Source: a virus
Lineage: Duplodnaviria; Heunggongvirae; Uroviricota; Caudoviricetes
Direction: 5' to 3' (one strand)
Length of the DNA: 18,346 bases
IMG/VR virus record: IMGVR_UViG_2531839178_000019
Coordinates: 1 to 18,346 of that record
In this document: piece by piece, positions 1 through 18,346 of the stretch
Layout: each line of letters begins with the position of its first letter
Numbering within the stretch: position 1 is the first letter of the stretch
Translations under genes and position numbers: made by a program
Notes under the pieces: model-generated
Databases searched by the model: none
Seen by the model: only the letters and a program-made list of their open reading frames with translations
Told to the model about the DNA's origin: nothing

Positions 1-378
1 TTACTCAACGTCAAACGCCCGAATTGAAGCCAAATCATCCAGACCGCTCAGCTCCTCTTTCATTTCACGCTGACGGCGATAAATCTCGTCATTGCGCTCA
101 ACCTGTGCCTGAGCCATTGCTGCCGCCAGTTCTTCCAGTTCCGGCATCGACAGTTTCACCTGCTGATTATCCGCATCACTCCACACCATATGTGTTTGTG
201 CCGCGACAGATTTTGCCAGCATGACCACCGGGGACAGGCGGCCCAGTGAGTCGGGGCCAGCATTCCAGATACGACCGTTCCATTCAAACGTGAACGGCTT
301 CGCCTCCTGTTCTGTGCGCCATGCTTCAATTTCCTGACGCCTGGCCTCTCTGGCCGCTTCCAGCATTTCTGGTGTCAC
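1..378 (-). CDS. Putative tail fiber assembly (chaperone)-like protein, C-terminal reading frame; the probable N-terminal segment lies upstream (about 503-563) in another frame
   Basis: ORF ends with TAA at 1-3. It sits directly downstream of the side tail fiber gene, where tfa lies in lambda. No Shine-Dalgarno precedes the in-frame GTG (376-378) or ATG (364-366), whereas the neighbouring frame has GAGGAA-N6-GTG at 561-563. The two frames meet at a 7-nt homopolymer at 496-502. Confidence 0.45.
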   Translation of the reverse strand: MTPEMLEAAREARRQEIEAWRTEQEAKPFTFEWNGRIWNAGPDSLGRLSPVVMLAKSVAAQTHMVWSDADNQQVKLSMPELEELAAAMAQAQVERNDEIYRRQREMKEELSGLDDLASIRAFDVE

Positions 379-573
379 AGTGAATGGGGCTATCTCACCC
401 CATTTGCCGCTTTGCAGTTCCTGCCAGATTTGCTGCCCCGTCGGAGCGACATCATCAGCGGTGGCTGTGTAGGGGACTGCCTGGTCCCTGTCGTCAAAAA
501 AACGTCACAGTCTACTGCGCCACTTTCGGTATAACGGGGATTAATGATTTTTTTAATTTCCACGGTGCATTCC

Positions 574-1989
574 TCACGATGTGCGAATAAAAAGCCCGGG
601 CATTGCGCCAGAGACATGTGCATCCGGCACCCCGGACAGGGCGCAATATGACCCCGGTAATGAATGCTCTGAACATCCCGTAATGAAAAATTGTGGGGAT
701 GCTATATACGTTCCGGTGGGAGTACTGGGCACTGAAATCCCCACCGGTCCCAGTCGTGAGCCTCTGTATGACTGCCCCCTGACAAGTCTGATGACTTTAT
801 CACCGTCAGCTTCTCCCTGGTACGCAGCAATAATCAGCCCGCCAATGTCAGGGTCTCCCCATCTGTTGCGGACAGAGCTCGCCACGATTCTGTAAATAAT
901 ATCTTCTGTGGTTATATTTATTTTCACCCAGCCAGTCAGTCTGGATATGGGCCAGTAGCAGTAGCGGGTGTGATAAATGGGGCCGTTAATGCCGTAAAAA
1001 GTAAGGGATTTGGCTCTGTACCTCGGTTCTGTTGTCTCAGGGCGTGCATCAGTCCACCGGATGCTGAGCACCCCTTCAAACCGTGTGTCGGGTATGATGA
1101 TGTCGTAGGGGCCAGCAACGGAATATTCACCTGGCAGCGCATTCCTTACCCAGGCCAGGAAATCACTCTTAGTGTCAAAACGGATAACATCTTCAGGCAG
1201 AAAAGCACGCCCAAAGCCGAATGCGCCGGGTATCGCCAGACGGCCTTTTGTCCGGTCGTAAATGTCGCTCTGTGCTTCCATCGTGGCCGCACTTTTCAGC
1301 CCCAGATTATCCCGGGACTTCTGTTGTGCCTTTTCGCCTGCTGCTGCGATTTCTGACAGATGGTTAGCCATTTTCAGAGTGCCGGTCAGCGCAGCATCAA
1401 TGTCATTTTTGGCCTGTTCTGCTGCGCGGGCATAACCTGCGGCATCCTGTGCGCTCTGTCCGGCTGCGGCTGCATTTGCTCCTGTGCTTGTCACATCTTC
1501 CGCAGTGGCCTTTCTGTCCTCAGCTGTGACGGTTGCATCCTGTCGGGCTTTCTCCGCAAAACGTTGTGCATCATCACGGGCCGTTGCGGCTGCCGCCACA
1601 TCCTGCGCCGTCTGCTGTGCGTTTCCGGCTGCAGCCCCGGCACTCTGCTGCGCCTGCGCCACCATTTCCTCAAAGCGCTTCATCACCTCCGGACGTAAAT
1701 CACCATCCTTTGGTGCATTCAGAAACGCGTTCAGTGTCCCCGGTGCATCAGTCGGTGCCACATCAATATCCCCGACACGGGTTGGCTGCCAGCCGTTACA
1801 GTGAAGCGCAACCTCGTAATACCCCGGCTCAGCCTCAATCACATAAGCACCGTTATTGTCCGTCACGCAAGTGGCAACAACGTGTGCCACAACGGTCGGA
1901 CTGGTTCTTCTGGCCCGCAGTTCAATCGCACAATTTACGACAGGTTTACCCGCCCCATCTTTCAGTACACCTGAAATCTTTACTGCCAT
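574..1989 (-). CDS. Side tail fiber protein (Stf-like): conserved N-terminal domain, Ala/Gln-rich coiled-coil stalk, divergent C-terminal globular domain
   Basis: 471-aa ORF starting at ATG 1987-1989 (MAVKISGVLKDG...), preceded by GGGGTGA. The first ~100 aa match the N-terminal domain recalled for lambdoid Stf/StfR proteins. The track ORF start at 2031 is an upstream in-frame extension without an RBS. Confidence 0.8.
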   Translation of the reverse strand: MAVKISGVLKDGAGKPVVNCAIELRARRTSPTVVAHVVATCVTDNNGAYVIEAEPGYYEVALHCNGWQPTRVGDIDVAPTDAPGTLNAFLNAPKDGDLRPEVMKRFEEMVAQAQQSAGAAAGNAQQTAQDVAAAATARDDAQRFAEKARQDATVTAEDRKATAEDVTSTGANAAAAGQSAQDAAGYARAAEQAKNDIDAALTGTLKMANHLSEIAAAGEKAQQKSRDNLGLKSAATMEAQSDIYDRTKGRLAIPGAFGFGRAFLPEDVIRFDTKSDFLAWVRNALPGEYSVAGPYDIIIPDTRFEGVLSIRWTDARPETTEPRYRAKSLTFYGINGPIYHTRYCYWPISRLTGWVKINITTEDIIYRIVASSVRNRWGDPDIGGLIIAAYQGEADGDKVIRLVRGQSYRGSRLGPVGISVPSTPTGTYIASPQFFITGCSEHSLPGSYCALSGVPDAHVSGAMPGLFIRTS

Positions 1990-2000
1990 ATTCACCCCAC

Positions 2001-2026
2001 AAAAAGCCCGCCTGAACCAGCGGGCT
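2001..2026 (-). terminator. Rho-independent terminator downstream of lom (minus-strand RNA GCCCGC-loop-GCGGGC followed by UUUUU)
   Basis: Inverted repeat gcccgcc (2006-2012) / gcgggc (2020-2025) with an A-run at 2001-2005 on the plus strand, giving a U-tract on the minus-strand transcript. Confidence 0.6.
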
Positions 2027-2052
2027 GTCATAACACTGTGTTACCTGGCTAA

Positions 2053-2652
2053 TCAGAACTTATAACCGACACCCACGATGAAACCGTCAGTGCGCCAGTC
2101 GCCACTGCCGGAACCTTCATAAGCAAGGTCAATGGCCACGGATTCGGTCGGGTTAAACTGCACGCCAGCCCCCCACGCCAGAGACGTGTTGCTGTGGCGG
2201 TTGTCATCACTCCCGGTCAGCACATCGTGCGTTTTCCCCTTGTTGTCAGTTACGCGGAGATAATCCCCGGAGAAGGTCGACACACGGCTGTAAGCCACGC
2301 CCGCCATCGCATACGCGCTGAACCATTCATTCACGCGCACAGACGGCCCCGCCATCACGCTGAACCAGCGGTTACGCACGGAATCCTCATGCCAGCGGGT
2401 ATCGCTGTAATGCGTTTTTTGCTCATCTTCAGCGTTGGCATAGCTGAATGACGTCACCAGCCCCAGCGTGTCCGTAAACTCATAACGGTATTTCACGTTA
2501 ATGCCCTTCAGGTCATCGCTGCCTGGCATATCAGTATGGGGCTGAAGATACCCGGCGCTCAGCGTGGACTGATGTTCAGACGCCCATGCAGGCGCACCGG
2601 ATACAGCCAGACAGATGGCTGCGGACAAAATGGCTGCACAAACTTTACGCAT
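2053..2652 (-). CDS. lom: Lom family outer membrane protein (Ail/PagC/Lom beta-barrel)
   Basis: 199-aa ORF with a signal peptide (MRKVCAAILSAAICLAVSGAPAWA) and a C-terminus (YEGSGSGDWRTDGFIVGVGYKF) matching lambda Lom as recalled. It lies immediately after J, as in lambda. RBS GAGAGG upstream of ATG 2650-2652. Confidence 0.92.
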   Translation of the reverse strand: MRKVCAAILSAAICLAVSGAPAWASEHQSTLSAGYLQPHTDMPGSDDLKGINVKYRYEFTDTLGLVTSFSYANAEDEQKTHYSDTRWHEDSVRNRWFSVMAGPSVRVNEWFSAYAMAGVAYSRVSTFSGDYLRVTDNKGKTHDVLTGSDDNRHSNTSLAWGAGVQFNPTESVAIDLAYEGSGSGDWRTDGFIVGVGYKF

Positions 2653-2674
2653 AATTACCTCTCGCTTTTCTGCA

Positions 2675-2700
2675 ATAAAAAAGGCACCATTTCTGGTGCC
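2675..2700 (-). terminator. Rho-independent terminator between J and lom (minus-strand RNA GGCACC-AGAAAU-GGUGCC followed by UUUUUUAUU)
   Basis: Perfect 6-bp inverted repeat ggcacc (2683-2688) / ggtgcc (2695-2700) with an A-rich run at 2675-2682 on the plus strand. Confidence 0.65.
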
Positions 2701-2719
2701 CGTATCCGGGTTATAAAAT

Positions 2720-5700
2720 TCAGCTAATCGTGATGCCTGCAGTGGCTTTCTTCATCACAACAACCAGCAAATCGCTGATACTTGCTGTGGGATACCAGCC
2801 ATTTACCAGCCATGCCGATACAGAAAACTCCAGCGTCATGTGACCGTGACCGGCAGGCATATCAATAACACCCGTATATATCAGCGTATTATCCAGGGTC
2901 GTTCGGTTATAAATTTCGGCACCGTTTTTCTTCACTATCAGGCGGCATGACGAATAAATATTGTTATTCTTCCGCTCATGTTTAGCACCGCGAAACGCCA
3001 CCGCGGGAATAACAATTTGCCGATCAAACGGCTGATCGTCATAAACCCTGACGGTAATGGTCCCTGATGGCCACCTCTCCGGTGCCCGGGAGTCCCGTGG
3101 GAAAGGTTTGCCCACTGTTTTAACGAGATCGCCTTCAATCTGGTTCGCGGACAATTTTCCCAGAACCCGACAGTTCTTATTAATCGTGACGTTGTTGAGC
3201 GTCCCGGAGTTCGCGTTCACGTTACCGCTGATATCGGCATTTTTCGCCGTCAGCCGTCCGCCAGGTGTCAGGGAAAATGCCGGAGGATTACCGCCGCTGG
3301 TAATGGTCGGAGCCGTCAGGCGTTTCAGGAACACGTCGTTCATGAATATCTGATCGCCCTGACCAACAAACATCGGCTTTGTGTTGCCATTCGCAGGATT
3401 AATCATCGCAATCCTGTCTGCCGCCAGCAGCACCTGACTCTGCATTCCTGCTGGCGTATTCTCAATACCGGCACCGATACCCGCAATATAAAGGCGTCCG
3501 TCCTTCATCTGTTGCAGCTTCACAGCCCACATGCTGTTCAGGTTATTATTTGTATCAACCTGAACTTTCTGTATCTGCTGGATTGCAGCACTCTGATTTT
3601 CCAGTTTTTTATTGACGGTTTGCGTGATTTCATTGCTGACATTCGTAATGGACGTCCTGATTTCAGTCAGGTCCGGCGCAAGCTGACCGTTATCAATCTG
3701 CGTCCACAACTCCTTGCCGAGATGCGTTTTATTGATCAACCCTTTATAAAAACTCAGATAACCTTCCGCATCATCGCTCGCCCGACCGACGGCCTCCACA
3801 AATGCCGATTTGCCAACGGTGTTCACACTGCGAACGTAAAAATAATAATCATGGCCCGGCCTGATATTGATACTGGCGGCTATCCAGTACAGCGCCGTGC
3901 CAAGATAGCGGGCGCTGGTTTCAACCTGCCTGATATCCGAAATCCGCTTTTCCGAAAACCAGAACTCAAACTGCACCGTCGGGTCATATACAGCCAGTTT
4001 CGGGACCGCCGTTATCTGAAAATACCCCGGTATCAGTTCAATAGTGACAGGCGCTGCCGGTGCCGCAATCCGGAACGATACCGACGCCGGATCGCCCTGC
4101 TGCCCCCGGGCATTTACCGCCCGGACTGTCAGACTGTAATTCCCCAGCGCCAGCTGCCTGAAGCGGTATGTGGTTTCCGTCGTCCTGGCTGTGCTGACCA
4201 GCCGCTCACTGCCGTCGTCCGCTGCCACGGTCAGGCGAAGCAGGAAGCTCACACCCTTCACCACCTTCGGCGTGTCCCATCGCGCCAGCACCTGATATTC
4301 CCCGCTGTCTGCGGTGACTTCGGCGGTCAGATGCTGCACCGCTGGCGGCGTGACACCATTCACCGTGCCGCGCCGGTCACCGTCAAAGTGTGCCCCGTTA
4401 TCCACGATGGCCTCTTTTTCCGGCACATGCTGCACGGCGGTGATGGCATACGTGCCGTCGTCGTTCTCACGGATACTCACGCAGCGGAACAGGCGCTGGC
4501 GCAGCGTCGGCAGCTTCAGCCCCCACACGCTGTATTCTGCAACGCCGTCAGGAACCCGGCTCACTTTCACCTTCACGCCGTCGGTGACGGACTGAACCTC
4601 CACGCTGACCGGATTGCCATTTCCGTCAACCAGGCTTATCAGCGTGGTACCGGAGGACGGCAGCGTGATTTCACGGTCGAGCGTCAGCGTCCGGGTCTGG
4701 CTGTTCACCGCCAGTACGCGACCACCAGTGCTGATACCGGCATAATCATCATCGCAGATTTCAATGACATCACCCGGTACATGGCGAAGCCCTTCTGCGC
4801 CCACGCTGAAGTCCACGGTCTGCGTTTCCAGCAGTTCCGTTTTAATCAGCCACAGCCCGGCGCGGTGCGCCTGTCCCCGGCTGGTACAGCCAAAGGCATC
4901 CATCTTCGTGACGTTACGACCGTAACGGACAATGGCCTGCGTGTCCTCCACAAGCTCTGTCGCCGTCTCATGACCGTTGTCCGGATCAATCCAGTTCACC
5001 TCAACGACATTATGGCGGTCCTTCAGGGCGCTGAAGCTGTAGCGGAACGGCGCGCCATCATCCGGCATCACCACATTACTGCGGTTATAGGTCCACACTT
5101 TATCCGACGGTCGGTCCTGCACGAACGTCAGCGTCTGCCCGTTCCATACCGGCATACAGCGCATCGCCGAGCAGAAATCACTGAGAACATCCCACGCCTT
5201 ACGCTGTGTGGTCAGGTAAGCGTTACAGGTGATGCGCGGCTCCGTGCCGCCAAATCCGTCCGGCACTGACTGGTCGCAGTACTGGCCGATGACATACAGC
5301 GCCCATTTGTCCACATCTGCCGCACCAAGACGTTTCCCCATGCCGTAGCGCGGATGAGTGAGCATGTCCCACAGACACCAGGCCATGTTGTTGCTGTATG
5401 CTGGCTTAAGCGTTCCGTCCCAGATACCGCTGTATTGCCGCGTCTGCGGGTTATAGTTCGACGGCACCTGCAGAATGCGCCCGCGAAGATGATAATTGCG
5501 ACTCACCTGCTGGTTACCGAACTGCTCTGAATCCACCTGCACGCCGACCAGCGCCGTGTTCGGGTAGCACTGTTTCACATCGATGATTTCGGTGTACGAC
5601 GACCAGAGCGTTTTGTTCTGCAGCTGGTCTGTGGTGCTGTCCGGTGTCATCCTGCGCATCCGGATATTAAACGGGCGCGGCGGCAGGTTACCCACCACCA

Positions 5701-6199
5701 CCGAGGCCAGATACTGCGAAGTGGTTTTGCCCTTAATGGTGATGTCTTTTTCCGTCACCCAGCCACCGTTACGCTGTATCTGAACCAGCAGGCGGACTTC
5801 CGACGGATTCCGGTCCCCCTTTGAGGTGGTTTCCACCAGTGCCTGCACACCGAAGGTCAGGCGCAGACGATCAATGTTTGCCGACGTGATGGTCCTGGTG
5901 ATCGGCGTGTCGTATTTCACTTCCGTACCCAGCACAGTCTCTGAGCCGGAAGATTCAAACCCCTCCGGCGGTGTCTGCTCCTGCTCGCCGGCGCGGAACA
6001 CCACCGTAACACCGGAAAAGTTTGTCTTCCCCTCGCTGTCCAGGACCGGCGTACCGTTCAGCAGCACGCTTTTTAATCCATCCACCGGACCGTCAACCGG
6101 CCCTTCGCTGATGGCATCAATCACACTCAGCAACTGCGTGGATTTCAGGTTGTCCTTCGCTTCGCGCGGGGTATGCCCCTTACTGCTGCCTTTACCCAT
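2720..6199 (-). CDS. J: Tail tip / host specificity protein J (central tail fiber)
   Basis: 1159-aa ORF. N-terminus [34 protein letters not shown]... and most of the first ~950 aa match lambda J as recalled; the C-terminal ~200 aa diverge. RBS GAGG upstream of ATG 6197-6199. Confidence 0.95.
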
Positions 6200-6213
6200 T
6201 CCTCACGCTCCAT

Positions 6214-6240
6214 AAACGACAAAACCGCCCGCAGGCGGTT
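6214..6240 (-). terminator. Hairpin with U-rich tail in the I-J intergenic spacer (possible attenuator)
   Basis: 7-bp inverted repeat aaccgcc (6223-6229) / ggcggtt (6234-6240) with a 4-nt loop; the minus-strand transcript continues UUGUCGUUU. Confidence 0.3.
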
Positions 6241-6259
6241 TCACATAAAACATTTTGCA

Positions 6260-6901
6260 TCAGCGACCAATCACCACAACCTGACCACCATCCCCTTCGT
6301 CTGCCGTGCTGATCTCCTGAGATACCACCCGCGACCCCACGCGCATTTCACCGTACAGAACAGGCAGAACATTGCCCTGGGCAACCATGTTATCCAGTGA
6401 GGAGAAACAGGTGTTCTGTTTGCCGTTATCCGTTGTCTGTGTACGGGGAGTTCTGGCTTTCGGTGCCAGCATCTGTGCAACACCGCCAAGCGTCATACTG
6501 GCACCGAGAGAAAACAGCAGATTACTCGCCATAATTCCTACCCCCGGCATCCATATAGCAACCGCCATAACAGCTGCCCCCAGCACCGCCTGAAACACAC
6601 CGCCACTTTTAGCTCCCACCAGACGCGGTACTATGTGGATCACTGCACCATTTGCCAGCGGCTCATTAAGACGGGCAGACAATTCGGTTTCACCTGCATC
6701 ACGCCCGGCAATGCGCACCTGATACCAGCCGTCACTCAGTTTCTGACGAAACGCCGGGAGCTGTGTGGCCAGTGCGCGGATGGCTTCAGCCCCCGTTTTC
6801 ACACGAAGGTCGATGCGGCGGCCAAATCGTTGCAAATCCCCGTAAAGGCAGATGCGTGCCATTCCCGGTGACGCCAGAGGGAGTGTGTGCGTCGCTGCCA
6901 T
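6260..6901 (-). CDS. I: Tail tip assembly protein I
   Basis: 213-aa ORF whose N-terminus (MAATHTLPLASPGMARICLYGDLQRFGRRIDLRVKTGAEAIRALATQLPAFRQKLSDGWYQVRIAGRD) and C-terminus are near-identical to lambda I as recalled. Its 5' end overlaps the 3' end of K in another frame. Confidence 0.95.
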   Translation of the reverse strand: MAATHTLPLASPGMARICLYGDLQRFGRRIDLRVKTGAEAIRALATQLPAFRQKLSDGWYQVRIAGRDAGETELSARLNEPLANGAVIHIVPRLVGAKSGGVFQAVLGAAVMAVAIWMPGVGIMASNLLFSLGASMTLGGVAQMLAPKARTPRTQTTDNGKQNTCFSSLDNMVAQGNVLPVLYGEMRVGSRVVSQEISTADEGDGGQVVVIGR

Positions 6902-7542
6902 TTGTCGGTATACCTCTCTCGTTTACTCAGTTGTTCAGGAATATGGTGCAGCAGCTCACCATCGCCGCAGTAAATGGCGGCATGATTCGGCACCGATGAA
7001 CCAAAACAGCACAGCAGCACATCGCCCGGTTGTGCTGATGACAACGGCACCTGATACAGCCCTGTGGCCTCCAGATTATCCAGATAGAGATTCTGACCGT
7101 GACGCCACCAGTCATCCCCGCGATGAAAATCCGGCATCTCAATCCCCGCCAGATGATAAGCATCCCGGAACAGCGTGTAACAGTCCGTCACCCCGTGCTC
7201 AAAGCGCCGCCCGGTGAGATGCGGCACACAGCGGAACTTGTGAATCGCCCCCCGGCAGACCAGCCACCACGGCAAATCACTCTGCACCTGCAGCCGCCGG
7301 TCAGCCTCACTCAGCCAGGGCAGACCACCGGGATGACTGTGGACCAGTGCCACAATCTCACCCTGCATTTGTGCCCGCAGCCAGTCCTCCGGAGCCATCC
7401 GGAACCGTTCCTCCGGCTCACCGGAGATATTCTCGCTGGGAAGATACCTGTCTCCCTCCGGCGTTCTCACCACGAAGCCACACGACTCCGCTGGCGCACA
7501 TCGCCGGGCGTGCGCCAGAATCGCTGATTCTGTCTGTGTCAT
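6799..7542 (-). CDS. K: Tail tip assembly protein K (JAB/MPN and NlpC/P60-like domains)
   Basis: Start taken at ATG 7540-7542 (MTQTESAILAHARRCAPAESCGFVV...), 4 bp after the L stop. HSHPGG (JAB-like) and Cys/His motifs are present. The track ORF start at 7806 is an upstream non-ATG extension that would overlap L. Confidence 0.9.
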   Translation of the reverse strand: MTQTESAILAHARRCAPAESCGFVVRTPEGDRYLPSENISGEPEERFRMAPEDWLRAQMQGEIVALVHSHPGGLPWLSEADRRLQVQSDLPWWLVCRGAIHKFRCVPHLTGRRFEHGVTDCYTLFRDAYHLAGIEMPDFHRGDDWWRHGQNLYLDNLEATGLYQVPLSSAQPGDVLLCCFGSSVPNHAAIYCGDGELLHHIPEQLSKRERYTDKWQRRTHSLWRHREWHASAFTGICNDLAAASTFV

Positions 7543-7546
7543 GGAT

Positions 7547-8245
7547 TTACTGAGAAAGTTTATTGATGGAAAGGAAACCGCCGAAATTACCGGTATTGTT
7601 GCGCAACTCACACCCGCGCATACACTTGCTGCATTTGTCCTTCCGGATATCCGTCGTTGGTTTGTCGAACTCGTCAGCCACTGCCCTGCCCGTGTAACCA
7701 CACTCATCAGAACGGTAAGTCCACATACAGGTATTCGCCAGCATGATACGCCCCGGGAAAACCGCGCCATCCGTCTCCGTTGGTGTGGCCAGCACAAAAG
7801 AGGCACTGACCGCGCTCAGTTCGCTGCACTGCTCGATGCGCCAGCGGCTGATCACCTCCTGTTCCGGATCGGCGTCGCTGTTTCCGTTGACGAAGTTCAC
7901 CGCATCCAGAAAACGGGCGTAAACCTTACGCCGGACCACCGTTCCGCCGACCAGACTCTGCAGATCTTCCGCCATCCCGGTGACCATGCCGTGCAGGTTA
8001 GAGACCGTCAGTGTCGGACGGGCAGCACAGCCCCTGCCGTTCAGTTCAAACCCCGACCCCTGAATGGGGTATGCCTGATACTGCCGCCCCTGCCAGGTGA
8101 CCGGCTCACCTTTTTCGTTCTGCTCATTACAGAAAAAATAACGCTCACCACCGACCTCTGTCAGATCGATTTCCCAGAGCTCCACCCGGGCTGACTGCTC
8201 CGCACGGGTGCATTCATTCAGTGTTTCCTGCCGGATATCCTGCAT
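7547..8245 (-). CDS. L: Minor tail protein L
   Basis: 232-aa ORF, the same length as lambda L and highly similar as recalled. Its start overlaps the M stop (ATGA). Confidence 0.95.
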   Translation of the reverse strand: MQDIRQETLNECTRAEQSARVELWEIDLTEVGGERYFFCNEQNEKGEPVTWQGRQYQAYPIQGSGFELNGRGCAARPTLTVSNLHGMVTGMAEDLQSLVGGTVVRRKVYARFLDAVNFVNGNSDADPEQEVISRWRIEQCSELSAVSASFVLATPTETDGAVFPGRIMLANTCMWTYRSDECGYTGRAVADEFDKPTTDIRKDKCSKCMRGCELRNNTGNFGGFLSINKLSQ

Positions 8246-8574
8246 CAGTTCACCACCTGTTCAAAATCGGCCGTTACAGTCACCCATAACGCCCCCACGC
8301 TTGCCGACCATTTACGACAAACCACCCTGATCAGTTTCCAGTCATAAGGTGGCGTCCACTGAAATGCGCGGACGCCACCGTGCCGTTCCAGAAAGGCTTT
8401 TAAAGATGGGTGTTCACCTTTACGAACACGTATCGTCACGCTGTAAGTCGACAACTGGTTATTCAGTCCCGCCGCACGACGCTGTTCATAACCATCGCCC
8501 AGCTTCACTGTCACCACTTTCGGCTCTGATACCACATTCATATCCGGGCGCACTTTCCAGTGAAACGTCTCCAT
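8245..8574 (-). CDS. M: Minor tail protein M
   Basis: 109-aa ORF matching lambda M in length and sequence (…GDGY.QR…FEQVVN). Its ATG shares one base with the H stop codon (TAATG). Confidence 0.95.
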   Translation of the reverse strand: METFHWKVRPDMNVVSEPKVVTVKLGDGYEQRRAAGLNNQLSTYSVTIRVRKGEHPSLKAFLERHGGVRAFQWTPPYDWKLIRVVCRKWSASVGALWVTVTADFEQVVN

Positions 8575-11500
8575 TACCGGTATGCTCCACTTAACCGGCC
8601 ACCATCACGGGCCTGCTGTTGCATAAAGTCCGCGGCCGCTTTTTTCCCGAGGTCATAAACCACCTTCAGGGCAGCCGGACCTATCTGCCCGTTCGTGCCG
8701 TCGTTATTGATCTCAATGTTGTACTGCGGGGCAAACATCACCATGCCTGAACCACCAGTATCCGCCACAACCCCCAGCTTACCATCAGCACCGCGACGCA
8801 GTGGCAGAATGGCTTCAGGTCCCGCTTCCCCCATCACACCCGCGCCTTTTGCAAAAGCAAAAAACGTCGGACGGTTAACCACCGTGCCACTGTAGCGACT
8901 CAAATCAGCAGACTGGTAAACACCGCCATCAGCATTAGTCGTGAAGCCGAATAAAGAACCGACGCCCTTTACCGCCTGCATCATGGCCATCTGTGCCATA
9001 ATTCTGGCCATATCTGACAACAGGGAAGAGGTGAAGGATTTAAAATTCAGCTTACCGGTGGTACAGAATGTCGCCAGTGCATTACCGGCACTGCTGAATG
9101 CCACTGTAAACATCTGTTCTGCCGTTCCCGCCGCATTATCCGCATCCGCCGTAAAATTCTGAAACGCCCGCATGGCACCGTTTTTCCAGTCGCCCTGCGC
9201 CACTTCCAGTTCCTGCCAGTAGCGTTTGTTTTCATTCAGTTGTCGCTTCAGGCTCCCCTTCAGCACCTCCTCAGCCCTCCGGTAGTCCTCCGTCCCGTAA
9301 GTGCCTTTCTGGCGACTGTCATTCTCAAGCTGTTGCAACTGTTGCCGGTATTCCTGCCGGATGCGCAACTGTGCCTGGTAGCGCTGCCGCTGCTTATCCC
9401 CCATACCTGCAGTGGCAATATCCAGATTGTGCTGCTCACGCAGTGCACGTTCTTTGTCTGCCAGCTGGCTGGTCAGCTGAACCGTTTTTTTCTCAGGTCG
9501 TTAAGCGCTGTCTGTTTCTGCAGCTCCTGCTGTTTCACATCCAGCAGCGTCAGCGCCTGAATCAGCTCATTCTTACGGGCCAGCACACTCTTTTCATCTG
9601 CCGTCAGCTTTTTCCCGTCCAGGTCGCTGATGCGCTGCTGCAGGGCCAGAAGCTGTTTATGCGCTTCAGTCATCCTTTCAGTGGCAATGCCTGCTGACTG
9701 TCTGGCAGCAGCAATCTGCCCTTCCACCTGTGCCTGCTGCTGACTGTACTGCAGCAATAACCGGGTGGCCTCATCATTACGGGTTGCCCGTGTATTTTTC
9801 TTAATGGCTTTTTCGTAACGTTCATTTTCACGCTGTATCGCCGCATCCCTGACAGCCTGGTCGGCGTACTGCATGGCATTAATACGCGCAATTTCCCGCT
9901 GATGTCGTGCAGCTTCCGTTTCATTCATCCGGTTCAGCGCGGCATTTTCAGCATTCCGGCGTTTCTGTTGCTCCTGGTAATTCCGTTCTGCCTGCGCTTT
10001 TGCATCCTGCAAATCCTTCCGGCGTTTTTTCTCCTGAAGATCGTTAAGACGCTGCTGATCGTACTCCACCTGTGTGGAGGCGTTTGTCCACGGATATTTT
10101 TTCGCGCGCTGAATTTTTTCCTGTAACGCATCAATCTGCGCATCCAGCGAGTCTTCACGACCAATATTCATGGCCGCATCCCAGAACTGCTTCCACCAGT
10201 CAGACAAGGTTTGCAGCGTACTACCCAGCGCATTGAGATTATTATCAATATCAGATGTGCGTTTACCGGTTTCCTCTGCCAGCGCAGACATGGCGATCCG
10301 GGCCGCATCACTGGACCGCCCCTGCTCCCCAAGGACGCGTATCTGCTCAAGCTGAGTGGCAGTCAAAAAATGCAGCGCATTGTCCAGCGCCTTCGCGGCA
10401 TTTACAGGATCATCCTTCAGCCGCTTAAACTGATTTATGGTATCGCTGACCGACTGGCCAACCGATCGCTCCATCTGTGCGGCAGCTTTCGCCACCATAC
10501 CAATATCGTTTCCATGAAATGCCCCACTGCCCACCACCTGTGCCAGCGCACCGGCTGCCGCATGTTGCGTGATACCATTCCCGGATATGGCCCGGCTGAG
10601 TTTCCACAACTGCCCGACAGTGACACCGGCATAATGTCCCGTCAGCGCCAGCTGACGGTTAAATTCCTCGCCCTCCTTCCGGCCGTCATGCCAGGCTTTA
10701 CCCAGACCCAGGACCGCCGCGACAAGTCCGCCAATAACGCCGCCAGTCATCATGCCTTTCGGCGACATCAGTGCGCCTGTCCATCCGGCACGGTTAGCCA
10801 GCGTTATCCCGGATCCCCTCAGCGCACCAAAATTGCCGCGCGCCATCTGACTGATTAACACCCCCAGCTCCCGCCGGGCTGCCGCACTTTTCAGCCCCAG
10901 CGAATGTGTGGCTTTTCCTGCCCGCTCCATTTTGCGGATATACACTTCTGCAGCACTGCTTACCCCCAGCTGAGCCGCCCTGGCGCGAAGCAACTCAGAA
11001 GACGACAGATTCTGGCGGGTTGCCTGCTCTTTAAGCTGGCGGATAAACGCCGCTTTCTGCCGGGTGGCCTGTTCCTCTGCCTGCGTCAGGGCACGGGTTT
11101 TCGCCGTGATCTCCGAAATCAGCGCCAGATAATCCTGCTGACCAACCCCGCCACTGTTTCTGGCCTGTCGGATCTGCTGCTGAATACGCTGTAATTCCTG
11201 AAGCCCCGCACCGGCCTGTTTCACACTGTCAATCTGGCGATAAAAGGCGGCAGCCGCTTTATCCTGCGCCTCCGCCAGTGCCCTGGCCTGCGCCTGTTCC
11301 TCGCGCATTTTCTGATTCAGGGCATCCACGCGCAGACGGGTTTGTTCCACCTCACGGGCCATGCGTTCATGAGCCCGTGCATTCTTCTCCACCGTCTGCG
11401 CATGGGCTGATGCTGCTGTTGCAGCCGAAGAAGCCGCCTGCATTGTCTGCCGGGCCGCCTGAGTCTGACGCTCCATAAAACGCTGCATACGGGCAGAAGA

Positions 11501-11614
11501 CCGTTCTGCATCGCTGGCTGCACCATTCAGAAGGTTTTTGATACGGGGAATTTCATTTTTAAACTCTGCCGCATCAATCCCCAAATCAATGACCAGGTTG
11601 GCTATCTGGTCCAT
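8574..11614 (-). pseudogene. H: Tail tape measure protein H, reading frame interrupted at an A7 tract (coding strand; plus-strand T7 at 9485-9491)
   Basis: N-terminal ORF from ATG 11612-11614 (MDQIANLVIDLGIDAAEF..., RBS GGAGGTG) stops at 9473-9475. The C-terminal 276-aa ORF (8574-9404) ends ...NNDGTNGQIGPAALKVVYD..., matching the lambda H C-terminus as recalled, and its frame is open upstream back to 9500. The two frames meet exactly at the A7 run. Confidence 0.85.
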
Positions 11615-11915
11615 AACGCACACCTCCGGAAATACCTTCCCCAAGATGCATCAGTTCTTCGTCCGTTCGCTCCGGTATCCCGTTCTCTTCCGGTAAAAGG
11701 CTGAAATCAGCCACCGCAGCATCGCTGCTGCCGGACACCATTCTCACGATCAATGCCTTCAGCGAGGCAAACTGCGCATCCATCCACACATCACTGAAGC
11801 TCTGCATCCGGAAATAATCGCCCCACTCACCAAGCTCAGTGGCCGACATATCCGACAGCATCCGCCGCCAGTCTGCCCGCCGGAACTCCCGGGCAAGCCG
11901 CATGACAAACTGCAT
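11586..11915 (-). CDS. T: Tail assembly protein T, the -1 frame extension expressed as the G-T fusion
   Basis: 109-aa ORF in the -1 frame relative to G; its frame is open upstream to 11948 and overlaps the G 3' end. G-T-H gene order as in lambda. Confidence 0.8.
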   Translation of the reverse strand: MQFVMRLAREFRRADWRRMLSDMSATELGEWGDYFRMQSFSDVWMDAQFASLKALIVRMVSGSSDAAVADFSLLPEENGIPERTDEELMHLGEGISGGVRYGPDSQPGH

Positions 11916-11923
11916 TTCCCGCG

Positions 11924-12310
11924 TCAGGACTTTTCCGGCGTCAGCGCCTCATGATCATCATCCCCGGCATTCTCAATGGTCCCCATACCGCTCAGCGACA
12001 GAACCCTCTCCGCCCCCGCGCCCAGCGCATCATACGACCATGTTGTCATAATGGATGCGCAAAGCGTCTCAACATCCTGAGACTGCTCAGCATTCCACAG
12101 TGAGCGGGAAACCAGCCAGGCATTGATATCCATTCCCATACGCAGAAAAGCAATCTGTCGTTCAGCCTCCGGCAGTTCTCCCTCCTGTGCATCAAACTTT
12201 GCCGTTCGCTGCTGAACAAACGTCAGATATTCAATTCTCTGCAGCCCGGACAGCTCACTGAGCACCACGGACTGTTTTTCATAATTAAACGTATCCTGTT
12301 TCAGAAACAT
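11924..12310 (-). CDS. G: Tail assembly chaperone G
   Basis: Start taken at ATG 12308-12310 (MFLKQDTF...SELSGLQRIEYL), resembling the lambda G N-terminus (MFLK...SELSALQRIEHL) as recalled. GGAG lies 6 nt upstream. Confidence 0.85.
   Translation of the reverse strand: MFLKQDTFNYEKQSVVLSELSGLQRIEYLTFVQQRTAKFDAQEGELPEAERQIAFLRMGMDINAWLVSRSLWNAEQSQDVETLCASIMTTWSYDALGAGAERVLSLSGMGTIENAGDDDHEALTPEKS
11930..11936 (-). other. Putative -1 ribosomal frameshift site for the G-T fusion (coding strand G_GAA_AAG)
   Basis: This is the only slippage-prone sequence inside the 33-nt G/T frame overlap (11916-11948). The lambda site recalled is G_GGA_AAG. Confidence 0.5.
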
Positions 12311-12325
12311 CATGTTCTCCGGATG

Positions 12326-12349
12326 CAAAAAGCCCCGGATAACCGGGGC
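12326..12349 (-). terminator. Rho-independent terminator/attenuator between V and G (minus-strand RNA GCCCCGG-UUAU-CCGGGGC followed by UUUUU)
   Basis: Perfect 7-bp GC-rich inverted repeat (12332-12338 / 12343-12349) with an A-run at 12327-12331 on the plus strand. Confidence 0.65.
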
Positions 12350-12368
12350 AATGATGAGTATCGTCCTG

Positions 12369-13052
12369 TTATGGTGCGCTGACGGTCACCGCAGCCACTG
12401 CCACAAACTCTCCGTCAGAGGTCATGCCCACGATGCTGACACTGCCCTGCTTCACGCCTTTCACCGTGGCCACAAGCCCGCTCAGGGTCACCGAAGCAGT
12501 CTGAGGATCTGACGAATGCACACTGATCGCTTTGACACTGACAGATGCCGGTGCCACCGTCAGTCCGGTAACACCCACGGTTTCAGCGCCCTCCTCTGCC
12601 AGATACGGACGCCCCACACCGCTGATTTTTACAGTACGGGTCATCACCTCTTTTGAGGTAATGGTTTTACCCAGAGAACTCAGCCAGCCACGGAAAACAT
12701 CAACCGTACCGTTGGGGTATTTGATACGAAACGCGCAGACTTCACCGGAATCGAACAACTGAACCAGTTTTTTCTGCCCGCTGTCACCCGGACGCCAGGC
12801 CAGCGTCGCCAAAGTATCACCGACGGATTTCTGCCCCTGGGTTGTCGTTTTCCAGTCTGCATCTTCATCATCGAGATAAGTGTCATCTTCTGCATCAGCG
12901 GTCATTTCGCCAGGTTGCAGATCCTTCACCATCGCAAGACGCAGCCAGTCAGTGTCCGACAAAGGGTTCGCAAACGCATCGCCCTTGCCGGTGTACATCC
13001 AGAACGTCGTTCCCGCACCTTTCGTTTTTGCCAGTGGATTTGGTGTGGTCAT
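12369..13052 (-). CDS. V: Major tail protein V
   Basis: Start taken at ATG 13050-13052 (MTTPNPLAKTKGAGTTFWMYTGKGDAFANPLSDTDW...), homologous to lambda V as recalled. Strong RBS AAGGAGGT 6 nt upstream. The track start at 13127 is an upstream extension overlapping U. Confidence 0.92.
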   Translation of the reverse strand: MTTPNPLAKTKGAGTTFWMYTGKGDAFANPLSDTDWLRLAMVKDLQPGEMTADAEDDTYLDDEDADWKTTTQGQKSVGDTLATLAWRPGDSGQKKLVQLFDSGEVCAFRIKYPNGTVDVFRGWLSSLGKTITSKEVMTRTVKISGVGRPYLAEEGAETVGVTGLTVAPASVSVKAISVHSSDPQTASVTLSGLVATVKGVKQGSVSIVGMTSDGEFVAVAAVTVSAP

Positions 13053-13062
13053 TGCCACCTCC

Positions 13063-13476
13063 TTAATTCGTGTACGTGATCTGGTACGTGATTTCCGCCA
13101 TCGCCCAGGTGGCCATCTCATTATCACGTTGATAGTTAAAACCGAGTGGGTTCATGGTGTCGATGAGTCCGGAAAATGCAGGTACATCATTCAGGGCCGG
13201 GAAAATGGTGCTCTCCATCCACATATCCAGCTCTGAATCCGGTGCCTGTGCCCGGATGAAGACGGCAATATGCAGAACAGCCTGCCAGTCATCTTCATCC
13301 GTCATTTTTCCGGTGTACTGAGCATCACTCAGCCACACCGCCACGGCAGGCAGTTCCTGCGCATCAATAAATGCCGGAAGCCCGTCAAAAAACGTGGCGC
13401 TGTCTCCACACTGTTCCCGAAGGCGTGCCAGTACGACCTGGCGGATCTGTGTATGTCGGTTCATCGGGTCAGCCAT
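13063..13476 (-). CDS. U: Minor tail protein U (tail terminator)
   Basis: 137-aa ORF with ...ATFFDG.PA..D..E.PAVAV.L....YTG......W...LHI.VF..AQ.PDSELD.WMES..., matching lambda U as recalled. Confidence 0.9.
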   Translation of the reverse strand: MADPMNRHTQIRQVVLARLREQCGDSATFFDGLPAFIDAQELPAVAVWLSDAQYTGKMTDEDDWQAVLHIAVFIRAQAPDSELDMWMESTIFPALNDVPAFSGLIDTMNPLGFNYQRDNEMATWAMAEITYQITYTN

Positions 13477-14045
13477 AACCTCAGTTGTTGTTTCAGTGCA
13501 TACCCCAGCTGTTTCGGCATTTCCGCAGCAATGATGCGGTCGCGGGCATCTTCAAATGCCTGTGTCAGCGGTCCGGACAGCGGGATTTTCACCACATCAA
13601 TGGGGTAACGATTTTTGCCGTCAATACGCCGCATCACATGCCAGCGACCATTCGCCAGTTGCTGAATAAACGCATCCCGGAAAAGGTATTTCCCCACTTT
13701 CAGTACGCTGCCACGATGACGTGAGTTGCTGCCATGCCGGGAGCGGGCCAGTCTGACCTGTGCGGTACCCAGCTTAATGGCGGGCAGGTTACCCCGGTTA
13801 ACACGCATGCGGGCATACATTTTTCCTGAGGGGCTGGCTTTAAGCAGCCTGACACGCTCCCTGACCGTTTTCAGGGGAATACCTTTCACCTGGTTATCCC
13901 CGGCAACGGTATTCTGCGCAACCTGCCGTGTGGCGACAGAAATAATCTTTGCCGCCACACGGTTTACCGCCCATGCGCTGGCCTGTGGCACCATGCGGGT
14001 ATCGAGGCTGTTCAGATTATGGATGGCATTCTCAAGCCCCTTCAT
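13461..14045 (-). CDS. Z: Tail completion protein Z
   Basis: 194-aa ORF (MKGLENAIHNL...FIQQLANGRWHVMRRIDGKNRYPIDVVKIP...LGYAL), homologous to lambda Z as recalled. RBS AGAGGTG. Overlaps the U start. Confidence 0.85.
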   Translation of the reverse strand: MKGLENAIHNLNSLDTRMVPQASAWAVNRVAAKIISVATRQVAQNTVAGDNQVKGIPLKTVRERVRLLKASPSGKMYARMRVNRGNLPAIKLGTAQVRLARSRHGSNSRHRGSVLKVGKYLFRDAFIQQLANGRWHVMRRIDGKNRYPIDVVKIPLSGPLTQAFEDARDRIIAAEMPKQLGYALKQQLRLWLTR

Positions 14046-14056
14046 CCCACACCTCT

Positions 14057-14332
14057 TTACTCAATAAAGATCATTGGTTTACCGTTAAAGCGTTCATGCC
14101 GTGTGACCGTCCATTGTTGTCCGTCATAAACAACGCGGTCCCCGCGCCGTGGGCGGTATCCCGAAGAAAACACCACCAGAGAGACCGCCGGTCCGGACAG
14201 AGCGTTCAGCTCTGCCAGAGTTTCTCCCGGGAGCACAGGCATATAAACATCATTAATCGAGGCCATCTTTCCCATCTTTCTGACCGTGATCGCATCCATA
14301 CGCGCTGCCTGCCGGGAAAAGGGATCAGACAT
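14057..14332 (-). CDS. Head-tail joining protein (FII-like)
   Basis: 91-aa ORF directly upstream of Z; the C-terminal segment ...RRGDRVVYDGQQWTVTRH... resembles the lambda FII ...RRGDTLTIGEENFWVDRV... region as recalled. Confidence 0.6.
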   Translation of the reverse strand: MSDPFSRQAARMDAITVRKMGKMASINDVYMPVLPGETLAELNALSGPAVSLVVFSSGYRPRRGDRVVYDGQQWTVTRHERFNGKPMIFIE

Positions 14333-14648
14333 TGAGTTTTACCGGCACTTCTTCTGCACCAGCTCCGGCATCTGCCCAGACAACCCCGACCAGCGGATCA
14401 GAGCCGCTGTTAGTCAGCTGAACTTTTCCGGACTTCAGAAAAACCTTCTTACCCGTTTTCATGTCATCCGTTTTCAGCTTAGGCAGCATAAACACACCTT
14501 CGGTCAGGCCGTCGCCTGTTTCACCCTGTGGAATATCGGTCAGCGCCACCGCAAAAACATCACCCACCTGCACCAGATCTCCGCTGCTGATGGCTGCACT
14601 GGCAACAATCGCCACCGTTTTTCCTTCTTCTACAAAATTCTTTGCCAT
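14325..14648 (-). CDS. DUF2190-like phage structural protein (possible head decoration/cement)
   Basis: Start taken at ATG 14646-14648 (MAKNFVEEGKTVAIV...), GGAGA 5 nt upstream. Size (~107 aa), the Gly/Val-rich pattern and position next to the capsid gene fit this family. The track start at 14693 is an upstream extension. Confidence 0.6.
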   Translation of the reverse strand: MAKNFVEEGKTVAIVASAAISSGDLVQVGDVFAVALTDIPQGETGDGLTEGVFMLPKLKTDDMKTGKKVFLKSGKVQLTNSGSDPLVGVVWADAGAGAEEVPVKLNV

Positions 14649-14691
14649 AACTGTCTCCGCACAGCCCCGTTCAGGGGCTGATTTCAGGTAC

Positions 14692-14710
14692 AAAAAAAGC
14701 CCTTACGGGC
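14692..14710 (-). terminator. Hairpin (GCCC-GUAA-GGGC) followed by U7 downstream of the capsid gene; a second 6-bp hairpin (14664-14680) follows without a U-tract
   Basis: Short GC stem with a GNRA-type loop at 14699-14710 and an A7 run at 14692-14698 on the plus strand; lies between the capsid stop (14735) and the next start (14648). Confidence 0.45.
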
Positions 14711-14734
14711 CATCAGAGTTGTTGTCTGCGACGT

Positions 14735-16535
14735 TTACGCCGTACATTTCACCAGGCCGCGGTGATCAACTGGCGCAACACCGGCGTCAATACGCACTTT
14801 CGTTGTCACGCCATCCACACTGAAGCCCTCCATCTGATCAATATATGGCGTATCCACACCGTTGAGATAAGCCACTTCAATCGTATCGGAGCCTTTGGAC
14901 GCAGCCAGGTAGAAGGTGGTCTGGCTGTTATCATCAAGACGAGGCTCTGCAATAACGGTCGCAAAATCTTTCACCGGGTTAATAATACCGGCGTTAATGT
15001 CAGCCCCCTTGACACTTGAGGAGCGAATGACCTGGTTAGCAACAGACTCCATCGCCGTCGGTACCAGTACGAACGCAGGACGAATATTCAGATGACGCTC
15101 CCCCTCTTTCTGAACACGCATCAACTGGCGGGCTTTATCCAGCGATGCCACGTCCATTGCAGCGCTCTCCAGTACGTTTGCATGTTTCGCTTTATCGAAC
15201 AGACTTACATTATCTGTGGAGATTTTCGGGTTAGACGTCAGAATGGCATAAACCAGATCGGCAATAGTGGATTTCGCCGCACGGCCCAGTTTCATCGGGA
15301 CATCGGTCAGCATATTCAGATCATCGTTGATAATGGCCTGACGGGTGATACTGAACAGTTCACCATAGGTCGCCAGTGCAATCGTGGCCTGTTTATCTCC
15401 GGTAGTAACGTATTTATATTCCGCCCCTTCACGCACCTGACGCAGAGCACTGAAGCCCCCCATACCCACACGATGGGCAATTTTAAAATCAGACAGCTGA
15501 CCTTTCCGCGTCCACTGTTCATAGGTTTCAGGGGCATCTTCCCAGCCCTGCAGAATGGCTTTGTTCGCAACATCCAGCAGAATATTACCGAAGTCAGACG
15601 TACTGTGTGTGAACGCCGCACCGACCATCTGCATCGGGTTATAACCGGAAACCCCAATACCCCGTTCAGTCAGTGACATACGGGCATATTCACGCAGGGT
15701 CATCCCGTTGTAGACATTATCACGTTCAGTTTTTTCAAACCCGGCACGCGCCATCAGCGCCTGGCGGATCCCGTCCCCCACAAAATTACCGTTTCCGGCA
15801 TAAATATGGGCCGGGGTATTTTTATTTGATGGTGAAAATTCCTTACCCATTTCGTTAAGTAATTTCTCACGGGCCTGCTCAAGCGAGCACTCCGGCTCGG
15901 AAAGACAACTGGCCTGCAATGTCTGATAACGCCCGCCAAACATACCAAACAGTTCATTAATACCACTCACACGTGCTTTTTGCTCTGCCAGTACCTGCGC
16001 ACGGATACTGCTTTCATCTGCGGAAGGTGCATTTGTGGTGGTCACGGTTGTGGCAACCTGAGCCGTAGTCTGCTCCTGTGTCTGAGATGCAGTATTTTTG
16101 TTTTCAGGTTCACGCGTTGCACTGTTGCGTGGCGGAGTAATCATGTTTCGAATGGATTCCGGCATCTTTTTAAATTCCTCTGTACGTTTTGACTGAATAC
16201 ATGCCATTGCCTTAACGGCTGGCGTCACCTGATCAGCAAATCCATGTGCCAGACATTCGGCACCGGACATCCAGGTCTCATCCGCCAGCATGGCAGCAAC
16301 TTCATCGGTGGTTTTCCCGGTTTTCTGTGCATAAGCGGGTAACAGAACCGCCTCAACTTTATCGAGCAGGTCGGCATAGGTGCGCATGTCCTCCGCATCA
16401 CCGCCCGTAAAGCCAAATGGTTTATGAATCATCATGAAGGTGTTTTCCGGCATAATGACCGGGTTTCCCACCATCGCAATGACCGACGCCATTGATGCCG
16501 CCACACCGTCAACATAAACGGTAATGGACGCACCA
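14735..16535 (-). CDS. Prohead protease (ClpP/S49-like, C-terminal part) - scaffold linker - major capsid protein fusion; 5' end truncated by IS600
   Basis: Long ORF with the peptidase motif ...VYVDGVAASMASVIAMVG... near its 5' end, a Thr/Gln-rich linker and a capsid-like C-terminal domain. The reading frame runs upstream into the IS600 terminal sequence, so the track start at 16561 is a GTG inside the IS. Confidence 0.6.
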
Positions 16536-16862
16536 TGAGGTAGCCTGAGTTTAACGGACACTCCTTCCTGAAATAGAATGGCATCAGAAGGAGCTAATAA
16601 TGAGCAGAAAAACCCAACGTTACTCTAAAGAGTTCAAAGCCGAAGCTGTCAGAACGGTTCTTGAAAATCAACTTTCGATCAGTGAAGGCGCTTCCCGATT
16701 ATCCCTTCCTGAAGGCACTTTAGGACAATGGGTTGCCGCCGCCAGAAAAGGGCTCGGTACTCCTGGTTCCCGCACGGTGGCTGAACTGGAATCTGAAATT
16801 CTGCAACTGCGTAAGGCGTTAAATGAAGCTCGCCTTGAGCGAGATATATTAAAAAAAGCAAC
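16536..16862 (+). mobile_element. IS600-like (IS3 family) element, left ~327 bp only, interrupted by IS30
   Basis: Begins TGAGGTAGCCTGAG... about 64 bp before the orfA ATG (16600-16602), a layout typical of IS3-family left ends. The orfA product MSRKTQRYSKEFKAEAVRTVLENQLSISEGASRLSLPEGTLGQWV... matches IS600 OrfA as recalled. The left boundary is approximate. Confidence 0.7.
16600..16862 (+). pseudogene. IS600 orfA, 5' fragment (first ~88 codons), truncated by the IS30 insertion
   Basis: The helix-turn-helix OrfA sequence stops making sense after ...LERDILKKAT at the IS30 terminus (16863); the track ORF to 16950 reads through into the IS30 inverted repeat. Confidence 0.8.
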
Positions 16863-18083
16863 TGTAGATTCAATCTGTCAATGCAACACCCCTTTCAATT
16901 ATCTCTTTCGGTGTTTTGAACTTCAGTGTCTTTCTCGGTCTGTTGTTTAGCTGAGCAGCAACCAGATCTAGTTCATGTTGAGTATATTGGGCAAGACATG
17001 TCTTTTTAGGAAAGTACTGCCGAATTAGCCCATTTGTGTTCTCATTTGTTCCCCGCTGCCAAGGACTCTGAGGATCGCAGAAGTAAACTTTAACGCCGGT
17101 GCTGACAGTAAATTCTAGATGTCTGGCCAGTTCCATTCCTCTGTCCCATGTCAGCGATTTTCTGAGTTCTGACGGTAAACTCAGGAATTTGTCGGTAAGA
17201 GCCTGATTTACTGAGACAGTAATCTTTGCCCCTGAGTCTAAGGATGATCGTATAACGTGATTTTCGGTCTACAAGTGTGGCTATATGAGAGTTTTTGTAC
17301 CTGAGACTAAATCGCCCTCCCAATGCCCCAGAGAGCGTCTGTTATCGATATTTCGGGAACGTTCGTGAATTGGTGTTCCGTTCACTATGTTAATCGTACC
17401 TCTTTCGCCTTTGCGGGTATGACGCCTGCCATGGCGAAGGCTATGCGACCGTCGCAGATGCTGTATATTCAGGTGGTGTAGCGCTTCACGGCTACGAAAG
17501 TACAGCGTTTTATAAATTGTCTCAGGTGATATTCGCAGCGTTTTTTGACGTGGTTTTGTTCGCCTTAACCATCCTGATATTTGCTCTGGAGACCATTTCA
17601 TCTCCAGCTTTTCCAGAACAAGCTTTCGCAATGGTAAATTTTGATCCAGTAAGCACGGTTTTGGCCTTTTCGCCATTCTGTTGGCTCGGTTATTAGCATC
17701 AACAGCTTTGTAATAGCGTCTGCCCCGATTACGCTGAACTTCACGTGAGATCGTCGAAGGACTGCGATTCAGCGCAGTAGCTATCGCACGAATGCTCATT
17801 TTGGCTGACAAACCAGCTCGTATCTCCTCGCGCTCAGACAGTGTCAGGTGAGCTACAGCCCGCTTACGCTCATGGGGTTTTATGCCGCCAGTATCCCTTA
17901 ACATAGTGAAGATCGTTCCGGGTTTTGAACCCAGGATATTCGCTATTTCACTGAAGCCTGTTCCGTTCTTCCATAGTTCAAAAACAGAGGCTTTTTCCTC
18001 TGCTGTAAATGTTCGTCTCATTCAAAAAACCTCCGCGACCCCATGTTTTCACATAACTGTTGCGTTGACCAATTGAATCTACA
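16863..18083 (-). mobile_element. IS30, complete length (1221 bp) with imperfect ~25-bp terminal inverted repeats
   Basis: Termini TGTAGATTCAATCTGTCAATGCAAC (16863-16887) and reverse complement of 18059-18083, TGTAGATTCAATTGGTCAACGCAAC. Encodes an IS30-family DDE transposase on the minus strand. Confidence 0.9.
16870..18021 (-). pseudogene. insI: IS30 transposase, split into three ORFs by two compensating 1-bp indels
   Basis: ORFs 17281-18021 (MRRTFTAEEKASVFELWKNGTGF..., HTH), 17090-17323 (...NSHIATLVDRKSRYTIILRLRGKD...) and 16870-17136 (MELARHLEF...DPQSPWQRGTNENTNGLIRQYFPK...) together read as one IS30 transposase as recalled. Frame changes occur near the T5 run at 17292-17296 and near 17220. 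Confidence 0.8.
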
Positions 18084-18346
18084 GTTGCTTTTTTAATATA
18101 TCTCGCTCAAGGCGAGCTTCATTTAACGCCTTACGCAGTTGCAGAATTTCAGATTCCAGTTCAGCCACCGTGCGGGAGCCAGGGGTACCGAGCCCTTTTT
18201 CTGGCGGCGGTAACCCATTGTCCTAAAGTGCCTTCAGGAAGGGATAATCGGGAAGCGCCTTCACTGATCGAAAGTTGATTTTCAAGAACCGTTCTGACAG
18301 CTTCGGCTTTGAACTCTTTAGAGTAACGTTGGGTTTTTCTGCTCAT
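18084..18346 (-). mobile_element. Second IS600-like fragment (orfA 5' part) in inverted orientation, continuing beyond the window; orfA frameshifted
   Basis: Reverse complement of 18084-18346 is identical to 16600-16862 except for 3 substitutions and one extra A (A5 versus A4), which shifts the orfA frame after ...WVTAARK. The orfA ATG is at 18344-18346. Confidence 0.8.

Follow-up and report, generated by a model that had tools for sequence, protein, structure and literature searches.

The DUF4376 gene at the left end of the analysed DNA, a stretch of 18,346 nt that is referred to here as the window, is split between two reading frames at a run of seven T residues on its coding strand. The split is quite probably a homopolymer-length sequencing error in a draft assembly of Shigella boydii 965-58, as judged for this particular T7 run by comparison with related sequences. 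The real sequence at window positions 496–502 is most likely T8. This would give one intact DUF4376 protein of 187 aa, translated from the GTG at position 563 behind a GAGGAA sequence, and no frameshifting mechanism would be involved. Because the T7 run is found in one assembly only, that draft has an error signature at homopolymers, and the tape-measure gene H has an A8 to A7 change, the T7 is most likely a miscall.

Positions of the reading frames and of the signals around the run are given in Table 1. The GAGGAA ribosome-binding site is overlapped by the TGA stop codon of the tail-fibre gene (576–574), and the GTG start of the DUF4376 gene is 10 nt after this stop. From GTG 563 the upstream frame reads MEIKKIINPRYTESGAVDCDVFL through the T7 run and is then out of register. 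Its unrepaired product is 57 aa, which includes 34 out-of-frame codons before the stop. The downstream frame is open from position 504 to the TAA at 3–1. The earliest ATG, GTG or TTG in this frame is GTG 378, which gives an ORF of 125 aa, and the next is ATG 366 (121 aa); no Shine-Dalgarno sequence is present before either of these internal starts. Joining the frames at the T7 run gives a protein of exactly 187 aa.

An earlier note on this DNA, made from the sequence alone, had proposed that GAGGAA-N6-GTG opens the adjacent frame, which stays open through the run, and that the 125-aa ORF lacks a ribosome-binding site and lies in a frame closed by a stop at 505–507. All of these features and coordinates hold on the sequence. 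The product of ~187 aa that was predicted from GTG 563 agrees with the joined frames and with the annotated protein EIQ29089.1, which corresponds to the T8-repaired form. The N-terminal piece, taken to be ~21 codons, is 23 codons by the present count. The window contains five homopolymer runs of at least 7 bases and none of at least 8 bases. Two of the five, those at 496–502 and at 9485–9491 in gene H, lie at the only two frame-breaking indels relative to related loci in 12.5 kb. As the two long runs are exactly at the only two frame-breaking indels, the link between runs and frame breaks is not due to chance.

Table 1. Features at and around the homopolymer runs (window coordinates)
Feature	Position	Strand	Basis or comment
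Tail-fibre ORF, 485 aa	2031–574	minus	ORF list; TGA stop at 576–574
Shine-Dalgarno GAGGAA	575–570	minus	Sequence and alignment of start regions
GTG start, DUF4376 gene	563–561	minus	Six bases 3' of GAGGAA
DUF4376 gene, first 23 codons	563–495 (GTG 563–561 to TTG 497–495)	minus	Translation
TGA closing the downstream frame	507–505	minus	Two bases before the T7 run
T7 run, coding strand (A7 on plus strand)	502–496	minus	Site of the missing base
Stop of the upstream frame	392–390	minus	ORF list and translation
DUF4376 gene, last 164 codons and TAA	495–1 (TAA 3–1)	minus	Frame with codon starts divisible by 3
A7 run (coding strand) in tape-measure gene H	9485–9491	minus	A8 in relatives

Outside the 965-58 draft, the length of the run was determined at 35 loci; it is T8 in 33, T9 in two and T7 in none. 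The loci are from EIEC complete genomes, Shigella complete genomes, drafts of Illumina size and metagenome contigs. The census also draws on a further ten loci in complete Shigella genomes, on two small drafts and three metagenome contigs, and on 13 loci obtained by scanning a genome collection. Ten EIEC complete genomes, with 93–98% identity, have one extra base, i.e., T8, and an intact DUF4376 protein is annotated. The complete S. boydii genome GCA_002968135.1 has T8 in all three of its copies, and the exact tail-fibre protein of the window is also encoded in this genome. A homologue with 78% identity (locus L003) has the sequence GAC GTT TGG TTT GAC at this site; other bases break up the run here, and the reading frame continues through it (TTTGGTTT in frame). 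The proposal that a single gene is split at a T7 run one base short is thus supported by the comparison with intact relatives, which have T8 and an intact protein that starts in the upstream frame.

The two T9 runs are at the same site in the complete genomes L019 (CP054913.1, about position 17730) and L030 (CP178302.1, 564–595). In L018 (CP102221.1, about position 17680) there is an A6 where the others have A7, in the neighbouring GAAATTAAAAAAATC run. The DUF4376 gene call is missing in L018 and L019. Homopolymers in this gene vary in several assemblies, from either real slippage or long-read errors, and the T9 runs in two assemblies together with the A6 in L018 imply that the tract is generally prone to error or mutation.

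The tape-measure gene H, which the earlier note had described as having the same pattern of a heptanucleotide one base short, is a second case. It is split into ORFs of 723 aa and 276 aa (9473–11644 and 8574–9404). The run in gene H is A8 in all 12 other loci, where the protein is intact at 1013 aa, and is A7 only in the window (13 loci compared).

Over 10,366 bases, the window and contig AKNA01000051.1 of the S. boydii 965-58 draft (GCA_000268145.1) have the same sequence (100% identity). The T7 run is confined to this assembly, and to two of its three copies of the gene. The second copy, on AKNA01000047.1, also has T7 and differs from the window copy at 12 positions over 1,692 bases. The third, on AKNA01000058.1, has T8 and encodes the intact 187-aa protein EIQ29089.1, which is identical to the joined window protein except for F instead of L at residue 23. 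The 121-aa downstream ORF is annotated only in S. boydii 965-58, at two loci (EIQ30570.1 and EIQ31040.1, 2012 annotation), and other short members of the protein cluster are partial proteins at contig ends. Homologues of ~120 aa, which the earlier note had regarded as the finding that would speak against a split gene, are thus represented only by the two frameshifted copies in the 965-58 draft.

The copies also differ in the 3' half of the gene. Fourteen substitutions relative to the positional orthologue L005 are clustered at window positions 88–226 (10141–10279 in L006, the window's contig). They set this half of the window gene apart from L005, which is in the complete S. boydii genome, yet the window is an exact match to the paralogue L010. 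All three draft copies have one allele of this half of the gene; the complete genome GCA_002968135.1 has two alleles. The shared allele in the draft could result from gene conversion or from repeat copies that were mixed when the draft was assembled.

Comparison of the draft with the near-identical complete genome GCA_002968135.1 was over three locus pairs of about 25 kb and shows 9 one-base indels in total. L011 of the draft and L010 align over 13.2 kb with 3 substitutions and four indels (T6 to T5, A5 to A4, G4 to G5 and T8 to T7), and all four break ORFs that are intact in the complete genome. L006 and L005 align over 7.5 kb with 17 substitutions, 14 of them clustered, and two indels: the T8 to T7 change, which splits the DUF4376 gene, and a G5 to G4 change, which is intergenic. 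The third pair, L007 and L010, covers 4.3 kb, i.e., a 2.9 kb block with the indels and a 1.4 kb IS block, with 7 substitutions (6 and 1, respectively) and three indels: a T8 to T7 change in the DUF4376 gene, a T5 to T6 change, and one T added next to a lone T. Two of these three are paired insertions that split an ipaH gene. Genic indels break ORFs in the draft only and never in the complete genome.

The agreement in run length was counted for runs of 4 to 8 bases in the reference. The draft has the same length at 263 of 264 runs of 4 bases (two further runs have substitutions), 90 of 93 of 5 bases, 25 of 26 of 6 bases and all 8 of 7 bases. Only one of four runs of 8 bases has the same length, and the other three are contracted to 7. 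The errors in 8-base runs are all contractions, and four of five such runs are shortened if gene H is counted. The homopolymer discrepancies found so far all lie in prophage and ipaH DNA that is present in several copies; the comparison of L011 with L010 also covers about 7 kb of single-copy chromosome, which has no such discrepancy. Indels in homopolymers, a steep dependence on length, contraction of the long runs and ORF breaks in the draft only are all observed directly here, and the number of indels comes close to that of substitutions. At the level of the assembled sequence, this combination is the signature of flow-based sequencing error and not what divergence would produce between genomes about 0.02% apart. 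It resembles the under-calls of pyrosequencing or ion-semiconductor drafts, where single-base indels occur only in homopolymers, errors become steeply more frequent as runs get longer, long runs are contracted, and spurious frameshifts are missing in finished relatives; for this draft the likeness is judged from the assembly. A literature search on strain 965-58, its accession and its sequencing platform gave nothing relevant.

When analyzed as one protein of 187 aa, as the earlier note had suggested, the joined frames match PF14301 (DUF4376) at residues 70–175 with a score of 62.4 bits, against a cut-off of 25 (Pfam scan). Residues 1–187 match positions 4–190 of the 194 positions of phrog_1141 (E = 1.5e-88). 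Since phrog_1141 is matched end to end, the segment upstream of the run is part of the normal architecture of the family. Residues 24–66, which are upstream of the internal start, are kept in homologues and are covered by phrog_1141. The N-terminal 23 residues are those of the intact relatives except for the last, which is F in the relatives, and the N-terminus is also conserved in the 78%-identical homologue L003. The gene is directly downstream of the tail-fibre gene, an arrangement that all related loci share. Searches of NCBIfam with the DUF4376 protein gave no family, and a sequence search of the PDB gave no meaningful relative.

The earlier note had termed the gene Tfa-like. Lambda Tfa proteins (Caudo_TAP, PF02413) have a similar size and a similar genomic position after stf, but they are a different family from the DUF4376 protein. 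Caudo_TAP was not found in the joined protein, where a Pfam scan with E up to 0.1 gives only DUF4376, and membership in the lambda Tfa family is ruled out by the lack of a PF02413 match. In the sister locus L010, a Caudo_TAP gene follows the other fibre gene. A functional model is gp27 of Alteromonas phage V22, described as a new type of tail-fibre chaperone; it has 195 aa and a C-terminal DUF4376 domain, and its gene comes right behind that of the fibre (PMC7289586, PMC10579305). V22 gp27 and A5 gp9 share with the Shigella protein a length of ~190–240 aa, the C-terminal DUF4376 and a location immediately downstream of the fibre gene that they serve (PMC7289586, PMC10579305), but the relation to the Shigella protein is distant and is seen at the domain level only. 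From position, size and domain, and with the chaperone role taken from V22 gp27, we infer that the protein may be the cognate DUF4376-type chaperone or assembly partner of the tail fibre. The term Tfa-like thus stands for size, position and the analogy with the V22 chaperone, but not for homology to lambda Tfa or Caudo_TAP; it is a fair functional analogy and not family membership.

Once one T is restored, the window protein has the same amino acid sequence as WP_000551127.1, WP_000551126.1 and EIQ29089.1 from Shigella and EIEC lambdoid prophages. The genes for these proteins likewise follow directly on a prophage tail-fibre gene, have an ipaH effector gene as a neighbour, and differ in having T8 in place of the T7 of the window record. 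Once repaired, the window gene is an ordinary one, for a DUF4376 protein that is already catalogued.

The start site of this protein differs between annotation and sequence conservation. The RefSeq annotation gives it 207 aa, with an ATG start that creates a 50-nt overlap with the fibre gene (window 563–623; L001 3078–3701; also L002 and L003), and two records begin the annotated protein at a non-canonical codon, ATA or ATC. The upstream ATG behind the 207-aa product is not conserved among homologues. All homologues, also the one with 78% identity, retain GAGGAA-N6-GTG, which gives proteins of 187–188 aa. The 207-aa start is probably a propagated start-site misannotation, and the GAGGAA-N6-GTG start (187 aa) looks more credible.

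The window represents a lambdoid tail module with genes Z, U, V, G, T, H, M, L, K, I, J, Lom, tail fibre and DUF4376. The tail fibre has a prophage tail fibre N-terminal domain (PF08400, E = 2e-48). At the other end of the window (14735–18346), an ORF for a fusion of ClpP protease and major capsid protein is truncated at the 5' end, and its Clp domain begins at profile position 75. The truncated ORF adjoins IS-type transposase ORFs (HTH_Tnp_1, HTH_38) and an IS600-like end at 18084–18346. Terminase and portal genes are absent here and are present in the EIEC relative L009. As the capsid-protease gene is truncated by IS elements and the terminase and portal genes are missing, the prophage is defective.

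Several other features of the module were observed. In the IS600-like segment (18084–18196) an A6 run of the window corresponds to A7 in the EIEC copy (TTAAAAAAAGC), and at a nearby run the window has A5 and the EIEC copy A4; these differences may be further homopolymer miscalls or may simply reflect another IS copy. The annotation of the EIEC transposase includes a programmed frameshift. At 11586–12328, the genes G (134 aa) and T (109 aa) for tail assembly chaperones have the usual overlap expected for the lambda-type G/GT –1 frameshift, and the sequence CCGGAAAAGTCCTGA is found near the end of G. A gene of the ipaH family of type III effector E3 ligases follows each copy of the fibre and DUF4376 genes on the opposite strand (L006 10545–12296; L001 3881–5596; L010 10804–12447). 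The tail end of the prophage is a carrier of ipaH cargo in Shigella and EIEC. The 485-aa tail fibre of the window is intact. Several complete Shigella genomes among L014–L021 have a 4-bp deletion of CTGG (window 932–935) that reduces the fibre to 367 aa, and real, lineage-specific decay of the module thus occurs elsewhere.

Such decay is the basis of a different explanation for the T7 run. A real T8 to T7 deletion by replication slippage in 965-58, which would make the DUF4376 gene a genuine pseudogene in a decaying, IS-truncated lambdoid prophage, is considered rather unlikely, but several observations fit it. Decaying, IS-truncated lambdoid prophages with pseudogenes are common in Shigella, and this prophage has no terminase and portal genes and a capsid-protease gene cut by IS elements. 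In a defective prophage the tail genes are under no selection, and a real inactivating mutation costs nothing. Runs of eight bases are natural hot spots of slippage. Other Shigella genomes have real-looking lesions in the module, e.g., the 4-bp tail-fibre deletion, a 1-bp insertion in J, and the T9 runs in L019 and L030. The clustering of the draft indels in prophage DNA would also result from relaxed selection on remnants. However, the same contraction is present in two paralogous copies that differ at 12 positions, which needs two events or gene conversion, and T7 is found in no other assembly. Contraction of four of five eight-base runs, with further indels in runs of 4–6 bases against 3 substitutions in 13.2 kb, is also far above the natural ratio of indels to substitutions, which is roughly 1:10 in E. 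coli mutation-accumulation data. The restriction of ORF breaks to the draft is a further argument against real mutation and favors the homopolymer error.

Two other explanations were considered. In programmed recoding, which is judged very improbable, the T7 would be real, and the full-length protein would arise either from a –1 shift of ribosomes on U_UUU_UUG or from slippage during transcription of the run, with one U added to part of the mRNA. The upstream frame does read T_TTT_TTG (501–495), a formal match to X_XXY_YYZ from which a –1 shift enters the downstream frame, and transcriptional slippage on a run has been reported for Shigella mxiE. But homologues do not share the two-frame arrangement: T8 read in a single frame is found at 33 loci and T9 at two, and L003 has an in-frame GTT TGG TTT. 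No stimulatory RNA structure was found, as the 80 nt after the run fold with –24 kcal/mol against a mean of –23.4 kcal/mol for shuffled sequences (z = –0.20), which is not above background. The heptamer is a poor bacterial slippery site, with UUG as an unfavorable codon for slippage in the A site, and runs of 7 bases allow hardly any slippage during transcription. Programmed –1 frameshifting is ruled out as a candidate by the non-conserved arrangement and the absence of structure above background. It is also highly doubtful that T7 is true in 965-58 and that a fraction of full-length DUF4376 protein is still made there by transcriptional or –1 ribosomal slippage. If such slippage was true, the run would be a strain-specific expression dimmer for a tail-fibre chaperone; homopolymer-dependent expression has been described for some Shigella type III secretion genes. 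The least probable explanation, for which almost no likelihood remains, is that there are two separate genes, i.e., a short upstream peptide and an independent protein of ~121–125 aa from GTG 378 or ATG 366. The 2012 draft annotation calls a 121-aa protein at both T7 copies, but both internal starts lack a ribosome-binding site, residues 24–66 are conserved in homologues and are within phrog_1141, and the 121-aa form is not found outside the 965-58 draft; the other short cluster members are partial proteins at contig ends. An independent gene of 121 or 125 aa is ruled out by the restriction of this form to the draft and by the internal starts without ribosome-binding sites.

With a homopolymer-length error as the probable cause of the split, the finding is mainly an issue of quality control, as three of four 8-base homopolymers are one base short in the part of the draft that was compared. 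Apparent gene splits at A/T runs in this record (in DUF4376, in H, and in other genes on sister contigs) should not be taken for pseudogenes or recoding sites.

Follow-up and report, generated by a model that had tools for sequence, protein, structure and literature searches.

Results

Gene content and source of the window

The stretch of DNA analysed here (18,346 nt; hereafter, the window) carries a DUF4376-domain gene and the tape measure gene H, both of which are split into two open reading frames, the 3′ part of a capsid gene, and an IS600-IS30-IS600 block at the contig end. The features relevant to this study are as follows.

1-623, minus strand: DUF4376-domain gene in two pieces, a 77-aa ORF at 390-623 and a C-terminal one at 1-366 that was called as 121 aa
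496-502, minus strand: A7 on the plus strand (T7 for the gene) against 8 in relatives, with a one-base gap in the alignments to L001, L002, L007, L008 and L025
8574-11614, minus strand: tape measure gene H, split into a 713-aa ORF (9473-11614) and a C-terminal ORF (8574-9404 or 8574-9266)
9485-9491, minus strand: T7 on the plus strand, corresponding to A7 in the gene at codon ~708; relatives have T8
14735-16535, minus strand: 3′ part of a ClpP-protease/major-capsid fusion gene, interrupted by the IS600 insertion at 16535/16536
16536-16862, plus strand: left end of IS600, containing the 5′ part of orfA and sharing 99.7% identity with annotated copies of the element
16851-16857, plus strand: A7 of IS600, heptamer of a programmed −1 frameshift that gives a 385-aa OrfAB in an intact copy
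16863-18083, minus strand: IS30 (1221 bp), 5 nt downstream of the IS600 A7 and 99.7-99.8% identical to annotated IS30
17292-17296, minus strand: T5 where intact IS30 has T6 in the alignment (−1, codon ~242)
17220, minus strand: an additional T that belongs to no homopolymer (+1 at codon ~268), from alignment to IS30 copies and from translation
18084-18346, minus strand: inverted duplicate of the IS600 left part (5′ region of orfA), adjoining the other IS30 end and aligning in reverse to 16600-16862
18089-18094, minus strand: T6 on the plus strand (A6 on the gene strand), against A7 in the left copy and in all references
18196-18200, minus strand: T5 on the plus strand, which is A5 for the gene; the left IS600 copy has A4 on its gene strand, and every reference has T4

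Contig AKNA01000051.1 from the 2012 draft of Shigella boydii 965-58 (GCA_000268145.1; hereafter, the AKNA assembly) is 100% identical to positions 1-16199 of the window, and 184 bp of this contig remain beyond the window end. The window thus represents the end of a draft contig and covers the tail region of a lambdoid prophage; contig positions are obtained by adding 30607 to those of the window. The prophage is dead irrespective of any single-base indel described below: its ClpP/capsid gene, which is 2061 nt in the intact form of L001, is split by IS600::IS30. The same split is found in the nearest relative, PSSP01000001.1 (S. boydii; hereafter, PSSP), together with the same capsid-gene truncation and 608-aa ORF. 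A first-pass annotation of the window had suspected a cryptic prophage in a Shigella-like genome, and both the source strain and the split capsid gene bear this out. Exact-protein look-ups returned no record for the ORFs at 18161-18346, 16600-16950, 1-378 and 390-623, and PSSP was the sole return for the 485-aa tail fibre.

One-base lesions in H and the DUF4376 gene

Along H, Pfam matches to TMP_2 and TMP_4 are followed by one to Tape_meas_lam_C. Addition of one base at 9485-9491 restores a 1013-aa H identical to a protein (P0003) present on 117 Shigella contigs; that is, no further decay was found in H of the window beyond this one base. The tract is T8 in L001, L002, L007 and L008 and T7 in L025. 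The 713-aa fragment was found only in the AKNA assembly and in a Logan assembly of a single run (SRR059778), of which the contig SRR059778_272 is identical to positions 6473-14614 of the window, T7 included. The run length in H therefore reflects the majority of the reads but not a slip of the assembler, and the frameshift in H would be real if SRR059778 is an Illumina run.

In complete E. coli genomes, the H tract has the in-frame length in 24 of 25 places, the exception being FDAARGOS_944 (T7), in which H is annotated as frameshifted and carries further decay. We considered this T7 as a confirmation from an independent platform but do not take it as decisive; the FDAARGOS_944 prophage is a different one (98% identity, ybhB locus), and its cleanly aligned single-base indels against the window are all deletions, four of the five lying in runs. 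One may also suppose that the A8 tract of H is a natural slippage hot spot repeatedly splitting H after residue ~708 in cryptic prophages of Shigella/EIEC (namely, those of 965-58 and FDAARGOS_944) and that the 713-aa N-terminal product or the Tape_meas_lam_C fragment is kept for a host function, which we regard as very improbable.

In the DUF4376 gene, one base added at 496-502 gives a 207-aa protein with a match to PF14301, and in L001, L002 and L025 the annotation indeed gives an unbroken protein of 207 aa. The run length was 8 in all 48 places examined in nine complete E. coli genomes, and the 121-aa fragment was found in the AKNA assembly only. The frame breaks of both H and the DUF4376 gene, which had been noticed in the first-pass annotation, are thus confirmed as runs of seven, each repaired by a single base; the label “Tfa-like” attached there to the latter gene is, however, replaced here by DUF4376.

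The DUF4376 run is likewise 7 bases long in the second prophage copy of this assembly (AKNA01000047.1), whereas both copies in PSSP have 8 bases. The two AKNA copies are identical over 227-1069 and have, except at position 226, a common haplotype over 88-340, which differs from that of PSSP. Because of this identity and the shared haplotype, gene conversion could explain the shared A7; we hence downgraded A7 in both paralogues as strong proof of a systematic error, since gene conversion accounts for it equally well.

Could these tracts act as functional switches for the expression of H and the DUF4376 gene, whether by programmed frameshifting or as phase-variable contingency tracts? One genuine programmed −1 site is indeed present in the window (the IS600 A7), and the H tract differs in length in two of the related prophages. 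Nonetheless, H and the DUF4376 gene are single uninterrupted ORFs with 8-base runs in the relatives, and the shifted frames run into stops 5 and 35 codons on and yield no alternative product. A heptamer in the correct phase with conserved overlapping ORFs was found only at the IS600 A7 but not in H or the DUF4376 gene, and the in-frame length prevails in complete genomes, the out-of-frame length occurring in none of the 48 DUF4376 places and in one of the 25 H places. We find such a switch hardly conceivable.

Comparison with the nearest relative and distribution of indels in runs

In PSSP and the AKNA assembly, the chromosomal locus is the same, IS600 cuts the capsid gene, and yecD carries an IS110 insertion. 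At the corresponding sites, PSSP has A8, T8, G5, T6, A7 and T4; in particular, its A8 and T8 runs accompany an intact 1013-aa H and an intact 207-aa DUF4376 protein. The two sequences differ by three indels over 17.7 kb, each of them a one-base loss in an AKNA run (A8, T8, and a G5 lying 116 bp to the left of the window), and the remaining differences comprise five isolated substitutions and one recombination patch of 14 SNPs. PSSP is a different strain, lacking an IS4 insertion and diverging by ~4e-4 in the backbone, so that strain-specific mutations are possible.

Five of the six indels in the window lie inside mononucleotide runs, each changing the length by one. Runs of four or more bases constitute 6.7% of the window, giving p ~ 8e-6 for at least five of six indels inside runs, and the clustering is hence not chance. 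It is, however, expected for polymerase slippage and flow-based error alike and therefore cannot separate the two. The window contains no run of 8 or more bases, and three other 7-base runs (548-554, 14692-14698 and 16851-16857) have the same length as in the relatives covering them. In ~41 kb of AKNA sequence examined, we counted ~10 single-base indels versus a handful of isolated substitutions. An ipaH copy in the same assembly has a further frame break with +1 in T5 and +1 T 8 nt away. An intergenic A7 between rsmF and yebT (A8 in E. coli RM8352) was also considered as an 8-to-7 under-call in the backbone but was dropped, because A7 is present in 2,916 of 5,422 E. coli genomes.

The IS600-IS30-IS600 block

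The IS30 transposase in the window is broken into three ORFs. The first-pass annotation had placed the breaks at 17292-17296 and 17220, and the alignments agree with it at both: T5 stands for the T6 of intact IS30, and the extra T lies outside runs. The frame lost by the T5 deletion is regained 25 codons later by the T at 17220, with two stops in between, and the repaired transposase (383 aa) is identical to that of PSSP. These two indels have quite different distributions. The 246-aa product of the T5 allele is present on 243 contigs, and among 3,868 matching records drawn from complete E. coli genomes, 28 show 99.3% identity across 140 bases with one gap, which we read as T5 without the extra T, as confirmed base by base only for PC6 among the 28. 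In contrast, the extra T is absent from all 15 aligned IS30 copies, and none of the 3,868 matching records gave a full 141-base match. The T5 allele is found with C as well as with T at 17326, and several of its carriers have many other homopolymer deletions; judged from these sequences, some T5 calls in other assemblies are probably errors as well.

Annotated IS600 copies are labelled “programmed frameshift,” in agreement with the 385-aa OrfAB. As to the right IS600 orfA, for which A5 against A4 had been reported, the run length holds, but the segment, which flanks IS30, duplicates the left IS600 end in inverted orientation and is not an ordinary second IS600. A sixth indel (A6 for A7 at 18089-18094) had been overlooked. 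Positions 18084-18346 align in the forward direction to the segment of IS30 plus IS600-left in L004, L009 and L011. PSSP lacks the structure of IS600-left, IS30 and inverted IS600-left, its IS600::IS30 being normal and its 383-aa transposase intact, and no instance occurs in 5,426 complete E. coli genomes. A simple fold-back at the contig end was ruled out, given that IS30 is full-length and that bases specific for the right end of IS30 are present at the left junction.

All of the four IS indels fall within the last 1.2 kb before the contig end. The IS tail has four indels and four substitutions in 1.8 kb versus two and two in 16.2 kb of unique prophage DNA, and the bases at this contig end are the least trustworthy in the window. 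The left junction, where IS600-left meets the right end of IS30, matches an E. coli PC6-type composite, which also has T5, and the right junction matches a S. boydii-type composite; these differing types suggest that the contig end joins two different IS600::IS30 copies.

With such a join in mind, the indels may be of mixed origin: the T6-to-T5 change in IS30 and possibly T7 in H would be real, while consensus errors at a chimeric contig end would account for A7 in the DUF4376 gene, G4, the T at 17220 and both indels of the right IS600 copy. The two junction types and the documentation of the T5 allele in many assemblies and contexts speak for this idea, but T5 on both 17326 backgrounds and the abundance of homopolymer deletions in several carriers do not, and we consider it quite unlikely.

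Discussion

Taken together, the frame breaks are probably for the most part a sequencing or assembly artefact. The breaks in H and the DUF4376 gene would most likely be under-calls by one base in the region's only two A/T runs of 8, arising from a platform-level error in homopolymer length already present in the reads, and both genes would then be intact in strain 965-58. As judged by sequence comparison, the evidence leans to an artefact for these two genes, because the lesions are confined to a single assembly among hundreds of cluster members, the relative has 8-base runs, the genes are otherwise identical to intact alleles, and all of the indels against this relative are one-base losses in AKNA runs. 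The inverted IS arrangement would probably be a repeat-induced misjoin or a low-coverage consensus, and the four indels in IS30 and the right IS600 may well be consensus errors, too; T6-to-T5 in IS30 may be an exception because the allele recurs elsewhere. The sites, the source strain, the intact genes of the relatives and the predominance of indels among the differences are direct observations, whereas we infer the sequencing chemistry to be the cause. In the literature, no paper naming strain 965-58 was found, and a paper on a sister strain gives no method for the earlier drafts.

The first-pass annotation had described frame breaks recurring across unrelated genes and offered length errors or slipped-strand decay as explanations. 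All of its sites do exist, but they are not one phenomenon, given that the IS30 T5 allele recurs in many other assemblies (243 contigs); of the two explanations, errors are favored for H and the DUF4376 gene. Its weak argument for real mutations, namely the insertion in IS600 and the IS30 indel outside runs, does not survive, as both sites are in the last 1.2 kb, in multi-copy IS DNA and in an arrangement found nowhere else.

Alternatively, real slippage might have shortened the A8/T8 runs in the DUF4376 gene and H after IS600::IS30 killed the prophage, with gene conversion copying the DUF4376 lesion, the IS copies truly decayed, and the inverted structure formed by an IS-mediated inversion. 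Pseudogene accumulation is well known in Shigella genomes, and the capsid gene is destroyed in both strains; with the prophage already defective, H and the DUF4376 gene are under no selection. Furthermore, T7 in H was recovered from raw reads by an independent assembler (Logan) and is also present in FDAARGOS_944 with its more decayed H, the IS30 T5 allele is widespread in contigs and in the 28 complete-genome records, and the concerted 88-340 haplotype shows gene conversion between the two prophage copies. On the other hand, both 8-base runs, G5 and the paralogous copy are all shortened versus only ~5 isolated substitutions over 17.7 kb; at the mutation-accumulation rates of repair-proficient E. 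coli, slippage in 8-base runs is far too rare for so many events at that divergence. H lacks a second lesion, and no signs of relaxed selection were seen within H or the IS30 transposase, the repaired proteins being identical to the 117-contig allele and the PSSP copy, respectively. No other assembly of the lineage inherited the lesions in H and the DUF4376 gene; they are confined to the 965-58 data, except that T7 is also found in the 98%-related prophage of FDAARGOS_944, while T5 in IS30 is widespread, with at least two backgrounds among its carriers. The IS indels, moreover, cluster at the contig end in a structure seen nowhere else. We hence regard real slippage as possible but rather unlikely.

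In either case, the frame breaks look like ordinary events, mostly length miscalls or trivial slippage in a dead prophage and its IS. Homopolymer frameshifts of this kind would inflate pseudogene counts, prophage-integrity calls and inferences on IS activity drawn from this draft and probably from sister drafts of the batch, and the inverted IS600-IS30-IS600 join calls for confirmation before it is read as a real rearrangement. Should the indels prove real, they would amount to routine decay of an already dead prophage and add nothing new on Shigella genome reduction.

Comparison with known systems

The prophage in the window resembles decaying cryptic prophages of Shigella in that it resides in a Shigella host, is defective and IS-loaded, and adjoins ipaH. 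The programmed −1 frameshifting of the IS3 family, as between orfA and orfB of IS600, is represented by the A7 at 16851-16857 in the correct phase but accounts for none of the listed breaks; IS30 cuts IS600 5 nt downstream of it, and the run in the right copy is A6. Slippage pseudogenes in cryptic prophages and IS of Shigella are similar in the position of the frameshifts at A/T tracts, and the FDAARGOS_944 prophage has several such lesions. Unlike those pseudogenes, however, the lesions in the window are not common to the nearest relative or other assemblies, the affected genes are otherwise undecayed, and the indel-to-substitution ratio of the AKNA assembly is far above that of usual biological divergence.

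Flow-based homopolymer miscalls (454 pyrosequencing and Ion Torrent) differ from our case in two respects: the indel at 17220 lies outside runs, and the H call was reproduced by a second assembler and hence needs a systematic bias at the read level. In the other respects, the window follows their pattern, with single-base indels in runs, the longest ones (8) affected, and frameshifts in otherwise perfect genes; also, indels predominate among the differences between the AKNA assembly and its relative, and errors accumulate in the repeats at the contig end.

Source and gene content of the prophage

The window represents the tail half of a lambdoid prophage, with genes on the minus strand. Based upon the annotated E. 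coli loci compared and Pfam, the genes were identified in the following order:

Minus strand, first: DUF4376 gene, tail fibre N-terminal-domain gene, Lom
Minus strand, next: J, I, K, L, M, tape measure gene H
Minus strand, next: G/T chaperones, V, U, Z
Minus strand, last: two small head-tail genes, 3' part of a ClpP-protease/major-capsid fusion gene

At 16535/16536, the left end of IS600 interrupts this capsid gene. Positions 1-16199 were 100% identical to contig AKNA01000051.1 (AKNA051; 49,137 bp; contig coordinate = 30607 + window coordinate) of the draft assembly GCA_000268145.1 (AKNA), the protein names of which are those of Shigella boydii 965-58; the window ends 184 bp short of the contig end. 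The prophage is housed in the yecD/aspS locus, and an ipaH gene adjoins it. Besides AKNA, the exact J protein was found in only one assembly, S. boydii PSSP01000001.1 (PSSP; GCA_002968135.1, 5.1-Mb contig), where the prophage occupies this locus as well, with the capsid gene cut by IS600 in the same way and yecD likewise holding the IS110 insertion. PSSP lacks an IS4 insertion and is therefore a strain other than 965-58.

As is usual, the ORFs of the G and T tail assembly chaperones (11586-12310) are arranged in two frames; no lambda GGGAAAG heptamer is present, and G ends with CCGGAAAAGTCCTGA. In the major tail gene V (12528-12540), an in-frame 57-nt deletion (227 vs 246 aa in E. coli relatives) is edged by a 13-nt direct repeat and, being common to the window and PSSP, is considered real. 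The tail fibre gene (1100-1109) differs by -4/+1 (net 3 nt, in frame) from three E. coli prophage loci (L001, L002, and L025), and PSSP is the same as the window.

Single-base indels and the repaired genes

The first-pass annotation had described one-base frame breaks at homopolymer runs in H, the DUF4376 gene (called Tfa-like), the IS30 transposase, and the right IS600 orfA. Upon alignment to related loci, each of these was indeed seen, together with a sixth site that had been overlooked (18089-18094).

Single-base differences between the window and aligned sequences
496-502: A7 in the window, A8 in relatives
9485-9491: T7 in the window, T8 in relatives
17292-17296: T5 in the window, T6 in references
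17220: extra T in the window, no such T in references
18196-18200: T5 in the window, T4 in references
18089-18094: T6 in the window, T7 in references

Lengthening the H run by one base gave a 1013-aa protein identical to P0003, an H protein recorded on 117 contigs, and the same repair of the DUF4376 run gave a 207-aa DUF4376 protein. Five of the six indels fall inside runs of 4 or more (chance p ~ 8e-6), a clustering that slippage and sequencing error predict alike. The window contains no run of 8 or more, and its three other 7-base runs have the same length in the relatives covering them.

When ~41 kb of AKNA was examined, about ten single-base indels were found: namely, A8 to A7 (in both prophage copies), T8 to T7, and G5 to G4; in IS DNA, T6 to T5, A7 to A6, T4 to T5, and the extra T at 17220; and T5 to T6 and T to TT in an ipaH copy. 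The latter two are one-base insertions 8 nt apart relative to the aligned PSSP ipaH (AKNA01000047.1, or AKNA047; locus L011, 3555-3563). They probably explain why this ipaH is called as separate ORFs of 422 and 138 aa, which looks like a further homopolymer-linked frame break in AKNA outside the window.

Distribution of the shortened runs

In PSSP, the runs are A8 and T8, and H has 1013 aa and the DUF4376 protein 207 aa. Over 17.7 kb, the AKNA contig differs from PSSP by three indels, every one a one-base shortening in an AKNA run (A8, T8, and G5), and by five isolated substitutions plus a 14-SNP patch at 88-340. The shortened G run, 116 bp to the left of the window start (AKNA051 locus L010, 10482-10510), is in the loop of a GC-rich hairpin 3' to the DUF4376 gene; G4 is limited to AKNA051, and G5 occurs in AKNA047 and in all five related loci outside AKNA with the hairpin. 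The patch has one haplotype in both 965-58 prophage copies, except for position 226, and the other haplotype in both PSSP copies, which indicates that the paralogous prophages underwent gene conversion or that a tract was imported.

The 713-aa H fragment was recorded only for AKNA051 and contig SRR059778_272, a Logan assembly of run SRR059778. The Logan contig matches window 6473-14614 without a difference, T7 included; T7 is therefore the majority call in the SRR059778 reads rather than a slip of the assembler. The DUF4376 fragment of 121 aa was confined to two contigs of AKNA, and the second prophage remnant, on AKNA047, also has the 7-base DUF4376 run. In complete E. coli genomes, an 8-base run was present at 48 of 48 places for the DUF4376 segment and at 24 of 25 for the H segment. 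The sole exception is FDAARGOS_944, whose prophage at ybhB is 98% identical and has an H that is annotated as frameshifted, with further one-base deletions. In this locus (L025; NZ_CP065613.1 4360552-4389026), the tail fibre and DUF1441 genes are also annotated as frameshifted, and the cleanly aligned single-base indels relative to the window are deletions only (T8 to T7, A6 to A5, C4 to C3, AA to A, and A7 to A6 in IS600), caused either by true decay or by homopolymer errors of long-read sequencing.

The IS600-IS30 block

16863-18083: IS30, 1221 bp, inserted in IS600 orfA

On the far side of IS30, the same left part of IS600 recurs in inverted orientation. The PSSP locus is an ordinary composite in the order of IS600-left, IS30, IS600 orfB, ClpP N-terminus, and portal gene, with IS30 in the same orientation as IS600 and an intact transposase of 383 aa; relative to it, the window IS30 and the distal IS600-left segment are inverted. 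The left junction (IS600-left/IS30 right end) is that of an opposite-orientation composite near hchA in E. coli PC6, whose copy also has T5, and the right junction is of the S. boydii type. The window arrangement (16536-18346) was found neither in PSSP nor among 5,426 complete E. coli genomes; it is either an inversion specific to this strain or two IS600::IS30 copies that were misjoined because of the repeats. Four indels and four substitutions occur in the 1.8 kb of this block, whereas the unique prophage DNA has two and two over 16.2 kb.

Unrepaired, the IS30 gene loses a base (-1) and regains one (+1) 25 codons later, and two stops fall in that interval; reversing both indels gave a 383-aa transposase identical to the PSSP copy. 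Having opposite signs and lying 76 nt apart (17220-17296), the two indels keep the canonical 1221 bp, and those in the right IS600 cancel likewise (+1, -1); for this cancelling, we offer no account beyond coincidence. In all, 243 contigs encode the 246-aa product of T5; their contexts vary, position 17326 divides them into two sequence backgrounds, and some carriers have many other homopolymer deletions. Among 3,868 matching records from complete E. coli genomes, a 141-base IS30 query matched 28 at 99.3% over 140 bases, which we interpret as T5 lacking the extra T, PC6 being the one record checked base by base; T5 and the extra T occurred together in none of the 3,868.

A7 at 16851-16857 is the programmed -1 heptamer of IS600, a legitimate frame change; a -1 shift there in intact IS600 gives a 385-aa OrfAB, in agreement with the record annotation. 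The IS30 site, 5 nt downstream of A7, is identical in the window (16851-16868 and 18078-18094) and four other IS600::IS30 loci (L003, L004, L009, and L011). At this site, IS30 is opposite to IS600 in PC6 and in the same orientation in FDAARGOS_536, PSSP, and AKNA047, which suggests that IS600 contains a strong hot spot for IS30 insertion.

Origin of the frame breaks

The sites themselves are confirmed. For their origin, the first-pass annotation offered either assembly error or slipped-strand mutation, with a weak argument for at least some real mutations; we moderately favor a sequencing or assembly artefact. Only data from a single draft of 2012 show the lesions; PSSP, the nearest relative, is intact, and the affected genes are otherwise undamaged. 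A G5 and both of the 8-base runs have lost a base, yet substitutions are few, and about ten single-base indels occur in the AKNA sequence examined. The IS indels, furthermore, are at a contig end in an arrangement seen nowhere else.

Alternatively, the runs might have been shortened by real slippage, which we regard as possible but less probable. The SRR059778 reads themselves favor T7, PSSP is another strain, and FDAARGOS_944 has T7 at the same H tract; also, the prophage is already dead, so that frameshifts are not selected against, and gene conversion between the prophage copies, as in the shared 88-340 haplotype, could be the source of the shared A7. The platform used for AKNA is a matter of suspicion, the date and the contigs spanning IS elements hinting at 454. 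Going by E. coli mutation-accumulation data, slippage at 8-base runs of repair-proficient cells would be orders of magnitude too rare for both tracts to have changed at the AKNA-PSSP divergence. A mixed origin appears improbable, and functional frameshifting is scarcely credible. Frame breaks of this kind are ordinary under either an artefact or slippage, and their practical value is caution about the AKNA assembly.

Follow-up and report, generated by a model that had tools for sequence, protein, structure and literature searches.

The window (the whole stretch of DNA analysed, 18,346 nucleotides long) belongs to a lambda-like siphovirus prophage of the Shigella/EIEC (enteroinvasive E. coli) type; its gene at positions 574..1989 on the minus strand encodes the side tail fibre. 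We put at about 75% the probability that its product forms a trimeric fibre of the lambda type in which the tip and the gene for a DUF4376 protein have been swapped in as one cassette, and in which the distal part of the tip, here called module B, binds the receptor. Judged by its relatives, the tip is a recurrent module of an already catalogued family of tail-fibre tips, and the behaviour of this family is ordinary modular exchange of phage fibre tips.

The stf gene and its surroundings

The genes concerned are the following:

1..563, minus strand: DUF4376 gene (PF14301, E-value 1.3e-17), presumed to encode the cognate tail-fibre chaperone
574..1989, minus strand: stf, encoding 471 amino acids from MAVKISG, with its stop codon at 574-576
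2053-2652, minus strand: lom, encoding an Ail/Lom outer-membrane protein (PF06316, E-value 2e-128)
2720-6199, minus strand: J, the central fibre gene, a neighbour of stf

The order J, lom, stf and fibre-assembly gene matches that of lambda. The stf reading frame is open to an ATG at position 2031 (574..2031, minus strand); homology does not support the extra 14 codons and the start was therefore placed at MAVKISG, at nucleotide 1989. A 99.8% identical gene in E. coli VL40 also has a length of 471 residues in RefSeq. The translation contains all three peptides quoted in an earlier note on this DNA, made from the sequence alone; residues 220-471, with which that note was mainly concerned, correspond to nucleotides 574-1330. 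The DUF4376 gene probably starts with a GTG at position 563, 10 nucleotides past the stf stop codon. A RefSeq-style start, overlapping stf by 50 nucleotides, was considered and rejected, as the GTG agrees better with an alignment of four homologues.

State of the copy in the window

The stf frame is intact, but the frames of two other genes are broken by losses of a single nucleotide. The DUF4376 gene has lost one T from a run of eight (leaving T7 at 496-502) and the tape-measure gene one A from a run of eight (leaving A7 at 9485-9491). Both genes are intact in related complete genomes; for the chaperone this was seen in all four annotations retrieved out of nine genomes (VL40, CFSAN029787, O121 and FDAARGOS_943). 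The frameshifts are either prophage decay or homopolymer sequencing errors. Prophage decay is common in Shigella and EIEC.

With both frames interrupted, the copy in the window may make no working fibre, which counts against our account. It is a real, if somewhat doubtful, possibility that the prophage is defective and its intact stf gene a relic, at most a stock of parts with which incoming phages could recombine. Apart from the two broken frames, a transposase-like open reading frame at 17281-18021 adjoins a head protease/capsid frame that starts only at position 75 of its profile, gpJ of the related O121 genome contains an internal stop, and many of the Shigella entries for the stf protein are partial. 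Losses of one base in eight-nucleotide homopolymers are, however, typical of sequencing errors, and nine complete E. coli genomes carry stf uninterrupted and at 97-99.8% identity, with an intact chaperone in the four whose annotation was retrieved. Defectiveness would also bear on the condition of this copy and not on the identity of its modules.

Amino-terminal anchor and stalk

The amino-terminal portion of the protein consists of two parts:

1594..1989, minus strand: amino-terminal anchor, residues 1-132 (PF08400)
1405..1593, minus strand: stalk rich in Ala, Gln and Asp, residues 133-195 approximately

The earlier proposal that the first 100 or so residues resemble lambdoid Stf proteins is borne out. 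Residues 2-132 match PF08400 above the Pfam gathering score (E-value 2e-48), lambda Stf is 50% identical across residues 1-121, and chain Ta of PDB entry 9e7m, the lambda Stf collar domain, matches residues 1-92 with an E-value of 3.6e-22. The sequence of this chain is identical to residues 1-92 of lambda Stf, and the Ur-lambda cryo-electron microscopy paper cites 9E7M (PMC12617516). In Ur-lambda, the tail tip is encircled by a collar of twelve copies of Stf residues 1-94, which touch gpV and gpM. Flexible linkers lead from this collar into four trimeric coiled-coil fibres; lambda Stf binds OmpC, speeding adsorption (PMC12617516).

The stalk was likewise described correctly as rich in Ala, Gln and Asp: over residues 93-230, the composition is 28% Ala, 9% Gln and 9% Asp. 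This composition and the comparison with lambda Stf suggest that the stalk is a trimeric coiled-coil. Near-identical proteins from Shigella and E. coli (P0001 and P0007) carry in-frame stalk deletions of 42 and 49 amino acids, so stalk length differs among strains.

The tip and known domains

Residues 220-471 have no match in Pfam or NCBIfam. Searches of PDB sequences, either with the single protein or with a family profile of 13 sequences, gave no match to the tip, and BLASTP against the carboxy-terminal part of lambda Stf (orf-314) returned nothing significant; its best local alignment (E-value 0.071) covers 25 residues of low complexity. The Pfam families Collar (PF07484), Phage_fiber, Phage_fiber_2 and Caudo_TAP (PF02413) are absent from the protein and from the product of the downstream gene, and Peptidase_S74, the autocleaving carboxy-terminal domain of the PF13884 type, gave no Pfam match at E-values up to 1. 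The carboxy-terminal 250 or so residues are thus unlike lambda- or gp37-type tips, as the earlier note had it, and they are most likely the receptor-binding end, in a module distinct from those tips.

As to composition, Gly makes up 10.3% of residues 220-471, which is somewhat high, and is not arranged in repeats, in line with the reported lack of Gly-rich repeats. Aromatic residues account for 11.1% and Pro for 6.7%. E. coli proteins usually contain roughly 8% aromatic residues and roughly 4% Pro, so the supposed richness in these residues seems to amount to a mild elevation. That in Cys does not hold: there are three Cys in 252 residues (1.2%). A role of these three as conserved disulfides was considered and discarded; none reaches a majority in an alignment of 40 sequences, the best, Cys439, being present in 11 of the 40.

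The tip family and its distribution

The whole protein matches phrog_2636, annotated as tail fiber protein, with an E-value of 2.3e-217. The carboxy-terminal 251 residues by themselves match positions 311-567 of the 568 of this profile (E-value 1e-107), and the match takes in the carboxy-terminal GLFxRxA end. In tblastn searches, the tip was found at about 31-35% identity in phiP27 (L56), Av-05, Rac-SA53, SerU-LTIIb and an Actinobacillus phage, and Goslar was matched over part of the tip; all of these relatives are annotated as tail fibres. In a word-indexed protein search, E. coli, Shigella, Citrobacter and Salmonella yielded 118 relatives, whose tips are joined to PF08400 anchors, PF12571 anchors or regions of T4-like repeats. 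When 1.84 billion cluster representatives (at 50% identity) were searched exhaustively with the family profile, 138 matches were obtained, 100 of them with E-values below 1e-10. The family is therefore small; its members are mostly E. coli and Shigella prophages, with a few phages. The tip, described as unfamiliar in the earlier note, is absent from the domain databases, but it belongs to an existing PHROG and, as described below, is not a unit.

The exact variant in the window is seldom seen in complete E. coli genomes, being present at full length in nine of 5426, while the anchor part is present in 3215 of them. Among entries from Shigella and EIEC this variant is common, and several of its clusters have over 1600 members. 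In the four relatives checked, the cassette is followed by ipaH in three (CFSAN029787, O121 and FDAARGOS_943) and by sitABCD in VL40.

A conserved junction and two modules

The tip was divided using the domain table of the family profile and the identities per segment. Instead of the single domain first proposed, a conserved junction and two modules were found:

1210..1404, minus strand: junction, residues 196-260 approximately, with the pattern LKxxNxLSEIA..AQQxSRDNLGLKSAA..QSDIYDRTxGRLAxPGAFGFG
910..1209, minus strand: module A, residues 261-360 approximately, a knob-like alpha/beta domain
577..909, minus strand: module B, residues 361-471 approximately, a distal head domain and the proposed receptor-binding tip
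583..603, minus strand: terminal beta-strand, residues 463-469 (MPGLFIR), from the GLFxRxA motif and an AlphaFold2 model

The junction is the best-conserved segment, with Gly255, Gly258 and Gly260 invariant. Its identity is 66-77% across fibres with unrelated anchors, including the PF12571 "tail-collar" fibres of Mu/P2-like prophages, against 22-52% for modules A and B. The junction is the likely point of module exchange.

Module A occurs in one to three tandem copies in longer fibres and is also present without module B. Module B is found without module A in a few proteins, and in nearly every match that carries it, it terminates at or beside the last residue. That the two arose as duplicates of each other was considered and rejected, as they show no detectable relation in sequence (hhalign probability 0.7%). 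Identities of A and B vary independently among homologues (41% for A and 63% for B in one, P0042; 52% and 38%, respectively, in another, P0045), which points to shuffling between the two modules as well.

The most variable columns of module B are at residues 415-445 and 454-463, approximately. These variable loops are flanked by invariant framework motifs, GSRL, LPGxYxALSG and GLFxR. In the last, which extends to GLFxRxA at the carboxy-terminus, Leu466 and Phe467 are nearly invariant and Arg469 is invariant. What had been taken for an unusual hydrophobic tail (AMPGLFIRTS) is therefore the best-conserved motif of the family, modelled confidently as a beta-strand (residues 463-469); the conservation and the modelled strand together rule out a membrane or anchor element at this end.

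Predicted structure of the tip

An AlphaFold2 model was calculated for residues 240-471 from an alignment of 40 sequences; it represents a monomer, the protein itself being presumably trimeric. The mean pLDDT is 89.2 and the pTM 0.67. The model contains two alpha/beta domains, each with a single helix and, after it, five or six strands. Confidence is low for the first 20 residues or so, which include the PGAFGFG segment; perhaps this segment folds only in the trimer.

Fold comparison of the whole two-domain model suggested a likeness to the knob domains of the R2 pyocin fibre (PDB entries 6CL6 and 6CU2) and to the carboxy-terminal domains of staphylococcal phage receptor-binding proteins (phi812, 9EUF chain 5; phage K gp144, 5M9F). 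An earlier model of lower quality had retrieved these proteins too. Foldseek searches of BFVD yielded convincing E-values for family members only (Av-05 and Goslar), generic fibre proteins having TM-scores of 0.2-0.3. Taken as a whole, the predicted tip fold belongs to the broad class of phage fibre knob and receptor-binding protein domains. The fold search gave no close relative among the solved structures of the PDB, and full-length homology to a characterised tip domain was not found there by sequence, profile or fold.

The DUF4376 partner

In all seven loci examined, a DUF4376 gene of about 190 codons directly follows the gene for the tip-bearing fibre. These loci are the window, E. coli VL40, CFSAN029787, phiP27 (L57), Av-05 (gp077), a Mu/P2-like prophage and a Vequintavirinae-like metagenomic contig, and the arrangement of tip and DUF4376 gene stands behind three unrelated fibre anchors. 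In the Mu/P2-like prophage, the tip-bearing fibre is preceded by an earlier fibre with a Caudo_TAP chaperone.

Studied members of the DUF4376 family act in fibre assembly. A functional fibre of Alteromonas phage V22 depends on gp27, which does not co-elute with the mature fibre (PMC7289586), and in Campylobacter CJIE1-like prophages a functional fibre needs the co-expressed downstream DUF4376 gene (PMC7882524). From AlphaFold models, DUF4376 chaperones have been suggested to be transient "caps" similar to intramolecular chaperone domains (PMC10579305).

The DUF4376 proteins are 35-77% identical along their whole length; those of VL40 and phiP27 are 77% identical and the corresponding tips 34%. 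Being far more conserved than the tips, the chaperone probably recognises an invariant framework, perhaps the terminal strand, and not the variable loops. By the same token it cannot be matched to the variable tip surfaces, which counts against our account.

It could also be that the DUF4376 protein is the true adhesin, kept on the end of the fibre like Mu Tfa or T2-type gp38, with module B as its docking platform. The strict co-occurrence of tip and DUF4376 gene in the loci examined would fit, the GSRL, LPGxYxALSG and GLFxRxA motifs of module B could make a conserved docking surface, and Mu Tfa is reported to remain on the fibre tip, as cited in passages of PMC7289586 and PMC7882524. We nevertheless consider this improbable, as a chaperone conserved at 35-77% beside tips that diverge to about 32-35% is the opposite of what a host-range determinant should show, and V22 gp27 is absent from the mature fibre on elution.

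A little less probable still is that module B itself acts as an intramolecular chaperone or cap and, like those of T5 pb1 and the K1F endosialidase, is removed by cleavage once the trimer has formed, leaving module A as the exposed receptor-binding knob. In favour, module B is almost always carboxy-terminal and module A can lack it, and DUF4376 caps have been suggested to resemble such domains (PMC10579305). However, neither Peptidase_S74 nor any other Pfam family matches module B, a separate chaperone gene is already there, and the hypervariable loops of module B are as expected for an exposed surface. An enzymatic tip, for instance a glycan depolymerase or an esterase, in place of a plain binding domain is very improbable, given that its modules are alpha/beta domains of about 100 residues, far below the size of beta-helix depolymerases, and that no catalytic family was matched in Pfam, NCBIfam or PDB sequences.

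Proposed mechanism and implications

With module B as the receptor-binding end, the fibre may be envisaged to work as follows. By homology to Ur-lambda, twelve copies of the anchor would form a collar carrying four trimeric fibres on the tail tip, and the Ala-rich coiled-coil stalk would space the tip from the tail. The DUF4376 protein would, like the studied members of its family, help the tip to trimerise from its carboxy-terminal end. The exposed and variable module B may then bind a surface receptor of E. coli or Shigella, speeding adsorption ahead of the contact between J and its own receptor; this role is modelled on that of lambda Stf with OmpC. At the level of the genome, the conserved junction may allow homologous recombination to move the cassette of tip and chaperone between the fibres of siphoviruses and myoviruses.

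Side tail fibres govern the speed of adsorption and the strain range of lambda-like phages and of lambda-derived delivery particles. Chimeric Stf tips have reportedly already been used to retarget such particles. The present cassette has a clear natural boundary at the junction and a conserved chaperone of small size, and its variants cluster in prophages of Shigella and EIEC, which makes it a practical candidate for retargeting. As no Pfam model covers module A or module B, the tip also marks a gap in the domain databases. More generally, it adds to the well-known cases of fibre tips being exchanged together with their chaperones.

Comparison with known systems

The gp26/gp27 pair of Alteromonas phage V22 and the gp8/gp9 pair of A5 resemble the window in that the fibre gene is immediately followed by the DUF4376 gene and in the apparent succession of one or more knobs and a distal head. 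These fibres have been modelled as a stem, one or more knobs and a head, with duplicated, R-pyocin-knob-like knobs (PMC10579305); variation of knob number by duplication also occurs in the tip family described here, for which a likeness to the R-pyocin knob is suggested. The anchors and hosts are different, and the need for the chaperone, shown in V22, is presumed for the fibre in the window. In tblastn searches with the fibre and with the chaperone, no Alteromonas phage was found at E-values up to 1e-5.

Lambda Stf and Tfa share with the window the PF08400 collar, the place after J and lom, the Ala-rich stalk and the chaperone gene next downstream. The differences begin at the tip: that of lambda carries Phage_fiber_2, Collar (PF07484) and the His/Gly-rich Phage_fiber repeat (PF03335), whereas that of the window consists of the junction and modules A and B, without significant similarity to the lambda tip. 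The chaperones differ accordingly, that of lambda being Caudo_TAP (PF02413) and the partner in the window DUF4376.

The whole tip, at 97-99% coverage, is shared with L56 (partner L57) of the Stx2e phage phiP27, the Rac-SA53 fibre, the stf product of SerU-LTIIb, and gp076 (partner gp077) of Av-05. The partner is a DUF4376 protein in phiP27 and Av-05 too. The PF08400 anchor is likewise present in phiP27 L56, whose gene sits in a locus with baseplate genes; Av-05 is classified in the Vequintavirinae. Tip identity to phiP27 and the other PHROG 2636 phages is just 32-35%, which suggests that their specificities differ.

Start and reading frame of the chaperone gene

The gene for the presumed tail-fibre chaperone, containing DUF4376, lies directly downstream of the side tail fibre gene (stf). 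Two stretches bear on its start and its reading frame:

window 563–623 and 7409–8032 of L001 (E. coli VL40): alternative chaperone starts
window 1–563, minus strand: DUF4376 chaperone gene, frameshifted, T-run at 496–502

The start given in the RefSeq annotation (MHMSLAQ...) creates a 50-nt overlap with stf. Aligning the gene with four homologues points to the GTG codon at window 563 as the true start; this codon is located 10 nt past the stf stop codon and is preceded by GAGGAA. Further into the gene one T is missing: the run is T7 in the window (496–502), where E. coli VL40 has T8. All four related genomes examined have an unbroken gene. The frameshift could be a sequencing error, or the gene could be a real pseudogene.

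Extent and stalk length of the fibre

The stf open reading frame reaches another ATG 14 codons upstream of MAVKISG (window 1990–2031; MTARWFRRAFCGVN), an extension supported by no homologue. The Ala-rich stalk varies in length:

window ~1405–1700 (residues ~97–195): stf stalk with length variation

In P0001 and P0007, proteins from Shigella and E. coli that are near-identical elsewhere, the stalk has in-frame losses of 49 and 42 residues; fibre length therefore differs among strains.

Tape-measure and head genes

window 8574–11644, minus strand: tape-measure gene, split, A-run at 9485–9491
window 14735–16561: head protease/capsid fusion ORF, phrog_133 match
window 17281–18021: transposase-like ORF, phrog_4646, E 5e-36

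One A is missing from the tape-measure gene, which consequently reads as two ORFs, of 723 and 276 residues. The run is A7 in the window (9485–9491), whereas E. coli CFSAN029787 has A8 and encodes the tape measure in a single 3042-nt coding sequence. This is the window's second frameshift in a homopolymer, besides the one in the DUF4376 T-run. Within window 14735–18021, the transposase-like ORF is located beyond the head protease/capsid ORF, whose phrog_133 match starts at profile position 75; the head gene may therefore be truncated, or merely have a different start.

Genomic surroundings and paired cassettes

CFSAN029787 matches the tape-measure segment at 4.15 Mb and the stf segment at 0.37 Mb, and because these chromosomal sites are separate, the prophages are mosaic. 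In four E. coli relatives (L001, L007, L008 and L009), the stf-DUF4376 cassette is the final phage element ahead of cargo or host genes; beyond it, VL40 has sitABCD, and the other three have ipaH type III secretion effector genes. Phage phiP27 (L002) and two Mu/P2-like prophages (L004 and L005) carry two fibre-plus-chaperone pairs in succession, both oriented alike. A Caudo_TAP (lambda-type) chaperone belongs to the first pair, and the second combines the junction, module A and module B tip with a DUF4376 chaperone.

Follow-up and report, generated by a model that had tools for sequence, protein, structure and literature searches.

An apparent lom-plus-terminator cassette between the tail tip and side tail fibre genes of a lambda-like prophage

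The lom gene of phage lambda is a textbook moron, and Ail, another member of the Ail/Lom family, is known for adhesion and serum-resistance phenotypes. In lambdoid phages, Q-modified polymerase reads through terminators in the late operon. Lambda lom has been called a lysogen-expressed moron (PMC7067206, PMC3594210), and its expression in lysogens has been reported more than once (PMC1151598; PMC7067206 and references therein), whilst the evidence for transcription from the repressed prophage, which concerns lambda lom only, is mixed: it was detected in PMC1151598 and went undetected in the lysogen arrays of PMC2147009, which adds that little is known about the lom promoter. Strong expression in the lytic cycle is stated in PMC9836094, citing Liu 2013, and CRISPRi showed the gene to be dispensable for plaque formation (PMC10695390). 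An adhesion/serum-resistance phenotype of lambda Lom was reported by Vica Pacheco 1997, as cited in PMC3594210. In the literature that we searched, we found no mapped lom transcription start or terminator. The arrangement of the gene is nonetheless on record: in phage 434 (OL657226.1, 18918-19652), J, a terminator, an RBS, an 'Ail/PagC/OmpX porin' of 199 aa, a further terminator, an RBS and the side tail fibre gene are all annotated.

Here, we consider the same arrangement in a prophage sequence. The window, by which we mean the whole stretch of DNA analysed (18,346 nt), covers the late head-tail region of a lambda-like prophage, with every gene of that region on the minus strand, and is 98.7% identical across 14 kb to the prophage beside yehK/btsSR in E. 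coli CFSAN029787. The J gene, encoding the tail tip attachment and host specificity protein (2720..6199, minus strand; 1159 aa; TGA stop at 2722..2720), is intact: its coding sequence holds six J-specific Pfam domains, and its length equals that of the PGAP-annotated gpJ of the CFSAN029787 prophage. It is followed by lom (2053..2652, minus strand) and by an stf-like side tail fibre gene with a phage_tail_N domain (574..1989, minus strand; ATG at 1989..1987), which spans 574..2000 (minus strand) when its RBS, GGGGTGA, is included, and whose start matches both lambda orf-401 and the PGAP calls. The gaps on either side of lom measure 67 and 63 nt. Phage 434 is very close to the window here, with a Lom protein that is 90% identical and with both terminators and the lom leader aligning base for base; it differs in the 3′ end of J and in a few bases, and 434 is viable whereas the window prophage carries an IS insertion and frameshifts. 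The order J, terminator, lom, terminator, stf is real, ordinary and, being annotated in phage 434, already known. Indeed, the region is present in 4753 of 5426 complete E. coli genomes (~88%), with a median of 2 copies. Two further observations concern the CFSAN029787 prophage. Compared with it, the stf-like gene of the window has a 4-nt insertion and a 1-nt deletion at 1100..1110, a net gain of 3 nt that keeps the frame. Just past the position of the window's left end, downstream of the tail-fibre genes, that prophage (our L037, 20478..23104) has a frameshifted ipaH-type T3SS effector gene and a SAM-dependent methyltransferase gene, which are further cargo at the prophage end.

The window's lom is intact and full length, and encodes a 199-aa precursor of an Ail/Lom family outer-membrane β-barrel protein. 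Its membership of the Ail/Lom/OmpX family is supported by an end-to-end match to PF06316 Ail_Lom (E=1.9e-128; 426 bits against a cut-off of 23; residues 1-199 of a 199-position profile), by homology to solved members in the PDB (lambda Lom, 9wso_C, 3e-51; OmpX, 1orm, 3e-19; Ail, 3qra, 1e-18) and, on inspection of the translation by eye, by a Sec-type signal peptide, MRKVCAAILSAAICLAVSGAPAWA, followed by SE..., together with a C-terminal aromatic β-signal, ...VGVGYKF. The first of these PDB entries is a multi-chain one in which lambda 'Outer membrane protein lom' (206 aa) was solved as chain C; it may bear on the partners or function of Lom, and a paper describing 9wso was not found in the literature searched. 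A Shine-Dalgarno sequence, GAGAGG, lies at 2663..2658 (minus strand), 5 nt ahead of the ATG at 2652, and an RBS is annotated at the same place in the phage 434 record.

The first-pass annotation of this DNA had described a hairpin with a U-tract after J (2675-2700) and another after lom (2001-2026), with lom and its own RBS between them. This description is borne out in full: the reading frame and RBS are as above, and both elements are present on the sense strand at positions that were right to within 1-2 nt. The first, T1 (2674..2701, minus strand), has the stem GGGCACCA/UGGUGCCU closed by a GAAA loop and then UUUUUUAUU; in the DNA, its 8-bp stem-loop runs from 2701 to 2682 (minus strand), 18 nt past the J stop, and is followed by TTTTTTATT. 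Its folding energy of -14.2 kcal/mol (z -3.9) was equalled by 0/200 shuffles. The second, T2 (2001..2026, minus strand), has the stem AGCCCGCU/GGCGGGCU, the loop GGUUCA and then UUUUU; the stem-loop at 2026..2005 (minus strand; 8 bp, of which 6 are G-C, with a 6-nt loop) starts 26 nt past the lom stop, is followed by TTTTTG, and folds with -15.6 kcal/mol (z -2.3). Each is thus a G+C-rich hairpin directly before a U-tract, on the sense strand and after a stop codon; when the plus strand is read, neither hairpin is followed by a T-run. Terminators are annotated at the position of T1 in the records of phages 434 and 21, and at that of T2 in the record of phage 434. No Rfam family was found at gathering thresholds in the window, lambda or two related loci.

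Could these hairpins be chance inverted repeats with no function at all? A loose terminator scan leaves some room for this, since it returned 25 sites where 17.6 ± 5.0 are expected, and the class is not enriched. Against it, a stringent scan of both strands of the 18,346-nt window (at least 8 pairs, at least 5 of them G-C) returned T1 and T2 as the sole matches on either strand, each in sense orientation and in one of the two short gaps next to lom; in 100 dinucleotide shuffles, stringent matches averaged 0.17 per strand, and only 2% of the shuffles held two or more. Moreover, we gathered ~167 lom loci, drawn from phage records, genomes and viral contigs, and more than 150 loci conserve both elements. 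The T1 helix occurs there in 15 distinct variants with 94% of cells paired, and in three of its pairs both partners are changed (A-U/G-C in 7/7 variants, C-G/U-A in 10/4, and A-U/U-A in 11/2), a covariation score reached by 0/500 shuffles; sliding the pairing by 1-3 columns lowers the paired fraction to 38-57%. T2 is conserved in sequence: 95.5% of its cells are paired over 14 variants, with one-sided G-U changes only and no double changes, and hence no covariation signal. A hairpin with a T-run sits at the T1 position in nearly all of 47 distinct J-lom junction sequences, the exceptions being L039, in which the 5′ arm is replaced, and L159, in which the T-run is shortened, and lambda has a different hairpin with a U-tract at this same position. 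The covariation of T1 and the stringent scan effectively refute the chance reading, to which we give next to no credence. A separate variant of T1 was seen in three loci (L050, L053 and L081), where the stem is the same, and the loop and closing pair are inverted (CCAGAAATGG to CCATTTCTGG); it looks like a hairpin-loop inversion or template-switch event.

The punctuation extends beyond lom. A hairpin with a T-run follows the tail-tube (V-like) gene at 12332..12349 (minus strand; GCCCCGGTTATCCGGGGC TTTTTG), and another follows the protease-capsid fusion gene at 14698..14711 (minus strand; GGCCCGTAAGGGC TTTTTTTG); both are weaker than T1 and T2, and each lies just ahead of the RBS of the next gene. 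Given these similar hairpins, terminator punctuation is a general feature of the late operon and not specific to morons. It could be argued that all four hairpins, each placed right before the next RBS and two of them behind abundant capsid and tail-tube genes, serve mainly as 3′-end mRNA stabilisers or processing boundaries that set the amounts of J, Lom and Stf made from a long late transcript. Two features of the variants fit termination better, as a stabiliser has no need of a U-tract. First, the U-tracts are invariant or nearly so: in T1, columns T23-T27 are invariant and T28 is conserved in at least 90%, and a T-run is present in all T2 variants. Second, at least 15 loci have a different lom-stf spacer, in which an unrelated hairpin replaces T2 and again bears a T7 run directly before the stf RBS. 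We regard the stabiliser role as very improbable as the main one, although it would be compatible with the transcription model that we put forward below.

Which of the two terminators is lom's own? When a synthetic J-end/T2-stf junction was searched against complete E. coli genomes, ~119 of them proved to have a short junction, and lom-less J-T1-stf arrangements are found in phage 21 (OL657228.1), which is viable, in prophages of E. coli KOr019 and BL21, and in several other phages. Phage 21, KOr019 and BL21 share with the window the J 3′ end, the T1 hairpin (GGGCGCCAGAAATGGCGCC + TTTTTTATT) and the stf RBS and start, but are without lom, its leader and T2, such that T1 directly abuts the stf RBS. 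With a slash marking the boundaries, the lom-less sequence reads ...GGGCGCCAGAAATGGCGCC TTTTTTATT/TGTGGAGTGAATATG(stf), and the window reads ...GGTGCC TTTTTTATT/GCAGAAAAGCGAGAGGTAATTATG(lom)...GGCGGGC TTTTT/GTGGGGTGAATATG(stf). As T1 follows J with or without lom, it belongs to J, and only T2 belongs to the lom unit: T1 is the resident terminator of the J 3′ end, outside the lom insert, and T2 the cassette's own terminator, at the right end of the insert. Judged from these alignments, the lom unit is a cassette of ~673 nt (~2673..2001), made up of a 21-nt leader with the Shine-Dalgarno sequence (GCAGAAAAGCGAGAGGTAATT; 2653..2673, minus strand) that forms the left end, the ORF, a 26-nt spacer between the lom stop and T2 (2027..2052, minus strand), and T2 itself. 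It is placed exactly between the T1 U-tract and the stf RBS, and the order of terminator, RBS and next gene is therefore unchanged by its presence. Whether lom was inserted or deleted is undecidable because the junction has just 1-3 nt of T microhomology. HK97 and HK022 were also considered as lom-less comparators and set aside, their J-downstream regions being non-homologous at the junction and offering no clean empty site.

The boundaries of the cassette are better conserved than its contents. Lambda lom (NC_001416, 18965..19585) shares the J-lom-stf order, a homologous leader (..AAAACAGTGAGAGGTGAACG) and a lom-stf spacer that, with T2, is 96% identical, yet lambda Lom is only 47% identical to the window's Lom, and the lambda hairpin at the T1 position is a different and weaker one (6 bp, -9.7 kcal/mol, UUUUAUU). 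With a third lom class included, the three allele classes are only 47-61% identical in protein and all have a homologous leader. An island of 88-95% identity, made up of the final 40 nt of lom plus the T2-bearing spacer, is common to the window, lambda and L160-type classes, and in the lambda comparison its identity runs on into the first bases of stf; L166-type loci, within the third class, carry an alternative lom-stf spacer instead. Allele classes within conserved boundaries would fit cassette exchange at those boundaries. The association between lom class and J-end class was examined as a test of receptor-linked function: lom classes and J C-terminal classes co-occur, yet at least 9 J-end clusters are seen alongside lom class 0, and linkage and sampling confound the comparison.

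Two side observations concern the lom-stf spacer. Between the lom stop and T2 there is a perfect 13-nt palindrome, TAACACAGTGTTA, at 2043..2031 (minus strand), which is the same in lambda and most lom loci; it could be a candidate protein-binding site or chance, two options that are indistinguishable here since the whole island is conserved. In four loci, L044 (1800..1950), L166 (1824..1960), L164 and L165, a segment of ~100 nt that the window is without lies between lom and stf. It bears a perfect extended -10 (TGGTATAAT) in L166 and L164 and ends in a strong terminator of its own, and its ~90-nt product has a predicted fold of -37 kcal/mol (z -4.2) and belongs to no Rfam family; this segment is a candidate small-RNA unit.

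How, then, would lom be transcribed? A consensus scan, which misses weak, activator-dependent and alternative-sigma promoters, covered the lom strand for 450 nt ahead of the gene and found no sigma-70-like site of at least 9/12; the highest-scoring candidate (8/12, at 2984..2957) comes before T1. A relaxed scan (at least 7/12, extended -10 included) gave nothing convincing on the lom strand of the window or lambda, no PhoP-box-like direct repeat was seen by eye, and the curated entries for phages 434 and 21 show terminators and RBSs at this place but no promoter. The leader of lambda has a -10-like hexamer, TATTAT, 20 nt before the lom ATG, whereas that of the window is without one. The inserted DNA 5′ of the lom ATG, counted from the T1 U-tract, is 21 nt only, and the stf ATG follows the T2 U-run by 11 nt; these gaps are too short to hold a promoter for either gene.

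We consider it probable that J, lom and stf form one late transcription unit punctuated by sense-strand intrinsic terminators, in which lom is a promoterless cassette. As stf is a late structural gene that starts only 11 nt past T2, it must be reached by read-through of T1 and T2, and lambda biology, together with the fact that neither lom nor stf has space for a promoter ahead of it, makes Q the most likely agent. During lytic growth, Q-modified RNA polymerase would read through both terminators, and J, Lom and Stf would be produced from one transcript. In the uninduced prophage, T1 would stop ordinary polymerase arriving from the tail genes, and T2 would keep any transcription within lom from reaching stf; any lysogenic expression of lom would then have to rely on leak-through at T1 or on a weak promoter of non-consensus type that straddles T1 and the end of J. 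Such a straddling promoter could equally count against a single transcription unit, and the reported expression of lambda lom in lysogens implies some promoter or leak in lambda, which likewise counts against a promoterless cassette.

The opposing reading, close to that of the first-pass annotation, is of a lysogenic-conversion moron that is self-contained throughout: it would have its own promoter, be transcribed independently in the repressed prophage, end at T2 and be insulated upstream by T1. Some of this stands: phage 21 and others are without the lom DNA, the gene comes with an RBS and a terminator of its own, and lambda lom is cited as a moron and as lysogen-expressed (PMC7067206, PMC3594210, PMC1151598). 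Moreover, the unrelated podovirus 933W has a lom homologue behind a 90-nt AT-rich gap and before a terminator, which shows that the gene moves between contexts. What is not supported is the autonomy. T1 belongs to J, and a predicted strong terminator is placed directly upstream of an insert that provides just 21 nt before the ATG; the consensus scan of the lom strand found no sigma-70-like site of at least 9/12 in that leader or elsewhere in the 450 nt upstream, the phage 434 record annotates no promoter, and lom went undetected in the lysogen arrays of PMC2147009. Nor does the composition of lom set it apart from its neighbours, with a GC of 0.565 against 0.561 for J and 0.547 for stf, and a GC3 of 0.645 against 0.666 and 0.515. 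We find a self-contained moron unlikely at this locus. More tentatively, we could speculate that the paradigm moron lom is itself a promoterless cassette, served by the Q-antiterminated late operon or by leakage at T1, and that Lom is mainly a late lytic protein of the outer membrane that, like cor, would serve the phage, for instance at the receptor or the envelope, with lysogenic conversion as a by-product; this wider proposal is possible but, in our view, doubtful.

A related argument, also raised on first inspection, was that an intact lom in a seemingly defective prophage fits selection on the host. Intact prophages are homologous to the window as far as ~16537, the point at which IS3/IS600-type transposase ORFs begin: the region ~16538..18346 contains an IS3/IS600-type transposase ORF at 16600..16950 (plus strand) and an HTH_38-type one at 17281..18021 (minus strand). 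The ClpP-capsid fusion gene is 5′-truncated, being without the first ~75 ClpP profile positions, and the IS600-like insertion that truncates this protease-capsid gene near 16540 is solid proof that something is defective here; that the prophage as a whole is defective is plausible. In the same region, CTCGCTCAAGGCGAG+CTTCATTTAA occurs in inverted orientation at 16843..16829 (minus strand) and 18102..18116 (plus strand), copies that are probably IS ends. Relative to CFSAN029787, the tape-measure gene has a 1-bp deletion at ~9492, in an A-run, that splits it into ORFs 9473..11644 and 8574..9404, and a DUF4376 tail-fibre-assembly-like gene has a 1-bp deletion at ~503, in a T7 run, leaving ORFs 390..623 and 1..378. 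Both frameshifts may be real pseudogenisation or, because the deletions sit in homopolymer runs, sequencing errors.

Whilst lom is indeed intact, the conclusion is weakened from several sides. J and stf are also intact, so an intact lom is not distinctive. In E. coli SY033 (L195, 818..1125), J and stf are both truncated, and what is left of lom between them is frameshifted and has an internal deletion; lom thus does decay in some defective prophages. Decayed copies were also seen in two Shigella flexneri loci (L010 and L031), which have multiple stops across J, lom and stf and may be error-prone assemblies, and which were not usable as comparators. Across 83 alleles, the median dN/dS of lom is 0.19, which points to purifying selection, though dN/dS does not separate benefit to the host from benefit to the phage.

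The added value of our comparison is modest: the empty sites define a promoterless lom-plus-T2 cassette and show which terminator is lom's. They also sharpen an old question: how is lom transcribed in the lysogen, if at all? A gene between two terminators, in a late operon that is antiterminated by Q, is not proof of an autonomous transcription unit. The description of this layout as the usual architecture of a moron can be weighed against the morons defined in HK97 and HK022 (Juhala et al. 2000, as reviewed in PMC3594210). Like HK97 gp15 and gp22/23 and HK022 cor, the last of which fills the same slot after J, the window's lom is additional DNA set between conserved late genes, has a terminator of its own downstream, and encodes a cell-envelope protein of a kind that plaque formation does not require. 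The gene is missing from the collinear phage 21, KOr019 and BL21, and its factor-independent terminator, T2 (2026..2001), lies inside the insert. Unlike those morons, it has only 21 nt inserted before the ORF, no promoter of its own was found in the insert by the consensus scan (a weak one straddling the junction is possible), and its GC and GC3 do not deviate from those of J and stf. A more classical moron layout is seen in Stx phage 933W, whose lom/ail homologue (AF125520, 44693..45427) belongs to the same Ail/Lom family and has an intrinsic terminator ~24 nt later (ACCCGCTGTGATGGCGGGT + TTTTTTATT). That gene differs from the window's in its identity of ~41%, its podovirus gene context and its lack of an upstream terminator, and the 90-nt AT-rich gap before it has the room for a promoter that the 21-nt leader of the window's lom does not.

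Follow-up and report, generated by a model that had tools for sequence, protein, structure and literature searches.

Gene J and its surroundings

The analysed stretch of DNA, referred to here as the window, comprises 18,346 nucleotides of the IMG/VR virus record IMGVR_UViG_2531839178_000019. Gene J, which encodes the tip attachment protein or central tail fibre, is located on the minus strand (2720..6199, with the stop codon at 2720-2722) and forms an intact single ORF of 1159 amino acids. Long antisense ORFs within J (e.g. 3512-5269 on the plus strand) were taken as mechanical artefacts of the GC-rich coding region. Directly downstream of J and on the same strand lies lom (2053..2652), which encodes an Ail/Lom outer-membrane protein (Pfam Ail_Lom, E 2e-128), in a gene order that matches lambda, 434 and vB_EcoS-640R1 (640R1). 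The minus strand also carries an stf-like side tail fibre gene (574..2031; Pfam phage_tail_N, E 2e-48), which is a second, independent host-range determinant. The tail operon runs in the order tape measure, M, L, K, I, J, lom and stf, as is also annotated for the FDAARGOS_943 prophage (99% identical), and lambda shares the order I-J-lom-stf. In the FDAARGOS_943 prophage, J is annotated as "phage attachment tail tip protein J" and the stf-like gene as "prophage tail fiber N-terminal domain-containing protein".

The host element is an E. coli/Shigella prophage that is defective or decayed and forms no particles on its own. A 1-nt deletion near position 9485 splits the tape-measure gene (a homopolymer frameshift, possibly a sequencing error), an IS600/IS30 nest cuts off the protease/capsid fusion gene at about position 16537, and the DUF4376 gene is scrambled in its 5' part. 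A pattern across the capsid/IS600 junction had no match among species-representative genomes. Because the prophage is defective, the current function of J is uncertain; the protein could act here only by tail complementation or by recombination of its gene into another lambdoid phage.

Mosaic architecture of J

Six Pfam families were matched in J (FNIII-A_GpJ, Phage-tail_3, Ig_J, Ig_J_second, Phage_Tail_Tip and Ig_GpJ_C; E 1e-30 to 1e-43), all of them above the curated cut-offs, with Ig_GpJ_C (PF12421) covering residues 1030-1159 (E 3e-36, 124.8 bits vs. a cut-off of 26.2). The domain names used below were taken from the structure paper on lambda gpJ (PMC11101478). In a global alignment the protein is colinear with lambda J (1132 amino acids), with 947 of 1160 alignment columns identical and indels confined to residues 811-880 plus one position in the receptor-binding domain (RBD).

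The identity is unevenly distributed over four segments, all encoded on the minus strand. Residues 1-810 (3770..6199) contain the hub domains and two FNIII/Ig domains and are of the lambda/21/434 type, with 95.7% identity to lambda, 95.6% to phage 21 and 96.2% to 434, as opposed to just 74.8% to J of the O157 prophage PPompW. Residues 811-932 (3404..3769) represent a swapped block of phage-21/O157 type, which takes in the upper end of the beta-prism as well as the alpha-helical shaft; its identity is 89-93% to phage 21, PPompW and 640R1 but 38% to lambda and 434, and it exceeds the block of lambda by 28 amino acids. The lower beta-prism (residues 933-1005, 3185..3403) is a conserved island common to all J classes, with 85-96% identity across lambda, 21, 434, PPompW and 640R1, and its G992 aligns with G964 of lambda. 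The remaining residues 1006-1159 (2723..3184) form the Ig-like RBD of the 1A2/O157-PPompW/640R1 class, which is about 40-41% identical to lambda J.

The initial annotation had described J as matching lambda over the first ~950 residues and as diverging over the last ~200. The first part is wrong as it stands, since it holds for residues 1-810 (~96%) but overlooks the swapped block 811-932 (38%, 28 extra amino acids); the divergence is real for the last ~154 residues (1006-1159, nt 2723-3184, ~40%) but was extended too far, as residues 934-1005 (nt 3185-3400) are 88% identical. The pairwise alignment with lambda J that had been suggested confirms that the C-terminus, i.e. residues 1006-1159 with about 40% identity, is not essentially identical. 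The peptide strings quoted from it are present in the ORF of the window, and WPSGT, PFDRQIV and DMPAG are indeed common with lambda, whereas "HPFDRQIV" is the form found in lambda and the window reads QPFDRQIV.

At the DNA level the transition is a sharp breakpoint, with the identity decreasing from 86% at J nt 2911-3000 to 56% at nt 3001-3090, and this drop in C-terminal identity far exceeds chance variation. In a megablast search, lambda-like phages matched J nt 1-3100 alone and full-length matches were restricted to a few phages. Decay or a frameshift as the source of the C-terminal divergence was rejected, since the ORF has no interruption and other genomes conserve the divergent sequence at 92-100%. 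The second swapped block (811-932), together with the conserved residues 933-1005 and the divergent RBD, shows that J of the window is a recombinational mosaic of at least three sources. These are a lambda/21/434-type body, a phage-21/O157-type shaft and an RBD as found in PPompW, long-tailed Stx2a phages and vB_EcoS-640R1, with shaft and RBD joined via the universally conserved island 933-1005, which is the likely recombination joint.

Class and fold of the receptor-binding domain

From the NVTI motif to the C-terminus, the identity of the window is highest to 640R1 (94.3%) and PPompW (92.4%), followed by phage 21 (64%), A8 (61%), 434 (42%) and lambda (41%). In tblastn, the last 136 amino acids were 90-94% identical to 640R1, PPompW and Stx2a phages, against 60% for phage 21 and 40% for lambda and 434. 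Compared with the RBD of PPompW, there are 12 substitutions in 167 amino acids at equal length and without indels; at a threshold of about 90% gap-free identity, its 92.4% places the domain in the 1A2/PPompW class. By close sequence similarity it falls outside the LamB-binding RBD of lambda (lambda J residues ~980-1132, 41% identity), while it shares the fold of this domain, since the AF2 model has the Ig-like beta-sandwich of PF12421. The broad protein search gave only J fragments of less than 300 amino acids, and several frameshifted pseudogene pieces were excluded before modelling. The core of the model has a pLDDT of 75-96 and matches 8xck and 8xcj with E values of about 1e-18 to 1e-19; its best structural matches were 9wca, 8xck, 9wcb (A8 with OmpC of EDL933) and 8xcj (lambda with LamB). 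Similarly, phmmer returned 9wca, designated "A8 gpJ 713" (E 2e-97), and lambda J (8xcj/8xck). Class membership and fold are, like the mosaic anatomy of J, observations of the present analysis.

Receptor of the window J

The receptor of this class can be approached through gpJ-1A2, an engineered chimera described by Brödel et al. (Nature 2024, PMC11338833). In a lamB/ompC double mutant, 1A2 delivers DNA solely when OmpC of EDL933 is supplied, with delivery to 98% of the cells as opposed to about 2% with OmpC of MG1655; in the same study 74 OmpC variants were identified and 23 tested (PMC11338833). Its sequence was taken from the machine-converted PDF of the Supplementary Information (PMC11338833), in which 10 positions were unreadable. 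In a frameshift-tolerant alignment, the 3' end of 1A2 is 96% identical to PPompW and about 91% identical to the window, and the mismatches to PPompW downstream of the fusion point all adjoin machine-reading errors. The natural part of gpJ-1A2 thus appears to be essentially the PPompW RBD. Because this RBD delivers via EDL933 OmpC without LamB, OmpC is the most likely receptor of the window RBD as judged from sequence, and we regard it as probable, with reasonable confidence, that the window carries an intact mosaic J with an RBD of the 1A2/PPompW class that most likely binds the porin OmpC and not LamB. The earlier suggestion of a receptor other than K-12 LamB is therefore supported by the 92.4% RBD identity to PPompW, which matches the OmpC-dependent 1A2, and this is better evidence than C-terminal divergence alone. 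Divergence from lambda by itself predicts no new receptor, as phage 21, whose RBD is 47% identical to that of lambda, natively uses LamB (PMC11336670).

The example of phage 21 also leads to the main alternative, that the RBD still recognises LamB, possibly in a non-K-12 allele, despite its divergence. Phage 21 has the next closest natural RBD class with a known receptor (64%) and is a native LamB user (PMC11336670), the RBDs of lambda (LamB) and A8 (OmpC) have one fold, and very few substitutions can switch specificity; however, the far closer 1A2/PPompW RBD (92%) needs OmpC and functions when lamB is deleted, and the identity to the lambda RBD is just 41%, so that we consider LamB an unlikely receptor. 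Slightly less likely still is recognition of several porins, or of a different porin or outer-membrane protein (e.g. OmpF). The evolution of OmpF or OmpC use in both phage 21 and lambda by a few J mutations would speak for it, as would the hairpin 1076-1080 and residue 1134, which differ from the OmpC-validated 1A2, but hairpin variation is common within the class and is better explained by the tracking of many OmpC alleles, and our literature search found no non-OmpC receptor reported for the 1A2/PPompW class. The least probable explanation is that J is a functionless relic of a dead prophage, its divergence having no present biological meaning. The split tape measure, the truncated protease/capsid gene and the scrambled DUF4376 gene fit such decay, of which the first could be a sequencing error; against it, J is an uninterrupted ORF of 1159 codons, its RBD recurs at 100% identity in the FDAARGOS_943 prophage, which is more complete and whose J differs from that of the window at 5 residues, and the divergence, found alike in thousands of prophages, separates this class from lambda and does not reflect decay.

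Even with OmpC as the preferred receptor, receptor choice in the gpJ family is labile. The RBDs of A8 (OmpC) and phage 21 (LamB) are 82% identical, and the single substitution I1025T lets phage 21 use OmpC; an identity of 92% with 12 substitutions is therefore no guarantee of the same receptor or the same range of OmpC alleles. For PhiR46_1, PhiR55_1 and vB_EcoS-640R1, no receptor data were found in the literature search: the Nature 2026 SNIPE paper, which includes the PhiR phages, deals with ManYZ dependence and not with outer-membrane receptors, and a receptor-prediction preprint (10.64898/2026.04.02.716166) covers GpJ of Drexlerviridae and explicitly excluded lambda J from its alignment. 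The long-tailed EHEC phage phi330, a proven user of K-12 OmpC (PMC12502783), was set aside as an anchor, as its J numbering implies another length.

In lambda, cryo-EM has shown J as a trimer at the tail tip that triggers DNA ejection when the receptor is bound (PMC11101478), and by homology the J of the window would be expected to do the same. In the virion, three Ig-like RBDs at the fibre tip would enter a porin trimer of the outer membrane with their bottom loops. On binding, the RBDs would move apart, the beta-prism would twist, the helical shaft would flip and the tail tip would open to let the DNA out. These steps are modelled on the structures of lambda with LamB and of A8 with OmpC, following the mechanism described in PMC11101478, and for the window J the triggering mechanism is inferred from these homologues.

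The variable hairpin

The substitutions relative to PPompW are concentrated in residues 1076-1080 (RKNNN; 2960..2974, minus strand), which form the tip of a beta-hairpin, are hypervariable within the RBD class and may represent a receptor-contact loop. In the AF2 model the turn is flanked by strands 1072-1076 and 1079-1091, and the DNA identity to PPompW decreases to 79% at this site. All five residues differ between the window and 1A2, which like PPompW has KEHTD, while 640R1 has RENND and other members of the class RNHTD, REHTD or REHND; in phage 21 and A8 the site contains a 5-amino-acid insertion. The remaining substitutions vs. PPompW are K1008E, P1032A, R1070S, K1090R, T1101A, T1109S and G1134N, of which G1134 is a putative loop residue that is N in 1A2. 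The RKNNN allele is rare, with 13 records at an identity of at least 95% from 5426 complete E. coli genomes, and also occurs in Shigella flexneri. The pattern of RBD and hairpin was matched in S. flexneri SFBU1023 and E. coli ECMA0423, neither of which exceeds about 99% identity to the window.

It may be speculated that the 12 substitutions vs. 1A2, above all those of the hairpin, shift the accepted OmpC alleles. A more specific and rather doubtful idea is that the hairpin and residue 1134 form a hypervariable patch which tracks host OmpC alleles, with RKNNN tuned to Shigella/EIEC-like OmpC. If true, exchanging five residues would redirect lambda-based delivery particles to Shigella/EIEC-like pathogens.

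Frequency and significance

Of 5426 complete E. coli genomes, 3350 contain the RBD class of the window, which is the most frequent type in prophages of E. coli. A megablast search with the RBD DNA of lambda matched only 98 genomes, all with at least 99% identity and none of them of the window's class. The LamB-binding RBD of lambda is thus the rare exception and being "unlike lambda" is the norm and no signal, which calls for caution in annotation, as divergence from lambda J is to be expected in E. coli prophages. That lambdoid phages exchange the C-terminus of J as a module is textbook knowledge. The swapped receptor domain is real but ordinary and already known, since it belongs to the commonest RBD type of E. 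coli prophages and a 92%-identical RBD has already been tied to OmpC; the class is annotated in thousands of genomes and used in engineered particles, and a close relative has been solved with OmpC. Its practical value is that of a natural variant of an OmpC-targeting RBD, and hairpin variants could serve as a source for broadening or restricting the set of OmpC alleles recognised by DNA-delivery vectors built on lambda.

Comparison with known systems

The closest full-length relatives are vB_EcoS-640R1 (ON470612), PhiR55_1 and PhiR46_1, with 100% gene coverage and 92.5-92.9% nucleotide identity. J of 640R1 has 95% protein identity overall and the same mosaic layout, with ten substitutions in the RBD region including the hairpin RENND. 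PPompW (LC567836) and the long-tailed Stx2a phages contain the natural counterpart of gpJ-1A2 and share the RBD class of the window; the J body of PPompW (residues 1-810) is ~75% identical to that of the window, which is of the lambda type (96%). In 1A2 the recombination joint is the same, lambda G964 being aligned to G992 of the window, and it is the only member of the class for which OmpC dependence has been demonstrated. A8 gpJ (PDB 9wca, closed; 9wcb, open with EDL933 OmpC) is an OmpC binder with the fold of the window RBD and its best match among solved structures by both structure and sequence. However, the A8 RBD is of a phage-21-like class, with a hairpin 5 amino acids longer and a first loop 4 amino acids shorter, and A8 accepts K-12 OmpC, which 1A2 does not. 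Phage 21 (OL657228) has a body and shaft of the window's type (residues 1-932, about 90-96% identical), and its DNA matches the window at 92% up to J nt 3100, but the RBD differs (64%), and the window has L at position 1025, where I1025T gives phage 21 the use of OmpC. Lambda J (NP_040600; PDB 8xcj/8xck) belongs to the same family, with the same domain order, RBD fold and I-J-lom-stf neighbourhood, and differs in its RBD (41%), in its shaft block (38% and 28 amino acids shorter) and in its receptor, LamB.

Anatomy and mosaic origin of the J protein

The tail-tip attachment protein J (gpJ), the central tail fibre, is encoded by a single uninterrupted ORF of 1159 codons (2720-6199, - strand), in which Pfam detects all six gpJ domains in order. 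The last of them, at residues 1030-1159, is Ig_GpJ_C ([quoted passage not shown]), which scores 124.8 bits against a cut-off of 26.2. When J is aligned globally to its lambda counterpart (1132 aa, taken from NC_001416), 947 of 1160 columns are identical. Calculated per 50 residues, the identity is 90-100% up to residue 800, 28-60% at residues ~801-950, again 94% at residues 951-1000 and 26-50% from residue 1001 to the C-terminus. The breakpoints in the DNA are sharp, with 92% identity at J nt 2371-2460 followed by 51% over the next 90 nt, and 86% at nt 2911-3000 followed by 56% at nt 3001-3090.

The segment names follow the domains defined in the structure of lambda gpJ (PMC11101478), and their identities were obtained from an alignment with five reference J proteins. 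The body (residues 1-810) is 95.7% identical to lambda, residues 811-932 (nt 3404-3769, - strand), which make up the alpha-helical shaft together with the top of the beta-prism, 37.7%, residues 933-1005, the lower prism, 87.7%, and residues 1006-1159 (nt 2723-3184, - strand), the junction and the Ig-like receptor-binding domain (RBD), 40.3%. The initial annotation described J as lambda-like throughout except for the last ~200 residues. The C-terminal divergence is confirmed, as are the motifs WPSGT, PFDRQIV and DMPAG common to both proteins in the alignment, but the divergent tail comprises ~154 residues, and the second swapped block at residues 811-932 had been missed.

The closest relative differs by segment. 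The body is nearest to lambda, 21 and 434 (96%) and farther from the O157 prophage PPompW (75%), the shaft is nearest to phage 21, PPompW and phage vB_EcoS-640R1 (640R1; 89-93%) and farther from lambda and 434 (38%), and the RBD is nearest to PPompW and 640R1 (92-94%) and farther from phage 21 (66%), 434 (42%) and lambda (40%). J is thus a lambdoid recombination mosaic of the classic kind. The conserved island at residues 933-1005, which contains G992, the counterpart of lambda G964 in the alignment, is likely the joint between shaft and RBD. The shaft block is of the phage-21/O157 type and 28 residues longer than that of lambda, which could alter the length of the fibre or the energetics with which the shaft flips to open the tail.

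Relatives and frequency of the receptor-binding domain

When phage genomes were searched with the J gene by megablast, the match was limited to nt 1-3100 in phage 21 as well as in numerous lambda-like phages of the gut, and full-length matches are confined to PhiR55_1, vB_EcoS-640R1, PhiR46_1 and prophage 500465-3. With tblastn, the last 136 residues show 90-94% identity to 640R1, O157 PPompW prophages and many long-tailed Stx2a phages, as opposed to ~60% to phage-21-type J and ~40% to lambda and 434. The 466-nt RBD region was also searched for in 5426 complete E. coli genomes, with a minimum coverage of 80% of its length. The RBD class of the window is present in 3350 of them, with best-place identities from 80% upward, while its own allele (at least 95%) occurs in only 13 records. 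The phage-21-type RBD is found at 90% identity or more in ~1086 records and the lambda RBD in just 98 genomes, always at 99% or more, the top-listed being K-12, B and DE3 laboratory strains. Since 3350 genomes stand against 98, the seemingly unusual C-terminus is the most frequent J RBD in E. coli prophages, and the lambda type is the outlier. An identical RBD (100%) lies in the prophage of genome FDAARGOS_943, where it is annotated as gpJ (WP_197939856.1), and that of Shigella flexneri SFBU1023 differs by two residues.

Structure of the receptor-binding domain

In a phmmer search against PDB sequences, "A8 gpJ 713" (9wca/9wcb, E 2e-97), an engineered gpJ chimera, ranks above lambda J (8xcj/8xck, E 7e-75). 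Residues 960-1159 were modelled with AF2 from 13 homologues, with a mean pLDDT of 70.9 overall and 75-96 in the RBD core. Because the best Foldseek matches of this model are A8 and lambda fibres, namely 9wca (closed A8 fibre), 8xck (closed lambda fibre), 9wcb (open A8 fibre solved in complex with EDL933 OmpC) and 8xcj (lambda with LamB), the modelled RBD is assigned the gpJ family fold.

A hairpin is formed by residues 1072-1076 and 1079-1091 of the model, and five substitutions cluster at its tip. Phage 21 and A8 have a hairpin 5 residues longer at this place. The tip (J 1076-1080, window 2960-2974) is hypervariable within the RBD class, with RKNNN, KEHTD, RENND, RNHTD, REHTD and REHND in members whose RBDs are otherwise 90-98% identical, and the DNA identity to PPompW falls to 79% in the 90 nt around it. 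This pattern is as expected of a receptor-contact or specificity loop, for which the hairpin is a candidate.

Probable receptor

Residue 964 of lambda J has served as the fusion point for C-terminal parts of natural prophage gpJ variants (Brödel et al., Nature 2024, PMC11338833). The chimeras A8 and 1A2 were active in a lamB deletion and needed OmpC; A8 accepted both the MG1655 and the EDL933 variant, whereas 1A2 accepted the latter only, with a delivery of ~98% with OmpC-EDL933 and ~2% when OmpC-MG1655 was supplied to cells deleted for lamB and ompC (source data, PMC11338833). Their DNA sequences came from the Supplementary Information, whose PDF text had been read by machine and contains scattered indels, and the 3' ends were compared by frameshift-tolerant protein-to-DNA alignment. 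In this machine-read form, 1A2 shares 96% identity with PPompW J across 218 residues, all mismatches downstream of the fusion point adjoining reading errors, and 91% with J of the window; A8 is of the phage-21-like type. With PPompW as a proxy for 1A2, the window shows twelve differences, five of them at the hairpin tip (R1076K, K1077E, N1078H, N1079T, N1080D) and seven elsewhere (K1008E, P1032A, R1070S, K1090R, T1101A, T1109S, G1134N).

Based on these homologues, OmpC is probably the main receptor. Caution is needed mainly because receptor choice is labile in the gpJ family, as A8 (OmpC) and phage 21 (LamB) share 82% RBD identity and a single substitution can add a receptor. Lambda uses LamB and 434 OmpC (PMC11101478), and phage 21, whose native receptor is LamB, gained OmpC use by the change I1025T (PMC11336670), a position occupied by L in the window. 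Phage 21 offers a parallel for LamB still being the receptor, which is nevertheless unlikely here. Recognition of another porin, or of several, is a little less probable, and a J that is a functionless relic is the least expected. All three are less well supported than OmpC, because the RBD is a 92% match to a functionally tested one.

With OmpC as the most likely trimeric porin, the three tip RBDs would insert their bottom loops into it. By analogy to lambda and LamB (PMC11101478), binding would splay the RBD bases, the prism would compact and twist, the helical shaft would flip, the FNIII strings would be freed and the tail tip would open.

Prophage context and decay

The window is 99% identical to prophages in FDAARGOS_943 and S. 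flexneri, and this copy is decayed. The tape-measure gene (within 8574-11644, - strand) has a 1-nt deletion in a T-run (~9485-9491), with T7 where the 99%-identical prophage of FDAARGOS_943 has T8. The 1013-aa protein is thereby divided into ORFs of 723 and 276 aa, so that the gene is a true pseudogene unless the homopolymer was misread in sequencing. An IS600 end cuts the fusion gene for the ClpP-like protease and major capsid protein (14735-16561) at ~16537, leaving 608 aa compared with 686 aa in FDAARGOS_943. Downstream of the side tail fibre gene (stf), the 5' ~40 codons of a DUF4376 gene are scrambled (379-624, - strand) by stops and frameshifts when compared with the complete 207-aa copy of FDAARGOS_943, and a 125-aa ORF (1-378) is all that is left. 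Because of these lesions, the phage is unable to make particles alone, although J could still matter via complementation or recombination.

The IS nest (16535-18346) consists of IS600, whose orfA (16600-16950) is broken by an IS30-like element with a frameshifted transposase (16870-18021, - strand), and an inverted IS600 end (18084-18346); such nests are typical of Shigella/EIEC genomes. In the closest genome, NZ_CP065615.1, the region directly past the tail-fibre end of the matching prophage (1176-2821) contains a SAM-methyltransferase gene and a frameshifted gene for an ipaH-type T3SS effector, and the lysis genes are flanked by IS600 copies. These features suggest that the prophage lineage has a Shigella/EIEC-like background.

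Comparison with known systems

The mosaicism, the RBD class, the OmpC specificity of this class and a related complex structure are already published or deposited, and the exact RBD allele is in RefSeq, so that nothing of substance is new here. The hypervariable hairpin may tune the range of OmpC alleles that is accepted.

Follow-up and report, generated by a model that had tools for sequence, protein, structure and literature searches.

The window analysed here (the whole stretch of DNA, 18,346 nt) carries a tail tape measure gene, H, which is interrupted at a run of seven A residues. The split most likely does not exist in the genome itself; at best it makes H an ordinary frameshift pseudogene. 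The window is identical (100% over all 18,346 nt) to contig AKNA01000051.1 of the Shigella boydii 965-58 draft (GCA_000268145.1), and its A7 run is probably a homopolymer undercall of the pyrosequencing type that is not present in the DNA of the bacterium; we infer the platform, and hence the artefact itself. In such a case, an A8 run in H of S. boydii 965-58 would have been read as A7 in the draft assembly, the true gene would encode one continuous lambdoid tape measure protein of 1013 aa, the commonest Shigella allele, and full-length H would need no frameshifting. The host element is a lambdoid prophage that carries ipaH and is defective in another respect, with its capsid gene truncated by an IS and with portal and terminase removed.

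H is a lambdoid tape measure gene split at a run of seven A

H is preceded by the G/T chaperone genes and followed by the tail tip genes M-L-K-I-J, as in annotated relatives, and the gene order in the window is Z-U-V-G-T-H-M-L-K-I-J-lom-tail fibre. Pfam matches above the gathering score were obtained with TMP_2 (160 bits) and TMP_4 (61.5 bits) for the N-terminal fragment and with Tape_meas_lam_C (88.9 bits) for the C-terminal one. Judged by these domains and by its position, H is the tape measure gene of a lambdoid tail module of the mEp460/cdtI type. It shares the domain set and the gene order of this type but, in the deposited sequence, lacks one base and so has a split ORF; over the whole gene, the DNA of phages mEp460, cdtI, Ayreon and Tritos is 88% identical to window H. 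The original prediction had compared the gene with lambda H. The assignment as a tape measure gene stands, but the DNA kinship to lambda is distant: the megablast match extends over 61 nt only, lambda H (853 aa in the J02459 annotation) is shorter than H of the window type, and the related phages are instead those of the mEp460/cdtI type.

Both frames of H are on the minus strand. The N-terminal frame (9473..11614, 713 aa, containing TMP_2 and TMP_4) runs from an ATG at 11614 to a TGA at 9475-9473 and ends LNDLRKKRFS*. The C-terminal frame (8574..9500, 308 open codons, containing Tape_meas_lam_C) lies at -1 relative to the first, begins RPEKKTVQLTSQLADKERALREQHNLDIATAGMGDK and has its stop at 8574; it is bounded by a TAA at 9503-9501 and open from 9500, and its first ORF starting with ATG spans 9404..8574 (276 aa). 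The overlap between the two frames is only 28 nt, and the sole homopolymer within it is the A7 run (plus-strand T7) at 9485..9491, where sequence reading and comparison with relatives place their meeting point. On the coding strand the break reads CTG AGA AAA AAA CGG, the flanks of the run being ...GCGCTTAACGACCTGAG AAAAAAA CGGTTCAGCTGACC... or, quoted to a second extent, ...CAGACAGCGCTTAACGACCTGAG-AAAAAAA-CGGTTCAGCTGACCAGCC.... The single H frame is thus split at 9485-9491 in the deposited sequence, and insertion of one A at the run yields a continuous ORF of exactly 1013 aa, where about 1013 aa had been proposed. The coordinates, the A7 run, both frames and the stop positions given in the original prediction all proved exact on re-translation.

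Almost all relatives carry one more A at the break

The repaired 1013-aa protein shows zero differences from the allele annotated 'MULTISPECIES Shigella' (P0004 in our index), which is found in 117 contigs. Among complete E. coli genomes, the ten closest (99.3-99.8% identity) have one extra base at the site, which reads GAG-A8-CGG; A8 was read directly in four of them and deduced in the others from 602 record bases per 601 query bases. The RefSeq annotation gives a 1013-aa tape measure protein in E. coli relatives with an otherwise intact gene. In the more distant LF82 prophage, mEp460 and E7-1N7, the site is spelled AAG AAA AAA ACx, with equal total length and one frame. A pattern scan of IMG/VR, GTDB representative genomes and metagenomes, which accepted A7 to A10 equally, returned A8 in 28/31 matches and A7 in 3/31. 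The window is therefore one base short of almost every relative examined, the exceptions being the A7 assemblies. When about 40 related loci were aligned, the sole gap in this region of H was found inside the A run, which argues that the position of the break is no chance coincidence. A 47-nt megablast query, in which every 28-mer seed crosses the A7, gave no match in 5,426 E. coli genomes, probably because the low-complexity filter masks the run; the run-length evidence was carried instead by longer queries and by the exact pattern scans.

Apart from the heptamer, the two-frame layout lacks the features of programmed recoding

In the upstream frame the codons at the break are AGA|AAA|AAA|CGG, so that, formally, the run forms a -1 slippery heptamer, A_AAA_AAA, in the correct register, exactly as originally noticed. 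A ribosomal -1 slip on this heptamer, or polymerase stutter, would produce both a 713-aa and a 1013-aa protein. Precedents are at hand: in Shigella, mxiE and some of the spa/mxi genes use transcriptional slippage at A/T runs, and IS1 frameshifts at A_AAA_AAC. We nevertheless consider programmed recoding of H so improbable that it can practically be set aside, and it was rejected for want of conservation and of a stimulatory structure. The two-frame layout is not conserved, as the functional phages mEp460, cdtI and Ayreon and nearly all prophage copies have a single ORF; a single frame was found in 28/31 unbiased matches and in all E. coli and phage relatives examined. These continuous relatives spell the site AGA AAA AAA ACG or AAG AAA AAA ACx. 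The RNA located 3' of the run folds like shuffled sequence (z = -1.04 over 60 nt and +0.04 over 100 nt), and it contains no stimulatory structure beyond chance, only a 6-bp CAGCUG hairpin that is no better than those of shuffled sequence. The ~15 nt preceding the run showed no Shine-Dalgarno-like element. Efficient transcriptional slippage of the mxiE or Thermus dnaX type is known from A or T runs of ~9 or more, and A7 is below this length. The A9 alleles described below would moreover need the opposite shift, and the prophage makes no heads anyway.

A useful comparison is offered by the G/GT tail chaperone -1 frameshift, which belongs to the same operon, lies directly upstream of H and also has its second frame at -1. 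In the window, G (12328..11924) and T (11915..11586), both on the minus strand, overlap at -1, the T frame being open from 11948, 22 nt ahead of the G stop. All relatives retain this G/T arrangement, whereas the H split is not conserved. The likely slip region of G/T, CCGGAAAAGTCC, contains no exact X_XXY_YYZ heptamer.

One-base contractions in the S. boydii 965-58 sequence

An exact-protein look-up with the 713-aa fragment retrieved two contigs only, AKNA01000051.1 and one from the Logan assembly of run SRR059778; the 965-58 haplotype with A7 was found in no other assembly by this look-up. The nearest relative, PSSP01000001.1 (GCA_002968135.1), has this prophage too, its capsid gene likewise cut to 608 aa by an IS. 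At the run it has A8, with 0 substitutions over the 8,365 nt of prophage compared, and A8 is the sole difference. Over a longer stretch of 11.5 kb, PSSP01000001.1 and 965-58 differ by 17 mismatches, most of which fall in a single cluster within the 3' half of a DUF4376 gene, and by 3 indels, each of which is a -1 homopolymer contraction in 965-58 (A8>A7 in H, T8>T7 in DUF4376 and G5>G4 in an intergenic region beyond the window, at L139 ~10322 of AKNA01000051.1). The 3/3 indels thus all have the same direction, and from G to L there is none besides the A run.

The second of these contractions breaks another gene in the same manner. The DUF4376 gene (1..623, minus strand), located downstream of the tail fibre gene and identified from its ORFs and Pfam, encodes 207 aa in relatives. 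In the window it is split into fragments at 623..390 (77 aa) and 378..1 (125 aa), the latter called 366..1 (121 aa) in the assembly itself, and comparison with relatives places the break at 496..502, where the coding strand has T7 instead of T8. The T7 version is present on two 965-58 contigs, the second being AKNA01000047.1, and is absent from every other assembly in the exact-protein index.

In IMG/VR, the 7-calls cluster by assembly. For H they were found in 3/7 assemblies with early taxon numbers and in 0/~20 late ones (Fisher p ~0.01), and for DUF4376 in 9/21 early and 0/42 late ones (Fisher p ~1e-5). Early means IMG taxon numbers up to 2537561618, plus 640427142, the taxon number serving as a presumed proxy for the sequencing era; the contig of 965-58 itself is not in IMG/VR. 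The two runs are concordant within assemblies, being (7,7) in four, all-8 in many and mixed in one. Both are 7 in 965-58, 2526164619 and 2526164651, which have three different H haplotypes, so that the 7-calls track the assembly block and not the lineage. Further one-base indels in H are found in other early-numbered assemblies (~8 in locus L036 and several each in L039, L040 and L046). Some T7 alleles may be real, since 640427142, which has a T7 call and a very early taxon number, is suspected to be a Sanger-era genome.

This pattern resembles the undercalls of the early pyrosequencing era: the indels sit in the longest homopolymers, are always -1, and recur at the same sites in several early IMG assemblies and in none later. 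The resemblance is incomplete, as 965-58 is otherwise clean, other early-numbered assemblies read A8 correctly and pyrosequencing is a presumed platform. Three observations count against an artefact. The Logan assembly of SRR059778 is 100% identical to the window over 13,378 nt (13.4 kb), A7 run included. The 965-58 sequence is clean relative to its relatives outside the three homopolymer sites and is not a generally poor assembly. Finally, probably real A7 and A9 alleles occur elsewhere, as detailed below. The agreement between the Logan and deposited assemblies excludes a pure assembler error and leaves room for a bias in the reads, as both probably derive from the same reads. A literature search on 965-58, on strains taken to belong to the same sequencing project and on the platform (SRR059778) returned nothing usable.

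An A7 run in the rsmF-yebT intergenic region, which is A7 in 965-58 and A8 in O121, was considered as a fourth undercall and rejected, A7 being the majority form among 60 widely sampled E. coli genomes. Those genomes of O157:H7 and O121 that were sampled have A8 at this run (L054 12007 / L055 2599), which is apparently a natural polymorphism.

The alternative to an undercall is that A8 was really shortened to A7 by a very recent replication-slippage deletion, H having become a pseudogene in an unselected prophage remnant in the course of usual Shigella prophage decay. We regard this as a minority possibility, though one of some weight. The prophage is already dead, its ClpP-capsid fusion lacking 75 codons and abutting IS elements, without portal or terminase. 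Two assemblers agree on A7. In E. coli relatives, H has been inactivated independently: RMDEC465 carries a nonsense codon (CAG>TAG) 27 nt ahead of the run, and O121 strain 201805972 a 46-nt deletion, with the gene annotated as frameshifted (loci L002 ~3280 and L003 ~3045-3064). Like the prophage remnants in which Shigella pseudogenes accumulate, the window prophage has ipaH, many IS and a truncation. A genuine deletion would nevertheless mean that a single strain had lost a base independently several times (in H, in DUF4376 of both prophage copies and in the G5 run), set against 0 substitutions over 8.4 kb from the nearest relative, no other assembly carries this haplotype together with A7, and the double contraction recurs on different haplotypes in two other early-numbered assemblies and in no later one. 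Unlike in fixed frameshift pseudogenes, the evidence in 965-58 points toward an artefact. Undercalling explains these data in one step, whereas real mutation would require repeated, paired, same-direction events across unrelated haplotypes of early assemblies. The original prediction had ranked a sequencing error or an inactivating mutation as likeliest and programmed slippage as least likely; the A8 of the relatives, the unconserved two-frame layout and the defective prophage bear out this ranking, and between its two leading options the sequencing error is, in our judgement, the likelier for this assembly.

Length variation of the run in other lineages

A look-up with the 276-aa C-terminal ORF revealed further assemblies in which H is broken. 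A7 occurs on a S. flexneri haplotype in ERR1541657 (a contig common to at least 20 samples), in ERR5908489 and in UEKU01 (NCBI), and the protein of this haplotype (P0031) is present in 21 contigs, named S. flexneri 2a and K-404. A9 is found in four assemblies, namely CP026788, CP026793, CP026871 and one Logan run. A locus with A7 (L011) and one with A9 (L010) show 0 substitutions over 4.8 kb, and overall A7, A8 and A9 occur on haplotypes 0-4 substitutions apart, although some of the A7 calls are probably artefacts. Taking the ERR runs, from accession type and date, to be Illumina data, A7 in the S. flexneri 2a lineage (at least 20 ENA runs) and A9 elsewhere are probably real variation. These alleles suggest that the A tract is a real mutational hot spot, and they count in favour of a genuine slippage event in 965-58 too. 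The presence of A7 on at least four haplotypes was also considered as proof of recurrent real mutation; this argument was dropped, as most such assemblies are early and error-prone. Among the loci from S. flexneri and related assemblies (L010-L019), L012 and L018 also lack 295 nt from within H (window 10984-11279).

A more elaborate scenario would make the A8 tract of ipaH-carrying prophages a hypermutable A7/A8/A9 switch that flips in Shigella populations and turns tail production on or off, with a possible partial rescue of A9 by transcriptional slippage, and the A7 of the window a real 'off' state. We hold this to be very improbable.

Consequences for annotation

The biological weight of the break in H is small. 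If the A7 is an artefact, EIQ30579.1 (713 aa) and the separate C-terminal call belong together as a single, ordinary tape measure gene, and the DUF4376 gene at 1-623 needs equal repair. If it is real, H is a further frameshift pseudogene, located in the remnant of a prophage already inactivated by an IS. Homopolymer instability in decaying prophages is illustrated, in a minor way, by the A7/A8/A9 variation in S. flexneri. For genome scans of early-era drafts, the lesson is to compare any frame break at a homopolymer of 7 or 8 bases with near-identical genomes before recoding is proposed.

Prophage context

Upstream of the tail module, comparison with relatives identified a fusion of a ClpP-like prohead protease with the major capsid protein (14735..16567, minus strand) that lacks its first 75 codons. 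This fusion is the truncation point of the prophage, beyond which the portal and terminase genes are absent. With a truncated capsid gene and neither portal nor terminase, the prophage is nonfunctional whichever reading of H holds. Otherwise all tail genes, Z through tail fibre, are intact, apart from a 19-aa in-frame deletion in the tail tube gene V (12369-13052, minus strand), which encodes 227 aa compared with 246 aa in the other form. The deleted form of V, which has no Big_2 domain match, is widespread (157 index blocks) and co-occurs with intact H.

Beyond the capsid gene, Pfam and ORF analyses identified IS30-family transposase ORFs on the minus strand (16870..18021), at 17281-18021 (246 aa) and 16870-17136 (88 aa), and an IS3-family orfA (HTH_Tnp_1) on the plus strand at 16600-16950. 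The same split of the IS30-family transposase into 246 and 88 aa recurs across 361 index blocks from numerous unrelated genomes of E. coli and Shigella (loci L057-L066), and this recurrence indicates a fixed feature of the IS copy family and no local error. The IS30-family ORFs are flanked by two mutually inverted copies (18058-18346 and 16536-16888; ~97% identical, 290-350 nt), which are probably parts of a second IS.

Just past window position 1, the prophage carries ipaH (L053 10545-12296), which encodes a 583-aa effector with LRR_TTSS and NEL E3 ligase domains. This cargo gene is located directly downstream of the tail fibre and DUF4376 genes. In the second prophage copy (L054), ipaH is split into ORFs of 422 aa and 138 aa.

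What the first reader, a model, noticed from the sequence alone, without database searches (positions are those of the whole stretch)
11916..11948. The G-T frameshift window contains a non-canonical slippery sequence
T lies in the -1 frame relative to G, and the two frames are simultaneously open only across 11916-11948. The only slippage-prone sequence there is G_GAA_AAG (…ACG CCG GAA AAG TCC TGA), where lambda uses G_GGA_AAG as recalled. Lys-tRNA can slip from AAG to AAA, but the P-site Glu-tRNA would re-pair GAA to GGA with a mismatch, so the efficiency and therefore the G to G-T ratio may differ from lambda, or the site may be impaired.
Basis: partly seen in the sequence, partly recalled or inferred. 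Interest (0 to 1): 0.5.

Follow-up and report, generated by a model that had tools for sequence, protein, structure and literature searches.

The report
Ordinary G-T tail chaperone frameshift site
The one-letter difference from phage lambda's ribosome slip site is real, but this GGAAAAG version is the commonest form in lambda-like tail genes, is already labelled in public phage records and occurs unchanged in isolated phages, so it is ordinary rather than impaired.

Summary
On the minus strand, gene G (12310..11924) ends ...ACG CCG GAA AAG TCC TGA. The T frame is -1 relative to G, and G_GAA_AAG (11936..11930) is the only re-pairing site in the overlap. The true overlap is 11948..11927, not 11916-11948.

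The interpretation that the site is unusual or impaired is not supported.
- GGAAAAG sits at the same lysine in phi80 and LLS, whose GenBank records annotate it as the -1 slip site.
- It is also there in Gifsy-2, mEp043, mEp460, cdtI and a Providencia phage.
- It is present in 80 of 80 close viral contigs.
- It occurs in 22 of 26 diverged Enterobacterales lineages. Lambda's GGGAAAG is the minority, 4 of 26.
- Bases 1, 4, 5, 6 and 7 of the heptamer are invariant, while neighbouring wobble positions vary freely.

The "mismatch" is a G·U wobble: tRNA-Glu, anticodon 3'-CUU*-5', on GGA.

The most likely mechanism is tandem -1 slippage of tRNA-Glu and tRNA-Lys, producing a 241-residue G-T fusion. There is no conserved downstream RNA structure. 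A GAGG lies 10 nt upstream and may stimulate the shift.

No measurement of efficiency for this heptamer was found. This prophage copy also carries a frameshifted tape-measure gene.

Verdict: already known, low interest.

The parts
11924..12310 (-). Gene G, the tail assembly chaperone: 128 aa, MFLKQD...TPEKS, stop TGA at 11926..11924.
   Evidence: ORF and translation. Pfam PF06894 Phage_TAC_2, E=1.4e-39, and TIGR01674 phage_lambda_G, E=1.8e-53. The same start is used by PGAP in the 99.9%-identical CFSAN029787 prophage.
11930..11936 (-). Slippery heptamer G_GAA_AAG, the proposed site of -1 slippage with tRNA-Glu in the P site and tRNA-Lys in the A site.
   Evidence: Sequence. Its lysine aligns with the invariant K127 of lambda, phi80, mEp043 and Gifsy-2 G-T. 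The same heptamer is annotated as the slip site in phi80 and LLS. It is found in 22 of 26 lineages, and bases 1 and 4-7 are invariant in 26 of 26.
11927..11948 (-). The only stretch where the G frame and the T (-1) frame are both open (22 nt).
   Evidence: A T-frame stop TGA lies at 11951..11949 and the G stop at 11926..11924.
11586..11930 (-). T-frame part of the G-T fusion. Reading resumes at the G of AAG and gives VLTREMQFVMRLAREF...; the stop codon is at 11588..11586. The predicted fusion is 241 aa.
   Evidence: Translation. PF06223 Phage_tail_T, E=2.1e-14, and TIGR01715 phage_lam_T, E=4.8e-39, covering residues 132-238 and so starting upstream of the ATG at 11915. T-frame conservation starts directly after the lysine in 26 lineages.
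11947..11950 (-). Shine-Dalgarno-like GAGG, 10 nt 5' of the heptamer. It is a possible upstream stimulator; this is inferred, not shown.
   Evidence: Sequence. Complementarity to the anti-SD sequence peaks at spacings of 8-10 nt in 9 of 26 lineages and is absent at spacings of 14-22 nt. The review PMC5009743 gives 9-14 nt as the stimulatory spacing for -1 shifts. This is confounded by a conserved Glu codon at this position (E121 invariant).
11913..11915 (-). In-frame ATG in the T frame, used by PGAP and GenBank to annotate T as a stand-alone CDS. It is probably not a real start.
   Evidence: A Met at this position occurs in only 2 of 26 lineages. The conserved T-frame residues, including invariant E132, lie upstream of it.

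Best explanation
This is the programmed -1 ribosomal frameshift site of a lambda-type tail assembly chaperone pair, in an mEp460/cdtI-type prophage tail module.

Most ribosomes translate G to its stop and make the 128-residue chaperone. A minority shift while GAA (Glu) is in the P site and AAG (Lys) is in the A site of G_GAA_AAG. The single E. coli tRNA-Lys (anticodon mnm5s2UUU) moves from AAG to its preferred AAA. tRNA-Glu (anticodon mnm5s2UUC) moves from GAA to GGA and pairs C:G, U·G, U*:A. Translation then continues in the T frame to give a 241-residue G-T fusion. In lambda this fusion links the tape-measure protein to the tail-tube protein.

The heptamer is the usual form of the signal in this family, not a damaged copy of lambda's. 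No conserved 3' RNA structure is involved. A GAGG 10 nt upstream may add stimulation.

Shown here: the gene identities, the frame geometry, the positional homology of the site, its nucleotide-level conservation, and its presence in isolated phages.

Inferred: that slippage happens, that both tRNAs slip, and that the rate is low (lambda's is about 4%).
For: - G and T identities, and gene order V-G-T-H.
- The shift-site lysine aligns with lambda's, and T-frame homology begins immediately after it.
- GenBank annotates GGAAAAG as the -1 slip site in phi80 and LLS.
- The same heptamer is found in Gifsy-2, mEp043 and mEp460 and in a Providencia phage.
- 80 of 80 IMG/VR relatives keep it.
- In 26 lineage representatives below 80% identity, from many genera, 22 have G_GAA_AAG and 4 have G_GGA_AAG.
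- The wobble base of the preceding codon is G in 26 of 26, although the preceding codons vary among CCG, GCG, CTG and GTG.
- In the 22 G_GAA_AAG lineages Glu is always GAA, and in all 26 Lys is always AAG. AAG makes up only 24% of E. coli Lys codons. Wobble positions further upstream are free.
- No E. coli record among 1822 carries GGGAAAG in this exact 54-nt context; 587 match the native sequence exactly.
- An identical 49-nt junction occurs in 15 of 17 phage records, some with K-12, C or MC1061 named as host.
- A_AAG is the most shift-prone tetramer in E. coli (PMC4066793).
- Natural -1 sites with an imperfect P-site codon are known: A_CGA_AAG and G_CGA_AAG (PMC5009743).
- G:U re-pairing of tRNA-Glu on GGA, and a two-four motif class, are described in PMC10885494.
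Against: - I found no direct measurement of frameshifting or of a G-T product for this heptamer in the papers I could read. Xu et al. 2004 and the phi80 genome paper were not available.
- The heptamer breaks the strict X_XXZ_ZZN rule.
- Two other in-frame G_GAA_AAG heptamers sit inside long ORFs of this window, in J and in ORF 17281..18021. The heptamer alone therefore cannot be very slippery, or it depends on context.
- This copy of the prophage has a frameshifted tape-measure gene. Here the site may no longer be used, even though its sequence is intact.
Confidence: 0.85

Rival explanations
1. Only tRNA-Lys slips, on the A_AAG tetramer. The upstream G_GA plays no part in re-pairing, so the "heptamer" is really a tetramer site like A_CGA_AAG or G_CGA_AAG.
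For: A_AAG alone supports -1 frameshifting in E. coli, and natural sites with non-re-pairing P-site codons exist. The family tolerates several P-site codons at this position: GAA, GGA, AAA and CCA.
Against: Base 1 is the free wobble base of a variable codon, yet it is G in 26 of 26 lineages, and base 2 is G in 26 of 26. Every P-site variant seen (G_GAA, G_GGA, A_AAA, C_CCA) allows first-position re-pairing after the slip. This is what a two-tRNA shift predicts and what a tetramer-only shift does not. Without a strong stimulator, tetramers were barely above background (0.147% against 0.112%), and no conserved stimulator structure exists here.
Confidence: 0.1
2. T is made as a separate protein from its own ATG at 11915, as PGAP and most GenBank records annotate it. 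No frameshift is needed.
For: An in-frame ATG exists. RefSeq and GenBank annotate T as a stand-alone CDS in this clade.
Against: A Met at that position occurs in only 2 of 26 lineages. Annotators pick different starts in different records. Conserved T-frame residues, including invariant E132, and the TIGR01715 match (from residue 132) begin upstream of the ATG, directly after the slip-site lysine. The sequence before the ATG is GCGGGAAATG, with no well-spaced Shine-Dalgarno sequence. In lambda T is made only as G-T (Levin et al. 1993, as summarised in PMC5009743 and PMC3296357).
Confidence: 0.04
3. One reading: GGAAAAG is a decayed version of GGGAAAG, and G-T synthesis is impaired in a degenerating prophage.
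For: This copy is at least partly defective. The tape-measure gene carries a 1-nt deletion in an A8 run, and a tail-fibre-region gene has a second homopolymer indel.
Against: The same heptamer and an identical 49-nt junction occur in isolated phages. It is in phi80, a classic viable phage. It is in 22 of 26 diverged lineages. No relative in this clade has GGGAAAG.
Confidence: 0.02
4. The frame change happens at the RNA level, by transcriptional slippage on the A run, rather than on the ribosome.
For: None specific. The site contains a run of four A.
Against: Bacterial transcriptional slippage is described for runs of about 9 A or T (PMC5009743). Four A is far too short. The invariance of the flanking G bases and of the final G fits codon-anticodon re-pairing, not polymerase slippage.
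Confidence: 0.01

Closest known systems
Phage lambda G / G-T programmed -1 frameshift (Levin, Hendrix and Casjens 1993; Xu, Hendrix and Duda 2004, 2013, 2014)
   Same: The G and T proteins are homologous (TIGR01674 and TIGR01715 equivalog matches). Gene order is V-G-T-H. T is in the -1 frame. The shift is at the same aligned lysine codon AAG, near the 3' end of G. There is no conserved 3' structure.
   Different: The P-site codon is GAA (Glu), not GGA (Gly). Re-pairing therefore uses a G·U at the middle position rather than at the wobble position. The G stop follows one codon after the heptamer, against five in lambda. GT identity to lambda is only 34%.
phi80 gene G-T (GenBank FN582354) and Escherichia phage LLS genes 11/12 (PQ299149)
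   Same: The same heptamer, GGAAAAG, sits at the same aligned position. It is annotated in these records as the slippery sequence for a -1 translational frameshift, with a joined G-T CDS.
   Different: The proteins are diverged: 36-38% identity for the G-T fusions of phi80 and mEp043 and 41-45% for the T part of phi80, mEp043 and LLS. The flanks differ: GCG/GTG G_GAA_AAG CCC TTG..., with the stop five codons downstream, and no GAGG at -10.
A_AAG-type -1 sites with an imperfect P-site codon (Bacillus cdd A_CGA_AAG, IS1222 G_CGA_AAG) and the E. coli dnaX A_AAA_AAG site with its upstream Shine-Dalgarno stimulator
   Same: All rely on the sole tRNA-Lys slipping from AAG to AAA. In dnaX a Shine-Dalgarno-like element 5' of the site stimulates the shift, and the review gives 9-14 nt as the stimulatory spacing for -1 shifts. 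Here a GAGG lies 10 nt upstream.
   Different: Here the P-site tRNA can still pair at all three positions through G·U. No 3' stem-loop is conserved. The expected rate is a few percent, not about 50% as in dnaX.
PRFect "twofour" and GGGGGAA motif classes in phage tail chaperone frameshifts (PMC10885494)
   Same: A two-plus-four motif (GGAAAA) is among the motif classes that paper derived from annotated phage frameshifts. It explicitly notes that tRNA-Glu (CUU) re-binding to GGA becomes fully complementary if G:U pairs are allowed.
   Different: Those classes come from annotation, mostly of actinobacteriophages, not from experiments. The paper places its motifs in the E and P sites.

Membership tests
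Lambda-type G / G-T tail assembly chaperone with programmed -1 frameshift | The upstream ORF is a gpG homologue. | tested here: met
   PF06894, 135 bits (cut-off 27). TIGR01674 equivalog, 180 bits (cut-off 74).
Lambda-type G / G-T tail assembly chaperone with programmed -1 frameshift | The downstream ORF is a gpT homologue lying in the -1 frame and overlapping the 3' end of G. | tested here: met
   PF06223, 54 bits (cut-off 25.9). TIGR01715, 133 bits (cut-off 77). The frame is -1 and the overlap is 11948..11927.
Lambda-type G / G-T tail assembly chaperone with programmed -1 frameshift | The pair lies between the major tail tube gene (V) and the tape-measure gene (H). | tested here: met
   Annotation of the 98.7%-identical, collinear CFSAN029787 prophage and of mEp460.
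Lambda-type G / G-T tail assembly chaperone with programmed -1 frameshift | A slip-prone sequence lies in the overlap at the position homologous to lambda's G_GGA_AAG. | tested here: met
   G_GAA_AAG is at the aligned invariant lysine and is conserved at the nucleotide level.
Lambda-type G / G-T tail assembly chaperone with programmed -1 frameshift | T has no conserved initiation signal of its own and is made only as a fusion. | tested here: met
   The ATG is conserved in 2 of 26 lineages, and conserved T-frame coding starts at the slip site. That T is made only as a fusion in vivo was not tested.
Lambda-type G / G-T tail assembly chaperone with programmed -1 frameshift | A G-T fusion protein is produced at a low, fixed ratio to G and is required for tail assembly. 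| not testable with these tools
   This needs a reporter assay, immunoblot or mass spectrometry. No published measurement for this heptamer was found.
Canonical X_XXZ_ZZN tandem-slippage heptamer | Bases 1-3 are identical, so the P-site tRNA re-pairs with a change at the wobble position only. | tested here: not met
   Bases 1-3 are G, G, A. After the slip the P-site codon is GGA, and tRNA-Glu pairs with a G·U at the middle position (sequence; anticodon from established knowledge).
Canonical X_XXZ_ZZN tandem-slippage heptamer | Bases 4-6 are identical, with cognate A-site re-pairing (ZZN to ZZZ). | tested here: met
   A_AAG to AAA. A_AA.G is the top-ranked tetramer in E. coli.
dnaX/IS-type stimulated -1 frameshift signal | A conserved 3' stem-loop or pseudoknot lies 5-8 nt downstream. 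| tested here: not met
   The fold of the 90 nt downstream has z=-0.87. The consensus fold of 26 lineages is -1.27 kcal/mol with no covarying pairs.
dnaX/IS-type stimulated -1 frameshift signal | A Shine-Dalgarno-like element lies 9-14 nt 5' of the heptamer. | tested here: inconclusive
   GAGG lies 10 nt upstream here. The element is present in 9 of 26 lineages at spacings of 8-10 nt. It coincides with a conserved Glu codon and is absent from the phi80 group.

The most novel reading that the evidence does not exclude
G_GAA_AAG may be a true two-tRNA slip site whose P-site re-pairing depends on a middle-position G·U. Its rate may be tuned differently from lambda's, for example partly through the GAGG 10 nt upstream. 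Both slipping tRNAs, Glu and Lys, carry the mnm5s2U34 modification. The G:GT ratio of this large phage group would then be more sensitive than lambda's to the host 2-thiouridine (Tus/MnmA) pathway, which is already known to affect lambda through tRNA-Lys (PMC3296357). This would extend the heptamer rules measured by Sharma et al. 2014, who tested only X_XXZ_ZZN motifs.
Probability: 0.3. Interest if true: 0.35.

Novelty: already known. Interest (0 to 1): 0.12.

Why it matters
It matters little as a discovery. The G-T frameshift is a textbook case, and this heptamer is already annotated in public phage records.

Three practical points follow.
- Annotation pipelines, including PGAP and most GenBank records for this clade, still call T a stand-alone gene from an unconserved ATG and miss the fusion. 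Tools that search only for X_XXZ_ZZN will miss the commonest form of the signal in enterobacterial lambda-like phages.
- The comparative data suggest an extended consensus around the heptamer, (C/G)(C/T)G_GRA_AAG followed by T or C in 26 of 26 lineages, which could seed a better detector.
- The efficiency of G_GAA_AAG relative to G_GGA_AAG appears to be unmeasured. It would be a cheap experiment bearing on how strictly the P-site tRNA must re-pair.

Tried and rejected
- Downstream stimulatory RNA structure. The single-sequence fold of 11929..11840 is not better than shuffles (z=-0.87). The consensus fold of 26 lineages is -1.27 kcal/mol with no covariation. Rejected.
- Other shift sites in the overlap. 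All zero-frame codons in 11948..11927 were checked, and only AAG->AAA keeps its pairing. Rejected.
- Independent T initiation. The ATG is not conserved. Rejected as the main route.
- Transcriptional slippage. The A run is only 4 nt. Rejected on published requirements.
- A canonical GGGAAAG variant inside this clade. None was found in 80 IMG/VR loci, and none in the exact 54-nt context among 1822 E. coli records. That search would miss a record combining GGGAAAG with a second nearby substitution.
- Literature searches for GGAAAAG or "GAA AAG" with "slippery", "frameshift" or "tail" returned nothing relevant.
- Xu et al. 2004 (Mol Cell) and the phi80/Lula genome paper are not held. I could not check whether they tabulate or test this heptamer.
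- Link between heptamer type and upstream SD-like strength. With only four GGGAAAG lineages, one with and three without a well-placed SD-like element, there are too few to say.

Full report
**What is in the sequence**

The tail genes of this window lie on the minus strand. Gene G runs 12310..11924 and encodes 128 residues. It ends ...GAG GCG CTG ACG CCG GAA AAG TCC TGA. The next ORF, 11915..11586, lies in the -1 frame relative to G.

Walking that frame upstream from its ATG reaches a TGA at 11951..11949. The T frame is therefore open from 11948, and the G frame closes at its stop, 11926..11924. The two frames are both open only across 11948..11927, which is 22 nt. Its lower bound is the base before the T-frame ATG, not the end of the shared window.

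Within the 22 nt, each zero-frame codon was compared with its -1 neighbour. Only AAG->AAA keeps its first two bases.

**What the genes are**

The conceptual fusion reads G through AAG and then re-reads the G of AAG in the -1 frame. It is 241 residues long.
- It matches Pfam Phage_TAC_2 (lambda gpG) over residues 1-119 and Phage_tail_T over 156-230.
- It matches the NCBIfam equivalogs TIGR01674 (phage_lambda_G, 180 bits) and TIGR01715 (phage_lam_T, 133 bits, residues 132-238).
- The T model therefore begins upstream of the T-frame Met, which is residue 133.

The region is 99.9% identical to a prophage in E. coli CFSAN029787. The window is collinear with that prophage at 98.7% from position 1 to about 14045, with gene order tube protein, G, T, tape measure, M, L, K, I, J.

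The G-T segment is found in 1847 of 5426 complete E. coli genomes. It is also found at 96-97% identity in 17 phage records, including mEp460, cdtI, Tritos, HannyBb, Ayreon and phi458.

**Is the heptamer unusual?**

It is not unusual for this family. I fetched the G/T junction from lambda, Gifsy-2, mEp043, LLS and phi80, and the slip-site lysine aligns in all of them with K127 here.
- Lambda has G_GGA_AAG; the other four have G_GAA_AAG.
- The phi80 record FN582354 annotates bases GGAAAAG as "slippery sequence for -1 translational frameshift", with a joined G-T CDS.
- The LLS record PQ299149 annotates "minus-one programmed translational frameshift site GGAAAAG".
- All 80 close relatives retrieved from IMG/VR keep GGAAAAG. 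This includes five contigs that carry unrelated indels elsewhere in G or T.

A scan of one genome per species returned 70 loci. In the 60 loci analysed, the overlap contained either GGAAAAG or GGGAAAG at the expected place. Several of the GGGAAAG loci are low-coverage contigs, identical to lambda at the junction, in assemblies of unrelated taxa, and are probably contamination.

After collapsing to 26 lineage representatives (below 80% identity over 157 nt), 22 carry G_GAA_AAG. These include Citrobacter, Kosakonia, Symbiopectobacterium, Xenorhabdus, Leclercia, Serratia, Erwinia, Kluyvera, Proteus, Atlantibacter, Buttiauxella, Enterobacter, Yokenella and Phytobacter. Only 4 carry G_GGA_AAG: lambda, an E. 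albertii prophage, Edwardsiella, and one representative standing for the related Symbiopectobacterium and Serratia junctions.

Further phage records show two more heptamers at the same position. A_AAA_AAG occurs in VT1-Sakai and two other Stx phages, and C_CCA_AAA in Vibrio phage HY01. A Providencia phage again has G_GAA_AAG. The constant element is a Lys codon in the A site that can slip onto AAA. The P-site codon varies, but it always keeps first-base re-pairing.

**Nucleotide-level selection**

Across the 26 lineages, base 1 of the heptamer is G in 26 of 26. It is the wobble base of the preceding codon, which varies among CCG, GCG, CTG and GTG. Bases 4-7 are AAAG in 26 of 26. In the 22 G_GAA_AAG lineages the Glu codon is always GAA, never GAG. 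In all 26 the Lys codon is always AAG, although AAG is only 24% of E. coli Lys codons.

Wobble positions three, six and nine bases further upstream take all four bases. This pattern is expected if the RNA sequence itself is under selection. The invariance of bases 1 and 2 argues that the P-site tRNA re-pairs too.

In E. coli genomes, 587 records match the native 54-nt junction exactly. None matches the same 54 nt with GGGAAAG substituted.

**Mechanism**

E. coli tRNA-Glu has anticodon 5'-mnm5s2U-U-C-3' (established knowledge). On the -1 codon GGA it pairs C36:G1, U35·G2 and U*34:A3.

Lambda's tRNA-Gly, moving from GGA to GGG, also ends with one G·U, but at the wobble position.

The PRFect paper makes the same point for tRNA-Glu on GGA. 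It also lists a two-four motif class among the motifs it derived from annotated phage frameshift overlaps (PMC10885494).

In E. coli, A_AAG is the most shift-prone tetramer. The best motifs are those giving cognate A-site re-pairing (PMC4066793). Natural sites with poorer P-site re-pairing are known, namely A_CGA_AAG and G_CGA_AAG (PMC5009743).

I therefore think the most likely mechanism is tandem -1 slippage of tRNA-Glu and tRNA-Lys. Lambda's rate is about 4% (PMC3296357). The rate here is unknown.

**Stimulators**

The 90 nt downstream fold no better than shuffled sequence (z=-0.87). A consensus fold over the 26 lineages finds essentially nothing: -1.27 kcal/mol with no covarying pair.

Upstream, a GAGG lies at 11950..11947, exactly 10 nt before the heptamer. 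Across lineages, complementarity to the anti-Shine-Dalgarno sequence peaks at spacings of 8-10 nt (9 of 26 lineages at -4 kcal/mol or better). It is absent at spacings of 14-22 nt. The published stimulatory window for -1 shifts is 9-14 nt (PMC5009743).

This GAGG overlaps a Glu codon that is conserved at the protein level (E121 invariant). The phi80 group lacks it. I treat it as a lead, not a finding.

**Rivals**

- Independent translation of T from the ATG at 11915 is how PGAP and most GenBank records annotate this clade. A Met there occurs in only 2 of 26 lineages. Annotators choose different starts. Conserved T-frame residues begin right after the slip-site lysine.
- An impaired site is contradicted by the identical 49-nt junction in 15 of 17 phage records, several with laboratory strains named as host, and by phi80.
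- Transcriptional slippage needs much longer runs than A4.
- A tetramer-only shift remains possible, but it does not explain the invariant bases 1 and 2.

**Caveats**

- I found no experiment on this heptamer, and two key papers were not available.
- The lineage set was collected with a pattern for GG[AG]AAAG. The unbiased pass found nothing else in those loci, but the Stx and Vibrio examples show that other heptamers exist in the wider family.
- Lineages are not fully independent.
- Two further in-frame G_GAA_AAG heptamers occur inside long ORFs of this window. The heptamer by itself is not strongly avoided.
- This copy of the prophage has a frameshifted tape-measure gene. The site may be idle here even though it is intact.

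**Verdict**

The suggestion of an unusual or impaired signal is not supported. This is the common, already annotated form of the G-T slip site. Novelty: already known. Interest: low.

Noticed in passing
window 9484..9490 (minus-strand coding run AAAAAAA); ORFs 9473..11644 and 8574..9404: The tape-measure gene H is split into two frames by a 1-nt deletion in a homopolymer. It has A7 here, against A8 in CFSAN029787, where the gene is an intact 3042 nt. Among complete E. coli genomes only FDAARGOS_944 shares the A7 allele, and PGAP marks its gene "frameshifted". This is either a defective prophage or a homopolymer sequencing error.
   Followed up: partly
window about 495..502 (+ strand A7, against A8 in CFSAN029787); ORFs 1..378 and 390..623 on the minus strand: A second single-base homopolymer indel breaks the DUF4376-domain tail-fibre-region gene, which is intact at 624 nt in CFSAN029787. 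Two such indels in 18 kb suggest either prophage decay or systematic homopolymer error.
   Followed up: no
window 11947..11950 (minus strand GAGG): A Shine-Dalgarno-like GAGG lies exactly 10 nt 5' of the slip heptamer. A peak of anti-SD complementarity at spacings of 8-10 nt is seen in 9 of 26 diverged lineages. It is confounded by a conserved Glu codon.
   Followed up: partly
window 3947..3953 (minus, in J) and 17608..17614 (minus, in ORF 17281..18021): Two further G_GAA_AAG heptamers lie in frame inside long ORFs. The -1 frame stops after 10 and 30 codons respectively. Overall GGAAAAG occurs 8 times in the window against 2.6 expected, and 0 of 200 shuffles reach 8. Whether these sites cause low-level truncation is unknown.
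   Followed up: partly
window 12332..12349 (minus strand), between the tube gene V (12369..13127) and G: A terminator-like hairpin, GCCCCGG-TTAT-CCGGGGC, is followed by TTTTTG. The equivalent site in mEp460 and Ayreon is annotated as a rho-independent terminator. It would lower transcription of G, T and H relative to the tube protein.
   Followed up: no
L162-L164 (VT1-Sakai, Stx2_14040, Stx1_EH2197) overlap at about 668..704; L166 (Vibrio phage HY01) overlap at 635..689: The same G/T family uses other heptamers at the homologous lysine: A_AAA_AAG in these Stx phages and C_CCA_AAA in Vibrio phage HY01. The A-site Lys codon is the constant part of the signal, and the P-site codon has switched several times.
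   Followed up: partly
window 11913..11915; L001, L002, L159, L160, L161 annotations: RefSeq/PGAP and most GenBank records of this clade annotate T as a stand-alone CDS, with differing start codons (locus positions 1914, 1906, 697 and 685 in different records), and do not annotate the G-T fusion. This is probably a systematic annotation gap for GGAAAAG sites.
   Followed up: partly
window about 14045 onward, against L158: Similarity to the CFSAN029787 prophage stops at about 14045, within the tail-completion and head-tail joining region. The head module of this window therefore comes from a different lineage, a mosaic junction.
   Followed up: no
L130-L140 and other loci: Low-coverage contigs whose G/T junction is identical to lambda's appear in genome assemblies of unrelated taxa, including Neobacillus, Oceanobacillus, Kitasatospora, Shewanella, Pseudomonas and Leeuwenhoekiella. 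This is almost certainly lambda DNA contamination of those assemblies.
   Followed up: no

Follow-up and report, generated by a model that had tools for sequence, protein, structure and literature searches.

The window analyzed here is an 18,346-nucleotide stretch (IMG/VR record IMGVR_UViG_2531839178_000019) that carries prophage genes and ends in an IS30 element lying between two inverted copies of the 5' part of IS600. A simple insertion of IS30 into IS600 should be followed by the directly oriented remainder of IS600 and leave a 2-bp target duplication; a sequence-only reading of this DNA had presumed as much, and this is what is found at loci L001, L008, L009–L015 and L017, all of them simple insertions bounded by AC...AC. 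How, then, did the window come by a mirrored right flank? The same reading had proposed recombination between two copies, an intramolecular IS30 event, or a chimeric assembly. The set was the right one, though no choice was made among its members, and we do not decide here between the two leading explanations: an assembly or strand-switch chimera, which we put tentatively in first place at a probability of roughly 0.45, and a genuine rearrangement, which we regard as possible but somewhat less probable. The lineage concerned is IS-rich and Shigella/EIEC-like, with ipaH-like genes following the prophages and abundant IS600.

Anatomy of the nested insertion

The structure is a nested insertion, in which IS600 (IS3 family) entered the protease/capsid gene of a prophage and IS30 subsequently entered the orfA frameshift window of IS600 (Table 1). 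An intact homologue of the interrupted gene is annotated in FDAARGOS_944. BLAST against the complete IS600 of locus L001 aligned the left arm with IS600 positions 1–327 on the plus strand (99.4% identity), from IRL (TGAGGTAGCC...) to ...ATATTAAAAAAAGCAAC, and the right arm with positions 65–327 on the minus strand (98.1%). Identities of 98–99% in both arms, together with the A7G run, identify the element as IS600, and the Pfam family HTH_Tnp_1 matches orfA-derived products at related loci. The two arms form an inverted repeat of 263 bp with 98% identity, far above chance.

Table 1. Features of the IS600–IS30–IS600 structure and the adjoining capsid gene, in window coordinates
Feature	Position	Strand	Remarks
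Prophage ClpP-like prohead protease/major capsid fusion gene, 3' part (~600 codons)	14735..16535	-	Cut off by IS600
Left arm, IS600 1-327	16536..16862	+	IRL from 16536, orfA start 16600; ends within orfA/orfB frameshift window
Half-site of IS30 insertion, ATATTAAAAAAAGCAAC	16846..16862	+	Slippery A7G run of IS600 (16851-16858) plus 4 nt
Complete IS30, 1221 bp	16863..18083	-	IRL 16863-16888, IRR 18058-18083; transposase frame broken
Truncated IS30 transposase ORF, 246 aa	17281..18021	-	Product of T5 allele
Right arm, IS600 positions 327 to 65, inverted	18084..18346	-	Begins GTTGCTTTTTTAATAT (T6); orfA frameshifted by A5, 61-aa ORF

With AC at the end of the left flank and GT at the start of the right one, there is no 2-bp direct target duplication. 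What follows IS30 is the inverted IS600 5' arm and not the IS600 3' part, which is absent from the window; the locus is thus not a simple IS30 insertion. Both arms stop at the frameshift-window half-site and face IS30 with no direct repeat, which are the features of a K-12-type relic of IS30 between inverted IS3-family 5' arms (compare L002, L003, L018 and L019). The arm matches and the AC...GT flanks bear out the earlier description of IS30 between inverted IS600 5' copies without a direct duplication. Its breakpoints, 16862 on the left and 18084 on the right, were also correct, but the flanks are not exact reverse complements, the left ending in GATATATTAAAAAAAGCAAC (A7) and the right beginning with GTTGCTTTTTTAATATATC (T6). 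The k-mer AAAAAAAGCAACTGTAGATTCAATCTGTCAATG spans the junction between the IS600 5' arm and IS30 IRL, hereafter X|IRL.

The first codon of the window is a stop and the last is a start, the right arm ending exactly at the orfA ATG. The window was therefore cut at gene boundaries, and the end of the right arm is not necessarily the end of the contig. The capsid/IS600 junction had no exact match among viral, genome or metagenome contigs; neither the 116-aa product of the left-junction ORF nor the 61-aa product of the right-arm ORF is on record in exact form, and the type-A read-through protein contexts (cluster representative P0008) comprise only short contigs ending within IS30.

The arms differ by three substitutions, at IS600 positions 200, 226 and 232, as had been reported, but by two single-base homopolymer indels (A4/A5 at position 211 and A7/A6 at 316) where one had been counted. 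A trivially mirrored contig, which the sequence-only reading had considered less likely, is indeed excluded, the reason being not the arm differences but the complete and asymmetric 1221-bp IS30 between the arms; a perfect palindrome would in addition not have arms that differ at five positions. As evidence for two IS600 copies the arm differences are weak, since both indels lie in homopolymers and two more homopolymer frameshifts occur in phage genes of the window. The best full-length match to the right arm among 5,426 complete E. coli genomes is the IS600 adjoining a related prophage in FDAARGOS_944 (99.2%), and the right-arm variants 232C and A6 are natural IS600 alleles. Of the four substitutions in the IS part, three are transitions at third codon positions and synonymous (codon positions assigned by hand).

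The IS30 copy and its recurrent target

The 1221-bp element is 99.6% identical to K-12/J53 IS30, and homologous copies are annotated "IS30-like element IS30 family transposase." Its 26-bp terminal inverted repeats match at 23 of 26 positions, the first 12 being identical; the IS30-specific bases just inside the tips are CTGTCAATG at IRL and TTGGTCAACG at IRR. In place of an intact 383-aa transposase there are ORFs of 246, 77 and 88 aa. Two changes relative to canonical IS30 break the frame, an additional T at 17220 and T5 for T6 at 17291, and these may reflect either real decay or sequencing error. The T5 allele also occurs in L007–L016, and an identical 246-aa product is on record in 361 collection blocks at several different loci; the additional T is private, with no exact match in genome or metagenome contigs. 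Another variant, 17155C, is a natural allele, present also in pRM11911. The very rare 18037G, 47 bp from the IRR tip, is shared only with the IS30 of the sister locus L017 described below and occurs at none of 7,210 IS30 places in 5,426 complete E. coli genomes (best match there, 99.1%).

IS30 has inserted at the A6-7G frameshift window of IS600 orfA. The same IS600 position is occupied by IS30 in L001, L002, L008, L017 and L018, the homologous position of IS911/ISEc52-like elements in L003, L007, L016, L019 and L034, and that of a third IS3-family element in L002. On the basis of this recurrent position, in at least 10 distinct loci, three IS3-family elements and both orientations, the site is a hot spot, and the IS3-family frameshift window is a dominant natural target of IS30; in complete E. 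coli genomes, about one IS30 copy in five lies between inverted IS3-family arms. A 24-bp symmetric consensus has been described for IS30 hot spots (Olasz et al. 1998, as cited in PMC12445084).

Several known loci resemble the window in part. At the CP4-6 locus of E. coli K-12, IS30 likewise lies between two inverted IS3-family 5' arms, each broken at the frameshift window, and no 2-bp direct repeat is present. Its right-hand junction, where IRR meets an inverted IS600 arm of 327 bp (IRR|GTTGCTTTTTTTAATATATCTCGC...), is shared with the window. In the K-12 annotation this region is insN/insI/insO. Unlike the window, CP4-6 has an IS911/ISEc52-like left arm, an IS600 arm with T7 rather than T6, and an intact IS30; it is old and conserved, its junction (IRR|X') being present in 1276 complete genomes, whereas the window version has two IS600 arms. 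An IS cluster adjacent to cobU in E. coli (for example in EJN001 and Sanji) consists of an IS600 5' arm joined to IRL, IS30, and the inverted 5' arm of a different IS3-family element, broken at the homologous position; S. dysenteriae ATCC 12039 and STEC506 have plasmids with this architecture. The X|IRL junction is found in 167 complete genomes. The arms of the cobU, S. dysenteriae and STEC506 structures are heterologous, which makes a fold-back origin impossible there, whereas those of the window derive from the same element. Simple IS600::IS30 insertions (the sister GCA_002968135.1, JNEC-KY203, CP017840.1 and the iuc-island loci L009–L015) use the same IS600 position but, unlike the window, carry the 2-bp AC duplication and continue into the 3' part of IS600 without inversion.

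The arrangement with two IS600 arms was found nowhere else searched: complete E. coli genomes, plasmids and phage records yielded no second instance of an IS600 arm, IS30 and an inverted IS600 arm. Among complete E. coli genomes the sole 93% match was JNEC-KY203, in which a second IS600, inverted, adjoins a simple insertion.

The sister locus and the origin of the right flank

The nearest genome, GCA_002968135.1 (L017), shows a single difference from the window across 11.8 kb of prophage, of which it carries two near-identical copies. It encodes an identical 608-aa truncated capsid product and has IS600 at the same insertion site, and the 5' part of the capsid gene lies beyond IS600::IS30. The 3-bp target duplication of IS600, CCA, can be seen in the sister alone, whose copy retains both ends of the element. 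The sister thus shares with the window the IS600 copy, the capsid gene and the rare 18037G. Its IS30 is a simple insertion of the form X|IRR ... IRL|AC|Y, in which a 2-bp AC duplication leads into the remainder of IS600, still directly oriented; the orientation of this IS30 to the capsid-side arm is the reverse of that in the window. The corresponding junctions are AAAAAAAGCAACTGTAGATTCAATTGGTCAACG (X|IRR) and GACAGATTGAATCTACAACAGCGTATTTTGC (IRL|AC|Y).

Window positions 16863–18346 are the reverse complement of the IS600 arm and IS30 of the sister. Differences between the two sequences number 8 in the 1.8-kb IS part, 14 in a patch at 88–340, and one in the 13.8 kb from 2919 to 16734. The left arm differs from the sister arm at one position (200, A>G, T46A) and the right arm at four. 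Two phage genes that are intact in the sister are frameshifted in the window by homopolymers one base shorter: A7 in place of A8 at 495 breaks the gene for tail-fibre assembly, and T7 in place of T8 at 9484 the tape-measure gene. This T7 allele is also found in FDAARGOS_944.

Our tentative preference is that the mirrored flank stems from an assembly or strand-switch chimera and is not a genomic junction at the capsid locus; that the switch occurred during sequencing or assembly, and not in the cell, is the part we infer. Starting in the capsid gene, the contig would pass along the IS600 5' arm, enter IS30 by the wrong end, cross it, and exit via an IS600 5' arm read backwards. Wrong-end entry would be aided by the first 12 bases shared by the IS30 tips and by other IS600::IS30 copies, in both orientations, in the genome. 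The true locus would be as in the sister: capsid 3' part, IS600 5' arm, an opposite IS30 with its AC duplication, IS600 3' part (positions 328–1264), capsid 5' part and portal.

A collinear relative, an odd part that is the reverse complement of its neighbor, and breakpoints within repeats are what such a switch leaves, and they fit an artefact without proving one. The case is strengthened because the same IS600 in the nearest genome holds IS30 as a plain, opposite insertion, and because the reverse-complement relation extends to the rare base at 18037. Moreover, no single recombination or transposition step would turn the sister's X|IRR into the window's X|IRL, since, as derived from the pathways of PMC9333248, recombination in IS30 and the dimer reactions both preserve flank-IR junctions; homologous recombination within IS30 of the sister structure was rejected as a source on this ground. 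The differences from the sister are concentrated in repeats, and the IS30 is a mosaic of alleles (17155C as in pRM11911, T5 as in L007–L016) resembling a consensus of several repeat copies. The homopolymer-shortening frameshifts at 495 and 9484 suggest an error-prone platform, although the occurrence of the T7 tape-measure allele in FDAARGOS_944 means that not every homopolymer difference need be an error. X|IRL and IRR|X' each exist alone in nature, so that an assembler could have taken them from other loci. Against a switch of this kind, the right arm is not identical to the sister arm, and its natural alleles (232C, A6), with the mostly synonymous changes, are more in line with a different IS600 copy than with random error; both breakpoints coincide exactly with the IS30 tips, which a fold-back read arising at random would not bring about; and IS30 between inverted IS3-family 5' arms is genuine and recurrent in finished replicons. 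If the genome behind the window also has two prophage copies, the 18-kb stretch probably needed long reads, which normally cross a 1.8-kb IS structure correctly.

The leading rival is a genuine rearrangement that joined two IS600 copies at IS30 hot spots. It would start from the capsid IS600 and a second IS600 elsewhere with IS30 IRR beside its 5' arm. Work on IS30 by Olasz, Kiss and co-workers has documented (IS30)2 dimers, minicircles, hot-spot targeting and IR targeting, with intramolecular attack on a hot spot by the IRL-IRR junction giving deletions and inversions (PMC9333248). Such an attack on the capsid IS600, or else RecA-dependent recombination between opposite-orientation IS30 copies in two IS600 copies, would yield an IS600 5' arm, IS30 and an inverted 5' arm, bounded by AC...GT in place of a direct duplication; in the case of an inversion, the reciprocal product (3' arm, IS30, inverted 3' arm) would lie elsewhere. 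The dimer products resemble the window in having a single IS30, flanks from two target sites and no direct duplication, but that work concerned plasmids and K-12 chromosomes, the window has no IR-IR junction and no second IS30, and its IS30 would lack a transposase of its own if the frameshifts are real.

The heterologous-arm versions in finished sequences (K-12/J53 CP4-6 in 1276 genomes, cobU in 167, the S. dysenteriae and STEC plasmids) cannot be fold-back artefacts, and both orientations of IS30 in IS600 occur naturally. The right-arm alleles that depart from the left arm, with their best match in FDAARGOS_944, the combination of 17155C on the IRL side with 18037G on the IRR side, as from a crossover of two copies, and the IS-rich character of the lineage all argue in the same direction. 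Yet a genuine rearrangement needs independent, opposite-orientation arrivals of IS30 at this one IS600 copy in the window and sister lineages, as well as the very rare 18037G in a second IS600::IS30 copy, and the two-armed IS600 structure is missing from the replicons searched. It also leaves unexplained the excess of changes in the IS part (private 200G, the additional T at 17220, A5 and 226C) beside a near-identical prophage. Two variants were set aside: an IS30 flip by recombination between the arms after a dimer-mediated inversion, for which the arm alleles would demand a crossover in the last 11 bp, and an intra-prophage inversion via the IS600 next to KilA-N in FDAARGOS_944, as the much closer sister has no IS600 there.

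Fold-back, or inverted, chimeras occur in sequencing and assembly, and tandem inversion duplications form by template switching at short inverted repeats. In both, as in the window, sequence runs into the reverse complement of DNA close by, and the turn falls within short inverted repeats, which in the window are the tips of IS30. A typical read-level fold-back turns where a fragment ends and has no intact asymmetric spacer between its halves, whereas the spacer of the window is exactly one IS30. We consider it unlikely that such an inverted duplication formed in the cell, by a one-step switch between the IS30 terminal repeats of a sister-type insertion through replication template switching or aberrant strand transfer by IS30 transposase to the opposite strand. 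The product would be capsid gene, IS600 arm, IS30 as the loop, inverted IS600 arm and, from CCA and TGGTGCGTCCATTACCG... onward, the inverted capsid gene. This is the sole single event that converts the sister structure into that of the window, and it would account for the shared 18037G, for the reverse-complement relation and for breakpoints that fall exactly at the IS30 tips. On this origin, however, the arms and IS30 would be expected to be identical to those of the sister, and the 1.48 kb contains seven differences, including several alleles that occur naturally in other copies; large inverted duplications are also unstable without selection. Less probable still is a single IS30 insertion into a pre-existing head-to-head IS600 5' junction, which would have offered a perfectly symmetric target. 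The joined flanks, …AAAAAAAGCAAC|GTTGCTTTTTT…, do form a near-perfect palindrome, in keeping with the symmetric hot-spot consensus, but AC...GT is not the 2-bp direct repeat expected after a simple insertion. No empty palindromic junction turned up in the course of the other searches, and such a junction would itself need an unexplained earlier rearrangement.

Significance for insertion sequence biology

Whether the right flank is a chimera or a rearrangement, the locus reflects ordinary IS biology, and its significance beyond annotation is small; the K-12 reference genome already shows IS30 between inverted IS3-family arms. If the structure is an artefact, it illustrates that nested IS copies in both orientations can give contigs with mirrored flanks. 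If it is real, it would be a further case in which IS30 has rearranged IS3-family elements at the frameshift window, here in a Shigella/EIEC-like genome rich in IS elements, and would mark a deletion or inversion breakpoint within a defective prophage. Were an in-cell fold-back the true origin, it would offer one way for insertion sequences of the copy-out-paste-in type to seed fold-back duplications.

Insertion sequences at the right end of the window

The window derives from a lambdoid (mEp460-like) prophage in which insertion sequences are stacked at the right end (see table). IS30 lies between inverted copies of the IS600 5' arm, as the sequence-only reading had described; the exact complementarity that it claimed for the junction 20-mers does not hold, because three substitutions and two homopolymer indels distinguish the arms. 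The left flank ends in AAAAAAAGCAAC and the sequence beyond IS30 begins with GTTGCTTTTTT, so the element is without a 2-bp direct repeat. Compared to the canonical element, this IS30 has two substitutions and a +T/-T pair, the latter breaking the transposase frame. The first codon of the window is a stop and the last is the orfA start codon; the window cut is made at gene boundaries.

Features at the right end of the window
Feature	Coordinates	Strand	Description
ClpP-like protease/major capsid fusion gene	cut at 16535/16536	-	interrupted by IS600
Left arm	16536-16862		IS600 positions 1-327
IS30	16863-18083		full element, 1221 bp
Right arm	18084-18346		IS600 positions 327-65, inverted

A hot spot for IS30 in IS3-family elements

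The insertion point of IS30 is four bases past the slippery run (A7G) in IS600 orfA, and the identical position is taken in every retrieved IS600::IS30 copy, in both orientations. The 5' arm is joined to the left terminal inverted repeat of IS30 (IRL; type A) in JNEC-KY203, CP017840.1, and the cobU locus, and to the right one (IRR; type B) in an S. dysenteriae plasmid, the iuc-island loci (L009-L015), and the sister locus L017. The homologous position holds IS30 in IS911/ISEc52-like elements (L003, the CP4-6 locus of E. coli J53/K-12, and loci L007, L016, L019, and L034); L002 shows the same for a third member of the IS3 family. Simple IS30 insertions show the expected AC...AC duplication. The IS600 site is a hot spot; two kinds of IS30 target are described in the literature, hot spots whose consensus is symmetric and the inverted repeats of the element itself (PMC9333248; PMC12445084 citing Olasz 1998), and dimer (IRL-IRR) junctions are described as giving rise to insertions, deletions, inversions, and cointegrates (PMC9333248).

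In IS3-family orfA, the programmed-frameshift window with its A6-7G run, ATATTAAAAAA(A)G[CG]..., is a recurrent IS30 target (window 16846-16862; loci L001-L003, L005, L007-L009, L016-L019, and L034), and each strike there parts orfA from orfB. Intact IS600 copies annotated with the programmed frameshift carry A6G or A7G runs (L006 16745-18007, from FDAARGOS_944, versus window 16851-16857), so that the slippery run is polymorphic in length among apparently functional copies.

Among 5,426 complete E. coli genomes, 1276, K-12 derivatives among them, have the right-junction type, in which IRR adjoins an inverted IS600 5' arm, and 167 have the left-junction type, adjoining cobU. In J53 the order is an IS911-like 5' arm, IS30, an inverted 327-bp IS600 arm, and finally a segment from inside the IS911-like orfB; at the cobU locus, what follows on the right is an inverted 5' arm from yet a different IS3-family element, whose break lies at the corresponding position. 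One plasmid carries IS600-like sequence, IS30, and an inverted IS911 arm, and another IS911, IS30, and an inverted IS600 arm. Given these precedents in finished genomes and plasmids, IS30 between head-to-head IS3-family 5' arms is a real and recurrent architecture, and its heterologous-arm versions can only have originated by the joining of two different elements. No further case of IS600 on both sides of IS30 was found among complete E. coli genomes, plasmids, and phage records.

Of the IS30 places in complete E. coli genomes, about one fifth are enclosed by inverted 5' arms of IS3-family elements (1276 + 167 genomes versus 7,210 places). In K-12 CP4-6 (L003 3601-3930), the inverted IS600 arm stops at its own IRL, abutting internal IS911-like orfB, which implies that IS600 entered IS911 first and that an IS30-associated deletion later extended from the IS911 frameshift window to IS30. 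At the iuc-island locus, IS1 interrupts IS30 within IS600 (L012 and L015, about 8808-10803, reverse strand), giving three nesting levels in two assemblies.

The sister genome and the distribution of alleles

The nearest relative, GCA_002968135.1, was found via the 608-aa truncated capsid product (locus L017, on a 5.1-Mb contig). L017 shares the IS600 insertion, with a 3-bp duplication (CCA), and differs from the window by one base in the adjacent 11.8 kb (4736-16535; a T7/T8 run), one in the left arm, three in IS30, and four in the right arm. In L017, IS30 forms a simple insertion that points the other way, reading ...GCAAC, IRR to IRL, AC, and AGCGTATTTT..., followed by the IS600 3' part and then the capsid 5' part, portal, and terminase. 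Window 16863-18346 aligns as the reverse complement of the L017 IS600 arm plus IS30. Both IS30 copies carry 18037G, a base missing from all 7,210 IS30 places that complete E. coli genomes contain and from 14 other copies that were aligned.

Some differences are known as natural variants from other copies: T5 of IS30 occurs at many loci, 17155C is also in pRM11911, and the right arm shares A6 and 232C with an intact IS600 copy that lies next to a related prophage in FDAARGOS_944 and is the best full-length match to that arm in all complete genomes. Three of the four substitutions in the IS part are synonymous third-position transitions; by contrast, every indel except one is a change in homopolymer length. 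Differences from the sister cluster at the window ends (88-340 and 16735-18346), with one in the intervening 13.8 kb. This pattern fits either a consensus to which several repeat copies contributed or genuine recombination involving other copies.

Runs that are A8 and T8 in the sister are one base shorter at window 495 and 9484, which puts homopolymer frameshifts into the DUF4376 tail-fibre assembly gene and the tape-measure gene; the sister has both genes intact. The T7 tape-measure allele also occurs in FDAARGOS_944, whose annotation marks the gene as frameshifted. Within the tail-fibre assembly gene, window 88-340 differs by 14 substitutions from both sister prophage copies, with identical sequence on either side, reflecting either recombination from another prophage or repeat-copy mixing near the window end. 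The T5 allele at window 17291 (also in L007-L016) shortens the IS30 transposase to 246 aa, a product recorded in 361 blocks of the collection; its presence at several unrelated chromosomal loci (cobU, dcm, iuc island, hsd/mcrBC, and fhuF) indicates that an apparently dead allele is multi-copy in some lineage. The sister genome also has the tail region of this prophage in two near-identical copies (L022 at 1.93 Mb and L023 at 0.69 Mb, with 7 mismatches over 11.2 kb). They lie in opposite chromosomal orientation, an arrangement on which large inversions could act, and an ipaH-like gene (LRR_TTSS + NEL) comes after each one, a sign of a Shigella/EIEC lineage.

Origin of the mirrored flanks

Given the sister genome, an artefact is no less likely than a real event, and we lean slightly towards an assembly or sequencing chimera, with a probability of roughly 0.45. 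No single homologous or IS30-mediated event can convert the sister-type state to the arm-IRL junction of the window, because such reactions keep each flank-to-IR junction. The only single event that would do so is a strand switch between the two IS30 tips, of which the first 12 bases are identical, either in the cell or during sequencing or assembly. An artefact explains cheaply both the reverse-complement relation and the rare 18037G, but must add cross-copy mixing to account for the alleles.

A genuine two-copy rearrangement, by dimer hot-spot targeting or by recombination of oppositely oriented IS30 elements in two IS600 copies, is a somewhat less probable alternative that accounts for the flanks, for the right arm having distinct alleles, and for IS30 being a mosaic; it needs, however, independent arrival of IS30 at the same IS600 copy in two very close lineages, and the rare 18037G in another IS600::IS30 copy. 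To a genuine fold-back duplication we give little credence, and to other origins of the structure similarly little. The explanations offered by the sequence-only reading were sensible, but sequence alone does not decide among them. Whether artefact or real, the feature belongs to the well-known biology of IS30 and the IS3 family, and is therefore of low interest.
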